This document shows, in pieces, positions 1-64,000 of a stretch of DNA of 64,000 nt. The stretch is from the NCBI GenBank assembly GCA_965649765.1, contig OZ287754.1, forward strand, positions 24,986,001 to 25,050,000. The letters run 5' to 3'. Below the pieces are notes generated by a model, which was not told the DNA's origin, made no database searches, and saw only the letters and a list, made by a program, of their open reading frames with translations. Within the stretch, counting starts at the first letter, position 1. Each line of letters begins with the position of its first letter. The DNA comes from Bispira polyomma. Lineage: Eukaryota. The position numbers and the translations under genes were made by a program.

Positions 1-229
1 GTATGGTATTACTTACCTATTGTTTGTGCATGTCTGCTTCGGTGGGCTTATTATCGACTATATTTTAAAATTTTAAATATATCTCATAAACCTGTACATA
101 GATACTAACATGTACAGAAAATAAATCTCCAAACCTTAAAATTCTTGTTATTATTTTATGACTTTACTTACCATCATACACTAAGGGAACTGCTGCCTCA
201 GCTCCAACCACAACCATATTTGTTTAGCA

Positions 230-1270
230 CCTGTGCTTTACTTTCTGACAATCTCCCACAGCTGGCTAGGCCAATCATTAATTAGCCTCTTAATTAGATA
301 ATTTATTCCCATAATCAAGTACCATATTGAATCTCACAGACCAAGGTGAAACACTGGAAAATTCCCACCCCACACCTTATATTTATCCTGTTAGTAGTTT
401 CTTCGATCACACATATTACATTTTTATATAGGGATTTGAGGCAATTGGGCCAAAGATATGGTGACAATATTAAGCCATTAATATTAATGATACCTTCTCT
501 GGACCAAACTATGGTCTGCGCTTGCTGGGTAACCAGAGCTCAGGCACCATGTAGAGCATCCTGTCTCCTATATGTCCTCTGAGTGCACGTTCATGGCACC
601 AGAGTTGAAAAAGAGCTCTGGGAGGCAGGACCCCCTGCTATGCAATTAGGTGCCGAGTTCCTGCTCCAGTCCGACACACTAAGACAGGGTTACACAGAGG
701 TTACACTTCTTACTGTTCTTATGTCGTCAATACCAAATTCCTGTATAATGCTATTAGGGATTACATTTATTACCTTTCTGCTTATATCTTTAACTGGTGG
801 GCTTTAATACATCCTTCTATGGCGTTGAATTGATAAACTTCGAGGGCCAGTCTCATGATATTGTGTTACTACGCTAGCTTATATTTTTAGTGTTTTAATA
901 TATGTTAACATAATAATGGTTACGTTTATTATACGTCCAACTATAGTGTTGTTTGCAAAATAGTGCAAATAGTGGTTCATTACATAACACTTTTACACTT
1001 CTTTAATTGAATACATTTTATGATGCATTTCCCCCCTGCCATAGCTATTTTAAACATAGCCATTTTACTTCACCCTTCTGAGGCTAACATAAACCCTCTG
1101 TCTAACATTAAGTTGACCTTAGTTTTGCCTTAGAATCCTGCAGTATGACGATTAAGCACATTGGTTTTCTAATTAAATAAACAAATCTTAATGCATGGTT
1201 AATGCATTTATTCTAGCCTGCTATAGTTACCAAGCATGGGACGGTATATACATTATACTCAATGCTTTCT
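230..1270 (+). mobile_element. very degenerate DIRS-like RT/RNase H remnant (tentative)
   Basis: Scattered frame-broken motifs resembling those of the better preserved element at 9.6-11.4 kb: YGLR (~510), PNSCIMLLGITF (cf. PSTEVTYLGIDI) and LNWW (~790). Confidence 0.3.
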
Positions 1271-1310
1271 ATAGCAGAATCCAATTCAACTTGTCTACAT
1301 GGTGGGACTT

Positions 1311-1453
1311 GTAATCTTCTTCTAAAGGAGAAGCATTTACTAATTCAATATGTTATTGTTGGGTTTAGTAAGATGGTGTATGTAATCCTTCTTCTAAAGA
1401 AACATTTACTAATTTAATATTTTATTGTTGGGTTTAGTAAGTTGGTGTATGTA
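1311..1453. repeat. ~70-bp direct tandem duplication
   Basis: taatc..ttctaaag..catttactaatt..tattgttgggtttagtaag.tggtgtatgta occurs twice in succession. Confidence 0.7.
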
Positions 1454-1650
1454 TCAATACTAATATTATAGTGTGACCTCTTATTATATACGTTTGTTTG
1501 TATGATAGATAGGTTTATCAAATAGAAGAGACATTTTTATATGAAACAATAGGAAAAAAATTATTTAGGAGAGTTGAAATATGTTCATACAATTGAAATA
1601 TGTGTTTATAATAACAGAAGATTGGATAATAAAGGTTTTACTGTATTATG

Positions 1651-1785
1651 ATTAGACTGGAACCTCCATTATCTAAACATACTTACCATCAATAGAAAAA
1701 CATTTCTATATAAAACAGGAAAACATGAACTTATAAAATTGAATATTTGATAATATAAGTTCAGATAGTAGAGGTTCCACTGTCT
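1651..1785. mobile_element. short MITE-like element with inverted termini (Tc1/mariner-pogo type)
   Basis: tggaacctccattatctaaac (~1658) is the imperfect reverse complement of gttcagatagtagaggttccactgt (~1760-1784). CAGTGGAACCTC-type terminus. Confidence 0.45.
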
Positions 1786-2239
1786 TACTTTATTAATGTA
1801 TTCATATGTCACTCTCAATACAAGTTATATTACATTGCATAGTCTATATACAGCTAATGCTCCAATCTTTGGGCTAGCGCCAGTTTTGACGTCAGTGGAA
1901 TATCTTCAAAACAAGGCAGTTATATGCAATAAAATCGCTAAAACTAAATTTATATTTATTAAACTTTTGTCATAGTTTAACTGACATTGCATAGAAGAGT
2001 CCCATTGTCTGCTTGTTGTCATATTTTTACAACAATGTTTCACTGTAACATTCTTAATAACATTAGATTCAGGTAAGACAATAGCTGTGATTTTTCCCAC
2101 CATAATCATTATCAAATTTCAGTCTGCGTTAATGCTAATGTCTCTTGCTCTTTCAGTTGACCTTTTTAATATTCTCACGGGAAAGGGCAGTATTGGGTCT
2201 AATTGCTAAAAGTTTCTGTTATTGTTGTTCTGAGTAAAA

Positions 2240-3185
2240 AAATGCTTACCACCCCCTTGTATAACAGTCAAAAACAAAACATGATGGGATATTACACATT
2301 TTGTTTATTTTATTGAATAGAAGTACTTCTCCCTCATTATCTACTATGTCAGCTATAAAGAGTATTCTAGCCTGATGCCATTTGAGCATGCAAAGATCAT
2401 TTTTACTTATATTGTTCTGATACCATAAAAGAGATAAACAAAATTCTTCAGTTGTTTTAGGTTTAACATTATTGACATCCATTATCCAAGCATTAAGAAC
2501 AGATTTCCAAAAATCATTACTAGTCCTAGATATCAATTTTGATACCATAGAGAGCCTTTGCTTGTCAAGTGTTTAGTGTTGGTAATGACTCTTTGAAATA
2601 GTTGTGTCCGGGGTGGTTGGTAAGCTTGGAGTAATCTTCTTATCCATGTAGTTTTGATGGCATGAATAAACTTTTCAAGACTGAGCATATTTAGCCCACC
2701 CTTAGCATATATCTTTTATTTTATCAGGCTTGTTCTCCCAAATATATGAGTTAAACGATTTTTTGGGTTTTGGTGATGTAGCTTAGCAGAAGTGTGGGAA
2801 GACTTCTAAATAGATGATTAAGTTTTGTTGGTATAACCAGTGTTTTTAAGACAGTGGTTTTACCAATAGGAGTGATATGCCTGTTTGACCAGGAGCTCAA
2901 AAGCTTGTTAATTTCAACTAATACATGATCAAAAATTATCTCTACTATTTTATTGAGATTGATAATAAATTTCAATCCCAAGAATAAATTTGGTGTCTTT
3001 CCAGTCTAACTTTCATTTATTTTTAATTTTTCATTTAAATTATTTTCCTACCTGTCCACATTAAATTTTATTTTTCTCGAGTTTATAATAAGACCAGATA
3101 TTGTATTATATGTTTCCAAAATGTTTAGTGCAGTTTCAAGGGATGCTAAAGAACCGTCCAGAAATAAATTGCATATTGACTGATT
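2240..3185 (-). mobile_element. Tx1/L1-clade non-LTR retrotransposon fragment (RT C-terminal half), pseudogenised
   Basis: Minus-strand peptides SQYA..LFLDGS, TISGLIIN, LLSSWSNRHITPIGKTTVLKTLVIP.KLNHLF, GGLNML, FWKSVLNAW and LWYQNNI, with stops and frameshifts. Confidence 0.8.
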
Positions 3186-6100
3186 TTAATCTCGAATCAT
3201 TATTGAAATTGAGGTGCCATATTATAGTTCAGTGAATTGCCTGTCCATACCATTTATTATCATGCTTCCCATCATTGATGATGTCACGCGTCACATCAAC
3301 CGTTTAGGCAGAGGATACAAACTATGTCAAATCAAATTTCATGCGTGTTTAGGCATATCAAAGTGGATTCAGGGGAATATGATTTATTAGGATTAAAATT
3401 AGACAATTTCGAAACGGAAGCACACTATTTCAATGCAGCAATACAGCAGAGCCCTTCATGACGAAATGTCAGGGTCATGACGTTATCAACTGCATTGACA
3501 ATGTTGTTGGATATGAACCACACTGAAAAGTACCCCAAGACTTTGGTTTTAAAATAAGTGAGAAAAACTAGTAAAGCAAGCCACAAAAGTTTTATGTATG
3601 GAGGGAACACTCATGGATACAGAAAATTGCTCTATCTTAATTCTAAAAGATATTAATAATTTGAAAACGAGAACTTCAGTTTCTTTTGGGCAAACTGTTA
3701 TATATATCCAAGTGTGTCAGAGTATCTACAGTGATTCTAAGTCAAAGTTAGATGTATTAAGAGGTATAGGGTATACCTAAGAATGTCACTATTCCCACCC
3801 CCTCTTCCAGGATCTTAATTGGTTTGCAAGGTTTCAACCTGAGTTCAATGAGACAGCCTTTTAGTGAAGATACTATTGAACTAGATGTATCCCTTCAGGA
3901 TCTGGAGGAACATTGTAATTACCAAGTATATACCAAAATATAGCTCTAGGTCACTTGGAGATGCTTAACATTTTGGTAGCCATTACAGTGTGAAAAACAC
4001 AGTGGCATAGTAAGGGACTACTATGCCACTATTTCACTATGACACTAAATGCAGTATTGTCAAGCTTCAATTCATATAAATATCTAGCACTAGCTGCAAT
4101 ACCCAGAAATATATTTATGGACATTTCTACTGCAGATATAGATCTCAGAACTATTTTTGTAGGATTGCTGATTTCCTGTCCAGATGGCAGGGCACCCCAA
4201 ACCATGAACAACTACACACAGCAATACATTACCCAGTATCAGTCTCAGACTTTCTGACAATAGACTGGTCTATTTAAATTACAGGTCGGCCCCTTTGAGT
4301 GGGTTCCCTAACGGTTCAGGCCTCATAAAGAACACACCTGGCTTTCAGACCTGTGACTTAAAGACTACTATTTTGCACAAATGCCCCCATTGGTAATATT
4401 TTCAGTCCTGATAATGTTAGTTTTGAATAATATCTCATACATCTTTATTGCAAACTACCTAATTGCAATAAAAGCCAAAATGACTTCATATGACCTTGAC
4501 ATGTCCTTCTTTCAGGATGCTCAAATGTTTGCAATAATATTAATACAGTTTCTCCACCACTGCATTGTGACCAGAAAACATTACTATCACCTGTATCAGT
4601 CTTCAGTGGTGTTTTACAAAATTGTGTGTTAAACCTATATAGTGAGTCAGAGCAAATGGCAGTGGAAAATATCAAATATTTACTTTATATCAGTGACATG
4701 AAAACATCACAGTTCAGTCGAGAGGAGTTGGACAATTTATTAGAATTTTTCCGGTTGTATTCCTTTTTTTTTGTTTTGTTCTGTTAACATTCCGTAAAAT
4801 ATGTATTTGGATACTTAGAGTTTGAATAAATAAATAAAATAAGATTCTCATCAAACAGCATTACAGAAATATGGTTAAAAGCAAAAACATAAGTTTAAGT
4901 TTGGGCTAAGATTTATTGTAAAGCTCAGCCTAAAGTTAAACCTTGATCCTACTCAGTCACTCAACCTTTGTCGACCGTATTAATACCTTATGCTATGTTT
5001 GCAACACAATATATTAAATATTAAGGTAACAGAAAAGTGATATCATATTAGTGATATTAAGTATTTGTATGTACACTTAACTTGTGTAAGTTAAGATGTG
5101 TTAAAGAAGAAGATCAAAAACAATGTATAACAAACATAGCACTGTATGAGATTCCTAAAAAGACCTTGAGTGCAATATTCTGAATGAAATTAGCTTGTTG
5201 TCTAACAGTTGGTCTTTGAGATTTGTGTGTGGAAATAAATAACTGTAGTATAATCTAGTCATCATGAACCAGACAATTGTTTTGTTGTGGATTGTTTTTT
5301 CTACGAGACAATGTACTCAAGATCAGGGAGGTGGCTGTAGAGTATAATAAAAACAATGTCTTTTGGTCTTATGCTTGAATACAAGTTCATTTAAACTTAA
5401 GAAAAGTCGGGGATAAAACTAACATTAATTGGTGCCAATTAAAAACATAAATGTTGAACAATATTGTTTGTGAGTGTAATATTATAATAAAATTTGCTTA
5501 TAATAATATTAGCTGGCAAAGAAATTTAGTAAACAAGATCACTTCACCATGTATCAATGGCACAGATCAGAGAGTCGGTAAACATATTTATGTACTCTGA
5601 TTATTCATATAGAGTAAAGAATCTAAACTGGATATTGGAGTTCAATGAAAAGAATGGGATCTGGCTTTGTACTTGAATTCAACTCTAATTCTAAACCCCA
5701 CAAAGGGGAGATTGAATGATCAATTCAGGGAGGTGGCTCAAAAAGAATTTTAGTAAACAAGATCCTGTCAGCATGGTTTAATAGTACAGGTCAGAATGTC
5801 AGAGAGTCAGTATACTCCGATTATTAACAAATATTAAATTAAGAAAGGGAATTTATTTTTCCCCAAAAGAATGTCCACTATTCCTAAAGAGTGTTAAAAC
5901 ATCGAATACAGTTACTCGGTTACTTTGGGACATGGATAACTGGTACTTCATTTTAAAAGAGATATCACAAACATGGACTATAACATATATATACGTCTGA
6001 GCATAAACTGACACTGTACTTAAGCCTTGAACATTTTGTCCCAGCAAAGTTTTGTCATTATCATGGATTCACAACACATACTCAACAAAACTTAAGTCAT

Positions 6101-7599
6101 AACAGTTCCATTTTAAATTAATGTAAAAAAATACAACTGTGCTTAAAAATACATAGGTTTCTTTATTATTACACGATCTATATTATTAAAAAATAAAAAT
6201 AATTAGAAAATACTGGTGGAATACAATAAAATCAAGTGACATATAAAATGTTTATTATGCACATAGTTTAAATATTATATATTCTAAGAGTCCCACACAA
6301 CATAAAGCCAAAGTTATTGCTCCGATAGACCATTTAGCATGTTAGAAATATGAGTTATAATTTATTAAAAAAAATTAGTCTTAATTCATCATGGCAGAGA
6401 TGTTATAGTTAGAACAAAACAAAGGTTTAAGTTTTATGAGGCTCAGCCTAAGCTTAGACTCAATTTCACCATTAATCTAAGGACATTTTGTAAATCCTGC
6501 CTTGACTGTACAATGCAATTTGATATCTTATATCTTAGAGTTAGACTACTATTAATTTTGTTAAATGTTATCTTATAACCTTTTGCGCTATACTGAAGTC
6601 CCTACAAATCATATATCAAATTAAACATCAATCATAGCCTGACATTTCAGTATAAACTACTGTTTTTTAGATATCTTGAAAAAATAAGGAACTAGGTGAT
6701 TTTCTGTTCAATCCAAGATGACCAAGAATTACACAAAAATATTAATAAAAAAGTTTGTTATTATATTATTGATATTAAGTATTGGTATACACTTAACTTG
6801 TATGGTTTAGAAATGCAGTTCTTTTAGTATATTATGAAACAGTTGTTGCATGTAATAACATATATAAATGGAAATTTTCATTATGGCATATACCATAAGA
6901 TTAAAGTGTAATAATCAGTTCTCTTTAAAATCAGGGACCATATTTACAAAACCTTTTGTGAGCCATGGTCTTCAAATGTGAATATATGGGCATAACTAGG
7001 TTAATAAAATACAAATTTCCACTATGTGGTATCAAATGAAAAGGGTCTGTACCTTATTTGCTGACCCATTGTAAAGTTGTAAACCTCTTAAAGTAAGCAA
7101 TCTGATAGCATATAGAAAAATCAATGAATAAGTTATCTGACCAAGTATCCCAAGTCTTACTGGTTATGTAGGCATAAGGTTAATAATTATTCAGGTGCCC
7201 AATGCCCTAGCCCTGAGAACGATACTAATTACCCAAAAGACATTAAAAACACAAATTGGCTACATATATTTATTCTAAAATTTATTCTATTTTTTAACGA
7301 TGTATAACATTGCTCATATCATATTATAATGTAGACATGACTAGAATGGAGCAACAAGTAGTATGATTTTATTAGCATAATGTTTAATTCAGGAAATGAA
7401 TAAAAGATAAATAGTGTTTTTATTACGTGATATTATGAAACTATAAATTTGAGGTCATTAAGCCAACACTGACTATGAACGGTACTTTTCTCATCCCACA
7501 TGTTCACAAACAATTTTTTTCAATAATAACCATAGAATTAGGAAAGCAGAGGGAAATATTACTTTTCATAACCACCCATAAAGTAAGAATTTGAACAAA

Positions 7600-10500
7600 A
7601 ATGATACCAAGAAGACACCATCGAGTGTTCCACAAAAGAATAAGACTGCCATCATCAAGAATCAACGAGAGGTGCAGGATCTGGCTATTCGGATGCGGTA
7701 GTACAAAACCTACAAGTACCCCTATCCGAGCCTAAGGCTAGTACCAATAGCAACCTGGACAGTACAATACTTGTCATTCTCCAGCATCTTGAAAAGGCTA
7801 ACATAGAAATAAATAGGTGGCTAAACCGGGTAGAGGCCAGAGGGACCCATAACTCAACACCGCTTGCTTGACTGAGTATTCCTCAAAACGATTCACTAGC
7901 AGATCTGTGTCGCCAGAATGTCCACATCTAGACAGCACATGTTCCCATTAACCTGACGATTCAACCTGTCATGAATCAACTGACAGCAACGGTAGCTGGT
8001 CAAGACTATCAACAGGATGGCATTTTTCCATGGGTGGGTGTCCTACGCAACATTTCCAAAGTCACCGAGGCCGTCAACTCATGACTAGCAGCATTTGACA
8101 CTCGCTATACACAGGACCTTGCTCAAGGTAAGACAACCACGAGGCAAAAGTCAGGTAGATACAATTCTACAGATGTGTGTTTAGCAGAACCCCAGTTTAG
8201 ATGGCCTAATGAGGGTTAGATCGGGGGTACAGCCTGTAAGAAAACCTAATTTGACGAGCCATCTTTATTACAGTGGGCAGCTGGCCATTAATATAATCCG
8301 TGTTAAACCAGATGGTCTACGCTTTCAGAGACTTGCACGCTTTGTCCGGGCCACAGGTTCAAGCTGCATGGGCCCATAATATGCAGGAGATAGAGAAAGG
8401 AAGACTCGACTGGTCCAATGCTACACAGTGGTTCCTGAATCACCTTAGCTTATCACAACTGGCCCTGGTATAAGGCCATTTCACGCACACCTTTGCAAAT
8501 CAACAGAAGGCCGAGGTTATTTGTAAATATTTCAACAGTGGGTCGTGTAGTCACGACAGTGATCATAGTCAATACAAGCATCATTGCTTATATTGTTTTA
8601 AGGTATTAAACAAGGAAAACAGTCACCCTGAGTTTAAATTCTGAAAGCCAACACTTCAAACACCAAGTCTGGCATCTAGTATGGTGGTCGGCGACCTTGT
8701 ACAGCTTTTGACAATGATAAATTTAGTAGAGTTAACAGAGACGTAAATGTAAAAGTATGTAAATTTATTGAAAATAGAAGTAGCATATTTATTGCAGTTA
8801 ACTTAGACAATAGTACAGAGACAAACAATAGTCAAGGAAGTATTGAATCAAATGTGATTGCTAATGTTGACTCACCTGTTATGGGAGTTGACATGGAGCA
8901 TGCTGGCATAATTGCAGAGCAGGATAAGCACAAAAGTCATAACGTATACAAAAATGGGGGTCATTATGATTCTTACTAATCAGACTTGTATTACAAAAAT
9001 GTCAAAAATGCACCCATGTATTTTTGTACATGGAACTTGGCCTGCAAAATGTTTCAATATGTTAACTGCTGGGGTAACCAAGCAGTAGTTTAATAATATG
9101 TGGCAGATTACATGGAAATTTCAGGTTTTTACTGTGAGAGTTACAACTCTTTTTCCAAGAACTCCACCTATACTCCACTTGGGGAAATCCCCACTTTTCC
9201 CTACGGGGTTTCTTATACACTTGATACTAAAGTCAATATTGACTACAACTCGGTAAGAATTGAATGTTTTAACAAAAGTAAAACTATGTATGCAAAATTG
9301 ACCCAAGATAACCACAGCGGGGACCTGGAATACCATAACTTATTTGGTCTTGATTATACAACATACATGCAGCATGTTATTGACTGCATTATTGAATGAT
9401 ATTATTTCAGTATTAAGAAATTAAAAATACCTGTGAAGGCAAGCAAATTTGGAAGTGTAAGTGTCTTCGAACGTGTATCTGTCAACATAAATGACGTCGG
9501 GGTCGAATCAGAAGGCTTGACTTCGGTCTCTGAATCTTCTCAAAAATTGCTTTCATTAAGGAAATTTGTGGTCCTAACAAAACAGTAGGTTTTATAAAGA
9601 TTTCAAATGAGGAATTTAAACTCACTGGACATAACAGGGATTCGGTTACAGTTGACTCAATTAAAATCATGTGCAGTATTGCCGACATTATAAGGTCAAC
9701 AGGGGTGTCTAATTATAGGCAGTCTAGAATTCTTAATACTTGTGGTTTAAACATGGAAGCGTGGAAAAACATTACACGTGGACGCCATGACCAACTTTTA
9801 TGTCAATATTTCAAGTTTGGTTTCCCTTTCCTCTTCACAACCCCCAGTTACTTAAACAAACTACTGTAACTAACCACTACTCTGCATTACAATTTACAGA
9901 GGCTGTAAATAAGTACTTACACAAGGAACAGGTTTAAGGTGCTATGTTGGGCCCAATTTCCAACACTCCAAATGCACACTACCATTGTTCACCCCTCCTT
10001 AAGTCAGCGACAGATGTGTAATCTTGAACTTGTCATATCCACAGGGGGCTCTGTTAATGACAATGTCTCAGAAACTTTTGATGAAATAAAATTTATATTA
10101 ATATTTCCCAACATAGATGACGTCACTTACACTATAAACAACATTGAGGACCCCTTACTATTCAAGGTCGATGTAGCCAGGGCCTTTAGAAATTTGCACC
10201 TTGACTAAGTGGATACAGTCAAATGTGGCATAAAATGGGATAACAAATATTACCTGAATTCTGCGGTGGTGTTTGGCTGGGCCCACGGCAGTGCGGCCTT
10301 CCTTCTGACATAATAGCTGACCACATGAAGAAATTAGGTTACACTTTACACTGTTGCATAGATGATTATCTATGCCCATGCCCAAGGGCCAAAGCCAAGG
10401 AAGGTCTCCCTATGAACCCAGGTAAACTTTCTCCCCCTTCTACTGAGGTAACTTACTTAGGCATAGATATAAACATTACAACCAACATAATAAGCATCAC

Positions 10501-12300
10501 TAAAGAAAAAATACAACAGATACACACAGAATGCATTGAAGCTCGTAGTAAGGCTTCACTTTCACATACACGACTCCAATCAGTATTATGCAAGCTTCTC
10601 TACATACATAAATGTGTAAAACCAGCCAGGTGCTTTATAAACAGACTCCTAGCAGTATTGAGGGCTTCTCCCAACGCCAAGCATTTTAAGGTTACTTATA
10701 ACATAAAGAAAGACCTTGACTAGTTCATTCAATTCTTACCCAATTACGACGGTGTTACATATTATAATCCGTCAATGAGTTCCACCTAGACACCTGTCTC
10801 ACGGGGATAAGGGCTATATGGGGACATAAATGTGTAAAACCAGCCAGGTGCTTTGTGAACAGACTCCTAGCAGTATTTAGGGCTTCTCCCAAGGCCAGGC
10901 ATTTTAAGGTTACTAATAACATAAAGACCTTGACTGGTTCAATCAATTCTTACCCAATTATGATGGTGTTACATGTTATAATCCACAAGACATAGAAGCC
11001 GTCAATGAGTTCCACCTAGACACCTGTTTCACGGGGATAAGGGCTATATGGGGACAAGAAGTTTATTTTCCTCCAGTACTGGACATTTATAGTCAAAAAC
11101 TAGCCATTACTCAGTTAGAAATGCTTAATGTAGTTATTGCTTTGAGAGTATGGGGTAAAGACTGAGAACACCATCGTGTCATCATTAACTGTGACAACAT
11201 GGCAATTGTACAGGTTGTCAAGACCGGTAAGACCAAAGACTCTTTCCTTGCTGCCTGTGTTAGAAGTGTTTGGCTGCTTACTGCCACACATGATATAACT
11301 ACAAATCCAACACATAAGGGGTAAGCCTAATATATATGGTATATTATCGCGTATATATTCTAAATATCCACCTAGCAAAGAAATACTACACTCCCTTAGT
11401 AGATGTACACATAGAAACTTCCCTATTCAGTACTACAATTTAGATTGTCATATAGAATTACATGTTACATAGCAGCATCTTCTTCTATGGGGAATGCTGC
11501 CATCCAAAGGCTACAGTCAGCACTCAGGCCATCAACTACCTCAGCATACACATCAATGACCTGGCGTTTTTGTACTATGTACAAAGACAAGAAATTTCAA
11601 TTCACTCTATCTTGGCGTTTATAGAATATTTAGTACAGAATAATCAGAATAAGAGTGGTAAAAAACTATTTAGCAGCACTTAAGTTCATGACCCAAAAAT
11701 ACAACATCCTTCCTGACATATGACACCATAATGCCCATTCTCTGGTCATTAGGAGTCTTACACATAACTCCCAATTTAGGTCAACACCCAAGGGTGTATT
11801 CACAATTTCACATATGTCTCTCATCTCACAAGCCTGTGAAATCCTACAAGACCCCATTTTATACAGATCAATTTTTTCTAGTTGCATTTTATGATTTTTT
11901 CAGGATGTCCAATATTGCACCCCACTCTAGGGCTAAGTTCGATGCAACACACCACTTGCTACGAGAAGATGTGATCATCAAGTGGGCCAAAAATATGCAG
12001 GATAGGTCAACATCACACGTAATTCAACTTCTCGTAATTTCTGTTTTACACATGTTTCCAGTGCTGGTTCTTACAACCCTCATTAACTCTAGACACACTT
12101 CTCCTTCTGCTTCCTTATTTACTTGTTCCACTTTGCCACACCATCCTATAATCGATTTACGCATCCGATCTGTACTTAGACAAATCCTACAACACCTGGG
12201 AATTGACCCATCTTTCCATGGTTTTCATCCTTGTCGCAGATCGGGTGCTACAGCAGCTTTTCACAATAATGTGTCACTCCAAAACATTATGATATCACCC
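7600..12300 (+). mobile_element. degenerate DIRS-order (Ngaro-like) tyrosine-recombinase retrotransposon: gag - RT - RNase H - YR
   Basis: Gag-like Cys/His motif VICKYFNSGSCSHDSDHSQYKHHCLYCF..HP (8516-8644). RT motifs LFKVDVARAFRNL, FGWAHGSAAF, CIDDYL, PSTEVTYLGIDIN. RNase H motifs FHLDTCLTGI, TQLEMLNVVIALRVWG, NCDNMAIVQV. YR motifs FYDFFRMSNI and HGFHPCRRSGAT. All on the same strand, many stops, 3' truncated near 12300. Confidence 0.88.
10606..11056 (+). repeat. ~220-bp internal tandem duplication at the RT/RNase H boundary of the DIRS element
   Basis: acataaatgtgtaaaaccagccaggtgcttt...acggggataagggctatatggggaca occurs at 10606-10823 and again at 10824-~11056. Confidence 0.9.
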
Positions 12301-12306
12301 TATTAG
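11450..12306 (+). pseudogene. tyrosine recombinase of the DIRS/Ngaro-like element (broken, truncated)
   Basis: ORF 11731-12306 carries the catalytic-type R (FRMSN) and HxxR (HPCRRSGAT) motifs but ends before the catalytic Tyr region. Confidence 0.8.
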
Positions 12307-12829
12307 TACATAATCATCTAAAGTACTCATTTTCTGCAAGGGATGATCCTAACAACATAGCCTGGGACATCATCAGTAGGCAATTGGTGTGTTTACATTG
12401 GGTCCATAGATAATATCCTAGCGGTATTAGCTGGAGTACAACTGGAGATGTTCCGATCATCAGACAAATTTCCTTGAACCTAAAGTCAAACTGTGGACTT
12501 TCTGATCACCAGATCAGTCCCTTAACGACTAAGACATGAGAGACCATGTTATATCTCAGGGTCATATGTAGGGCTGCTACGAGTAACCGAGTAATATTCA
12601 GCGGCGAGAGTATTGACAAAAGGTCTTCGTCTAAACTTGGTCACAAGTTTAAGATTTTGGACTTTGATTTTTGCCACAAAGGTTAAGATTTTGGTCTTCA
12701 TCCCAGAAACAGTCACAAAATATCTTTGCTTAGTGATAACTTTGCATTTAACACTAAGACTAACAGTAGGCAGTTCTTTAATATTTTAGACCTAAATGTT
12801 TAGCCTGAAGACTAAGTTAAGACTTATAC

Positions 12830-14500
12830 TTCTGTTCCACTATGTCGATCATACTCCCCGACTATCCTGATTATAAGATGGGGGTATTTATTGGAAAGGT
12901 CAGGGGCTTCCAACAACTTATCCTTTCCAATCAAGGATTTTGTTGTACCCAGATTTATCTGGGTGTATTTCCCCGGACAATTGGGGTGGCTTCACGGTCG
13001 ACCTTTGTGACACCCAGATTGATCTCCCTGATTGTATGGATCAACCAGGGGGTTTTCCCGAATTTTAGGATCAGCTGGGGGCTCTATTTGTGAAGGTACA
13101 AATAGAGGGCAGCTGCCCACTTTTATCTCATTCGATCTTCACACTTCCATGAGTCTACACCAGTCCTGGCATTTCTTTACAGATATTACACAGATTTATA
13201 GATATAGATAGATAGATTTCTAGGACTTTATTTTTTTTGTTGACTTGAGAAAGATATTATTGAATATTTGGGATCCTTGATACAAGTTTTCTTTTAAACT
13301 TTGAGAATGCCAGCCAAGGGGAGCAAAGGCAACGGCAAGAAGAGAAAGATGGCCTCAGCTGCTGTGGAGGCAGACTCCATTTTTCATGTGGGAGTTCCAC
13401 TTCCGGAGGAGGGGGGACAAGAGGAGGTTCGACAGGCACAAGAGGTACAAGAGGAAACTTATCCTGGTATTCTTCCAAAATGGCCTTACAGACTTCAACC
13501 ACCATCTTGTTCAAACTGGATCTGCCAAACCTGAAGTCAAAGGCCAAGCTGTTCATTGATTTCCCCATTAACAATAACCGCTACACAATGGCCAGCTTCA
13601 GTCCAGCAGGCAGGGGGTACGATACCATGTCGTCCCTCTCTGCAGCCTGCCCTTCAGGCTGGCAGCTATCTCCTGGAAGAATCCGAGATCCATCCTCAAG
13701 TAATTCCTGAATCTTTGGAGGTCATTCTCGACCAGGTCGGGCATTAATGCCGTGTAATGGACATGGGCCTCTCTCTCACAAATCCATGGAGGTCATTCTC
13801 GGCCAGGTCGGGCATTAATGCAGTGTAATTGACATGGGCCTCTCTCTCACGGACCCAACTCCTCTCTCACACCTCTGGTCTACTCCTCCATCTCCTGATG
13901 GCTCTCCGGGACAGGCCCCAGGCTGACGGGCAGCCCTGGCTCTCTCCCTCCTACCTCTCCGCTGCAGCATCACTCTGAAAATCTGCATCATCATGCCAAC
14001 AAAGATTATGAATGCCTCAGCAATCATAATCTCTCTATTTGGTGGCATATCTACTCTTTACAATCGTAGAGGTCCGCAGGTGATCTTCACGATCGGGGAG
14101 GGAGGACGCCCTGTGGCCTCGGATATCACAGTTTAATTGTTGGGTCCTTAAAGATCACCTAAGGTGATCGCCGGATTATTGGGGAAATTTTTGTTAATTT
14201 TTGGGATCCAGGATCATACTCGGCCAATCACTGATGGTGGTCCAACGGATGCAGCAGGGTGCCACCAGGATCATTAAAATTGGGGCCACTCCAGATAATT
14301 CTTGACAGTAAAACAGGGACATTAAGTTGTTAGGGAAGGCCCGATCGAAAAGAAGGTCGGGCCATACAAAGGTTAACTTGTTGGCACCTGCAAATGGAAA
14401 AGATAACTCGAGGGAACAAAAGATAGGCTGAGGGAGTGAAGCAATAGCTTGGGATGTCAAAAGATAATTTAAAATCGCAAAATTGTAGTGGTCGGCTTGC
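12830..14500 (-). mobile_element. PIF/Harbinger internal-deletion derivative, copy 1
   Basis: Minus-strand transposase N-terminal fragment (GLKLAIV..LLLMGKSMNSLAFDFRFGRSSLNKMVVEVCKAILEEY) fused at ~13457 to a plus-strand Lys/Glu-rich start (MPAKGSKGNGKKRK...EEVRQAQEVQEE). Internal duplication at ~13715-13850. Ends approximate. Confidence 0.7.
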
Positions 14501-14519
14501 ATTTCAGGAGGGGGCAGTG

Positions 14520-16559
14520 ACGGAGATCTTCATTCATTCAGTTACAGCATCTTGGAGAGTTCACAACTATCAACAATTCTACAGATAGAGATTATTATTA
14601 AGATTATTATTGAGAATAGGACTTCGTTGTTTTTTTTTTAGTGTAAAATAACAAGATTGTGAATTGTGAGTGTTGTGAATAATTATGGCACCAAAGAGAT
14701 AGACTAAGAAGAGGAGGATTAAGCATGTGGAGGAGGTGCAGGATGAGAAGAAGCGAGAATTTGATGTAAGAATGCCATTTGTTGTCCCAGAAACACAGTC
14801 TTCCTAGCCTTCATTGGTGAAATATTCTATGAGTAGCTCTCGTTTGATGCTCTGCTGGGATTTCTACAGTTGGGTGGGTTGTCTCCTCCAACACGTGTTG
14901 CCATCTATGGGACAGGTGGATCATCTTCTGGCTTAGCTGGATAAGCTATGTTGATGGCTGTGGTCCTCATCACAATGTGCAGGACCACACATGTTAACGC
15001 TATGGTGGCCACCACTGGTGGTCCCTGCTGCATTGTTGACAAAAACACCCAGAATCTTTGGAATAAAATCCTAAATGTATTTTTGACCACCCTTTAGGCT
15101 CTGGAGATCATAAAATTGTATAACTTTTGCTTTATGTCCATCCCCCATCGGGAGTGGAGTTTCATCAACTATGTCTTTAGGGCAAATGTGTCATCTCTTA
15201 GGGTGAGGTAGGGAACAGGGGATCTGACAGGGCCTGACAGGGCCTGACAGGGCTAATGGCTTCACGGGGGGGGGGGGGGTAATTGAGTGGTCTTCTATGT
15301 TCTACTTTAGATCTAATCTTTTAAAAATTTGGGCATCCGAGCATGAGCCGATTAAACCAATGTTGACCAACAGCAAACGGTAATCGGCATCTACAAGGGC
15401 AAGCATGATGATTCAGTGGAACCCATTGTCCCCTTCAGGTATCTCACAGCAATGTGTTTGTCGTCTTTGGCCTCCAGGGCATTAGGAACATTCCATGTGT
15501 TCCGCACTCGACCTTCTTCCAGTCGTCAGGGCTGATTAGGCATGTGAGGGATTGGCTTGTTGTACTCGTTCATGATGGCCTGAAAAACTTCTGGCACAAA
15601 CTTAGCTATGGTTGACCTGCCCACTACGAACCAGTGCTGCAGCAATGTGTAGGACTCCCCGGAAAGGGGACAGTACTGTACCAGGTGGTATGTCTCTGTA
15701 TTCTGTGCCCCACCCTCCTCTCCCTCGCCTGGAATACATCATGGGGCGTCCTGAGCAAGTTGCGATACGAGTGAAGATCTTGCAGCTCCAGGCATGGCAT
15801 AAGTGCTGTGTAGTGTCCATGTTCTTCCATTTCCCTGAGCCATGGCTTGATCCAGAGCCTCGTCCTTGTCATTCCTCTTCTGTCCACCCTCGCCTGAGCC
15901 TGAGGCTGTTGATTCAGTGCCTTTATTTGCCTAATAATCTGCCTTTAATTGCCTCTTAATCATTTTCTTCTGCATTCTATTTCCATAAAATACCTATCAC
16001 TTGTACTTGCATGTCGGCAATTACAGCAGTAAGTCCACTTGCAATATGTATTCTTTGTGGAATCATGTTGATCCCTTGACTTCTGAATTAAAACTGTCTA
16101 GATTCAAGTTTGAGCCCTCTTTTATATAGCATTTGTTGAAGATGGTACTCCCAATTTTCATTACCAAGATTTCAATCTGGATCACTTCCCTCAGGCGATT
16201 TATCTGAGTGTCCAACTACTGGATCGTAATGCCCTTACGACTTATCTTTTGGATTGCATGCAGCTCCAACGACTTATTCTTACCAATTGGGGAGGTCGTC
16301 CATTTCTGTCCAAATTTGCAGATACACTACACCTGAAAAACTGGGCAAGTTTCTTATATACATACATGGTAAACATTCCATAATATGGTTACAAAGCTTA
16401 TTTTATGACAACTACCATACTTTTATTGCCACAAAATCCGTTGCCAAATGTCACCAACTTCAGAAAATCGAAATTTACGCCACAATCTGCTCTGTCATCC
16501 GAAAAAAATCGGAAAGCAATATATTAGGAGAGAAAATTTGTGAAGTGTACAGATGGCAC
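14520..16559 (-). mobile_element. PIF/Harbinger element, copy 2, with pseudogenised HARBI1-like DDE transposase
   Basis: Minus strand ~15890-14760: LWIKPWL..GHYTALM..L..D..SYRNLLR, WNVPNALEAKDDKHIAV, IIMLALVDADYR..VNIG..GSCSDAQIF, DDTFAL..LMK, YNF.ISRA.RVVKNTFRILFQRF, CVVLH. Right terminus ...gtgtacagatggcac followed by TTA (Harbinger-type 3-bp target). Confidence 0.85.
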
Positions 16560-17379
16560 TTATGCGTGTATGGAATTAGTACATGTGCTGAGTATTTATA
16601 CTCAGCACATGTATTTACGTTATTCTGGTATTCAGATTGCTAATTAACACACTGCATCAATTTCTACTCTAAGTGAACAAAGAGATTCTAGAGATAATGT
16701 GTGTGAAATTAGCTACTGTATACATGTAGGGAATATAACCCGGGACCTTCTGATTGTCAGACCGTGGAAGCAGACCAAAGAACAGATACCATTAGGTTAA
16801 TTTATGATAAAGCTGGAATGTCTGATAATTAAAACAACAAAGCTGTGCATGTCTTTATTTAAAAAGATTGTGATATGATTCAAAACATTTCTTTTAACAA
16901 AAACACTGCATACCCGATCTTTATATAGCTTAAGTTTGTGACAATTCATCAGTTCCAAACTATTTCTTTAAGACTCCTTGTAGAAAACATAAAATAAAAT
17001 AATGTTAAATTTTCAAGGCTCTTAGTCACTTATTTTGTCATATTATCACTTATTTACATTGTTTTATTTGAAAAATAGAAAACTTGGACTTTGGAAGGAA
17101 ACAAAAAACATTCTTCTGAATTAAGGATATTTACAGCTCACTATAAGGTCTTTCTAAAATATTAAAATTGTTGATAAATTTATAAGTATTGTGCACCAGT
17201 TACTATTAAATATTAAAATGTAGTACAGCTACATACACACAAATGTAGTATTTATGTGCTGCCAGCTGATGTATTTTGTTTCAGTGAATAAATTTTCAGC
17301 CTAGGAAAATATTCTTCTAAAAATAATATGCAATAATGTTTTAAAGCCACTTCCAAAAGGCAAAATTTCAAGTGGGTTT

Positions 17380-20300
17380 AAGAAAATCTGCCCACTCTTT
17401 TAACATAGTTTAAGCCAAATAATAAGCTGCACTAAAGATCCATGCATGACATCACCAATTTCAAATTACTGAATATATTTTAATCATACCTTAATTAAAA
17501 AATATAAATTTAACTTTTGTTCAAATAAAGAATCGAACAAGTTACTTTCTCATCAATTTAAATTATTTTTAGCACATAAAAAGTTTTATGAAATAATCAT
17601 GCCTTTATATATCTGTCAATTTAGAACTGTGGCAAGAATGGATTCAAAAGAGTATAACTAGTGGATCAGCATAAAAGAAAGTATGAAATTGAAATCAATA
17701 AAGTTGGAAATATTCATAATACAGCTAATAATATAAACTAAATCAATATTAAAGGTTGTGCTACGTTAACTATACATAATTGAAATTTAGTAACAGTATT
17801 AGCCCGACACTGAAGTTTAACATGTGACATCACTAATTCATCGTTGTCAATATATATATGGAAATTGTTCAATCTAAATTTTATGAACAAATACACCCAA
17901 AAACATGCATACACAAAACATCACTGCAATTTTCAACATTGTAGTGTGAGAATAGTGTGAGAAATAGTAATTTTCGTACATTCTTTGAAATTGTTGGTAA
18001 CTCGTATACATAAGAATTTTATAGTACATTATGTGAACTGTTGAAACAAATTTGATTGACACATTTATAACCACAACTTATAATGTTCAGTTTTTGTTGT
18101 TTTAGTTTCAATAAAAAAAAAACAGAAAAATTTACTTTCCTATCATGTTTAATTCTTTCTAGCAAAACTTATATTAAAAGATTTATGGGCTACTGATATA
18201 TTTATGTATCTGTCAGTTTAGAAGTTTGGTAATATTGTATTCAAATGAGCATAACTGGTAAATCAGCATAAAGAAAGTTTAAATTCATCAAAATCATAAA
18301 GTCAGAAATATTAACATTATAGCTACATACAAACCAAATCAATATTACTGTGTGTTATGTTAAGTATATATCATTAAAAATAACAACAGTATTAGTAATT
18401 ATCAGCCAACAGTATTAGCCCTAATTCACAACAGTATTAGCCCCATACCAAAGCTTTACATGTGACCTGACCAATTTCATATTACTCAAAAATGAAATTT
18501 TTATCCTTTATTAAAAGCTATCACCAATTGAGAAAGTTTATTGAAAATTTCATATATATATATATATATAGTCTTTTAGAAAAGGATTCAATAAAATATA
18601 CACAGAATGTTAAGTATACACATATATAATCAATATTTATGTGTGTGTTATGTTAACTATACATCAAGTAACAGTATAAGTCATTAGTAGCCAACAGTAT
18701 TAGCTCCAATTAACAACAGTATTAGTCCCATACTAAAGCTTTACATGTGACCTGACCAATTTCATATTACTCAATAATTAAATGATAATTGTTTTATAAT
18801 TACAGGTAAAACAGGAATTTAATAAACCATACTTGAAGAATTAAGTTTCCTAATATAAAATATGTTTTCTATAAAAAAAAACTGTATTTTTGCTAGAATA
18901 TTATACAGACTTTGAAGATTAAGGTTATGAATAAAAGAGTAAAACAAAAAACATTTCTGTGTAAACCATTTTGAAACAAACATAAAGTGATATATTGTTA
19001 TTCCTAATGACATTAAATTAAGAGTAACATATGTATCAAACAAAACGCTCCTAAAGATTATAATCCTTTTTAATATAATTTTCATCCCTCATTGAAAGTT
19101 ATTATCAATTGAAAAAAGTTTATTGAAAGTTACATCAAAAAATTAATTATATATATTCTTACTGAAAAAGATTCACTCAAATAAGCATAAATATGTATAA
19201 CCACTGCAAACTTCAAATTTATAGGTACAAAGTAGTTGTTTAAGATTGATGAATTTGTCAATGGCAATTTTCTTGCTTTCTTTAAAACATATTTCTATAT
19301 CTTTCAATTTAGAAGTTTGGCCATTACGGATTCAAATGAGCATAACTGGTGAATCAATATAAAGAAAGTTTAAATTCGTCAAAATCATAAAGTTAGAAAT
19401 ATTAATATTATGCAGCAATATACTAACCAAATCAATATTACTGTGTGTGTGTTATGTTAAATATACATCATTCAAATTAACATCAGTATTAGCCCCATAA
19501 GAAAGCTTTACATGTGACCTGACCAATTTCATATTACTCAATAATTAAATGATAATTGTAGGTATCTTCTAAGGGGCAACATCAGAATCAATCAGCCAAT
19601 AGAAAAATGAAAAAACATAGCCAGGTCATAAGGATGGATGCATCTGCGCCCAGGAAGAGGACTATGGTGGATAGGCAAGCCTTCTGCTAAAACCAGAAAG
19701 TGTTTCAAGCAGTCTAAGTTCAACTGGAAGACTGTTCCATAACGTAAGGGCGGCGACCGAGAAAGTTCTAGATCCAACCCTCTTGGTGGGTTTTTTAGAG
19801 GAAACAGAGTCTTTTTCCCCTTTTAAGGCTACTGAGGGAGAGTTTAGTAGTGAGGCTGTAGAGAGACAACAGCTTTAAAAATGGTTATGTGCATTTTAAA
19901 CAGGATTCGATAGTGAATAGGAAGCCAGTGAAGTTTCTTGAGGTATGGAGTGACATTAGTACGGATTCCCAAACGAAAGATGACTCTACATAGATAGTTT
20001 TGAATGGGCTGCAACTTGTTTATGTGAGACTTATTGGCTCCATACAGAATAGAATTACAGTAGTTGAGGCGGCTACTTACAAGGGCGTTGGTCACAGTGA
20101 TAGCAGTATCTAGTGACAAATAATTTTTTATTCTTTTGAGGTCCTGAATGTGACAGTAACAGGAGCGGCGAATGCTGTTAATGTGAGGAAGAAATGAATA
20201 AGCAGGGTCGACAGTGACACCTAGGTTTTTGACCTGGTCTGAAGGTTGAATATCATTTCCCAGCAGTGAGATTAGGAAAAGTGATATTAAGTATTCACTG

Positions 20301-21900
20301 TGTTTCATATTTTCAATTAGGATGAATTCAGTTTTGTCAGGGTTTAATTTCCGTTTGGAGTAATTCATCCACACCTGAATTGAGGAGAGACAGTCAGCAA
20401 GTAACTCCAGGTTGTATCCGGCATTCTGAGTGTTAAGAGCTCTCTCTTTAGATTTGAGTGTCATCAGCTTACATGTGATGTTTAACATTGTGATTATTGA
20501 TGACTGCACTTAGAGGATGGGTGTAGAGGGTAAACAGTAAATGGCCGAGAACCGACCCCTGGGGTAGTCCAAATGGTAGGTTAAAAGAGGATGAAAAGTG
20601 GTCGACCAATTTAATTTTTGGGTTTTAAGAGCAAGGTTCGATTTGATCCAATCAAGGACAGTACCATTAAGACCAAACCACTGTTTTAGGGTGTTAAAGA
20701 GTAAGCCATGGTCGATGGTATCAAAAGCTGTGGAGAGATCAAGAAGGGTGAGGGCTACAGTTTCATCATAATCCAAGGCAAGGTTAATGTCATCACTGAT
20801 TGAAAGAGGGCACAATTATTGTTTCACAATAACGGGTAACACAGGAAATTATAAGATCAAACTTGCAGAATAAGGTTTTACTGATATTAAAGAAGTTTTC
20901 TATAAATAATAGTTGTATTATTACTAGAATATTACATGTACTTTGAGGATTGAGGTAATGAATAAAAGAGTAAAAGAAAATTCTGTCGAAACCCTTATAA
21001 TAAAAAATAACATGAAGCGACATCCTGTTAATCAATGACATTAAATTTAAAGTAACATATGTAGCAAACAAAATATTCCTAAAGATTGGAAAGCTTTTTA
21101 ATATAATTTTTTATCCCTTTTTGAAAGCTATCATTAATTGAAAAAGTTTATTGCAAATTAAATATATATATTCTTTCAGAAAAAGATTCAATCAAATATA
21201 TACAGAATGTTACACATATATAATCACTGCAAACTTCAAATTTATAGGTACAAAAAAGTTATTTAAAATTAATCAATGTGTCATTGGCAATTTTCTTGCT
21301 TTTTTTGAAACTGTTGGTAACTTATATAGAAGCATTATGTGTGAGTTACTATTAAATGATAATAAAACAATGTTATTAGTAATATAGAAGATTGAGTAAA
21401 AAGCAACACAGCATGTAAAATGTTGATAATTTGCATAAAGAATTTACTTTCTCATCAATTGTTTCTAGCACAACTAAATAAAAAGGTTTAACAAGATAAT
21501 TATATCCTGATGTAACTGTCAATTTAGAAGTTGGGCAATAATAGAGTCAAACAACAATAACTAGTGAAAATCATCGTAATTAAAATTTAACAACAGTATT
21601 GGCCCTTCACTGAAATTTTACCTGTAGCATTATAAGTTGTTATTAGTTAATAAATAAATGATAACTCGTTTAGTAGCAAAATAGATTGACTTAATGAATA
21701 AATATACAAAAATAAAGTACATTTTCTGTCCAAACCATTTAAATTTTTTTATAATGCTCTGTTACTGTCAATTACATTAAAACTCTTTGTTATTTACATT
21801 CATATTCCCTATAAAAAGCTAAAATAAATTAAATAAGAAATTTAAAGATTCACTTAAATCAAGTATACACACAACTTTCAAATTGATAGTGTCAAACAGT
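17380..21900. repeat. degenerate AT-rich tandem repeat (about 5-6 scrambled copies) 3' of the gene, related to the gene's introns
   Basis: Motif acagtattagccc..aaagctttacatgtgacctgaccaatttcatattactcaa recurs near 17790, 18430, 18715, 19485 and 21590. Motif tgtcaatttagaag..gg..gattcaaatgagcataact recurs near 17613, 18210, 19300 and 21515. Confidence 0.8.
19560..20812 (-). mobile_element. 5'-truncated L2/CR1-type LINE (RT C-terminus)
   Basis: LTLLDLSTAFDTIDH, KLNPDKTEFILI, VKNLGVT.D, ALVSSRLNYCNSILYG, LKKLHWLPIHYRILFK. It interrupts a repeat copy whose uninterrupted paralogue is at 18775-18830. Confidence 0.9.
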
Positions 21901-21964
21901 TGGTTCTTTAGCTTAGAGTTGATCAAAACGTCAGTATTTAATAATAAGCTTCTTTTGTCCTTGC

Positions 21965-22056
21965 TTAGTTGTTCATCCACATGGCTGCAATGGTCAGCAT
22001 CATCAGCATAAGGGAAGGTTCCTTTAGTGTGGCACTGCTTTTAACTTCAAAAAGTT
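21965..22056 (-). CDS. last coding exon: GPI-anchor-type C-terminal signal (K)LFEVKSSATLKEPSLMLMMLTIAAMWMNN*
   Basis: Acceptor gtgttttttaag and phase 1 matching the repeat exons. Small-residue triplet SSA, a polar spacer, a 13-residue hydrophobic stretch, then TAA. An alternative in-frame AG lies 12 nt downstream. Confidence 0.8.
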
Positions 22057-23932
22057 CTTAAAAAACACATGAATCACATTAATTATAATATCATTCTCAG
22101 TATCTTGTTGTTTTACTTCCTTGGTGGTTCTTACTTTATACATACCGTCTGTTTACTTCAGTGTTTACTCAGCATGTTTTACAATAGACAATATTGACTT
22201 TTGAGATAGTATTCAAATTTGTTGATAAAGCACAAATAGTTTTGGTAAGAAGTGAATGTGTAATCGGGACTTGGTTCCAGCAGAAGACATTTGAAACACT
22301 TTCTTGTTTAGGACAGAAACTTAAAACCTATTGCTGCAAACTGGACTAGACCCCTTAGTTCCCTCCTAGTGCACCTTACATCCTTCCTTGCGGCCTTGGC
22401 TATGCTTTTGGACTAATTTTTAACATGATTCAACATGTGTATTTTTATGAAATTGTCAAGGCAATGATACTTGTGAGACATGATATGTCTCTAATTTGCA
22501 AAGTGCATTATGACACAAAAGTTTAATTGTGACTTCGACTTTGAGAACACTCTATTATTGTTATAATTTGTTTTAGTTGTACTCACTTTGACAGCCAGAT
22601 TTGTCTGCCTTCAGGACTTTGTCATTAGTACATTTCATGCAATTGTCATGTGAATCACATTCTACACAGTCTGCCATTGCCTCGGAGCAAGCTGAAAAAA
22701 GCAACAACGGTACAAATTTACATTACTACAAGTTATCTCCTGAATAAACATGCACGCAATAATCCTGAAAAAGTAAAGACAAAGTTCTATGCCACCTTAA
22801 CCAAGAGATTTTTTTCATGTGGGGACTACAATTTGGGTCTCCTTCATCTTTTTTGTTGACTTTTGGTGTGAAGAAGTTAATTGACATTTTAGAAATCATT
22901 GAAGTTATGTCCTCTCAAGAATGATTGACTAAAGGACAGTCGCAAAATATAGGACTTTCCGGCTGAATTCACACAATTCCTAGAGACCCTTAGTCTACTT
23001 CCAATGGTAAAACCTCCTGAACGTTTTCGGTTACATTTAGCACATTAAAACAGCTACCCACATCCCCAACCATATTCTAGATCTAGTTATAAGTCAATCT
23101 GAGTCAACTCTGCTAAAAGCCACAGATGTCCCTGATGGTATCTCTGATCATTTCGCCACTTTTGCCACTATTTTGCTACCCAAAGATATCAAGGGTAAAA
23201 CCAAAATCATTAAAATTTAAGGATTAAATAAAATTGACATCAATAATTTCGACATGATATATTGGCCTCCAACCTCATCAAATGCCCATGTAAACAAGCT
23301 AAATTTTAGGCAACCAATACCAAAATACTTGACACACACACCAGTCACCAACAAGCATTTCACCGTCTCCTCCTAATAAATGGTCGACTGCAGCCATCTC
23401 TTAGACCAAACACTGTAAGCAACAGATTGAGAAAGTTTGGCATCAGACAAAATCTGGGTACTACAAACGGCAATACAGAAGGGCCACAAATGATTTTAAT
23501 GCCCATATGTCCAAGGCCTACAAGGACCACGATGAATATATCACCTCTGACAATTTTAACTCCCCTAAAAAGCTATGGAACTCAGTAAACTCCATCCTCC
23601 AGAGAAAATCAGGAAACTCACTACCAGATAGACACTGTACATTTCGTTTCAGAGAGTTTTTTTTATCAAACTTTTAAAATCAGATCTGCCTTTAGGGCTG
23701 CAACTGACAACCTCCCTACGATGTTCTTGGGCTCAATCACTTTCATTCTATGTCTGAGAGTGATGTCTTTAAACTTATTACATCCTCCACTCTCAAATCC
23801 TGTGACTTTGATGCCATTCCAGGTTCTGTTATTTCCAATGTCTTGACATTCTTAATTCACCCATCACTAACATAGTTAACTTATCACTTCTTAAAGGCAG
23901 TTTTCCTGCCTGTTTGACAACTACTTTTTTAC

Positions 23933-23963
<31 letters not shown>

Positions 23964-26900
23964 ACATATACTCAAGAAATCCAACCTTGATAAACACACT
24001 TAAAAATTTTAGGCTTGTGTCTGGCAGCAGGCAGCACGCCTAAATCAGTATGCCTACAGAAAAAATCACTCAGCTGAAAGTGCGTTCTTATATATACTGA
24101 CATCAAACTTGTCTTGACAAAGGTAAAACTACTGCTTTGACACTTGCCAGATGTCTCGACTCCATCCAAGATTGGATCAATTTTTCCAAACTCACACTTA
24201 ATCCTGTCAAAACTAAATTTTATACTAAACAGCACTAAAAAACACAAGGAATAAACTTAAGTCAATGTTTCCTATTAATCTACTCAGCAATGACATACTC
24301 CCAGCGGATAAAGTAAAAAATTTGGGTGTTACTTTTGACTCCCTCTTTTCCTTCGACAATCATATGTCTAATATACGTCGATCTAGTTACATTGATCATG
24401 CATTTGTAAGCAGTCGATCGGACTACTGCAATTTTTGGCTTCTTAGACTAATGAAGTACCAGATGCAAAGGCTACAATCAATGCAGAATCACATGCGCAG
24501 AGGCGTGTGCTGTGTGGGATGATGTGTCAGTATGACTCCTTTTCTCAAAAGGCTACATTGGCTACCTGTACAGTACCGCATCAGTTTCAAGACCAATGTT
24601 ACAACATACAAAGCTGTAAACGTATGTCAGCCCCCATATCTTGCCTTGCCTCCCTCTTACCAAGGGAAAATAATTTCAGTCTCTAATACCAGGACTAGTA
24701 AACGGATTGGATCCTATGCTTTCTCTGTTGCAGCACTTACCCTATGGAATAATTTACCAACCAATATATGATCACAGAAAACCCTCATTGGCTTTAGAAG
24801 TAACCTTAAGACTCATATCTTCACTGTCGCTTACTTTCTATATACATGTCCTCAACGTCTTCCGAATCCTATAGAAGATGCCTGGCATCATTTAGGCGCA
24901 TTAAGAATCTATCATATCATATCATATATTGCGATATTACAGTTGTATTAACTTTTAGATATTGCAATATATTGGGCCATATTCCATTTGCAATATAATT
25001 GTATTGAAAAAATATATTGTGATATATAGAGTTTCCAATGTATTGTTTCACCTAATTGTCTAATCTGAACAGCACCATCAAGGTCCTATTGCAATTGGTC
25101 TTATTGTTGCACCTTAACATATAGTTAAACCCTATTAAGTGTAGTTTTAGATATTTCTGAAATAATTTTCACATACCGTCAATTTACACCAGCAATGTCA
25201 CTGCGGGTACCCGAGGGTATGGGTACCTGTACCTAGTTGCTCGATAATGGTTTCAAACATAGGTTGTCGGTGTTTCTTTGTTACCCACTAGGCCAGAGTG
25301 ACAGATAAAACAAACGATCAAAGAAACTACGACTGATTATGTAAAGCTTATCAAAAACATTAATCTGCTGTCTTGGCTAAAGCATGACTTAACTTAAATT
25401 TATTTTGTGTGTACTCACCTTGACAACCAGTCCTGTCTTTCTTGGGGACTTTGTCATTACTACAAGCCGTACAACTGTCATGTGAGTCACAAACTGCACA
25501 ATCTTCCATTGCATCAGAGCAAGCTGAATATAGTATTATATTTAGAATTTTGTGTTACATAGTACAAATTCGCATTACTACAAGTTATCTCGTTAATAAC
25601 TTAAGCACAAATATGTTGGGTGATAAGTGAATGTGTAATATTGTACTAATTTCCAGAAAATAGGGTTCTGGTGGCTGTAGCATGGTCTGGTATGGGTACC
25701 TATACTTGGTAGATCAAGACTGAATTCAAACCTGGGTGGTCTGTGTTTCTAAGCGAATGTGTTACCCACTAGGCCAGAGTGACAGATAAAACAAAGAAAC
25801 TACGCCTAATTAAGTAAAGCTTATCAAAAACATTAATATGTTGTCTTGGCTACAGCATGACTGAACTTAAATTCGTTTTGTGTGTACTCACCTTGACAAC
25901 CAGTGTTGTCTTCCTTGGGGACCTTTTCATTACTACAAGCCGTACAACTGTCATGTGAGTCACATGCTGCACAATCTTCCATAGTCTCCGAGCAAGCTGA
26001 ATATAGCATAATATTTAGCATTTGGTGTTACATAGTACAAATGTGTATTGTGTGTTATCTCCTTAATAACTTAAGCACAAATAGGTTGGGTGATAAGTGA
26101 ATGTGTAATAGTGTGCTTATTTCCAGAAAAAAGAATTTTTGTACCATAGCATGGGCTGGTATGGGTACCTTTACCTATTAGATCAAGACTGGATTCAAAC
26201 CTGGGTCCAGTGTTCCATAGTGAATGTGGTATCAACTAAGATACAGTGACTGATGAAACAAACAAGAATGCTTTTCAGTATCAAATTTTGTATTCTTATT
26301 GAAAGCTTTTAGCTTTTAGCAATTTGTGTTTAGTATAACATATTTACATTACCACAATTTAGAGTTGATCAACTCTTGAATAAATTTAGCACAAACTGTC
26401 TAGATACTCTAGTGTTACTCAGCATGTTTTTCAATTGACATTATTGTCTACTAATGATTTTTAAAGGAATATTTAAATTTGTTGATGAAACACAAATAGT
26501 TTAGGCAAAAATTAAATGTGTATTTACATTTTCAGAAAATAGGATTAAGGTAGCAGTGTCACGACAGGTATGGGTACCTTACCTAGTTACTCAATACTGA
26601 TTTCAAGCATAGATGTGTTCCTAAGTGCATGTGTTACCCACTAGGCCAGAGTGACAGATAAAACAAATGATAAAGAAACTACGACTAATTATGTAAAGCT
26701 TATCTAAAATATTAATATGTTGTCTTGGTTACAGCATGACTGAACTTAAATTTTATTTTGTGTGTACTAACCTTGACAACCAGTGTTGTCTTCCTTGGGG
26801 ACTTTGTCATTACTACAAGCCGTACAACTGTCAAGTGAGTCACATGCTGCACAATCTTCCATGGTCACTGAGCAAGCTGAATATAGCATAATATTTAGCA

Positions 26901-29900
26901 TTTGGTGTTACATAGTACAGATGTGTATTACTACAAGTTATCGCCTTAATAACTTAAACGCATATAGGTTAGGTGATAATTGAATGTGTAATAGTGTACT
27001 AATTTTCAGAAAATAGGATGTGTGTGGCCGTGGCATGGGCTGGTATGGGTACCATAACCTGGTAGATCAAGACTGGATTCAAACCTAGGCTGTCTGTGTT
27101 CCCAAGCGAGTGTGTTACCCACTCTGCATGAGTGACAGAAAAAACAAACGATCAAAGAAACTATGACTATTTATGTGAAGCTTATCAAAACATTAATCTG
27201 TGGTCTTGGCTACAGCATGACTTACCATAACTTTTATTTTGTGTGTACTAACCTTGACAACCAGTCTTGTCTTCCTTAGGGACTTTGTCATTACTACAAG
27301 CCGTACAACTGTCAAGTGAGTCACATGCTGCACAATCTTCCATGGTCAATGAGCAAGCTAAATATAGCATTTGGTGTTTTATAGTACAAATTTGCATTAC
27401 TACAAGTTATCTCCTTAATATGCTTAGCACAAACAAGTTGGGAGATAAGCGGAGGTGTAATAGGGTAATCTGTTCCAGAAAGTAGGATTCAAGTGGCTGT
27501 GTCATGGGCGAGTACCCAAGGGTATGGGTACCTTTACCGAGTCGAACAAGACTCACTCAAAGATCGGTTGAGCGAATGTGTTACACCGACTAGACCAGAG
27601 TGACAGATAAAACAAACGATCAAAGAAACTATAACTAATTATTTAAAGCTTATCAAAAACAGTAATATGTTGTCTTGGCTACAGCATGACTGAACTTAAA
27701 TTCGTTTTGTGTGTACTCACCTTGACAACCAGTGTTGTCTTCCTTGAGGACTCTGTCATTACTACAAGCCGTACAATTGTCAAATGAGTCACATGCTGCA
27801 CAATCTTCCATTGCCTCAGAGCAAGCTGAATATAGCAATATATTTAGCATTTTGTGTTTAGTAGTACATATTTACATTACTACAAGTTATCTCCTTAATA
27901 GAAGTTCAGTACAAATAATTTTGGTTATAAGTGAAGGTGTAATAGGGTTCTATGTTCCAGAAAATCGGATTCAGGTGGCTGTGTAATGGGCGGGTACCCT
28001 GCGATATGGATACTTTTACCTGGTAAATCAAGCCTGGATTCAAACCTAGGTCCACTGTGTTCATAAACAAATGTGGTATCCACTGGGACACAGAAATGAT
28101 AATGCTTTTCAAGATCAAATTTTGTATTTCTTATTGAAAGCAATCATCAATTGAAAATATGTACTAAAAGTAACACAAAAATTTAAACATATATGTTATT
28201 ACTAAATAAAGATTCATGGAAAGATACACAAAATGTTAAATATATACACTAAATCACTACAAACTTCAAATTCATAGTTATAAAAACACTATTTAAAATT
28301 GCTGAATGGAATGCAAATTTTCTTCCTTTCTTTGAAGTTGTTGGTAAATTATATAAAAGTATTATGTATCTGTAACTAGTGAATACTCAAGACTTAATGT
28401 TATCAGTAAAGTAGAAGATTGAATTTAAATTTTTAAAGTTGATCGACTCTTGAATAAACTTAGCACATACTGTCTAGATACTCCAGTGTTACTCAGCATG
28501 TTTGACAATGGACATTATTGTTTACCAATGATTTTTGAAGGGATATTCAAATTTGTTGACTAAACACAAATAGTTTAGGCAATAAGTGATGCGTGTTCAC
28601 ATATTCAGAAAATAGGATTCGAGTAGCAGTGTCACAACAGGTATAGGTACCTTACCTTGTTGATCGATACTGGTTTCAAACAAAGGTTTTCTGTGTTCCT
28701 AAGCGGATGTGTTACCCACTAGGCCAGAGTAACAGATAAAACAAACGATCAAAAAAACTATAACTAATTATATGAAGCTGATCTGTTGCAGAAAAAAGGA
28801 TTCGGGCAGCTGTGTCCAGGGCTGGTACTCGGAAGTATGGGTATGATTACCTGGTCAATCAAAACTAGATTCAAACCTAGGTTCTTTCTGTTACTAAGTA
28901 AATGTGTTACCCACAAAGCCAAAGTGACAGATAAAGGAAACAATCAAAGAAACTATAACTAATTATGTAAAGCTTATCAAAAACATTAATCTGTTGTCTT
29001 GGTTAAGGCATGACTTAACTTAAATTTATTTTGTGTATACTCACTTTGACAGCCAGTGTTGTCTTGCTTGATGACTTTGTCATTACTACAAGCCGTACAA
29101 CTGTCATGTGAGTCACATGCTGCACAATCTTCCATTGCCTCAGAGCAAGCTGAATATAACATTATATTTAGCATTTTGTGCTTAGTAGTACAGATTTACA
29201 TTAGTGTAAGTTATCTCCTTAATAAGTTTAGAACAAAAATAAATTGTGTGGTAAGTGAGGGTGTAATAGGTACTCAGTTCCAGAAAATATGATTTGGGTG
29301 CCTGTGTCATGGGTGGGTACCAGTAACTACAGGTGCCTTTACCTGGTCTATTGAGACTGGATTCAAACTTAGGTCCACTGTGTTCCCAAACGAATGTGGT
29401 ATACACTGGGACACAGTGGCTGATAAAAAAAACGATAATGCTTGTTAATATGAAGTTTTGTATTCCTTATTGAAAGCTAACATCAATTGAAAATATGTAC
29501 CAAAAGTTACACAAAAAATGAAACATAAATATTATTATTACTAAAAAAGATTCACTGTAAGATACACAAAATGTTAAATATATACACTAAATTACTGCAA
29601 ACTTTAAATTTATAGTTAAAAAAATATTATTTAAAATTCATGAATGTGTAAATGGATTTATTTTACTTTCTTTGAAATTGTTGGTAAATTATATATAAGT
29701 ATCAGTGACTATTAAATACTCAAGATTTGTTTTACTTTCTTTGAAATTGTTGGTAAATTATATATAAGTATCAGTAACTATTAAATACTCAAAAGACCTA
29801 TTGTTATTAGTAATGAAGAAGATTGATTTAAAGTATTTAGAGTTGATCAACTCTTGAATAAATTTAGCACATACTGTCTAGTTACTCTAGTCTTTACTCA

Positions 29901-32900
29901 GCATGTTTTACAATGGACAATATTGTCTACTTATGATTTTTGAAGGAATACTCACTTTGGCAACCAGTGTTGTCTTCCTTGAGGACTTTGTCATTACTAC
30001 AATCCGTACAACTGTCATGTGAGTCACATGCTGCACAATCTTCCATTGCCTCAGAGCAAGCTGAATATAGCATTATATTTAGCATTTTGTGCTTAGTAGT
30101 ACAGATTTACAGTAGTATAAGCTGTCTCCTTATTAAGTTCAGAACAAATAATTGGGGTGGTAAGTGAAAGTGTAGTAGGTACTTCATTCCAGAAAATAGG
30201 ATTTGGGTGCCTTTGTCATGGGTGGGTATCCGGAACTACAGGTGCCTTTACCTGGTCTATTGAGACTAGATTCAAATCTATGTTCTCTCTGTTCCTAAGC
30301 AAAGGTGTTACCCACTAGGCCAAGGTGACAGATAAAACAAACAATCAAAGAAACTATAACTAATTATGTAAAACTTATCAAAAACATAAATTTGTTGTCT
30401 TGGTTACGTCATGAATGGACTTAAATTTATTTTGTGTGTACTCACCTTGACAACCAGTCTTGTCTTCCTTGGGGACTTTGTCGTTACTACAATCAGTACA
30501 ACTGTCATGTGAGTCACATACTGCACAATCTTCCATGGTGTCAGAGCAAGCTGAATATAAAAATGTATTTAGCATATTGTGTTTGGTTGTACAGATTTAC
30601 ATTACTACAATTTATCTCCTTAATATAAGTTCAGCACCAATAATTTCGGTTGTAAGTGAATGTGTAATAGATACTCAGTTTCAGAAAATAAGAATCGAAC
30701 GGCTTTGTTACGGGCGGGTATCCGGAAGTATGAGTACCTTTACCTGGTCGATCAAGACTGGATTCAAACCTAGGTCAGTGTTCCATAGTGAATGTGGTAT
30801 CAACTATGACACAGTGACTGATAAAACAAACGAGGATGCTTTTAAATATCAAATTATGTAGAATTATTGAAAGCTTTTTATTGAAGGCATTTTATGTTTA
30901 GTGGTTCAGATTTACATTACTACAATTTATATCCTCAATAAAAGTTCAGCACAAATAATTCGGGTGGTAAGTGAAGGTGTAATAAGGTAATTTCAAGAAA
31001 ATACAATTCAGGTGGCTGGCATGAGTACCTCTACCTGGTCTATAATGAATGTTTTACCCACTTGGCCTGAGTGACAAATCAAACAAACAACCAAAGAAAC
31101 TCTGGCTACTGCAACCAGTCAACTTATCAAAACATACAGATGTTGTCTTGGGTACAGCATGAATTACTTTAACTCCTATTTTGTGTATCCTCACCTTGGC
31201 AACCAGTGTTGTCTTCCTTGAGGACTTTGTCATTACTACAAGCCGTGCAACTGTCATGTGAGTCACATGCTGCACAATCTTCCATTGTCTCAGAGCAAGC
31301 TGAATATAGCATTATATATATATATATAACTTCAAAACAAAACATTTGGGTAGTAAGTGAAGGTGTAATAAGTACTCAGTTCCTGAAAATAGGATTTGGG
31401 TGCCTGTGTTATGGGTGGGGGCCTGGAACTACAGATGCCTTTACCTGGTAAATTGAAACTGGATTCAAATCTAGGTTTACTGTGTTCCTAAGCGAATGTG
31501 GTATCCACTGGGACACAGTGACCAATAAAAGAAATGATAATGCTTTTCAAGATCAAGTTTTGTATTTCTTATTGAAAGCAATCATCAATTGAAAATATGT
31601 ACTAAAAGTAACACAAAAATTTAAACATATATGTTATTACTAAATAAAGATTCATGGAAAGATACACAAAATGTTAAATATATACACTAAATCACTACAA
31701 ACTTCAAATTCATAGTTATAAAAACACTATTTAAAATTGCTGAATGGAATGCAAATTTTCTTCCTTTCTTTGAAGTTGTTGGTAAATTATATAAAAGTAT
31801 TATGTATCTGTAACTAGTGAATACTCAAGACTTAATGTTATCAGTAATGTAGAAGATTGAATTTAAATTTTTAAAGTTGATCGACTCTTGAATAAACTTA
31901 GCACATACTGTCTAGATACTCCAGTGTTACTCAGCATGTTTGACAATGGACATTATTGTTTACCAATGATTTTTGAAGGGATATTCAAATTTGTTGACTA
32001 AACACAAATAGTTTAGGCAATAAGTGATGCGTGTTCACATATTCAGAAAATAGGATTCGAGTAGCAGTTTCACAACAGGTATAGATACCTTACCTTGTTG
32101 ATCGATACTGGTTTCAAACAAAGGTTTTCTGTGTTCCTAAGCGGATGTGTTACCCACTAGGCCAGAGTAACAGATAAAACAAACGATCAAAAAAACTGTA
32201 ACTAATTATGTAAAACTTATCAAAAACATTAATCTGTTGTCTTGGTTAAGGCATGACTTAACTTAAATTTATTTTGTGTATACTCACTTTGACAGCCAGT
32301 GTTGTCTTGCTTGATGACTTTGTCATTACTACAAGCCGTACAACTGTCATGTGAGTCACATACTGCACAATCTTCCATGGTGTCAGAGCAAGCTGAATAT
32401 AAAAATGTATTTAGCATATTGTGTTTGGTTGTACAGATTTACATTACTACAATTTATCTCCTTAATATAAGTTCAGCACCAATAATTTCGGTTGTAAGTG
32501 AATGTGTAATAGATACTCAGTTTCAGAAAATAAGAATCGAACGGCTTTGTTACGGGCGGGTATCCGGAAGTATGAGTACCTTTACCTGGTCGATCAAGAC
32601 TGGATTCAAACCTAGGTCAGTGTTCCATAGTGAATGTGGTATCAACTATGACACAGTGACTGATAAAACAAACGAGGATGCTTTTAAATATCAAATTATG
32701 TAGAATTATTGAAAGCTTTTTATTGAAGGCATTTTATGTTTAGTGGTTGAGATTTACATTACTACAATTTATATCCTCAATAAAAGTTCAGCACAAATAA
32801 TTCGGGTGGTAAGTGAAGGTGTAATAAGGTAATTTCAAGAAAATACAATTCAGGTGGCTGGCATGAGTACCTCTACCTGGTCTATAATGAATGTTTTACC

Positions 32901-35900
32901 CACTTGGCCTGAGTGACAAATCAAACAAACAACCAAACAAACTCTGGCTACTGCAACCAGTCAACTTATCAAAACATACAGATGTTGTCTTGGGTACAGC
33001 ATGAATTACTTTAACTCCTATTTTGTGTATCCTCACCTTGGCAACCAGTGTTGTCTTCCTTGAGGACTTTGTCATTACTACAAGCCGTGCAACTGTCATG
33101 TGAGTCACATGCTGCACAATCTTCCATTGTCTCAGAGCAAGCTGAATATAGCATTATATATATATATATATAAGTTCAAAACAAAACATTTGGGTAGTAA
33201 GTGAAGGTGTAATAAGTACTCAGTTCCTGAAAATAGGATTTGGGTGCCTGTGTTATGGGTGGGGGCCTGGAACTACAGATGCCTTTACCTGGTAAATTGA
33301 AACTGGATTCAAATCTAGGTTTACTGTGTTCCTAAGCGAATGTGGTATCCACTGGGACACAGTGACCAATAAAAGAAATGATAATGCTTTTCAAGATCAA
33401 GTTTTGTATTTCTTATTGAAAGCAATCATCAATTGAAAATATGTACTAAAAGTAACACAAAAATTTAAACATATATGTTATTACTAAATAAAGATTCATG
33501 GAAAGATACACAAAATGTTAAATATATACACTAAATCACTACAAACTTCAAATTCATAGTTATAAAAACACTATTTAAAATTGCTGAATGGAATGCAAAT
33601 TTTCTTCCTTTCTTTGAAGTTGTTGGTAAATTATATAAAAGTATTATGTATCTGTAACTAGTGAATACTCAAGACTTAATGTTATCAGTAATGTAGAAGA
33701 TTGAATTTAAATTTTTAAAGTTGATCGACTCTTGAATAAACTTAGCACATACTGTCTAGATACTCCAGTGTTACTCAGCATGTTTGACAATGGACATTAT
33801 TGTTTACCAATGATTTTTGAAGGGATATTCAAATTTGTTGACTAAACACAAATAGTTTAGGCAATAAGTGATGCGTGTTCACATATTCAGAAAATAGGAT
33901 TCGAGTAGCAGTTTCACAACAGGTATAGATACCTTACCTTGTTGATCGATACTGGTTTCAAACAAAGGTTTTCTGTGTTCCTAAGCGGATGTGTTACCCA
34001 CTAGGCCAGAGTAACAGATAAAACAAACGATCAAAAAAACTGTAACTAATTATGTAAAACTTATCAAAAACATTAATCTGTTGTCTTGGTTAAGGCATGA
34101 CTTAACTTAAATTTATTTTGTGTATACTCACTTTGACAGCCAGTGTTGTCTTGCTTGATGACTTTGTCATTACTACAAGCCGTACAACTGTCATGTGAGT
34201 CACATACTGCACAATCTTCCATGGTGTCAGAGCAAGCTGAATATAAAAATGTATTTAGCATATTGTGTTTGGTTGTACAGATTTACATTACTACAATTTA
34301 TCTCCTTAATATAAGTTCAGCACCAATAATTTCGGTTGTAAGTGAATGTGTAATAGATACTCAGTTTCAGAAAATAAGAATCGAACGGCTTTGTTACGGG
34401 CGGGTATCCGGAAGTATGAGTACCTTTACCTGGTCGATCAAGACTGGATTCAAACCTAGGTCAGTGTTCCATAGTGAATGTGGTATCAACTATGACACAG
34501 TGACTGATAAAACAAACGAGGATGCTTTTAAATATCAAATTATGTAGAATTATTGAAAGCTTTTTATTGAAGGCATTTTATGTTTAGTGGTTGAGATTTA
34601 CATTACTACAATTTATATCCTCAATAAAAGTTCAGCACAAATAATTCGGGTGGTAAGTGAAGGTGTAATAAGGTAATTTCAAGAAAATACAATTCAGGTG
34701 GCTGGCATGAGTACCTCTACCTGGTCTATAATGAATGTTTTACCCACTTGGCCTGAGTGACAAATCAAACAAACAACCAAAGAAACTCTGGCTACTGCAA
34801 CCAGTCAACTTATCAAAACATACAGATGTTGTCTTGGGTACAGCATGAATTACTTTAACTCCTATTTTGTGTATCCTCACCTTGGCAACCAGTGTTGTCT
34901 TCCTTGAGGACTTTGTCATTACTACAAGCCGTGCAACTGTCATGTGAGTCACATGCTGCACAATCTTCCATTGTCTCAGAGCAAGCTGAATATAGCATTA
35001 TATATATATATATATAAGTTCAAAACAAAACATTTGGGTAGTAAGTGAAGGTGTAATAAGTACTCAGTTCCTGAAAATAGGATTTGGGTGCCTGTGTTAT
35101 GGGTGGGGGCCTGGAACTACAGATGCCTTTACCTGGTAAATTGAAACTGGATTCAAATCTAGGTTTACTGTGTTCCTAAGCGAATGTGGTATCCACTGGG
35201 ACACAGTGACCAATAAAAGAAATGATAATGCTTTTCAAGATCAAGTTTTGTATTTCTTATTGAAAGCAATCATCAATTGAAAATATGTACTAAAAGTAAC
35301 ACAAAAATTTAAACATATATGTTATTACTAAATAAAGATTCATGGAAAGATACACAAAATGTTAAATATATACACTAAATCACTACAAACTTCAAATTCA
35401 TAGTTATAAAAACACTATTTAAAATTGCTGAATGGAATGCAAATTTTCTTCCTTTCTTTGAAGTTGTTGGTAAATTATATAAAAGTATTATGTATCTGTA
35501 ACTAGTGAATACTCAAGACTTAATGTTATCAGTAATGTAGAAGATTGAATTTAAATTTTTAAAGTTGATCGACTCTTGAATAAACTTAGCACATACTGTC
35601 TAGATACTCCAGTGTTACTCAGCATGTTTGACAATGGACATTATTGTTTACCAATGATTTTTGAAGGGATATTCAAATTTGTTGACTAAACACAAATAGT
35701 TTAGGCAATAAGTGATGCGTGTTCACATATTCAGAAAATAGGATTCGAGTAGCAGTTTCACAACAGGTATAGATACCTTACCTTGTTGATCGATACTGGT
35801 TTCAAACAAAGATTTTCTGTGTTCCTAAGCGGATGTGTTACCCACTAGGCCAGAGTAACAGATAAAACAAACGATCAAAAAAACTGTAACTAATTATGTA

Positions 35901-38900
35901 AAACTTATCAAAAACATTAATCTGTTGTCTTGGTTAAGGCATGACTTAACTTAAATTTATTTTGTGTATACTCACTTTGACAGCCAGTGTTGTCTTGCTT
36001 GATGACTTTGTCATTACTACAAGCCGTACAACTGTCATGTGAATCACATACTGCACAATCTTCCATGGTGTCAGAGCAAGCTGAATATAAAAATGTATTT
36101 AGCATATTGTGTTTGGTTGTACAGATTTACATTACTACAATTTATCTCCTTAATATAAGTTCAGCACCAATAATTTCGGTTGTAAGTGAATGTGTAATAG
36201 ATACTCAGTTTCAGAAAATAAGAATCGAACGGCTTTGTTACGGGCGGGTATCCGGAAGTATGAGTACCTTTACCTGGTCGATCAAGACTGGATTCAAACC
36301 TAGGTCAGTGTTCCATAGTGAATGTGGTATCAACTATGACACAGTGACTGATAAAACAAACGAGGATGCTTTTAAATATCAAATTATGTAGAATTATTGA
36401 AAGCTTTTTATTGAAGGCATTTTATGTTTAGTGGTTGAGATTTACATTACTACAATTTATATCCTCAATAAAAGTTCAGCACAAATAATTCGGGTGGTAA
36501 GTGAAGGTGTAATAAGGTAATTTCAAGAAAATACAATTCAGGTGGCTGGCATGAGTACCTCTACCTGGTCTATAATGAATGTTTTACCCACTTGGCCTGA
36601 GTGACAAATCAAACAAACAACCAAAGAAACTCTGGCTACTGCAACCAGTCAACTTATCAAAACATACAGATGTTGTCTTGGGTACAGCATGAATTACTTT
36701 AACTCCTATTTTGTGTATCCTCACCTTGGCAACCAGTGTTGTCTTCCTTGAGGACTTTGTCATTACTACAAGCCGTGCAACTGTCATGTGAGTCACATGC
36801 TGCACAATCTTCCATTGTCTCAGAGCAAGCTGAATATAGCATTATATATATATATATATAAGTTCAAAACAAAACATTTGGGTAGTAAGTGAAGGTGTAA
36901 TAAGTACTCAGTTCCTGAAAATAGGATTTGGGTGCCTGTGTTATGGGTGGGGGCCTGGAACTACAGATGCCTTTACCTGGTAAATTGAAACTGGATTCAA
37001 ATCTAGGTTTACTGTGTTCCTAAGCGAATGTGGTATCCACTGGGACACAGTGACCAATAAAAGAAATGATAATGCTTTTCAAGATCAAGTTTTGTATTTC
37101 TTATTGAAAGCAATCATCAATTGAAAATATGTACTAAAAGTAACACAAAAATTTAAACATATATGTTATTACTAAATAAAGATTCATGGAAAGATACACA
37201 AAATGTTAAATATATACACTAAATCACTACAAACTTCAAATTCATAGTTATAAAAACACTATTTAAAATTGCTGAATGGAATGCAAATTTTCTTCCTTTC
37301 TTTGAAGTTGTTGGTAAATTATATAAAAGTATTATGTATCTGTAACTAGTGAATACTCAAGACTTAATGTTATCAGTAATGTAGAAGATTGAATTTAAAT
37401 TTTTAAAGTTGATCGACTCTTGAATAAACTTAGCACATACTGTCTAGATACTCCAGTGTTACTCAGCATGTTTGACAATGGACATTATTGTTTACCAATG
37501 ATTTTTGAAGGGATATTCAAATTTGTTGACTAAACACAAATAGTTTAGGCAATAAGTGATGCGTGTTCACATATTCAGAAAATAGGATTCGAGTAGCAGT
37601 TTCACAACAGGTATAGATACCTTACCTTGTTGATCGATACTGGTTTCAAACAAAGGTTTTCTGTGTTCCTAAGCGGATGTGTTACCCACTAGGCCAGAGT
37701 AACAGATAAAACAAACGATCAAAAAAACTGTAACTAATTATGTAAAACTTATCAAAAACATTAATCTGTTGTCTTGGTTAAGGCATGACTTAACTTAAAT
37801 TTATTTTGTGTATACTCACTTTGACAGCCAGTGTTGTCTTGCTTGATGACTTTGTCATTACTACAAGCCGTACAACTGTCATGTGAGTCACATACTGCAC
37901 AATCTTCCATGGTGTCAGAGCAAGCTGAATATAAAAATGTATTTAGCATATTGTGTTTGGTTGTACAGATTTACATTACTACAATTTATCTCCTTAATAT
38001 AAGTTCAGCACCAATAATTTCGGTTGTAAGTGAATGTGTAATAGATACTCAGTTTCAGAAAATAAGAATCGAACGGCTTTGTTACGGGCGGGTATCCGGA
38101 AGTATGAGTACCTTTACCTGGTCGATCAAGACTGGATTCAAACCTAGGTCAGTGTTCCATAGTGAATGTGGTATCAACTATGACACAGTGACTGATAAAA
38201 CAAACGAGGATGCTTTTAAATATCAAATTATGTAGAATTATTGAAAGCTTTTTATTGAAGGCATTTTATGTTTAGTGGTTCAGATTTACATTACTACAAT
38301 TTATATCCTCAATAAAAGTTCAGCACAAATAATTCGGGTGGTAAGTGAAGGTGTAATAAGGTAATTTCAAGAAAATACAATTCAGGTGGCTGGCATGAGT
38401 ACCTCTACCTGGTCTATAATGAATGTTTTACCCACTTGGCCTGAGTGACAAATCAAACAAACAACCAAAGAAACTCTGGCTACTGCAACCAGTCAACTTA
38501 TCAAAACATACAGATGTTGTCTTGGGTACAGCATGAATTACTTTAACTCCTATTTTGTGTATCCTCACCTTGGCAACCAGTGTTGTCTTCCTTGAGGACT
38601 TTGTCATTACTACAAGCCGTGCAACTGTCATGTGAGTCACATGCTGCACAATCTTCCATTGTCTCAGAGCAAGCTGAATATAGCATTATATATATATATA
38701 TAAGTTCAAAACAAAACATTTGGGTAGTAAGTGAAGGTGTAATAAGTACTCAGTTCCTGAAAATAGGATTTGGGTGCCTGTGTTATGGGTGGGGGCCTGG
38801 AACTACAGATGCCTTTACCTGGTAAATTGAAACTGGATTCAAATCTAGGTTTACTGTGTTCCTAAGCGAATGTGGTATCCACTGGGACACAGTGACCAAT

Positions 38901-41900
38901 AAAAGAAATGATAATGCTTTTCAAGATCAAGTTTTGTATTTCTTATTGAAAGCAATCATCAATTGAAAATATGTACTAAAAGTAACACAAAAATTTAAAC
39001 ATATATGTTATTACTAAATAAAGATTCATGGAAAGATACACAAAATGTTAAATATATACACTAAATCACTACAAACTTCAAATTCATAGTTATAAAAACA
39101 CTATTTAAAATTGCTGAATGGAATGCAAATTTTCTTCCTTTCTTTGAAGTTGTTGGTAAATTATATAAAAGTATTATGTATCTGTAACTAGTGAATACTC
39201 AAGACTTAATGTTATCAGTAATGTAGAAGATTGAATTTAAATTTTTAAAGTTGATCGACTCTTGAATAAACTTAGCACATACTGTCTAGATACTCCAGTG
39301 TTACTCAGCATGTTTGACAATGGACATTATTGTTTACCAATGATTTTTGAAGGGATATTCAAATTTGTTGACTAAACACAAATAGTTTAGGCAATAAGTG
39401 ATGCGTGTTCACATATTCAGAAAATAGGATTCGAGTAGCAGTTTCACAACAGGTATAGATACCTTACCTTGTTGATCGATACTGGTTTCAAACAAAGGTT
39501 TTCTGTGTTCCTAAGCGGATGTGTTACCCACTAGGCCAGAGTAACAGATAAAACAAACGATCAAAAAAACTGTAACTAATTATGTAAAACTTATCAAAAA
39601 CATTAATCTGTTGTCTTGGTTAAGGCATGACTTAACTTAAATTTATTTTGTGTATACTCACTTTGACAGCCAGTGTTGTCTTGCTTGATGACTTTGTCAT
39701 TACTACAAGCCGTACAACTGTCATGTGAGTCACATACTGCACAATCTTCCATGGTGTCAGAGCAAGCTGAATATAAAAATGTATTTAGCATATTGTGTTT
39801 GGTTGTACAGATTTACATTACTACAATTTATCTCCTTAATATAAGTTCAGCACCAATAATTTCGGTTGTAAGTGAATGTGTAATAGATACTCAGTTTCAG
39901 AAAATAAGAATCGAACGGCTTTGTTACGGGCGGGTATCCGGAAGTATGAGTACCTTTACCTGGTCGATCAAGACTGGATTCAAACCTAGGTCAGTGTTCC
40001 ATAGTGAATGTGGTATCAACTATGACACAGTGACTGATAAAACAAACGAGGATGCTTTTAAATATCAAATTATGTAGAATTATTGAAAGCTTTTTATTGA
40101 AGGCATTTTATGTTTAGTGGTTCAGATTTACATTACTACAATTTATATCCTCAATAAAAGTTCAGCACAAATAATTCGGGTGGTAAGTGAAGGTGTAATA
40201 AGGTAATTTCAAGAAAATACAATTCAGGTGGCTGGCATGAGTACCTCTACCTGGTCTATAATGAATGTTTTACCCACTTGGCCTGAGTGACAAATCAAAC
40301 AAACAACCAAAGAAACTCTGGCTACTGCAACCAGTCAACTTATCAAAACATACAGATGTTGTCTTGGGTACAGCATGAATTACTTTAACTCCTATTTTGT
40401 GTATCCTCACCTTGGCAACCAGTGTTGTCTTCCTTGAGGACTTTGTCATTACTACAAGCCGTGCAACTGTCATGTGAGTCACATGCTGCACAATCTTCCA
40501 TTGTCTCAGAGCAAGCTGAATATAGCATTATATATATATATATAAGTTCAAAACAAAACATTTGGGTAGTAAGTGAAGGTGTAATAAGTACTCAGTTCCT
40601 GAAAATAGGATTTGGGTGCCTGTGTTATGGGTGGGGGCCTGGAACTACAGATGCCTTTACCTGGTAAATTGAAACTGGATTCAAATCTAGGTTTACTGTG
40701 TTCCTAAGCGAATGTGGTATCCACTGGGACACAGTGACCAATAAAAGAAATGATAATGCTTTTCAAGATCAAGTTTTGTATTTCTTATTGAAAGCAATCA
40801 TCAATTGAAAATATGTACTAAAAGTAACACAAAAATTTAAACATATATGTTATTACTAAATAAAGATTCATGGAAAGATACACAAAATGTTAAATATATA
40901 CACTAAATCACTACAAACTTCAAATTCATAGTTATAAAAACACTATTTAAAATTGCTGAATGGAATGCAAATTTTCTTCCTTTCTTTGAAGTTGTTGGTA
41001 AATTATATAAAAGTATTATGTATCTGTAACTAGTGAATACTCAAGACTTAATGTTATCAGTAATGTAGAAGATTGAATTTAAATTTTTAAAGTTGATCGA
41101 CTCTTGAATAAACTTAGCACATACTGTCTAGATACTCCAGTGTTACTCAGCATGTTTGACAATGGACATTATTGTTTACCAATGATTTTTGAAGGGATAT
41201 TCAAATTTGTTGACTAAACACAAATAGTTTAGGCAATAAGTGATGCGTGTTCACATATTCAGAAAATAGGATTCGAGTAGCAGTTTCACAACAGGTATAG
41301 ATACCTTACCTTGTTGATCGATACTGGTTTCAAACAAAGGTTTTCTGTGTTCCTAAGCGGATGTGTTACCCACTAGGCCAGAGTAACAGATAAAACAAAC
41401 GATCAAAAAAACTGTAACTAATTATGTAAAACTTATCAAAAACATTAATCTGTTGTCTTGGTTAAGGCATGACTTAACTTAAATTTATTTTGTGTATACT
41501 CACTTTGACAGCCAGTGTTGTCTTGCTTGATGACTTTGTCATTACTACAAGCCGTACAACTGTCATGTGAGTCACATACTGCACAATCTTCCATGGTGTC
41601 AGAGCAAGCTGAATATAAAAATGTATTTAGCATATTGTGTTTGGTTGTACAGATTTACATTACTACAATTTATCTCCTTAATATAAGTTCAGCACCAATA
41701 ATTTCGGTTGTAAGTGAATGTGTAATAGATACTCAGTTTCAGAAAATAAGAATCGAACGGCTTTGTTACGGGCGGGTATCCGGAAGTATGAGTACCTTTA
41801 CCTGGTCGATCAAGACTGGATTCAAACCTAGGTCAGTGTTCCATAGTGAATGTGGTATCAACTATGACACAGTGACTGATAAAACAAACGAGGATGCTTT

Positions 41901-44900
41901 TAAATATCAAATTATGTAGAATTATTGAAAGCTTTTTATTGAAGGCATTTTATGTTTAGTGGTTCAGATTTACATTACTACAATTTATATCCTCAATAAA
42001 AGTTCAGCACAAATAATTCGGGTGGTAAGTGAAGGTGTAATAAGGTAATTTCAAGAAAATACAATTCAGGTGGCTGGCATGAGTACCTCTACCTGGTCTA
42101 TAATGAATGTTTTACCCACTTGGCCTGAGTGACAAATCAAACAAACAACCAAAGAAACTCTGGCTACTGCAACCAGTCAACTTATCAAAACATACAGATG
42201 TTGTCTTGGGTACAGCATGAATTACTTTAACTCCTATTTTGTGTATCCTCACCTTGGCAACCAGTGTTGTCTTCCTTGAGGACTTTGTCATTACTACAAG
42301 CCGTGCAACTGTCATGTGAGTCACATGCTGCACAATCTTCCATTGTCTCAGAGCAAGCTGAATATAGCATTATATATATATATATAAGTTCAAAACAAAA
42401 CATTTGGGTAGTAAGTGAAGGTGTAATAAGTACTCAGTTCCTGAAAATAGGATTTGGGTGCCTGTGTTATGGGTGGGGGCCTGGAACTACAGATGCCTTT
42501 ACCTGGTAAATTGAAACTGGATTCAAATCTAGGTTTACTGTGTTCCTAAGCGAATGTGGTATCCACTGGGACACAGTGACCAATAAAAGAAATGATAATG
42601 CTTTTCAAGATCAAGTTTTGTATTTCTTATTGAAAGCAATCATCAATTGAAAATATGTACTAAAAGTAACACAAAAATTTAAACATATATGTTATTACTA
42701 AATAAAGATTCATGGAAAGATACACAAAATGTTAAATATATACACTAAATCACTACAAACTTCAAATTCATAGTTATAAAAACACTATTTAAAATTGCTG
42801 AATGGAATGCAAATTTTCTTCCTTTCTTTGAAGTTGTTGGTAAATTATATAAAAGTATTATGTATCTGTAACTAGTGAATACTCAAGACTTAATGTTATC
42901 AGTAATGTAGAAGATTGAATTTAAATTTTTAAAGTTGATCGACTCTTGAATAAACTTAGCACATACTGTCTAGATACTCCAGTGTTACTCAGCATGTTTG
43001 ACAATGGACATTATTGTTTACCAATGATTTTTGAAGGGATATTCAAATTTGTTGACTAAACACAAATAGTTTAGGCAATAAGTGATGCGTGTTCACATAT
43101 TCAGAAAATAGGATTCGAGTAGCAGTTTCACAACAGGTATAGATACCTTACCTTGTTGATCGATACTGGTTTCAAACAAAGGTTTTCTGTGTTCCTAAGC
43201 GGATGTGTTACCCACTAGGCCAGAGTAACAGATAAAACAAACGATCAAAAAAACTGTAACTAATTATGTAAAACTTATCAAAAACATTAATCTGTTGTCT
43301 TGGTTAAGGCATGACTTAACTTAAATTTATTTTGTGTATACTCACTTTGACAGCCAGTGTTGTCTTGCTTGATGACTTTGTCATTACTACAAGCCGTACA
43401 ACTGTCATGTGAGTCACATACTGCACAATCTTCCATGGTGTCAGAGCAAGCTGAATATAAAAATGTATTTAGCATATTGTGTTTGGTTGTACAGATTTAC
43501 ATTACTACAATTTATCTCCTTAATATAAGTTCAGCACCAATAATTTCGGTTGTAAGTGAATGTGTAATAGATACTCAGTTTCAGAAAATAAGAATCGAAC
43601 GGCTTTGTTACGGGCGGGTATCCGGAAGTATGAGTACCTTTACCTGGTCGATCAAGACTGGATTCAAACCTAGGTCAGTGTTCCATAGTGAATGTGGTAT
43701 CAACTATGACACAGTGACTGATAAAACAAACGAGGATGCTTTTAAATATCAAATTATGTAGAATTATTGAAAGCTTTTTATTGAAGGCATTTTATGTTTA
43801 GTGGTTCAGATTTACATTACTACAATTTATATCCTCAATAAAAGTTCAGCACAAATAATTCGGGTGGTAAGTGAAGGTGTAATAAGGTAATTTCAAGAAA
43901 ATACAATTCAGGTGGCTGGCATGAGTACCTCTACCTGGTCTATAATGAATGTTTTACCCACTTGGCCTGAGTGACAAATCAAACAAACAACCAAAGAAAC
44001 TCTGGCTACTGCAACCAGTCAACTTATCAAAACATACAGATGTTGTCTTGGGTACAGCATGAATTACTTTAACTCCTATTTTGTGTATCCTCACCTTGGC
44101 AACCAGTGTTGTCTTCCTTGAGGACTTTGTCATTACTACAAGCCGTGCAACTGTCATGTGAGTCACATGCTGCACAATCTTCCATTGTCTCAGAGCAAGC
44201 TGAATATAGCATTATATATATATATATAAGTTCAAAACAAAACATTTGGGTAGTAAGTGAAGGTGTAATAAGTACTCAGTTCCTGAAAATAGGATTTGGG
44301 TGCCTGTGTTATGGGTGGGGGCCTGGAACTACAGATGCCTTTACCTGGTAAATTGAAACTGGATTCAAATCTAGGTTTACTGTGTTCCTAAGCGAATGTG
44401 GTATCCACTGGGACACAGTGACCAATAAAAGAAATGATAATGCTTTTCAAGATCAAGTTTTGTATTTCTTATTGAAAGCAATCATCAATTGAAAATATGT
44501 ACTAAAAGTAACACAAAAATTTAAACATATATGTTATTACTAAATAAAGATTCATGGAAAGATACACAAAATGTTAAATATATACACTAAATCACTACAA
44601 ACTTCAAATTCATAGTTATAAAAACACTATTTAAAATTGCTGAATGGAATGCAAATTTTCTTCCTTTCTTTGAAGTTGTTGGTAAATTATATAAAAGTAT
44701 TATGTATCTGTAACTAGTGAATACTCAAGACTTAATGTTATCAGTAATGTAGAAGATTGAATTTAAATTTTTAAAGTTGATCGACTCTTGAATAAACTTA
44801 GCACATACTGTCTAGATACTCCAGTGTTACTCAGCATGTTTGACAATGGACATTATTGTTTACCAATGATTTTTGAAGGGATATTCAAATTTGTTGACTA

Positions 44901-47900
44901 AACACAAATAGTTTAGGCAATAAGTGATGCGTGTTCACATATTCAGAAAATAGGATTCGAGTAGCAGTTTCACAACAGGTATAGATACCTTACCTTGTTG
45001 ATCGATACTGGTTTCAAACAAAGGTTTTCTGTGTTCCTAAGCGGATGTGTTACCCACTAGGCCAGAGTAACAGATAAAACAAACGATCAAAAAAACTGTA
45101 ACTAATTATGTAAAACTTATCAAAAACATTAATCTGTTGTCTTGGTTAAGGCATGACTTAACTTAAATTTATTTTGTGTATACTCACTTTGACAGCCAGT
45201 GTTGTCTTGCTTGATGACTTTGTCATTACTACAAGCCGTACAACTGTCATGTGAGTCACATACTGCACAATCTTCCATGGTGTCAGAGCAAGCTGAATAT
45301 AAAAATGTATTTAGCATATTGTGTTTGGTTGTACAGATTTACATTACTACAATTTATCTCCTTAATATAAGTTCAGCACCAATAATTTCGGTTGTAAGTG
45401 AATGTGTAATAGATACTCAGTTTCAGAAAATAAGAATCGAACGGCTTTGTTACGGGCGGGTATCCGGAAGTATGAGTACCTTTACCTGGTCGATCAAGAC
45501 TGGATTCAAACCTAGGTCAGTGTTCCATAGTGAATGTGGTATCAACTATGACACAGTGACTGATAAAACAAACGAGGATGCTTTTAAATATCAAATTATG
45601 TAGAATTATTGAAAGCTTTTTATTGAAGGCATTTTATGTTTAGTGGTTCAGATTTACATTACTACAATTTATATCCTCAATAAAAGTTCAGCACAAATAA
45701 TTCGGGTGGTAAGTGAAGGTGTAATAAGGTAATTTCAAGAAAATACAATTCAGGTGGCTGGCATGAGTACCTCTACCTGGTCTATAATGAATGTTTTACC
45801 CACTTGGCCTGAGTGACAAATCAAACAAACAACCAAACAAACTCTGGCTACTGCAACCAGTCAACTTATCAAAACATACAGATGTTGTCTTGGGTACAGC
45901 ATGAATTACTTTAACTCCTATTTTGTGTATCCTCACCTTGGCAACCAGTGTTGTCTTCCTTGAGGACTTTGTCATTACTACAAGCCGTGCAACTGTCATG
46001 TGAGTCACATGCTGCACAATCTTCCATTGTCTCAGAGCAAGCTGAATATAGCATTATATATATATATATAAGTTCAAAACAAAACATTTGGGTAGTAAGT
46101 GAAGGTGTAATAAGTACTCAGTTCCTGAAAATAGGATTTGGGTGCCTGTGTTATGGGTGGGGGCCTGGAACTACAGATGCCTTTACCTGGTAAATTGAAA
46201 CTGGATTCAAATCTAGGTTTACTGTGTTCCTAAGCGAATGTGGTATCCACTGGGACACAGTGACCAATAAAAGAAATGATAATGCTTTTCAAGATCAAGT
46301 TTTGTATTTCTTATTGAAAGCAATCATCAATTGAAAATATGTACTAAAAGTAACACAAAAATTTAAACATATATGTTATTACTAAATAAAGATTCATGGA
46401 AAGATACACAAAATGTTAAATATATACACTAAATCACTACAAACTTCAAATTCATAGTTATAAAAACACTATTTAAAATTGCTGAATGGAATGCAAATTT
46501 TCTTCCTTTCTTTGAAGTTGTTGGTAAATTATATAAAAGTATTATGTATCTGTAACTAGTGAATACTCAAGACTTAATGTTATCAGTAATGTAGAAGATT
46601 GAATTTAAATTTTTAAAGTTGATCGACTCTTGAATAAACTTAGCACATACTGTCTAGATACTCCAGTGTTACTCAGCATGTTTGACAATGGACATTATTG
46701 TTTACCAATGATTTTTGAAGGGATATTCAAATTTGTTGACTAAACACAAATAGTTTAGGCAATAAGTGATGCGTGTTCACATATTCAGAAAATAGGATTC
46801 GAGTAGCAGTTTCACAACAGGTATAGATACCTTACCTTGTTGATCGATACTGGTTTCAAACAAAGGTTTTCTGTGTTCCTAAGCGGATGTGTTACCCACT
46901 AGGCCAGAGTAACAGATAAAACAAACGATCAAAAAAACTGTAACTAATTATGTAAAACTTATCAAAAACATTAATCTGTTGTCTTGGTTAAGGCATGACT
47001 TAACTTAAATTTATTTTGTGTATACTCACTTTGACAGCCAGTGTTGTCTTGCTTGATGACTTTGTCATTACTACAAGCCGTACAACTGTCATGTGAGTCA
47101 CATACTGCACAATCTTCCATGGTGTCAGAGCAAGCTGAATATAAAAATGTATTTAGCATATTGTGTTTGGTTGTACAGATTTACATTACTACAATTTATC
47201 TCCTTAATATAAGTTCAGCACCAATAATTTCGGTTGTAAGTGAATGTGTAATAGATACTCAGTTTCAGAAAATAAGAATCGAACGGCTTTGTTACGGGCG
47301 GGTATCCGGAAGTATGAGTACCTTTACCTGGTCGATCAAGACTGGATTCAAACCTAGGTCAGTGTTCCATAGTGAATGTGGTATCAACTATGACACAGTG
47401 ACTGATAAAACAAACGAGGATGCTTTTAAATATCAAATTATGTAGAATTATTGAAAGCTTTTTATTGAAGGCATTTTATGTTTAGTGGTTCAGATTTACA
47501 TTACTACAATTTATATCCTCAATAAAAGTTCAGCACAAATAATTCGGGTGGTAAGTGAAGGTGTAATAAGGTAATTTCAAGAAAATACAATTCAGGTGGC
47601 TGGCATGAGTACCTCTACCTGGTCTATAATGAATGTTTTACCCACTTGGCCTGAGTGACAAATCAAACAAACAACCAAAGAAACTCTGGCTACTGCAACC
47701 AGTCAACTTATCAAAACATACAGATGTTGTCTTGGGTACAGCATGAATTACTTTAACTCCTATTTTGTGTATCCTCACCTTGGCAACCAGTGTTGTCTTC
47801 CTTGAGGACTTTGTCATTACTACAAGCCGTGCAACTGTCATGTGAGTCACATGCTGCACAATCTTCCATTGTCTCAGAGCAAGCTGAATATAGCATTATA

Positions 47901-50900
47901 TATATATATATAAGTTCAAAACAAAACATTTGGGTAGTAAGTGAAGGTGTAATAAGTACTCAGTTCCTGAAAATAGGATTTGGGTGCCTGTGTTATGGGT
48001 GGGGGCCTGGAACTACAGATGCCTTTACCTGGTAAATTGAAACTGGATTCAAATCTAGGTTTACTGTGTTCCTAAGCGAATGTGGTATCCACTGGGACAC
48101 AGTGACCAATAAAAGAAATGATAATGCTTTTCAAGATCAAGTTTTGTATTTCTTATTGAAAGCAATCATCAATTGAAAATATGTACTAAAAGTAACACAA
48201 AAATTTAAACATATATGTTATTACTAAATAAAGATTCATGGAAAGATACACAAAATGTTAAATATATACACTAAATCACTACAAACTTCAAATTCATAGT
48301 TATAAAAACACTATTTAAAATTGCTGAATGGAATGCAAATTTTCTTCCTTTCTTTGAAGTTGTTGGTAAATTATATAAAAGTATTATGTATCTGTAACTA
48401 GTGAATACTCAAGACTTAATGTTATCAGTAATGTAGAAGATTGAATTTAAATTTTTAAAGTTGATCGACTCTTGAATAAACTTAGCACATACTGTCTAGA
48501 TACTCCAGTGTTACTCAGCATGTTTGACAATGGACATTATTGTTTACCAATGATTTTTGAAGGGATATTCAAATTTGTTGACTAAACACAAATAGTTTAG
48601 GCAATAAGTGATGCGTGTTCACATATTCAGAAAATAGGATTCGAGTAGCAGTTTCACAACAGGTATAGATACCTTACCTTGTTGATCGATACTGGTTTCA
48701 AACAAAGGTTTTCTGTGTTCCTAAGCGGATGTGTTACCCACTAGGCCAGAGTAACAGATAAAACAAACGATCAAAAAAACTGTAACTAATTATGTAAAAC
48801 TTATCAAAAACATTAATCTGTTGTCTTGGTTAAGGCATGACTTAACTTAAATTTATTTTGTGTATACTCACTTTGACAGCCAGTGTTGTCTTGCTTGATG
48901 ACTTTGTCATTACTACAAGCCGTACAACTGTCATGTGAGTCACATACTGCACAATCTTCCATGGTGTCAGAGCAAGCTGAATATAAAAATGTATTTAGCA
49001 TATTGTGTTTGGTTGTACAGATTTACATTACTACAATTTATCTCCTTAATATAAGTTCAGCACCAATAATTTCGGTTGTAAGTGAATGTGTAATAGATAC
49101 TCAGTTTCAGAAAATAAGAATCGAACGGCTTTGTTACGGGCGGGTATCCGGAAGTATGAGTACCTTTACCTGGTCGATCAAGACTGGATTCAAACCTAGG
49201 TCAGTGTTCCATAGTGAATGTGGTATCAACTATGACACAGTGACTGATAAAACAAACGAGGATGCTTTTAAATATCAAATTATGTAGAATTATTGAAAGC
49301 TTTTTATTGAAGGCATTTTATGTTTAGTGGTTGAGATTTACATTACTACAATTTATATCCTCAATAAAAGTTCAGCACAAATAATTCGGGTGGTAAGTGA
49401 AGGTGTAATAAGGTAATTTCAAGAAAATACAATTCAGGTGGCTGGCATGAGTACCTCTACCTGGTCTATAATGAATGTTTTACCCACTTGGCCTGAGTGA
49501 CAAATCAAACAAACAACCAAAGAAACTCTGGCTACTGCAACCAGTCAACTTATCAAAACATACAGATGTTGTCTTGGGTACAGCATGAATTACTTTAACT
49601 CCTATTTTGTGTATCCTCACCTTGGCAACCAGTGTTGTCTTCCTTGAGGACTTTGTCATTACTACAAGCCGTGCAACTGTCATGTGAGTCACATGCTGCA
49701 CAATCTTCCATTGTCTCAGAGCAAGCTGAATATAGCATTATATATATATATATAAGTTCAAAACAAAACATTTGGGTAGTAAGTGAAGGTGTAATAAGTA
49801 CTCAGTTCCTGAAAATAGGATTTGGGTGCCTGTGTTATGGGTGGGGGCCTGGAACTACAGATGCCTTTACCTGGTAAATTGAAACTGGATTCAAATCTAG
49901 GTTTACTGTGTTCCTAAGCGAATGTGGTATCCACTGGGACACAGTGACCAATAAAAGAAATGATAATGCTTTTCAAGATCAAGTTTTGTATTTCTTATTG
50001 AAAGCAATCATCAATTGAAAATATGTACTAAAAGTAACACAAAAATTTAAACATATATGTTATTACTAAATAAAGATTCATGGAAAGATACACAAAATGT
50101 TAAATATATACACTAAATCACTACAAACTTCAAATTCATAGTTATAAAAACACTATTTAAAATTGCTGAATGGAATGCAAATTTTCTTCCTTTCTTTGAA
50201 GTTGTTGGTAAATTATATAAAAGTATTATGTATCTGTAACTAGTGAATACTCAAGACTTAATGTTATCAGTAATGTAGAAGATTGAATTTAAATTTTTAA
50301 AGTTGATCGACTCTTGAATAAACTTAGCACATACTGTCTAGATACTCCAGTGTTACTCAGCATGTTTGACAATGGACATTATTGTTTACCAATGATTTTT
50401 GAAGGGATATTCAAATTTGTTGACTAAACACAAATAGTTTAGGCAATAAGTGATGCGTGTTCACATATTCAGAAAATAGGATTCGAGTAGCAGTTTCACA
50501 ACAGGTATAGATACCTTACCTTGTTGATCGATACTGGTTTCAAACAAAGGTTTTCTGTGTTCCTAAGCGGATGTGTTACCCACTAGGCCAGAGTAACAGA
50601 TAAAACAAACGATCAAAAAAACTGTAACTAATTATGTAAAACTTATCAAAAACATTAATCTGTTGTCTTGGTTAAGGCATGACTTAACTTAAATTTATTT
50701 TGTGTATACTCACTTTGACAGCCAGTGTTGTCTTGCTTGATGACTTTGTCATTACTACAAGCCGTACAACTGTCATGTGAGTCACATACTGCACAATCTT
50801 CCATGGTGTCAGAGCAAGCTGAATATAAAAATGTATTTAGCATATTGTGTTTGGTTGTACAGATTTACATTACTACAATTTATCTCCTTAATATAAGTTC

Positions 50901-53900
50901 AGCACCAATAATTTCGGTTGTAAGTGAATGTGTAATAGATACTCAGTTTCAGAAAATAAGAATCGAACGGCTTTGTTACGGGCGGGTATCCGGAAGTATG
51001 AGTACCTTTACCTGGTCGATCAAGACTGGATTCAAACCTAGGTCAGTGTTCCATAGTGAATGTGGTATCAACTATGACACAGTGACTGATAAAACAAACG
51101 AGGATGCTTTTAAATATCAAATTATGTAGAATTATTGAAAGCTTTTTATTGAAGGCATTTTATGTTTAGTGGTTCAGATTTACATTACTACAATTTATAT
51201 CCTCAATAAAAGTTCAGCACAAATAATTCGGGTGGTAAGTGAAGGTGTAATAAGGTAATTTCAAGAAAATACAATTCAGGTGGCTGGCATGAGTACCTCT
51301 ACCTGGTCTATAATGAATGTTTTACCCACTTGGCCTGAGTGACAAATCAAACAAACAACCAAAGAAACTCTGGCTACTGCAACCAGTCAACTTATCAAAA
51401 CATACAGATGTTGTCTTGGGTACAGCATGAATTACTTTAACTCCTATTTTGTGTATCCTCACCTTGGCAACCAGTGTTGTCTTCCTTGAGGACTTTGTCA
51501 TTACTACAAGCCGTGCAACTGTCATGTGAGTCACATGCTCAACAATCTTCCATTGTCTCAGAGCAAGCTGAATATAGCATTATATATATATATATAAGTT
51601 CAAAACAAAACATTTGGGTAGTAAGTGAAGGTGTAATAAGTACTCAGTTCCTGAAAATAGGATTTGGGTGCCTGTGTTATGGGTGGGGGCCTGGAACTAC
51701 AGATGCCTTTACCTGGTAAATTGAAACTGGATTCAAATCTAGGTTTACTGTGTTCCTAAGCGAATGTGGTATCCACTGGGACACAGTGACCAATAAAAGA
51801 AATGATAATGCTTTTCAAGATCAAGTTTTGTATTTCTTATTGAAAGCAATCATCAATTGAAAATATGTACTAAAAGTAACACAAAAATTTAAACATATAT
51901 GTTATTACTAAATAAAGATTCATGGAAAGATACACAAAATGTTAAATATATACACTAAATCACTACAAACTTCAAATTCATAGTTATAAAAACACTATTT
52001 AAAATTGCTGAATGGAATGCAAATTTTCTTCCTTTCTTTGAAGTTGTTGGTAAATTATATAAAAGTATTATGTATCTGTAACTAGTGAATACTCAAGACT
52101 TAATGTTATCAGTAATGTAGAAGATTGAATTTAAATTTTTAAAGTTGATCGACTCTTGAATAAACTTAGCACATACTGTCTAGATACTCCAGTGTTACTC
52201 AGCATGTTTGACAATGGACATTATTGTTTACCAATGATTTTTGAAGGGATATTCAAATTTGTTGACTAAACACAAATAGTTTAGGCAATAAGTGATGCGT
52301 GTTCACATATTCAGAAAATAGGATTCGAGTAGCAGTTTCACAACAGGTATAGATACCTTACCTTGTTGATCGATACTGGTTTCAAACAAAGGTTTTCTGT
52401 GTTCCTAAGCGGATGTGTTACCCACTAGGCCAGAGTAACAGATAAAACAAACGATCAAAAAAACTGTAACTAATTATGTAAAACTTATCAAAAACATTAA
52501 TCTGTTGTCTTGGTTAAGGCATGACTTAACTTAAATTTATTTTGTGTATACTCACTTTGACAGCCAGTGTTGTCTTGCTTGATGACTTTGTCATTACTAC
52601 AAGCCGTACAACTGTCATGTGAGTCACATACTGCACAATCTTCCATGGTGTCAGAGCAAGCTGAATATAAAAATGTATTTAGCATATTGTGTTTGGTTGT
52701 ACAGATTTACATTACTACAATTTATCTCCTTAATATAAGTTCAGCACCAATAATTTCGGTTGTAAGTGAATGTGTAATAGACAGTTTCAGAAAATAAGAT
52801 TCGAACGGCTTTGTTACGGGCGGGTATCCGGAAGTATGAGTACCTTTACCTGGTCGATCAAGACTGGATTCAAACCTAGGTCAGTGTTCCATAGTGAATG
52901 TGGTATCATATTACATTACTACAATTTATATCCTCAATAGAAGTTCAGCACAAATAATTCGGGTGGTAAGTGAAGGTGTAATAAGGTAGTAATTTCAAGA
53001 AAATACAATTCAGGTGGCTGGCATGAGTACCTCTACCTGGTCTATAAAGACTGGATTCAAACCTAGGTTCTATGTGTAATCTCCAATGAATGTTTTATCC
53101 ACTAGGCCTGAGTGACAAATCAAACAAACAACCAAAGAAACTCTGGCTACTGCAACCAATCAACTTATCAAAACATACAGATGTTGTCTTGGGTACAGCA
53201 TGAATTACTTTAACTTCTATTTTGTGTATACTCACTTTGGCAACCAGTGTTGTCTTACTTGAGGACTTTGTCATTACTACAAGCCGTACAACTGTCATGT
53301 GAGTCACATGCTGCACAATCTTCCATTGTCTCAGAGCAAGCGAGCATTATATTTAGCATTTTGTGTTATATAGTACAGATTTGTATTACTACAAGTTATC
53401 TCCTTGATAACTTAAGCACAAATAGGTTCTGTGATAAGTGAATGTGTAATAGTGTACTTCCTTACTGTGGGCCACTGGTTTCAGTGCAGAACCTTGACCG
53501 ACTGTATGCAGTGTTCCTCCAGCATTTCCAACTACCCGTCCCAATATAACCTACTAAAAGGTACTAGAGTGGATGTTAAATATCCAAATTCAAAGTAATA
53601 GTGTACTAATTTCCAGAAAATAGAATTTGGGTGGCTGTGGCATTGGCTGGTATGAGTACCTTTACCTGGTCGATCAAGACTGGATTCAAACTTAAGTTGA
53701 CCGTATTTCTAAGCAAATGTGTTACCCACTAGGTAAGAGTGACAGATAAAACAAATGGTCAAAGAAACTATAATTAATTATGTAAAGCTTATCAAAATAT
53801 TAATCTCTTATCTTGCCTACCGCGTGACTTACCTTAACTATTATTTTGTGTGTACTCACCTTGACAACCAGTCTTGTCTTCTTTAGGAGCTTTGTCATTA

Positions 53901-56900
53901 CTACAAGCCGTACAACTGTTGTGTGAGTCACATGCTGCACAATCTTCCATTGCCTCCGAGCAAGCTGAAATGACAATATATTTAGCATTTTGTGTACTAT
54001 AGTACAGATTTACATTAGTACAGGTTATCTCCTTAAATTTAGGTTCAGCGCAAATAATTTGGGTAGTAAGTGAATGAGTAATAGGGTTCTCTGTCCAGAA
54101 AATAGGATTTAAGTGGCTGTGTCATAGGCGGGTACTAGGGAATAATCTAAACTAATCTAGTTGTACTTTTATACCGCTTAATCTTTGTACAACAAATTAT
54201 AAGGTGCAACAAACCCGAAACATTAATCAAAAATTAAAAAGTAGTGGGCGGATGGAAGTCGTAACCAGGAAGACTACCGGAATGGTTGCCACGGCTAAGG
54301 TGGAAAAGCCTGTTCAAAAAGGTAGGCCTTCAGAGGATAAAGTTTGAGTCAGGTAAGCCAGGCGAACAGGATCAGGTAGGCTGTTCCAAATGAGGGGGCC
54401 ATCATGAGCTGGGCAGGGATTGAACTGAACTTTGGATTTGTGGATGTGAGGGTCAAAAGTGGGAATGTTAAGGTATAATTTATCAGGGTTACTGCGCCTT
54501 GTCCTTACTGAGCATGTATATTTGGATAGATGGTGGCTGAAATAAGTGGGTAATCCAGAATTTAGAAATTTATGTATAATTGTTTCTGTTTTGAAAGCAA
54601 CACGATATTTTATTGGGAGCCAGTGCATTGACTTGAGTACAGGAGTAATGTGGAAAAATTTGGAAGTTTTGGTCACAATACGTGCCAGTGAGTGTTGAAT
54701 GTTCTGAAGGCGTTTTTCAGATTTCAGATCAATACGAAAAAAGGAACGAAACAGAGAGTTGCAGTAATCAAGCCTACTGCTGACCAAAGCATTGGCAATG
54801 GTAATTGCAGTGGATTTGGAAAGATAGTGTCGAATCTGCCTGAAATCACGAACACTAACAAAACATAATCTCAACACCGATGCAACATGGTTAGAGAAGG
54901 AGAATTCAGAGTCGAACAACACACCCAGGTTGTGTACTTTGTCACCTGAAAAAAACCTGCTGCCAAGAATATCAAGTGGAAAACAGCCGGACAGGGAATA
55001 TGAATACCTTTGCATGGTCGATCAAGCCTGAATTCAAACCTAGGTCCACTGTGTTCCTAAACGAATGTGGTATCCACTAGGACACAGTGATCGATAAAAC
55101 AAACGAGAATGATTTTTAGAGTCAAATTTTATATCTCTTATTGAAAGCTATCATGAGTTCAAAATATGTACTAAAAGTTACACAGAAAATTAAACATATA
55201 TATTATTACTAAAAAGATTTCCTGAAAGATACACAAAATGTTAAATATATACACTAAACCACTGCAAGCTTCAAATTAATAGTTACAAAAACATTATTCA
55301 AAATTGATGAATGCGTTAATGGAAATTATCTTCCTTTCTTTGAAATTGTTGGTAAATTATATAAAAGTATTATGTATCCGTAACTAGTGAATACTCAAAA
55401 GACTTAATGTTATTAGTAGTAAAGAAGATTGAGTTAAATTATTTAGAGTTGATCAACTCCTAAATAAATTTAGCACATACTGTCTAGATATTCTAGTCTT
55501 TACTCAGTATGTTTTAAAATGGACATTATTGTCTACTAATGATTTTTTAAGGAATATTTAAATTTGTTAATGAAAGACAAATAATTTAGGCAATATGTGA
55601 ATGTGTGTTCAGATATTCAGAAAATAGGATTCGGGTCGCAGTGTTACGATTGGTATGAGTACCTTACCTAGTTGCTCAATACTGGTTCAAACATATGTTG
55701 TCTGTGTTCCTAAGCAAATGTGTTACCCACTAGGCCAGTGTTTTAGATAAAACAAACGATCAAAGAAACTACGACTGATTATGTAAAGCTTATCAAAAAC
55801 ATTAACCTGCTGTCTTGCTTACAACATGACTAAACTTAAATTCATTTTGTGTGTACTCTCTTTGACAGCCAGTGTTGTCTTCCTTGAGGACTTTGTCATT
55901 ACTACAAGCCGTACAACTGTCATACGAGTCACATGTTGCACAATCTTCCATTGCCTCAGAGCAAGCTGAATATAGCATTATATTTAGCATTTTTTGTTAT
56001 ATAGTACAGATTTACATTACTACAAGTTATTCCCTGAATGAATATGCTAGAAGTCATTTCAGTACTTTGGTTATTTCTATTATTTTATGGCTACATTATT
56101 TTTGGGGGCTGTTCATTATTAAAGCATTCTGAAACATCAACAAAGTTTCAGTGAGGATTTTTCACTAGTTTATGTGTGTTTATTTTCATAAATAAGGCCA
56201 TTTGAATGAATAATATATATTTACACATATACATACATATACATAGTGTACATTGATAACGTGCTGTAACCACATCTTTGTATCATTTTTATTTCAAGGT
56301 TTTGTTATTACGAAAGTTGCACTTATGATTTCCCAACAATAGCTATTTGTTGGAGCCATGCAAATCACTGGCCAACAAATATAAATGTTCTATGCTGCTT
56401 TTAGAATAGCAGTGAATTTTATGTATGTGTAGTGGAAAATGCTGACTCCTCCATTAAGAGTCAAGGTGTACAAAGGCAATTGAATGTTTAAAAAGTTTTG
56501 CAGCCATGTCTTCTCCTGATTAATTCAGATTAATTCGGACTCAGATTTTTATTTTGTGGCCATTTAATCACGAAATAGAAAAAGGCACAAGTATCACCTC
56601 CAAAAATGCTAGGATGCATAAAAAGGCGAGGACTCATGTCTAGTGAATGGACCAGAGGAATGTGAGATTAATAAAGACATGACTGCTGATCAAAAGAAGA
56701 AGTTAAATTATTGTCCCAAATATAAGGCGAACAAGAATTAAATGCCTTCTCAAAATCTACAAGCATCAATAATCCGGTAATTTTTCCTGTTTAGTAAAAT
56801 GCATTAGAGAGGTAATAAAATAGTGTTGTGCACTCACCTATGTATCTGCCACAGAGAAAATCAGATTGATTTGTTGAAATTATCAAGTTTATTACCCTTT

Positions 56901-59900
56901 TTCGTCTGTTAGCGATTGCCGAAGAGCCAATTTTGTAAATTACAGACAGAAGAGAGATGGGTCGCCAGTTCTTAAGGTATTCTCTTGGGTTATCCCCCTT
57001 AATGCAATGTCTTAGTGAGGTAGACAATTTATCTATTTTATACCCTTTATTTAGGGCCAAAGAAAGTATCTTTGACCAGAAAACCTTAAAGAATTCTGCT
57101 GAGAAGCCATGAATTCCTGGGCTTTTCCTTGTTTCATAGATTTTAAAGCACGGCAAATTTCAGAAATATTCAACTTACATTTTAACTTGTCTAAATCTAA
57201 TTTGGAGAATTTTCTAAAGCTATTTTGAAGTATCTCTGAGTTTAAATTATATTTATTTGTTTTAAACAACCTTTTGTAAAAGAGCCCTATTTCTGTTAAG
57301 ATGTCTTCTTGTTTATGAACTGTTTAACCATTAGGCTTTTTTAGGTGTGTTATTGTTTTTTTTCCAAATAATTAGTTGAACTTGGAAGTCAAAGATGTGG
57401 ACTCATCCCAGGGTCAGGAAAATAATTCACTGACTTTACCACCATATAGTGGGATGATTGAACTTTAGAACTTGAGCGTTTCCTGAAAACTTGGATCTAG
57501 ATTCTCATCATCAACCATTCTCCTTTGCCAAGGCGTCAGTTCTTGAAATTTGCTAGATCTAACATGACGTGGTACCATGGGTTGCCACAACCTTTTTTGC
57601 CTGACAAAAAATATCCGGATGTAAACAAATTTAGGAATGACTTTCTCAACAAGATAACACTGTTTTATGCAAAGACTGTGTGGGTATAGGAGAATAGGCA
57701 ATGTTTTATAAATCACCATATTTAAGTTTTGAAATCCAGATGATCCATTAAATAAAATTTGGAGTTGGAAAATAAATAGTCATTTTTAAAGTACAAATTT
57801 TTATTTATGTCCCGTTCTCATATAAACAAACTTCTGGCAGTATTTGTTGCATCTAGCAAATCCTGGTTCATGGGCTTTTGTTCACAAATAGACCTCCCAT
57901 CTCCCGATGTCTTCGTAACAATCTAATATGAACCTGTGCCACAAAACTGACACGTTCCTCCACTAACACCCACCAACTAAGACTAATCCCCATCAATGAT
58001 ATACAAAGACATATCCAACACTAACGAACACCCACTAATACCAACAAATTGTCGTCCTAATATCCTCTTCATTAATATTTTAGATTTTATTAACTGCATG
58101 GACTCTGTCACTGTATTACGTCTATTAAGCGATTTACTGAAAATCGCCTAGATTCAGTAAGGGGCTTATATTTTAGTAAATATAAACAATAACCTCTCAA
58201 ATCCTAATATATATGGATTATGTATACTATATTGAATATGATGATCTTAAGAATGTAAATATGTAATCTACATTAATTACCATGAGAGGTTGTTCTTTTA
58301 ATATAAATTAAGAAAGGGTTCTTACACAAAAATGGCATTAAAAAGATTGCACTTTTTTTAGAGGTAAGTTAAGAACATGAAAGAAATTAGTGTAATTGGA
58401 TAGAGACAAGTTGAATGTGAGCTCGATTGATCGTTTAATCTCATAATTATAAGATAAAATTAAGTTTTTCAAACACAACCCTATTATTTAGAAGAACGCA
58501 CTTAGAGGTAAGTTAACAACATCAAACAAATAATCTGTGGTTCCAGTGGTGTAATTGCCATGGGTATAGACAACTTTATTGTGTAATCTTATTGACTATT
58601 CAGTTTCATCATTATAATATAAAATAATATTTGGGTACTTAAACTGTAACTTTAAAGAGTTAGGCGATTTTGGGGCGATTTTCCGTATCGCCCTACGGAA
58701 TTCCAGGGTTTAAAAACCACCGTCGAAACGACCCGCAGTATTACTGTTATTATCGCCCGCCGAAAACTATCAACTTACTGATTTTCTTTGTAAAATATTA
58801 GATGACTTCACACCAAATCCCCGCATATGTATTGGGAGTAGCTTTATAAAGTTCCGTCCAATCATTTTACCAGTAGTTGTTGACGATTTCTGCTATGTGC
58901 GCTTATAAACAAATAATCTTACTTAACTGATTTTGATTTTTATTGGCCTTGACATTGTATATCTGTCCTCCAATTTACCAAAAAATCCCAAAGTTTGGAG
59001 CTAAAACTCTAATATCATCGGTAGGTACTGAGAAGATTTATTATTTATTGAACATTATGAAGGCTTCAATGTAAACATTCCTGTATATTTCTCAGTAACT
59101 CTCACAGTTTTATACTGCTAATTGACTTGATTTTATGAAGTAGTAACTGTAATCAGAAAAATGACTATAATCAGAAAATGTTTTCTCTAAATCTTTTGAT
59201 TATTTATTGCTGCCTAACTGGCATGATTGCTTGTCATTAAGATCAAATGTAATGCGCTATTATCTATATTGCCCTAAGCAGAACAATATGCTGCATAAAT
59301 GCACCAGACAATTATGCATGGACCTTTGCTGGCTAAGTCCTAGTTATATTTAATGGTCAGGTATAGGAACCAAAGCTTGTCTCTGTTGAGTTTATAGTTG
59401 TAGTTCCTCCACATTCTGACTTCTATTTTCTTTTTCTGTTTATGGTATCTATCTAATGACCGTTTGGGCTGTCTTTAATATGGTTCTGTCCTAAGGAATG
59501 AAATCCAGCCACAGAAAGTTGCTGTCTACTTCATATGGCAATAGATTGAATTGCCTAAAAACTATTCCTTATTTCTAAACTAATTTTAACAATAAACAGA
59601 TAGTAAACACATTTTTAATAGCCTCATAATCATTATAATACAAAGATTATATTAATATTGACTATTATATGAATATATACATTTATAAGATATATATCAT
59701 AACATGACAATTTATGTGCAAATGTCAATACATCTCTATTAAATTCTTAGAGAAACTATAGCTGAAAATTAGCCTAAATTGCCTGTTATATTTATGTATA
59801 TGTGGGTTGTTACACCTGAAATATTTCTGAGAGTATATTAATTAAGATAAAAAAATCTGAGAAACTCCAAGAAATACCTTTATTTAAGGGATGACGCATG

Positions 59901-62680
59901 ACAAAGCATGCTATGCGGTGATTTTTAGCACGATTGGAAGCGTGGTAACACGAAGCGAAGCCTGAGTGTTTCTGAGCTCCAAGAGTGCTAAAAGTTACCG
60001 TATAGCATGCTTTGGAATGTGTTAACCCTATCCTAACATGACAAATTAAAAATATCAAATGATTCAATTTGTTTTAACTTAAAAATTACGTTATTAAAGG
60101 AACTATATTCATTTGGGCACTGCAGACGATTTTAGACTACTTCGGTTCGTGCAAAAATGGTTATTTTTAACATAGAGTTCAGCCAATCAGATACGCAGAC
60201 ACAGCCGTGGCACGTTAGAATAAGAAATAAATATTCAGCAGTTATAGTCAAATAAAGAGTGTTTATTATCATTTAAAGTTGTTTGTTGTCACCAGAATAT
60301 TCCCCGAAATTACAATACTTCATTGGCAAGTCCTTGACAATTTACTCCATTGGTGATTAAAGAATAGATTGAAATAAAATGGAAAAGATGCTATTATTTG
60401 CAAGGGCTGATAACTTAATTGCCAATGAAGTATTATTTCTTATTAATATACTCATTATCGGTGTTATGTACTCATTATCAGTGTTATCTGTAAAGTTTCA
60501 GTACATTGAATCTACATCAGTTGTCTCTTAATTAGGGCAATGGATTAATTTATTCAGATCATTTGTCTCTGAAGTGACAGTAAAGAACTCTGTCCACACA
60601 AAAAAGATTGTTTCAAAAAAGGAGAGATGTCACCTTTTCTGATCACTTCACATAAAGTTACCACTCTTGAAGAAGACATGGACAATTGAAATTGTCTGTG
60701 CAATGAAGAACTGCAAAACCGGTGAAACCAAAACTCATATTTCATGTCAAAAGAATTTTAACACAATACATGGTTTTCCAATGTTGATAGAGCTGGGGGA
60801 AGATTTATATGGTAGTGGGGGGTATTAATTTCTATGGGGATTTTACTAGGGGTAAGATCTAATTTTACAGTGGAATGGTAGATATTTTGAAAGCCATGAT
60901 AGTAATTTTTGTTAGTTAGAGTATGTGAAGAGCCGAAAATTTCCGTTACTACATGTACCTCATATGTATGCCAAATATGAAAGCACAGATTCCAGTAAAT
61001 TTTAACGAATAGGAAGTGCGTACGTCACTGTGGAGTTGGTCCCTGAAGTTATATTGTTTACAGATAAAACTACAGGAATATTTTGTTTGGCTTACTAGGC
61101 CAAATGAGTGGGTGGTTATCACAAATCAAAGTTTCATTATTATGAAAGAATAATGAAGGTTTTGTGAATGTGAATTATGACAAGTGTAAAACTAGAAAAC
61201 GTTTTTTGATAACAAAAACAAAACGTCCCCAAGTTGAAATAATAATGAAATTGTTTAGTGTACAAGGTTTGATATTGTTTAAAAGTTGACATATAAGCAC
61301 TTTTGGTCGAATATAAGCTGGAAATCGCTCTATGTAGCACCATTTCCGAGATAACAGACATTTCCTAAAAAGACCAGAAATTGAAGATGGTTGCCTAAAT
61401 CGAAAATTACTTCAAAAGTTTACATTTAAGAAAAATCAGCCCTGTGGGTCAAAAAGGAGCTTAAAATCGCTCTATCTAGCACTGTTTCTAAGATAAAAGA
61501 CATTTTCAAAAAAGACGCAGAAATTCAAGATGGCTGCCAAAATCGAAAATTTTTTTAAAAAAGTTTACATATAAGCAAAATCTTCCCACTCCTGGTTAAG
61601 AGAGCTGCCTAAAATAATTTTGATGCAGATAACATTGAAGGAGATATTCAAGGAAGACCATGCGGTGGCGGCCTAGGCGACAGCAGTGAGGAAACCAGGG
61701 GTGAAACCAAGGGACGCTTAATTATCATGTATGGTAAATATTTTGACATTTATGACATATTTATGTTAAAGGTATATTATATTTTAGCCCTAATTGATGG
61801 GCTATTTATGCTTGCTTTAATGCTTTTTTTGATCATACTATTATCATTTAACTTAAATGAAACTTTGCTTTACATGTGTTAATATTATGGTGATGGTATA
61901 TGACAGTCAATTATTTTTATAGAATTAACAATTTATGTACAGATGTTAAAATGCCAATAAATTACTCCAAACATTGTTTTACAATCTGCTTCTTACCTCA
62001 ACCTTTGACCTACATATGAACTAATAGGACTGCAAGGCAAAGTAGCAAGCAGTGCTGGAAACTGTAGCACCAGAATGACTTCAGTAATTACTAAATATTT
62101 ATAATTTAGTAGCAAATATTACAAGCTTGCAAGCTCATGATCATATTTTTAAGGATAAATAATTTAAATATACTTTTAGAAATTAAACCACACTATAACA
62201 CAAATATATTTATCTATCCAGTATGGCCTTGACCTTACTGCTTCTAAACAAACTTTAGTACTTAATCTGTAATCATACCCCCAATGTAATAATCCTTCTT
62301 GAAATATTTAAGAAATGTCATATTTATATTATAACAAACGATTTATAATAAATGTAATTATGTAATACATCTAGAGTCATTGATATATAGATTGAATTCA
62401 TGTGACTCGTTCCTACAGTAAGTTGTTTACAAATCTGGCATTTGTCGCTAGACTTAGTGAACAAAATAAGGAGCTATGTAGTATGTATAAAGTAAGTAAA
62501 TTTGCACCCACTAGAATGTACCTAATGTGTGTTTTTCAGACACAAAACGTCACTCACTTAAGCATGCCTTCTCATCCAGTTTGAACACTCTGTCCCCTTC
62601 GCATTCGGTACAGTTAGTGAGGACATAGTCTTCTTGTTCAAATATTTCACAAGACAGGCAGTTGGAGACATCGGTACAAG
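21965..62680 (-). CDS. multi-exon gene (5'-partial) for a predicted GPI-anchored, CxxC/furin-like cysteine-rich tandem-repeat surface protein
   Basis: One 123-nt and 36 105-nt phase 1-1 exons with pyrimidine-rich YAG acceptors and GT donors (33 of the 36 intact). They splice in frame to a last exon with a stop at 21965-21967. Exon length and all six Cys are invariant while introns are heavily rearranged. Start codon not found in the window. Confidence 0.85.
22587..22691 (-). CDS. divergent 3'-most repeat exon xCSEAMADCVECDSHDNCMKCTNDKVLKADKSGCQ
   Basis: 105 nt, ttttttcag acceptor, GTGAGT donor, 6 Cys. Not in the ORF track. Confidence 0.88.
22810..24930 (+). mobile_element. intronic L2/CR1-type LINE remnant (endonuclease end to 3' tail, internally deleted)
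   Basis: CGDYN, GISDHF, KLWNSVN, KVKNLGVTFDS, FLKRLHWLPVQYRISFK, AFSVAA.TLWN.LP. Ends in an (ATCAT)n tail at ~24910-24927. Confidence 0.85.
25419..25523 (-). CDS. repeat exon xCSDAMEDCAVCDSHDSCTACSNDKVPKKDRTGCQ
   Basis: 105 nt, AG/GT, phase 1-1. Confidence 0.85.
25892..25996 (-). CDS. repeat exon xCSETMEDCAACDSHDSCTACSNEKVPKEDNTGCQ
   Basis: 105 nt, AG/GT, phase 1-1. Confidence 0.85.
26772..26876 (-). CDS. repeat exon xCSVTMEDCAACDSLDSCTACSNDKVPKEDNTGCQ
   Basis: 105 nt, donor GTTAGT. Confidence 0.8.
27253..27357 (-). CDS. repeat exon xCSLTMEDCAACDSLDSCTACSNDKVPKEDKTGCQ
   Basis: 105 nt, acceptor tttag, donor GTTAGT. Confidence 0.8.
27721..27825 (-). CDS. repeat exon xCSEAMEDCAACDSFDNCTACSNDRVLKEDNTGCQ
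   Basis: 105 nt, AG/GT. Contains an N-C-T sequon. Confidence 0.85.
29045..29149 (-). CDS. repeat exon xCSEAMEDCAACDSHDSCTACSNDKVIKQDNTGCQ
   Basis: 105 nt, AG/GT. Confidence 0.85.
29956..30060 (-). CDS. repeat exon xCSEAMEDCAACDSHDSCTDCSNDKVLKEDNTGCQ
   Basis: 105 nt. The donor GTGAGT survives an intronic deletion that starts just after it. Confidence 0.82.
30446..30550 (-). CDS. repeat exon xCSDTMEDCAVCDSHDSCTDCSNDKVPKEDKTGCQ
   Basis: 105 nt, AG/GT. The array boundary falls inside it. Confidence 0.85.
31195..31299 (-). CDS. type B repeat exon (representative of 11 intact copies in the array)
   Basis: 105 nt, acceptor tattcag, donor GTGAGG. Confidence 0.83.
32288..32392 (-). CDS. type A repeat exon (representative of 12 copies in the array)
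   Basis: 105 nt, acceptor ttttatattcag, donor GTGAGT. Confidence 0.85.
51463..51567 (-). pseudogene. type B exon copy with an in-frame TGA
   Basis: GCA>TGA at 51539-51541 (plus strand tca instead of tgc). Splice sites intact. Confidence 0.75.
53236..53340 (-). pseudogene. pseudo-exon: acceptor lost and in-frame TAA
   Basis: Acceptor reads ..gctcg instead of ..attcag (small deletion at ~53342). GAA>TAA at 53255-53257. Confidence 0.88.
53459..53594 (+). mobile_element. 136-bp insertion, probably a 5'-truncated SINE, with a 13-bp target-site duplication
   Basis: gtaatagtgtact at 53446-53458 and 53595-53607. Paralogous introns carry one copy and no insert. A-rich end ..gatgttaaatatccaaattcaaa. 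Confidence 0.75.
53860..53964 (-). CDS. repeat exon xCSEAMEDCAACDSHNSCTACSNDKAPKEDKTGCQ
   Basis: 105 nt, acceptor catttcag, donor GTGAGT. Confidence 0.85.
54145..54992 (-). mobile_element. 5'-truncated L2-type LINE with an 8-bp target-site duplication
   Basis: ORF 54314-55015 has VHNLGVLFDS, ALVSSRLDYCNSLF and LKSMHWLPIKYRVAFK. agggaata occurs at 54137-54144 and 54993-55000, and the intron module resumes on both sides. Confidence 0.92.
55861..55965 (-). CDS. repeat exon xCSEAMEDCATCDSYDSCTACSNDKVLKEDNTGCQ with a non-canonical (GA) donor
   Basis: Open 105-nt frame and intact acceptor, but the donor reads GAGAGT (plus actctc, 55855-55860). Confidence 0.55.
56330..57365 (-). mobile_element. 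Tx1/L1-clade LINE fragment (RT N-terminal part), degenerate
   Basis: KSPGIHGFSAEFFKVFW, KGDNPREYLKNWRPISLLSVIYKIGSSAIANR, LVDFEKAF. Confidence 0.85.
59875..60230. mobile_element. probable non-autonomous interspersed element
   Basis: CpG-containing island in AT-rich intron with cgaagcgaag and agccaatcag motifs typical of invertebrate non-autonomous DNA elements. Family not determined. Confidence 0.3.
60940..61722. mobile_element. probable non-autonomous DNA element with ~140-bp internal tandem repeats
   Basis: aaatcgctctat.tagcac..ttt..gagataa.agacattt...aaatt.aagatgg.tgcc.aaatcgaaaatt occurs twice (~61321 and ~61464). GC-rich end followed by ttaa. Confidence 0.4.
62558..62680 (-). CDS. divergent 5'-most visible exon xCTDVSNCLSCEIFEQEDYVLTNCTECEGDRVFKLDEKACL
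   Basis: 123 nt, acceptor tgtttcag, donor GTGAGT, phase 1-1. Six Cys in the same C..CxxC..CxxC-x12-C frame. Not in the ORF track. Confidence 0.85.
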   Translation of the reverse strand, partial: LVPMSPTACLVKYLNKKTMSSLTVPNAKGTECSNWMRRHA

Positions 62681-63179
62681 CTGAAACATAAAACATAAGC
62701 AAATCATATGCGCCCTTTTCATATATTATCCTCTACATCATGTGGAAAAGTTGTTGGCTACTAGACCAGTGGTTTAATGTCTACCATCATTAGATCTGGC
62801 CATCGTAAAATGTCACTAAGTGAGCAACATAAACCCATACATATCGTCCTCTTAGGCACCAGTACTCGGAATGGGATGGTGAAACAATATATAGTCTGGG
62901 TTATCATCAGTAGGCACATGGCATGTTCACATGGAAAAGTACTAGCAGGAATTGAAGTAGGACGACCAATCTTCTCACCAAGAGTCAAACTGACTACCTT
63001 CTGACTACCAGACCATATCCCAAACAATAGATCTAAACAAATCTGCTACAACAACAGAATTAAGTCCTTAAATGTGTGGGCCTATCATTTAACATAATAA
63101 TAAAGTGACTTTAACTTTTATCAAAAAACAAAATTGACTTAGAGCTGTGTTTTGATAGGACGAATTAGTTCCTAATTTC

Positions 63180-63780
63180 TACTATTAGTATACTCTTCCA
63201 GAACTTGTGTGCTTCCCAACACCTTTCTGCCCACCAATTTTAAATAGGTTCATCCTTCCTTGTGACCTTGGCAACCAAACCCCCATGTCAATAGCCTCGG
63301 GATCCCTCTACTAACCGCCCTCTGCGGAGATGTCAGCTTTAATCTGGACCTACCTGAGTTAATGCCTGATCGTCTTTTGAATCCTTCATTTGCTTAACAG
63401 TTTTCAGTCATTTCTTGTTTCCTATTTTTAACGACCACCTATCTCTTCTTTAGCTACCTTTACTAAAGAGTTTTCTGAATTCCTCAAAAACCCTTAAGCT
63501 TCTCCCATTCGAAGCTATTATGGCGATTTCAACATCAATGTTCACATTAACAATTCAACAAGCAAATATTTCAACAACCTCCTTAACATTTTTAACGTCT
63601 CACAGTTTATGTCCAGTCCTAAGCACCTCTACAATCACATACTCAACCTGATCATAGCTCGATCCAATTCCAATCTGATCAGTGAAATCTGGGTTTCTGA
63701 TCATGTTGCCAACATTGCCCACCTAAATTTGCCCGTACCTGCTTTATAAACCCCTGTGTAATAAAGTACCGAAACATTAG
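63180..63780 (+). mobile_element. L2/CR1-type apurinic-endonuclease remnant
   Basis: YGDFNINVH, HLYNHILNLII, VSDH motifs. Frame-broken. Confidence 0.6.
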
Positions 63781-64000
63781 GTAGCTGAGAACTGCTGAGA
63801 TTGCGTCCCCTTAGTTGCCATAACTGTGTTTTACATAAATGTTTTCAGGGCAAACCCTTTTTTTTAACGTGTGTCACTTATATGTTATCAGTCAAAAATT
63901 ATATTTCATAATTGTTGCCATTATTAATGTGCTTCGCATCATGAGGGTGCGTGATTTTATCTAAACTGTGTTAATAACCAACCCTGTATTGGGACAGTGT

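What the first reader, a model, noticed from the sequence alone, without database searches (positions are those of the whole stretch)
21965..22056. Terminal exon encodes a GPI attachment-type signal
Seen: in frame after the last repeat comes KLFEVK-SSA-TLKEPS-LMLMMLTIAAMWM-NN-stop. Established: a small-residue omega triplet, polar spacer and terminal hydrophobic stretch with no cytoplasmic tail is the GPI signal architecture. This ties the repeat exons to a real protein end and argues against a metallothionein-like cytosolic protein or mere satellite DNA.
Basis: partly seen in the sequence, partly recalled or inferred. Interest (0 to 1): 0.7.

Follow-up and report, generated by a model that had tools for sequence, protein, structure and literature searches.

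The report
GPI-anchor exon of repeat-stalk family
This stretch reads as the last exon of an animal gene family built from many copies of one cysteine-rich exon, and it is predicted to encode a lipid-anchor signal that would hold a long stalk with a fast-changing tip on the cell surface, but this particular copy is likely broken.

Summary
The peptide is there: minus strand, in frame with the last repeat exon, ending at TAA 21967-21965. It has a small-residue triplet 24 residues from the end, a polar spacer and an uncharged hydrophobic tail. Alone that is weak (about 11% chance nearby). The family makes the case. The exon has 14 copies in this genome. A complete paralogue on C11 (402 aa) is hydrophobic only at its two ends, which is the GPI pattern. 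Distant paralogues end in unrelated sequences with the same layout. Three corrections. (2) The window's copy probably never reaches this exon: a spliceable repeat exon (51567-51463) carries a TGA, and no start/signal exon was found for it. (3) Four copies have lost the stop and carry a basic tail. The family has an orphan N-terminal domain (weak sign of positive selection) and 5-46 furin-like repeat exons (purifying selection). No RNA evidence was available. Verdict: a real GPI-type terminal exon of an apparently undescribed surface-protein family, seen here in a likely defective copy.

The parts
21965..22044 (-). Coding part of the terminal exon from the acceptor shared by all copies; predicted GPI attachment signal; TAA at 21967-21965
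22045..22056 (-).
22031..22039 (-). Predicted omega, omega+1, omega+2 (Ser-Ser-Ala); the omega column is S, G or D across copies, the next two are invariant
21974..22012 (-). 13-codon uncharged hydrophobic tail
21937..21942 (-). ATTAAA 23 nt after the stop, a possible poly(A) signal, at that offset in 11 of 14 copies; untested
22587..22691 (-). Last 105-nt phase 1-1 furin-like repeat exon (six Cys), AG/GT intact
25419..55965 (-). 35 further 105-nt repeat exons, 32 of them open with AG/GT
30248..52908 (.). Recent tandem amplification of a roughly 1842-bp two-exon unit, about 12 copies, 99.7% identical between neighbours
51463..51567 (-). Repeat exon with intact splice sites but an in-frame TGA at 51541-51539; 1 of 150 such exons in the family
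53236..53340 (-). Dead repeat exon: no AG acceptor and an in-frame TAA
55861..55965 (-). Repeat exon whose donor reads GA instead of GT; likely skipped
62558..62680 (-). Divergent first repeat exon (123 nt). Three more exons of this gene lie just beyond the window, at G000:C7:25051947-25054107
1191..1194 (-). Junction of a roughly 291-bp deletion that removed the start/signal exon of the next paralogue downstream

Best explanation
The stretch reads as the last exon of a member of a tandem gene family whose exons each encode one furin-like cysteine repeat; it is predicted to encode a GPI attachment signal that would tether a rod of such repeats, tipped by a variable orphan domain, to the outer cell surface, but the window's own copy is likely defective. 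Shown by sequence: exon order (signal-end exon, two N-domain exons, first repeat, n repeats, terminal exon), 14 terminal-exon copies, and one complete open gene model on C11. Inferred: a signal peptide sends the protein into the ER, the transamidase cuts 23 residues off after the small omega residue and adds GPI, the disulfide-bonded repeats act as a spacer whose length changes by unequal crossing-over between symmetric exons, and the N-terminal domain does the binding (recognition, adhesion or decoy; ligand unknown). For the window's copy: no start/signal exon was found and a stop sits in a spliceable early repeat exon, so it most likely makes no anchored protein.
For: Layout matches the GPI features listed in PMC2571997: omega 24 from the end, small triplet, spacer, hydrophobic end. 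The acceptor is at the same place in 14 of 14 copies and the frame is kept (one in-frame 6-nt deletion). Omega varies only among S, G and D. Exon identity between the A/B types and the C, D, E and K types is 0.90-0.93 against 0.56-0.61 for the 80 intron bases before it. The C11 model has 11 exons, all AG/GT, 402 aa, no internal stop, and hydrophobic 11-residue windows starting only at residues 2-8, 21 and 385-390. The C12 model has 516 aa with hydrophobic windows only at 8-13 and 502-506. The three end classes share 2-3 of their last 24 residues, and 5 of 6 ends tested pass the rule. Repeat exons show omega about 0.39, p 0.001-0.009 against 1. The repeat profile's best PDB match is the R-spondin furin-like domain, E 0.0014. 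For the defect: TGA in 1 of 150 exons; the start exon is found at only 3 places genome-wide with two queries, and not by nhmmer in 85 kb upstream of this gene.
Against: No transcript and no trained predictor. The rule is mine and passes chance frames: 15 lines in 110 kb and 13 in 70 kb at the distant loci, one of them lying before the chosen C12 exon. The terminal exon on its own shows no dN/dS signal (pN about equal to pS over 25 codons), and the first 80 nt of UTR are as conserved as the exon. 4 of 14 copies carry a basic tail and fail the rule, as does one distant paralogue with a Lys near the end. Against 'defective': the cluster's exons are mostly open, and the three sister copies have no stop in spliceable exons. 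The TGA is a two-base change seen once and could be an assembly error. A non-homologous start exon cannot be excluded.
Confidence: 0.7

Rival explanations
1. The window's gene is functional and GPI-anchored. It uses a new, non-homologous start exon, and the TGA exon is skipped or is an assembly error.
For: N-domain exons and 33 of 36 repeat exons are open. The old start exon was lost in two separate ways in the cluster while the frames stayed open, as expected if it had been replaced. The N-domain exon shows omega about 1.8 within the cluster. A weak hydrophobic ATG-to-GT candidate exists 3.5 kb upstream in types A and B. Symmetric exons can be skipped without frameshift.
Against: No leader candidate is shared across types A/B, C/E and P. 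The candidate's donor is poor, and such frames arise by chance in AT-rich DNA. The TGA exon's splice sites are identical to those of its open neighbours. Dead exons have been amplified inside the sister arrays.
Confidence: 0.2
2. The hydrophobic end is a short membrane-spanning or tail-anchor segment, not a GPI signal. Leaderless copies would start at a Met in the first N-domain exon and sit on the cytosolic side.
For: 4 of 14 copies have a basic tail after the hydrophobic run. Copies without the leader have an in-frame Met at codon 17.
Against: The run is only about 13 residues. The complete paralogues have a leader and a small-residue triplet at a fixed distance. The C11 model has 10 N-glycosylation sequons and 40 Cys, which fits an extracellular protein.
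Confidence: 0.06
3. The GPI-like look is chance, and the true last exon lies elsewhere or the array is coding-derived satellite.
For: About 11% chance of one passing frame within 2 kb. Whole gene units were duplicated, so conservation among close copies is partly inheritance.
Against: Conservation jumps at the acceptor. The same layout recurs in unrelated sequences at distant paralogues. Repeat exons show purifying selection.
Confidence: 0.04

Closest known systems
GPI-anchored proproteins in general (features from PMC2571997, Background read)
   Same: Small residues around omega, spacer, hydrophobic end, omega 20-30 from the C-terminus; leader present in the complete paralogues.
   Different: The window's copy has no identified leader; 4 of 14 copies have a basic extension; nothing is shown experimentally.
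Furin-like (FU) cysteine-rich repeats, as in R-spondins
   Same: Paired CxxC spacing; profile match E 0.0014 over 22 residues; ESM Atlas leads to Furin-like_2, GF_recep_IV and VSP clusters at 0.84-0.89.
   Different: No Pfam hit for single repeats. One repeat per 105-nt symmetric exon, 5-46 copies, conserved Met at position 5, an orphan head domain and a GPI-type end instead of TSP1 or protease domains (the last point is recalled).
Giardia variant surface proteins and ciliate i-antigens (PMC10156722, passages read)
   Same: Works like them in outline: multigene, CXXC-rich ectodomain, variable N-terminal part, conserved membrane-attaching C-terminus. That paper names Ichthyophthirius i-antigens as GPI-anchored.
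   Different: No transmembrane domain plus CRGKA tail; intron-rich, exon-per-repeat animal genes; about 15 close copies rather than 136; no evidence of mutually exclusive expression.
Mammalian CEACAM family (PMC2832619, passages read)
   Same: Analogy only: tandem family, diversifying N-domain, gene conversion, birth and death, anchor type switched by stop-codon changes in the last exon.
   Different: No sequence or fold relation found; CEACAMs use Ig domains.

Membership tests
GPI-anchored protein | Small residues at omega to omega+2, about 20-30 residues from the end | tested here: met
   Ser-Ser-Ala, 24 from the end; S/G/D at omega in 14 of 14 copies
GPI-anchored protein | Polar spacer, then hydrophobic tail to the C-terminus without a cytosolic tail | tested here: met
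   Met in the window copy and in 10 of 14 copies; 4 of 14 have a basic extension and fail my rule
GPI-anchored protein | N-terminal signal peptide in the window's own gene | tested here: inconclusive
   No homologue of the family's start exon found for this copy; a non-homologous leader is not excluded
GPI-anchored protein | N-terminal signal peptide in complete paralogues | tested here: met
   By hydropathy only, no SignalP: C11 and C12 models have an N-terminal hydrophobic stretch
GPI-anchored protein | Open frame from start to the GPI signal in the window's own gene | tested here: not met
   TGA in a spliceable exon; frame ends after 266 codons if all AG/GT exons are used
GPI-anchored protein | Spliced transcript, positive trained predictor, PI-PLC release | not testable with these tools
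   No RNA holder listed; no predictor on the script machine
Furin-like (FU) repeat | Profile match to FU domains | tested here: inconclusive
   PDB best E 0.0014; Atlas below 0.9; no Pfam family for single 34-aa repeats
Giardia VSP | Multiple CXXC motifs | tested here: met
   Two per repeat; six invariant Cys in 13 aligned repeats
Giardia VSP | Transmembrane domain and CRGKA tail | tested here: not met
   None of the 14 ends has it (feature)
Metallothionein | Small cytosolic protein without leader or hydrophobic end (definition recalled) | tested here: not met
   Complete models are 402 and 516 aa with a leader and a hydrophobic end

The most novel reading that the evidence does not exclude
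The leaderless C7 cluster is a silent archive of variable head domains and stalk lengths. It is expressed by gene conversion into a complete locus, or by trans-splicing to a lone leader exon such as the orphan one on C3. That would be an animal counterpart of protist variable-surface-antigen systems, with a one-base stop switch deciding between GPI-anchored and tailed forms.
Probability: 0.06. Interest if true: 0.85.

Novelty: new variant of a known kind. Interest (0 to 1): 0.42.

Why it matters
A GPI signal is ordinary. Its value here is that it fixes the topology of a gene family for which no relative was found in the protein collections searched: an extracellular orphan head with a hint of diversifying selection, on a furin-like stalk whose length is set by exon copy number (5-46), anchored by lipid. 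That design suggests a recognition, adhesion or decoy molecule. The complete C11 gene gives a 402-aa construct with which anchor, fold and ligand can be tested. The finding also warns that most copies in the large cluster lack the leader exon, so the striking array in this window may be a dying or silent copy.

Tried and rejected
RNA: no RNA holder listed. The three runs laid cover introns evenly, so they look like DNA, and they show no exon junction; this is no evidence either way. Whether the TGA is present in reads remains open. Homologue searches for the N-domain exon found nothing usable: word index, weak negative; Atlas; Pfam; PDB sequences. The single HMMER hit (E 5e-6 summed over six stretches) is a bacterial DUF7507/T9SS repeat protein and was rejected as spurious. 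The first repeat exon found no homologue. A beta-trefoil/ricin-B idea (recalled resemblance) got no support: models of one exon had pLDDT 40 and 56, Foldseek gave no E below 0.001, best VIA Z 4.4, and the two N-domain exons do not align to each other. This is inconclusive, since only part of the domain was folded. A conserved block 0.7 kb upstream of the second exon (13 family copies) was considered as a new promoter; it is only slightly more conserved than its surroundings and has no shared leader frame, so it is not claimed. 'Stops occur only in splice-dead exons' (1 of 176 live against 8 of 29 dead) rests on about two independent events among copied exons and is not used as proof. The p-values for the N-domain exon were inflated by a poor kappa grid; one search replaces them. 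One search missed one repeat exon in each of five C/E genes (found) and mis-set some exon ends (corrected). Literature: searches returned 0 papers; two listed nothing describing this family (listings only). The library lacks most subscription journals; no supplements were read.

Full report
Observation. On the minus strand, 22056-21965 follows an AG. The predicted omega residue lies 24 from the end, followed by a six-residue polar spacer and 13 uncharged hydrophobic residues. This fits the features listed in PMC2571997 (Background read). A hand-made rule, tuned knowing this sequence, passed 69 of 7574 unrelated acceptor-to-stop frames. Of 13 distinct frame ends within 2 kb of the last repeat, only this one passed. 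That is roughly an 11% chance event, so outside evidence is needed.

The gene. The window holds 36 phase 1-1 exons of 105 nt, each coding six cysteines, from 55965 to 22587, plus a divergent 123-nt first repeat at 62680-62558. Most sit in a roughly 1842-bp two-exon unit repeated about 12 times at 99.7% identity. Three further exons (34, 132 and 273 nt, all AG/GT, in frame) lie just beyond the window. The repeat profile's best PDB match is the furin-like domain of R-spondin-1 (E 0.0014). The ESM Atlas gives VSP and Furin-like_2 clusters as leads below 0.9. Single repeats hit no Pfam family.

The family. The window is G000:C7:24986001-25050000. The terminal exon has 14 copies: 12 in a tandem cluster at C7 24.29-25.01 Mb, one on C11, and one in a decayed fragment at C7 25.5 Mb. 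The largest N-domain exon also has 14 copies. One of these genes, at C7 26.1 Mb, has no terminal exon within 60 kb. The number of 105-nt repeat exons runs from 5 to 46. Type B is a mosaic, closer to type C in its 5' exons and to type A at the 3' end.

The acceptor. All 14 copies have an AG at the place matching exon start 22044. Both are in frame. The upstream site has the better pyrimidine run and comes first, so type A may use it; this is undecided. The omega column holds only S, G or D, and the next two residues are invariant. Identity between the A/B types and the C, D, E and K types is 0.90-0.93 in the exon and 0.56-0.61 in the preceding intron, but the first 80 nt of UTR are equally conserved, and 25 codons give no dN/dS signal. 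In 4 of 14 copies (the three sister A copies and the decayed one) the stop reads TAT, giving a tail with basic residues that fails the rule.

Complete relatives. A 36-nt ATG exon with a hydrophobic frame and phase 0 donor was found upstream of paralogue D and of the C11 gene. The C11 model has 11 exons with canonical sites, 402 aa, no internal stop, 40 Cys, 10 sequons, and hydrophobic stretches only at its two ends. More distant genes with the same exon-per-repeat design lie at C11 8.05-8.12 Mb (34 and 10 repeat exons found, as an inverted pair) and C12 48.21 Mb (12 exons). The C11 pair keeps both N-domain exons at 21-26% identity, with six and seven invariant columns; I did not identify their start exons. 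The C12 model is 516 aa with a leader and a hydrophobic end. The three end classes share only 2-3 of their last 24 residues, yet 5 of 6 ends tested pass the rule; the sixth has one Lys near the end. The C12 assignment is less safe, because another passing frame lies before it. Together this makes the GPI reading likely for the family.

The window's copy. Three of its 36 repeat exons are damaged. Two are splice-dead. The third, 51567-51463, has intact sites and a TGA made by two adjacent base changes, seen in 1 of 150 such exons; using all AG/GT exons, the frame ends after 266 codons. The three sister copies read through to the terminal exon. The start exon was found at only three places genome-wide with two queries: D, C11 and an orphan on C3 with no family exons in the 60 kb after it. 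nhmmer over 942 kb of held DNA, including 85 kb upstream of this gene, found no other. The one type C and one type E copy examined lost it by a clean deletion of about 291 bp, whose junction is at window 1191-1194; the type A and B copies examined lack the whole region. D keeps the leader but has stops in two N-domain exons. On this assembly, then, none of the 12 cluster genes is demonstrably complete.

Selection. A codon model on 7-9 sequences gives omega 0.38-0.41 for two repeat exons (p 0.001-0.009). For the large N-domain exon it gives 1.76-1.83 within C7 (p 0.03-0.04), and 1.3, not significant, with C11 included. The small N-domain exon is not distinguishable from 1. The positive signal would not survive correction for three tests, and gene conversion breaks the tree assumption, so it is a hint. 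It does sit oddly with leaderless genes: either selection predates the loss, or a new leader exists. The C11 terminal exon has 0 synonymous differences from type A over 16 sites, against about 0.38 per site in the N-domain exons, which suggests 3' exchange between chromosomes or strong constraint.

Mechanism and comparison. The best reading is a GPI-anchored surface protein with a variable head on a disulfide-bonded stalk; ER entry, cleavage, anchoring and binding are all inferred. It works like CXXC-rich protist surface antigens in outline but fails the VSP test, having no transmembrane segment with a CRGKA tail (PMC10156722, passages). The stop-codon switch recalls CEACAM anchor evolution (PMC2832619, passages), as an analogy only. 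PMC6742230 (passages) shows that GPI predictions are normally filtered for an N-terminal signal. The head domain has no relative in the collections searched and no assignable fold. The organism was not identified here. An earlier AI note on this genome mentions shellfish; that is unchecked. Array lengths and near-identical segmental copies (98.9-100%) come from one assembly and may not be exact.

Verdict. It is a new variant of a known kind; interest 0.42.

Noticed in passing
window 1191-1194: Junction of a clean deletion of about 291 bp that removed the start exon, its donor and the proximal promoter from the neighbouring paralogue; the same junction occurs in a type E copy.
   Followed up: yes
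L086 (G000:C3:72881465): Orphan copy of the leader exon with intact frame, donor and a TATA-like box, but no family exons in the 60 kb downstream.
   Followed up: partly
L105-L113 (G000:C11:8045000-8123000): Inverted pair of distant paralogues; one has 34 well-diverged repeat exons (mean 37% identity), an old stalk in contrast to the window's recent amplification (88%).
   Followed up: partly
L117-L119 (G000:C12:48207964-48225160): Complete-looking 516-aa gene: leader, a 31-aa four-Cys exon in place of the orphan head, 12 repeats, GPI-type end.
   Followed up: partly
G000:C7:26097356-26110184 and 25513600-25516130: A 5' half without a terminal exon and, 0.6 Mb before it on the same strand, a decayed 3' half; possibly one rearranged gene or a misassembly.
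   Followed up: partly
window 10244-13710: GC-richer stretch with broken frames that resemble a retroelement with a tyrosine-recombinase-like end (recalled resemblance; no Pfam hit at 0.001).
   Followed up: partly
window 19844-20509, 54300-54950, 56740-57560, 22800-24500: Decayed LINE-like reverse-transcriptase/endonuclease fragments, judged by eye from the sequence; some are inserted in this gene's introns.
   Followed up: no
G000:C7:24280000-25060000: The cluster alternates short (C/D/E) and long (A/B) genes in six pairs of roughly 130 kb, some 99-100% identical: very recent segmental duplication or assembly duplication.
   Followed up: partly

What the first reader, a model, noticed from the sequence alone, without database searches (positions are those of the whole stretch)
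21965..62680. Hidden giant gene: one-exon-one-module CxxC repeat surface protein with a GPI-type tail
Seen in sequence: 36 exons of exactly 105 nt plus one of 123 nt, all phase 1-1. Each encodes C-x6-CxxC-x5-CxxC-x12-C, and a third CxxC (C-Q-[A/T]-C) is created only by splicing. Joining the 33 intact copies, the 123-nt exon and the tail gives roughly 1,200 aa with about 17% Cys and high Asp/Glu. Established: repeated CxxC arrays on membrane-tethered proteins occur in furin-like (FU) repeats, Giardia variant surface proteins and GPI-anchored ciliate immobilisation antigens. Inference: this is a metazoan, length-variable, rod-like surface coat or receptor protein that I cannot assign to a named gene. 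Recognition (immune or gamete) and metal or Ca binding are hypotheses only.
Basis: partly seen in the sequence, partly recalled or inferred. Interest (0 to 1): 0.92.

Follow-up and report, generated by a model that had tools for sequence, protein, structure and literature searches.

The report
Variable-stalk GPI surface protein gene family
An invertebrate animal carries at least 14 unnamed genes for a probably membrane-tethered surface protein with a fast-changing head held out on a rod of 5 to 40 cysteine-bonded repeats, one repeat per exon, a design best known from the coats of single-celled parasites; expression and binding partner are untested.

Summary
Observation confirmed: 36 exons of 105 nt and one of 123 nt on the minus strand, all phase 1-1, six invariant cysteines, a third CxxC formed only at junctions, and a GPI-type last exon. 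Cysteines, frame and splice sites are conserved (pN/pS about 0.4). It is not a convertase tail. Just outside the window lie two exons for a ~135-aa head with no database match. The gene is one of 14 paralogues (12 in tandem). Four near-identical copies have 20, 30, 36 and 40 module exons, expanded from different repeat units; a short paralogue has 5. One head exon differs twice as much as its introns (21% vs 10-13%). The module is furin-like/VSP-like by a proxy fold but meets no family cut-off. Caveats: 24 of the 36 exons are one near-perfect 1,842-bp repeat. Exon 51567 has intact splice sites and a stop, so this copy may be truncated. Best reading: a lineage-specific recognition or adhesion receptor, variable head on an extensible spacer. 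The scan noted similar genes on other chromosomes of this genome (s1-670653, s1-686180, s1-680938).

The parts
21965..22056 (-). Last coding exon: GPI-type signal (omega site of small residues, short spacer, hydrophobic end, stop). An in-frame alternative acceptor lies 12 nt further down.
   Evidence: same frame and stop position in the short paralogue
22587..22691 (-). Membrane-proximal 105-nt module exon (most diverged of the window's modules)
25419..30060 (-). Seven older, distinct 105-nt module exons (starts 30060, 29149, 27825, 27357, 26876, 25996, 25523), shared with the sister gene at C7:24.88 Mb
30446..52660 (-). Tandem array of 12 units of 1,842-1,844 bp, two module exons per unit, 0-7 differences between units; 25 module exons including the closing one at 30550
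51463..51567 (-). Module exon with intact AG/GT and an in-frame TGA at codon 9; truncates this copy unless skipped
53236..53340 (-). Dead module exon (acceptor lost, TAA)
53860..53964 (-). Intact 105-nt module exon
55861..55965 (-). Module exon without donor (GA)
62558..62680 (-). 123-nt first Cys module (6 Cys, one N-glycosylation sequon), present in all 14 paralogues
62681..64000 (-). Intron running out of the window. The head exons lie beyond the window's end, in L001 (C7:25050001-25060000), minus strand: 273-nt exon at 2219-1947 (90 aa, fast-diverging), 132-nt exon at 3148-3017 (43 aa, conserved), candidate 34-nt exon at 4107-4074; no signal-peptide exon found

Best explanation
A lineage-specific family of GPI-anchored surface proteins built like a lollipop. 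A ~135-aa head (132-nt and 273-nt exons) binds a partner outside the cell; disulfide-bonded 35-aa furin-like modules form an acidic spacer; a GPI anchor holds it in the membrane. Shown: exon structure, constraint on Cys and splice sites, 14 paralogues, stalks of about 5 to 40 module exons, faster divergence of one head exon. Inferred: each module is a symmetric phase 1-1 exon and one CxxC spans each junction, so unequal crossing-over between exon-plus-intron units, or exon skipping, adds or removes whole modules without breaking the frame or the Cys pattern; this sets how far the head reaches. Head divergence changes what is bound (microbe, gamete or neighbouring cell). The window's copy is a recently expanded long member that makes a ~1,370-aa protein only if exon 51567 is skipped (about even odds).
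For: Six Cys invariant across 30 distinct module DNA versions with TGT/TGC swaps at five of six; pN/pS 0.38-0.46; exons 91% alike against 69-74% for flanking introns. The five modules of the short paralogue are much more diverged yet keep length, phase, Cys and AG/GT. Head exons found in all 14 paralogues, open in 13. 273-nt exon 20.7% diverged against 10.3% and 12.8% for nearby introns (Fisher p 3e-5, 0.003); pN 0.234, pS 0.149. Sister copies 98-99.8% identical in the flanks have 20, 30, 36, 40 module exons from a 2-module or an 8-module unit. An unspliced bacterial protein (P0002) has the same 35-aa period with C-Q-A-C at the junction; its model (pLDDT 86) is closest to R-spondin Fu1-Fu2 and VSP clusters. 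Comparable pattern of selected distal units on a homogenised array in abalone VERL (PMC2704960).
Against: No signal-peptide exon found, and a GPI protein needs one. pN>pS in the head exon is not significant by itself (p 0.12), rests on one pair of gene types, and gene conversion in the introns could mimic the contrast. No fold or homologue for the head. No ligand or tissue data. Some near-identical copies or repeat units could be assembly artefacts.
Confidence: 0.5

Rival explanations
1. Structural or protective coat: the acidic disulfide rod is the working part (protease-resistant glycocalyx, cuticle or egg-coat component, or Ca/metal buffer), and the head only assembles it.
For: 17% Cys and 22% Asp+Glu; gene number and module number both amplified; Giardia VSPs are thought to form a protective coat and are reported to bind Fe and Zn (10.1101/2022.03.07.483299).
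Against: Does not explain why one head exon diverges faster than its introns while the other is conserved; short paralogues keep only about 5 modules; the proxy fold is a disulfide-type furin-like fold.
Confidence: 0.2
2. The family is real but the window's long copy is a null or truncated allele: the 1,842-bp array is a neutral recent expansion, and the TGA exon ends translation after the head, the 123-nt exon and two modules (decay of the mRNA, or a small secreted form).
For: Exon 51567 keeps splice signals identical to an intact sister exon; three of the first five modules are broken; array units are near-identical, too young to show selection. In the sister gene at 24.88-24.91 Mb both stop-carrying modules also lack the acceptor.
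Against: Head exons, 123-nt exon and tail are intact; symmetric exons can be skipped in frame; two adjacent changes in one unit could be an assembly error. This rival concerns this copy, not the family, and can hold together with the best explanation.
Confidence: 0.4
3. Much of the copy number is assembly artefact: haplotypes placed in tandem and an over-expanded repeat.
For: Four copies 99-100% identical over the tail and head regions; a ~400-kb block of four genes occurs twice on C7; 22 kb of near-perfect repeat.
Against: Copies differ in stalk organisation, not only in bases; variants in the array cluster in neighbouring units, as local crossing-over would give; head exons range from 54 to 98% identity to the window's.
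Confidence: 0.2
4. Cys-rich tail of a known gene (PCSK5/furin convertase, receptor kinase, FRAS1-like).
For: Module resembles furin-like repeats by proxy fold.
Against: The exons upstream are a short head with no Pfam or PDB match; the same head-module-tail unit fits into about 10 kb in short paralogues; tail is GPI-type, not transmembrane with a cytosolic part.
Confidence: 0.02

Closest known systems
Entamoeba histolytica Igl (intermediate lectin subunit)
   Same: GPI-anchored, about 1,100 aa, Cys mostly in CxxC motifs, adhesion role (PMC11537071)
   Different: Protist; its carbohydrate-binding region lies within the CxxC part; no one-exon-one-module structure known to me; no homology shown here
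Giardia variant-specific surface proteins (Pfam PF03302) and VSP-like genes of the myxozoan Sphaerospora molnari (PMC11792419)
   Same: Arrays of CxxC, multigene family, surface-tethered; nearest Atlas clusters for one module (score 0.89, a lead only) and for the proxy fold
   Different: VSPs end in a transmembrane helix with a short conserved cytosolic tail; here a GPI-type end, a separate variable head and intron-delimited modules; no Pfam VSP match for single exons
Furin-like (FU) repeats of R-spondin, PCSK5, receptor tyrosine kinases
   Same: Closest solved fold for the proxy model (R-spondin 1, Foldseek E 6.5e-3, VIA-align Z 4.0)
   Different: 6 Cys per 35 aa instead of 8 per about 45-50 aa (the latter from memory); no catalytic, TSP1 or receptor-L domain; no Pfam FU match
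Abalone egg-coat protein VERL
   Same: Evolutionary pattern: fast-evolving distal part on a long array homogenised by unequal crossing-over (PMC2704960)
   Different: Repeats of about 153 aa without introns between them; unrelated sequence; an analogy only
Ciliate immobilisation antigens (Tetrahymena SerH, Ichthyophthirius i-antigens)
   Same: GPI-anchored, periodic Cys/CxxC repeats, gene family (from memory; no paper found)
   Different: No separate head; periods and Cys counts differ; not compared here

Membership tests
Furin-like (FU) repeat, PF15913/PF14843 | Match above the Pfam cut-off | tested here: not met
   No FU hit for single exons; only single 34-40 aa exons could be searched, which weakens the test
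Furin-like (FU) repeat, PF15913/PF14843 | Eight-Cys repeat | tested here: not met
   Six Cys per 35-aa module
Furin-like (FU) repeat, PF15913/PF14843 | Fu-type disulfide hairpin fold | tested here: inconclusive
   Proxy model of P0002:186-260 (44-50% identical to window modules) hits R-spondin Fu1-Fu2 first, E 6.5e-3, Z 4.0; weak scores, proxy only
Giardia VSP | Repeated CxxC motifs | tested here: met
   Three CxxC per module after splicing
Giardia VSP | C-terminal transmembrane helix with conserved short cytosolic tail | tested here: not met
   Last exon ends in a 13-residue hydrophobic stretch and stop
Giardia VSP | One gene expressed at a time, with switching | not testable with these tools
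   No RNA data
Proprotein convertase (furin/PCSK5) | S8 catalytic and P domains upstream of the Cys-rich region | tested here: not met
   Upstream exons encode a short head without Pfam/PDB match, the same in all 14 paralogues
GPI-anchored protein | C-terminal omega site, spacer, hydrophobic tail | tested here: met
   By inspection and hydropathy, no predictor run; conserved in the short paralogue; one sister copy has lost the stop and gains 9 polar residues
GPI-anchored protein | N-terminal signal peptide | tested here: inconclusive
   No conserved signal exon found; the best candidate frame has TGA in 7 of 13 paralogues
Beta-trefoil (ricin B-type) lectin head | Pfam/PDB match or three-fold internal repeat and trefoil fold | tested here: inconclusive
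   No Pfam/PDB hit; hhalign between the two head exons finds nothing; single-exon model pLDDT 33. Only the size and two Cys pairs 11-14 residues apart, one followed by W-x-F, are suggestive

The most novel reading that the evidence does not exclude
An animal counterpart of protist variant surface antigens: a tandem family of GPI-anchored receptors whose specificity (diversified head exon) and reach (5-40 exon-coded modules, changed by crossing-over and perhaps by exon skipping) vary independently between copies, alleles or cells, serving self/non-self, symbiont or gamete recognition.
Probability: 0.2. Interest if true: 0.8.

Novelty: new variant of a known kind. Interest (0 to 1): 0.55.

Why it matters
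Few diversified recognition receptors are known in worms and molluscs. A 14-gene family with an unmatched head, one accelerated exon and an eight-fold range of spacer length gives a concrete, testable candidate, and a natural series for asking how spacer length affects binding. It also shows exon-level repeat expansion caught in progress: sister genes lengthened their stalks from different units. Automatic gene callers would miss or fragment such genes.

Tried and rejected
Head exons: no hit in Pfam, PDB, Atlas, the 5.8-billion protein set or metagenome contigs; the protein-set search sees only 0.55-1.75 times the query length, so full-length kin could not appear. A weak LRR match of the head exon (repebody, E 0.009) was rejected: it vanishes with the paralogue profile. 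One search was swamped by the unrelated N-terminal domain of P0002. Pfam VSP over the genome rang nowhere, controls included. Literature searches for an animal family of this build found nothing. The species was not identified.
Full report
Observation. The window is C7:24,986,001-25,050,000 of a 1.035-Gb genome in 75 contigs, about 34% GC, with spliceosomal introns: an animal. A six-frame scan finds CxxC-x5-CxxC 35 times on the minus strand and never on the plus strand. Sliding one exon along the window gives 36 copies of exactly 105 nt, plus a 123-nt version at 62680-62558. All are phase 1-1. Thirty-three have AG/GT and an open frame. The strict Cys pattern occurs 34 times against 0 in each of 100 dinucleotide-matched resamples. 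The 34 intact Cys exons add up to 1,196 aa, 17.1% Cys, 21.6% acidic. The last exon (22056-21965) has a small-residue omega site, a short spacer, a hydrophobic end and a stop.

Is it coding? Among 30 distinct intact module sequences from three gene copies, all six Cys are invariant, five of the six codons switch between TGT and TGC, pN/pS is 0.38-0.46 (pairwise, not independent), and exons are 91% alike where flanking introns are 69-74%. The five modules of the neighbouring short gene are far more diverged yet keep length, phase, Cys and splice sites. A bacterial protein without introns (P0002, on a contig beside recG) has the same 35-residue period and the same C-Q-A-C link, so the spliced reading is a natural protein unit.

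Upstream of the window. Comparison with paralogues shows two more phase 1-1 exons, 273 nt (L001:2219-1947) and 132 nt (L001:3148-3017), and a candidate 34-nt exon (L001:4107-4074). They encode a head of about 135-145 aa with no match in Pfam, PDB, the Atlas, the protein collection or metagenome contigs; these searches were exon by exon and limited by length, so they do not prove novelty. No protease or kinase-type domain is present, which removes the convertase reading. By count alone the model is about 1,370 aa. A signal-peptide exon was not found: the best candidate frame is closed by TGA in 7 of 13 paralogues. A TATA-like block about 800 nt upstream of the 34-nt exon is conserved in the C7 copies. 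The joined model was neither searched nor folded.

A family. The 123-nt exon and both head exons each find the same 14 places: 12 in tandem on C7 24.29-25.05 Mb, one at C7 26.10 Mb on the other strand, one at C11 31.02 Mb. Four long copies are 98-99.8% identical outside the stalk but have 40, 20, 30 and 36 module exons. The window's copy grew by 12 repeats of a 1,842-bp two-module unit with 0-7 differences; the sister at 24.88-24.91 Mb grew by an eight-module 6.4-kb unit; both keep the same membrane-proximal modules. The short neighbour has five modules; the other short copies show about five by coordinates, a lower bound. Between the long and short types the 273-nt head exon differs at 20.7% of bases, nearby introns at 10.3% and 12.8% (Fisher p 3e-5, 0.003), and the 132-nt exon at 3%; pN 0.234 against pS 0.149 (p 0.12). 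This is the pattern expected of a binding surface under diversifying selection, but it rests on one pair and gene conversion is not excluded. More distant CxxC modules lie at C11 8.05-8.11 Mb and C12 48.21 Mb. Earlier notes of the scan describe genes of the same build on other chromosomes (s1-670653, s1-686180, s1-680938); s1-670653 reads its head as trefoil-like, which I could not confirm for this head.

Fold of the module. A single exon matches no Pfam family; the Atlas gives VSP and Furin-like_2 clusters at 0.85-0.89, leads only. The two-module stretch of P0002 folds with pLDDT 86 and is nearest to R-spondin Fu1-Fu2 (Foldseek E 6.5e-3; VIA-align Z 4.0) and to VSP and furin-like Atlas clusters (TM 0.61-0.64). 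So the stalk works like a furin-like disulfide rod but fails membership by Cys count and by Pfam score.

A weakness of this copy. Exon 51567 has intact splice sites and differs from an intact sister at 3 of 705 bases, two of which make TGA. If it is spliced in like its sisters, translation ends after the head, the 123-nt exon and two modules. The long product needs it skipped, or the two changes to be an assembly error. In the sister gene both stop-carrying modules also lack their acceptor, and its tail has lost the stop codon.

Mechanism. Most likely (0.5) a recognition or adhesion receptor: variable head, extensible spacer, GPI anchor; symmetric exons let whole modules be gained, lost or skipped in frame. 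Rivals: protective or metal-binding coat (0.2); this copy a truncated allele (0.4, compatible with the family being functional); copy number partly artefact (0.2); convertase tail (0.02). Closest known: Entamoeba Igl (PMC11537071), Giardia VSPs (10.1101/2022.03.07.483299) and myxozoan VSP-like genes (PMC11792419) for build; abalone VERL (PMC2704960) for the evolutionary pattern. I found no paper on an animal family of this build.

Verdict. Real feature, very probably a real gene family; a new variant of a known kind (CxxC/furin-like GPI surface proteins) with an unmatched head.

Noticed in passing
window 19057-21401 against 28096-29832, 31534-31860 (and each array unit), 55124-55438: Pieces of DNA from downstream of the last exon and from the last intron recur inside the long introns (70-76% identity): the stalk grew partly by duplicating the gene's own 3' end without the GPI exon.
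   Followed up: partly
G000:C7:24876286 (L020), sister gene: The tail exon has lost its stop codon and gains nine polar residues, which may weaken the GPI signal.
   Followed up: no
G000:C7:24.335-24.564 Mb and 24.746-24.958 Mb: A block of four family genes occurs twice about 400 kb apart with near-identical sequence: higher-order duplication or a haplotype placed in tandem.
   Followed up: no
L021:3421-4533 (P0002): A Patescibacteria-like surface protein carries two 35-aa CxxC modules 44-50% identical to the animal modules; convergence or transfer not tested.
   Followed up: partly
G000:C11:29228058-29228162: A lone copy of the 132-nt head exon without the 273-nt exon nearby.
   Followed up: no
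G000:C7:25515668-25516245 (+): A further module-plus-flank fragment without a detected head or 123-nt exon.
   Followed up: no
window 19844-20815 (-), 10325-12306 (+), 13257-13574 (-): Decayed transposon pieces: a LINE-type reverse transcriptase fragment (weak RVT_1) and ORFs that look like a tyrosine-recombinase retroelement and a Harbinger-type transposase (by eye; no Pfam hit).
   Followed up: partly
G000:C7:24293538 and 24301652: The first gene of the cluster has stops in both head exons and a long insertion between them: a probable pseudogene.
   Followed up: no

Follow-up and report, generated by a model that had tools for sequence, protein, structure and literature searches.

Symmetric 105-nt exons in a Bispira polyomma gene cluster probably encode a repeat stalk whose length differs between gene copies

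Overview

We analysed a 64-kb stretch of the Bispira polyomma genome (the window, C7:24986001-25050000), whose minus strand carries a long array of 105-nt exons. The original prediction was that these symmetric exons allow combinatorial isoforms. Our preferred reading, to which we assign a probability of roughly 0.58, is that the in-frame exons encode a repeat stalk; individual gene copies specify different stalk lengths in their DNA, and splicing probably joins the exons in series. In-frame exon series are what tandem duplication of an exon ordinarily leaves behind, and this one probably arose as a side effect of DNA duplication and not as a device for generating diversity by splicing. The splicing interpretation is permitted by the sequence, not indicated by it. 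What makes the locus interesting is a cluster of predicted GPI proteins whose head is fast-evolving and unclassified and whose stalk differs about ten-fold in length between related copies.

Organization of the 105-nt exon array

Searching the 64-kb window with one module identified 36 copies of the minus-strand 105-nt exon, running from 55965 to 22587, with every copy in phase 1-1 register. Of the 36, 33 retain AG, GT and an open frame. The intact part of the array is organized as follows.

53860..53964, minus strand: first intact 105-nt module
30551..52660, minus strand: 12 tandem units of 1842-1844 bp, each containing a pair of modules; of these 24 modules, 23 are intact and encode two peptides
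22587..30550, minus strand: nine older, more distinct modules, starting at 30550, 30060, 29149, 27825, 27357, 26876, 25996, 25523 and 22691

The claim that any subset of modules would be in frame to the terminal exon is borne out, every module being 105 nt long and phase 1-1. Because all copies descend from one exon, this symmetry counts as a single fact, and it is not beyond expectation. Tandem duplication of an asymmetric exon would presumably break the frame; in human genes, according to the available part of a published study, symmetric phase was common to 108 of 118 highly similar neighbouring exons (PMC3632108).

The earlier count of about a dozen distinct intact modules also stands: the 33 intact copies comprise 13 distinct DNA and 12 distinct protein sequences, which are 59-94% identical. 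This diversity is nevertheless unevenly spread, as 23 of the 33 copies encode only two peptides (12 and 11 copies), both derived from the tandem expansion of the 1842-bp unit, whose 12 repeats are 99.7% identical with 0-3 substitutions per unit. Weighted by copy, identity among the window modules is 88%. Module order at the end of the array is the same in all four long paralogs of the family.

Remaining exons and predicted product

Every predicted exon of the window gene is present, from the ATG to the tail; the head, the first repeat and all modules share phase 1-1. Outside the array, the exons are as follows.

ATG at C7:25066219, upstream and beyond the window: first coding exon, with a hydrophobic end and a phase-0 donor
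C7:25054107-25054074, upstream and beyond the window: 34-nt exon, phase 0-1
C7:25052219-25051947, upstream and beyond the window: head exon, 273 nt, phase 1-1, 90 residues
62558..62680, minus strand: 123-nt phase 1-1 exon encoding the first six-cysteine repeat, a longer variant of the module
21965..22056, minus strand: terminal phase-1 exon with small residues, short spacer, hydrophobic tail and stop, a predicted GPI signal

The ATG exon with its hydrophobic end is conserved across paralogs and may encode an N-terminal signal peptide. Another ATG, at L011:7650, was dropped, as related copies have ATA at this site. The terminal exon contains a second in-frame AAG acceptor at 22044, and its tail has a 13-residue hydropathy of 2.11. 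GPI signals typically combine small residues, a spacer and a hydrophobic tail without a cytoplasmic part. The C-terminus fits this pattern in each respect, and GPI anchoring is predicted from that general rule. A homologue of the tail exon occurs in 13 of the 14 paralogs; in three long sister genes the tail stop codon is lost and the tail is extended by 9 residues. Three other tail candidates (19661, 14387 and 13361) were dropped, since their surroundings look transposon-like by eye while the exon at 22056 recurs across the paralogs.

Protein similarity of the module and head

Furin-like (FU) repeats are characterized by six conserved cysteines with two CxxC pairs. In the module, six cysteines are invariant in 18 of 18 aligned rows, with the spacing C-x6-CxxC-x5-CxxC-x12-C. 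The top match of the module profile was the furin-like repeat of R-spondin-1 (E=0.005). The structure model of the module reached a pLDDT of 86, and R-spondin Fu repeats headed the results of both fold searches, at low scores: the best match had an rmsd of 1.3 Å over 30 residues at E=0.4, and the second search gave Z 2.6 and rmsd 1.8 over 30 aligned residues. The weak E-value and Z score are attributable to the size of the module, which has only 34 residues. No Pfam family reached the cut-off for the module, none of 175 candidates among longer proteins aligned at E<=0.001, and Pfam and profile searches gave no F-lectin match. A feature search with the module returned Furin-like_2 and VSP clusters as leads, all under 0.9. 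The module resembles a furin-like repeat, at low scores.

The head is an orphan whose family or fold was not recognized in the searches made. It matched no Pfam family, had no usable match in the Atlas and no match in two longer-protein searches, gave one chance 23-residue match among 1.84 billion representatives, and had none below E 0.95 among PDB sequences; its structure model was poor (pLDDT 40). A beta-trefoil or Ig-like look of the head found no support. No Sushi exon was seen.

Damaged module copies

Damaged copies near the start of the array had been taken as evidence that some skipping is required to reach the GPI tail. Three copies are concerned.

55861..55965, minus strand: module copy without a donor (GA replaces GT), pseudoexon
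53236..53340, minus strand: module copy without an acceptor and carrying TAA, pseudoexon
51463..51567, minus strand: module whose splice sites are both intact and which contains an in-frame TGA; no other copy needs a skip to reach the tail

The argument fails for the copies at 55965 and 53340, which are intron sequence because each lacks one splice site, and is upheld for 51567 alone, where the splice sites are intact. The donor of the 55965-type module is also missing in three long and two short sister genes, and the 53340 lesion recurs in six further copies within sister genes. Behind 55965 there are five cryptic donor options, one of them in frame (63 nt), weak. The TGA of 51567 arose through two adjacent substitutions at 51540-51541 that are confined to that unit, and it is the single stop codon in the 146 splice-competent modules of the 12 clustered paralogs. 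Coding damage was found in 1 of 35 distinct splice-competent sequences versus 7 of 10 splice-dead ones (Fisher p=2e-5, overstated given that the sequences are related).

If 51567 were retained, the predicted product would end after about 240 codons. A message with such a premature stop is usually degraded. Required skipping applies to the window gene copy only; the three long sister genes need no skip of a splice-competent exon.

A tandem cluster of paralogs with different array lengths

In total, 1.0 Mb of the genome was examined. Genome-wide, both the head exon and the 123-nt exon have 14 occurrences, with three further matches at E about 0.5 set aside. Of the 14 paralogs, 12 form a tandem series at C7:24.29-25.05 Mb; the other two lie at C7:26.10 and C11:31.02. 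The cluster consists of segmental duplications that are 98-99.9% identical. Four long genes carry 34, 27, 18 and 36 splice-competent modules, and eight short genes carry 3-4 each. The repeat units of the long arrays differ, measuring 1842 bp in the window gene and 6422-6424, 3139 and 1174 bp in its sisters, and such different units in sister arrays suggest independent unequal crossovers.

Five short genes lack the first coding exon through one shared deletion of ~290 bp, located at window position 1191/1192 for the next gene; the exon is present in the paralogs at C7:24314471 and on C11. A candidate first exon for the short genes, at C7:24976438, was not accepted, as it resembles repeats elsewhere in the region. 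The head, stalk and tail frames are still open in these five genes, which are probably young pseudogenes. The head of one short gene carries a stop.

Sequence similarity within the cluster also bears on the assay suggested for the splicing idea. Four of the 12 clustered paralogs share one DNA sequence for their 123-nt exon, and the tail exon shows 0-1 base difference across 6 paralogs. Because both ends are near-identical between paralogs, RT-PCR from the 62558-62680 exon to the GPI exon is confounded: it would co-amplify several genes and give different bands. PCR over near-identical repeats can, in addition, generate false ladders. Literature searches with generic terms found no published description of this gene family, a weak negative.

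Selection and the site of diversity

Among the 13 distinct window modules, pN/pS was 0.38-0.55, and the stalk modules are under purifying selection, a pattern that fits serial and cassette use equally. Comparisons of dN and dS used 6 of the 14 paralogs, picked to represent the gene types. In this set, dN was below dS for the 123-nt exon in 13 of 15 pairs; for the head, dN exceeded dS in 11 of 15. Head pN was 0.23-0.24 versus a flanking-intron divergence of 0.11-0.12 in four of five pairs (p<=3e-5), where intron divergence was measured by local alignment and may be understated. Against synonymous sites alone, head pN was significant in none of the five pairs. A codon model on six head sequences gave omega 1.8 (p=0.04), which fell to a non-significant omega of 1.2 (p=0.36) with the C11 copy added. 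The head changes about twice as fast as the introns, and the signal of positive selection is suggestive, not firm. The best reading is that sequence diversity sits in the single head exon and not in the array.

Splice signals and tests for mutual exclusion

All 146 splice-competent modules have consensus-strong donors (GTGAGT, GTGAGG, GTAAGT, GTTAGT or GTGAGC), and pyrimidine content at the acceptors was 0.60 in modules versus 0.67-0.73 in four fixed exons. Introns between modules are at least 363 nt long and all GT-AG.

In Dscam-type clusters, competing docking/selector pairing is described as the main mechanism of exclusive choice, and tandem exon duplication as often leading to alternative splicing, in the parts available of one paper (PMC6071210). 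Perfect-helix docking/selector pairing was not above shuffles in four of four tests (12-13 modules, 300-nt flanks, either flanking intron). Two duplex energy tests on 7 modules gave best values of -17.5 and -18.0 versus -15.2 to -19.4 for shuffles, and a third, also on 7 modules, gave -21.6 versus two shuffles only, at -20.8 and -21.1. A shared docking/selector element was thus not clearly above shuffles in the three controlled duplex tests, with very short or distant imperfect pairings being possible. The 58-kb gene has a single inverted repeat, which sits 5' of the head exon and far ahead of the array.

Proposed model and competing explanations

Under the preferred reading, the product would begin with a signal peptide, followed by an orphan recognition head, then a rod of furin-like repeats and finally a predicted GPI tail, with the stalk acting as a spacer that sets the distance of the head from the membrane. 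Exon anatomy, copy numbers and substitution patterns are observations; both the recognition role of the head and the membrane anchoring are predictions, and the modules are likely spliced in series. Phase 1-1 symmetry may have let exon duplications survive, whereas copies that lose a splice site would drop into the intron and then decay. Unequal crossing-over would change stalk length while the head diverges, yielding a birth-and-death receptor cluster. Unless exon 51567 is skipped, the message of the window copy would decay or be translated into a secreted product of ~240 residues.

Combinatorial or stochastic skipping of stalk exons could add a ladder in 35-residue steps on top of the DNA variation, with the skip of 51567 rescuing the window copy. 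We consider this a possible though doubtful account. Frame permits every module subset, a stop exon with intact splice sites persists in the window copy, and module acceptors are slightly weaker than those of the fixed exons. There is also precedent in the available text of two reports, since 7 of 8 stalk-exon combinations were seen for Botryllus FF7 (PMC12582321) and in oyster bindin splicing determines the number of repeats, 1-5 (PMC5712786). Frame and precedent allow the cassette or ladder idea, but the array bears no sequence sign of designed combinatorial splicing: donors are strong, a stop occurs in just one of the splice-competent modules, and the three long sisters have no need of such a skip. 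Because the modules are 88% identical when weighted by copy, choosing among them would alter length and little else, and paralogs already provide 3 to 36 modules. The stricter version, in which each transcript would select one module in the manner of Dscam, appears extremely improbable. Tandem homologous exons of the same length are the usual origin of such clusters, in the sections available of PMC6071210, but the Dscam analogy is not sustained here: complementary elements did not exceed shuffles in the perfect-helix tests, nor clearly in the duplex tests, the only inverted repeat is remote from the array, the introns are at least 363 nt long and uniformly GT-AG, frame cannot enforce a choice, and 23 of the 33 choices among near-identical modules would yield two peptides.

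It is unlikely that the window gene, or much of the cluster, consists of decaying recent duplicates that make no protein of consequence. The TGA in 51567, the shared deletion of the first coding exon in five short genes, the head stop in one short gene and the lost tail stop codon in three long sisters all point that way, and segments that are 98-99.9% identical have had little time for decay. Set against this, frames and splice sites are kept between paralogs whose introns diverge by ~11-12%, and also in comparison with the C11 copy, which is more remote, module pN/pS is below 1 with six invariant cysteines, and the window gene has its full set of predicted exons. An assembly error in the 12-unit array or in the 51567 stop is hardly probable. 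The units are 99.7% identical, and two neighbouring substitutions in one assembled unit account for the stop; against an error, variant sites recur among the units, which come in two lengths, as expected from recombination, and a piece of the 1842-bp unit is at ~3-4x the depth of flank contigs (three DNA runs, one study). This ratio is close to the assembled 11-12 versus 3-4 copies, but contig depth does not measure copy number and the assembly may itself derive from these runs, leaving the depth support weak. Among flank-contig variants, 35 of 35 tested match the three sister genes; they come from 40 listed of 122, five having been set aside for lying in repeats or having mixed depth, and none of the 40 falls at the site of the stop.

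A bolder scheme would treat the whole cluster as one splice-combinatorial receptor locus. A long-gene transcript would skip its tail and splice into the next paralog, producing two-headed or head-swapped GPI proteins, and module skipping would adjust, over 1-36 steps, how far a positively selected orphan head extends. There is room for such cross-paralog splicing because five short genes keep an open head, stalk and tail without a first coding exon. We regard it as very unlikely; if cross-paralog splicing were real, receptors would gain diversity by a new route. Returning to the preferred reading of a serially spliced stalk, the locus could show cleanly whether DNA, RNA or both serve to tune repeat-exon stalks.

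Comparison with known systems

The cluster pattern is that of invertebrate self/non-self, gamete-recognition or immune receptors. The published families below are compared as described in the portions available of each source.

The module shares its six-cysteine CxxC-CxxC arrangement with R-spondin FU repeats and Giardia VSP-like repeat proteins, and its best fold matches, at low scores, are to the R-spondin Fu repeat. Unlike in those proteins, one repeat is encoded per exon, in up to 36 copies, and no thrombospondin or protease exon was seen. Like Dscam1 clusters, the array is a tandem series of homologous exons of equal length and phase (PMC6071210); unlike them, it yielded no docking/selector pairing, and its copies are near-identical rather than diversified.

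Sponge Aggregation Factor (AF) genes likewise form a cluster in which nearly all introns are phase 1 (154 of 155, read by the authors as a signature of shuffling) and have internal repeats that include introns; alternative splicing was only proposed there (PMC5400394). Sponge AF proteins contain Calx-beta, VWA and Wreath domains (PMC5400394), none of which was seen in this family.

The Botryllus fester family (FF) is similar in being a clustered, copy-variable group of fast-evolving invertebrate surface proteins with N-terminal variation and small exons between head and membrane (PMC12582321). In that family, 26 of 38 genes splice out 1-3 stalk exons, as shown in RNA, and the proteins are transmembrane with Ig and Sushi domains (PMC12582321), whereas the present family has an orphan head, 3-36 furin-like repeats and a GPI-like tail. 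The likeness is one of analogy.

Oyster bindin also combines tandem repeats of varying number with positive selection in the gene (PMC5712786); for the present family, a recognition role is presumed. The comparison made in the original prediction holds as an analogy only, since the fast-changing part in this family is the single head exon and not the repeats. Bindin repeats are F-lectin binding units under positive selection, whose number is set by splicing of single-copy genes (PMC5712786); in the Bispira family, the repeats are conserved (pN/pS 0.38-0.55) and their number differs between genomic paralogs.

Repeats and assembly continuity

Several stretches of the window are degenerate and, as judged by eye, resemble transposon remnants, presumably of the Harbinger and LINE types, both assignments being putative:

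window 12900-15900, 19700-20800, 23000-24900, 54300-54950 and 56700-57400: degenerate, transposon-like (by eye)

The segments at 53.3-55.4 kb and 60.8-61.9 kb of the window are high-copy by depth. Across the 864-kb region, the sole assembly gap (200 N, C7:24565412-24565611) lies within one short paralog.

Head domain and 5′ portion of the paralogs

The orphan 90-residue head, encoded at L011:2219-1947 (L011 being the stretch beyond the window) and in 13 paralogs, combines a variable N-terminal half with a conserved C-terminal two-cysteine motif. Comparison of B-type with C-type heads revealed 11 replacement changes and 0 silent changes. The B-type genes, five short paralogs, have in common a deletion of ~290 bp that eliminates their first coding exon; the exons downstream remain open. 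The deletion is located as follows:

window 1191/1192; C7:24.446, 24.594, 24.726 and 24.849 Mb: B-type deletion copies

Conservation among paralogs is 87-89%, above that of the surroundings, in a non-coding block that contains a TATA-like motif; this block is a possible internal promoter or enhancer:

L011:5010-4837; C7:24.96 and 26.096 Mb: 175-nt non-coding block, within predicted intron 1

The region 5′ of the long genes (C7:25057600-25080450, beyond the window) contains several occurrences of a TATA-like segment with a GTGAGG donor downstream of it, and a truncated second copy of the first coding exon is located at C7:25080033.

Module arrays and tail exons

The arrays of the sister genes contain half-modules that have kept their acceptor, which lies 193 nt ahead of a full module; splicing to this acceptor would shift the frame.

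C7:24.48-24.50, 24.63 and 24.885-24.895 Mb: half-modules with intact acceptor, sister arrays

The inverted paralog (C7:26.076-26.110 Mb) has the first exon, the head and five modules, two of which lack an acceptor, one of these two also being truncated; a search of the 90 kb retrieved revealed no tail exon.

The three long sister genes carry a Tyr codon in place of the stop in their tail exons, which lengthens the product by 9 residues:

C7:24876286, 24622628 and 24474930: sister tail exons with stop replaced by Tyr

The added residues, which include charged ones, follow the hydrophobic stretch, and this extension may impair GPI addition or provide a short membrane anchor.
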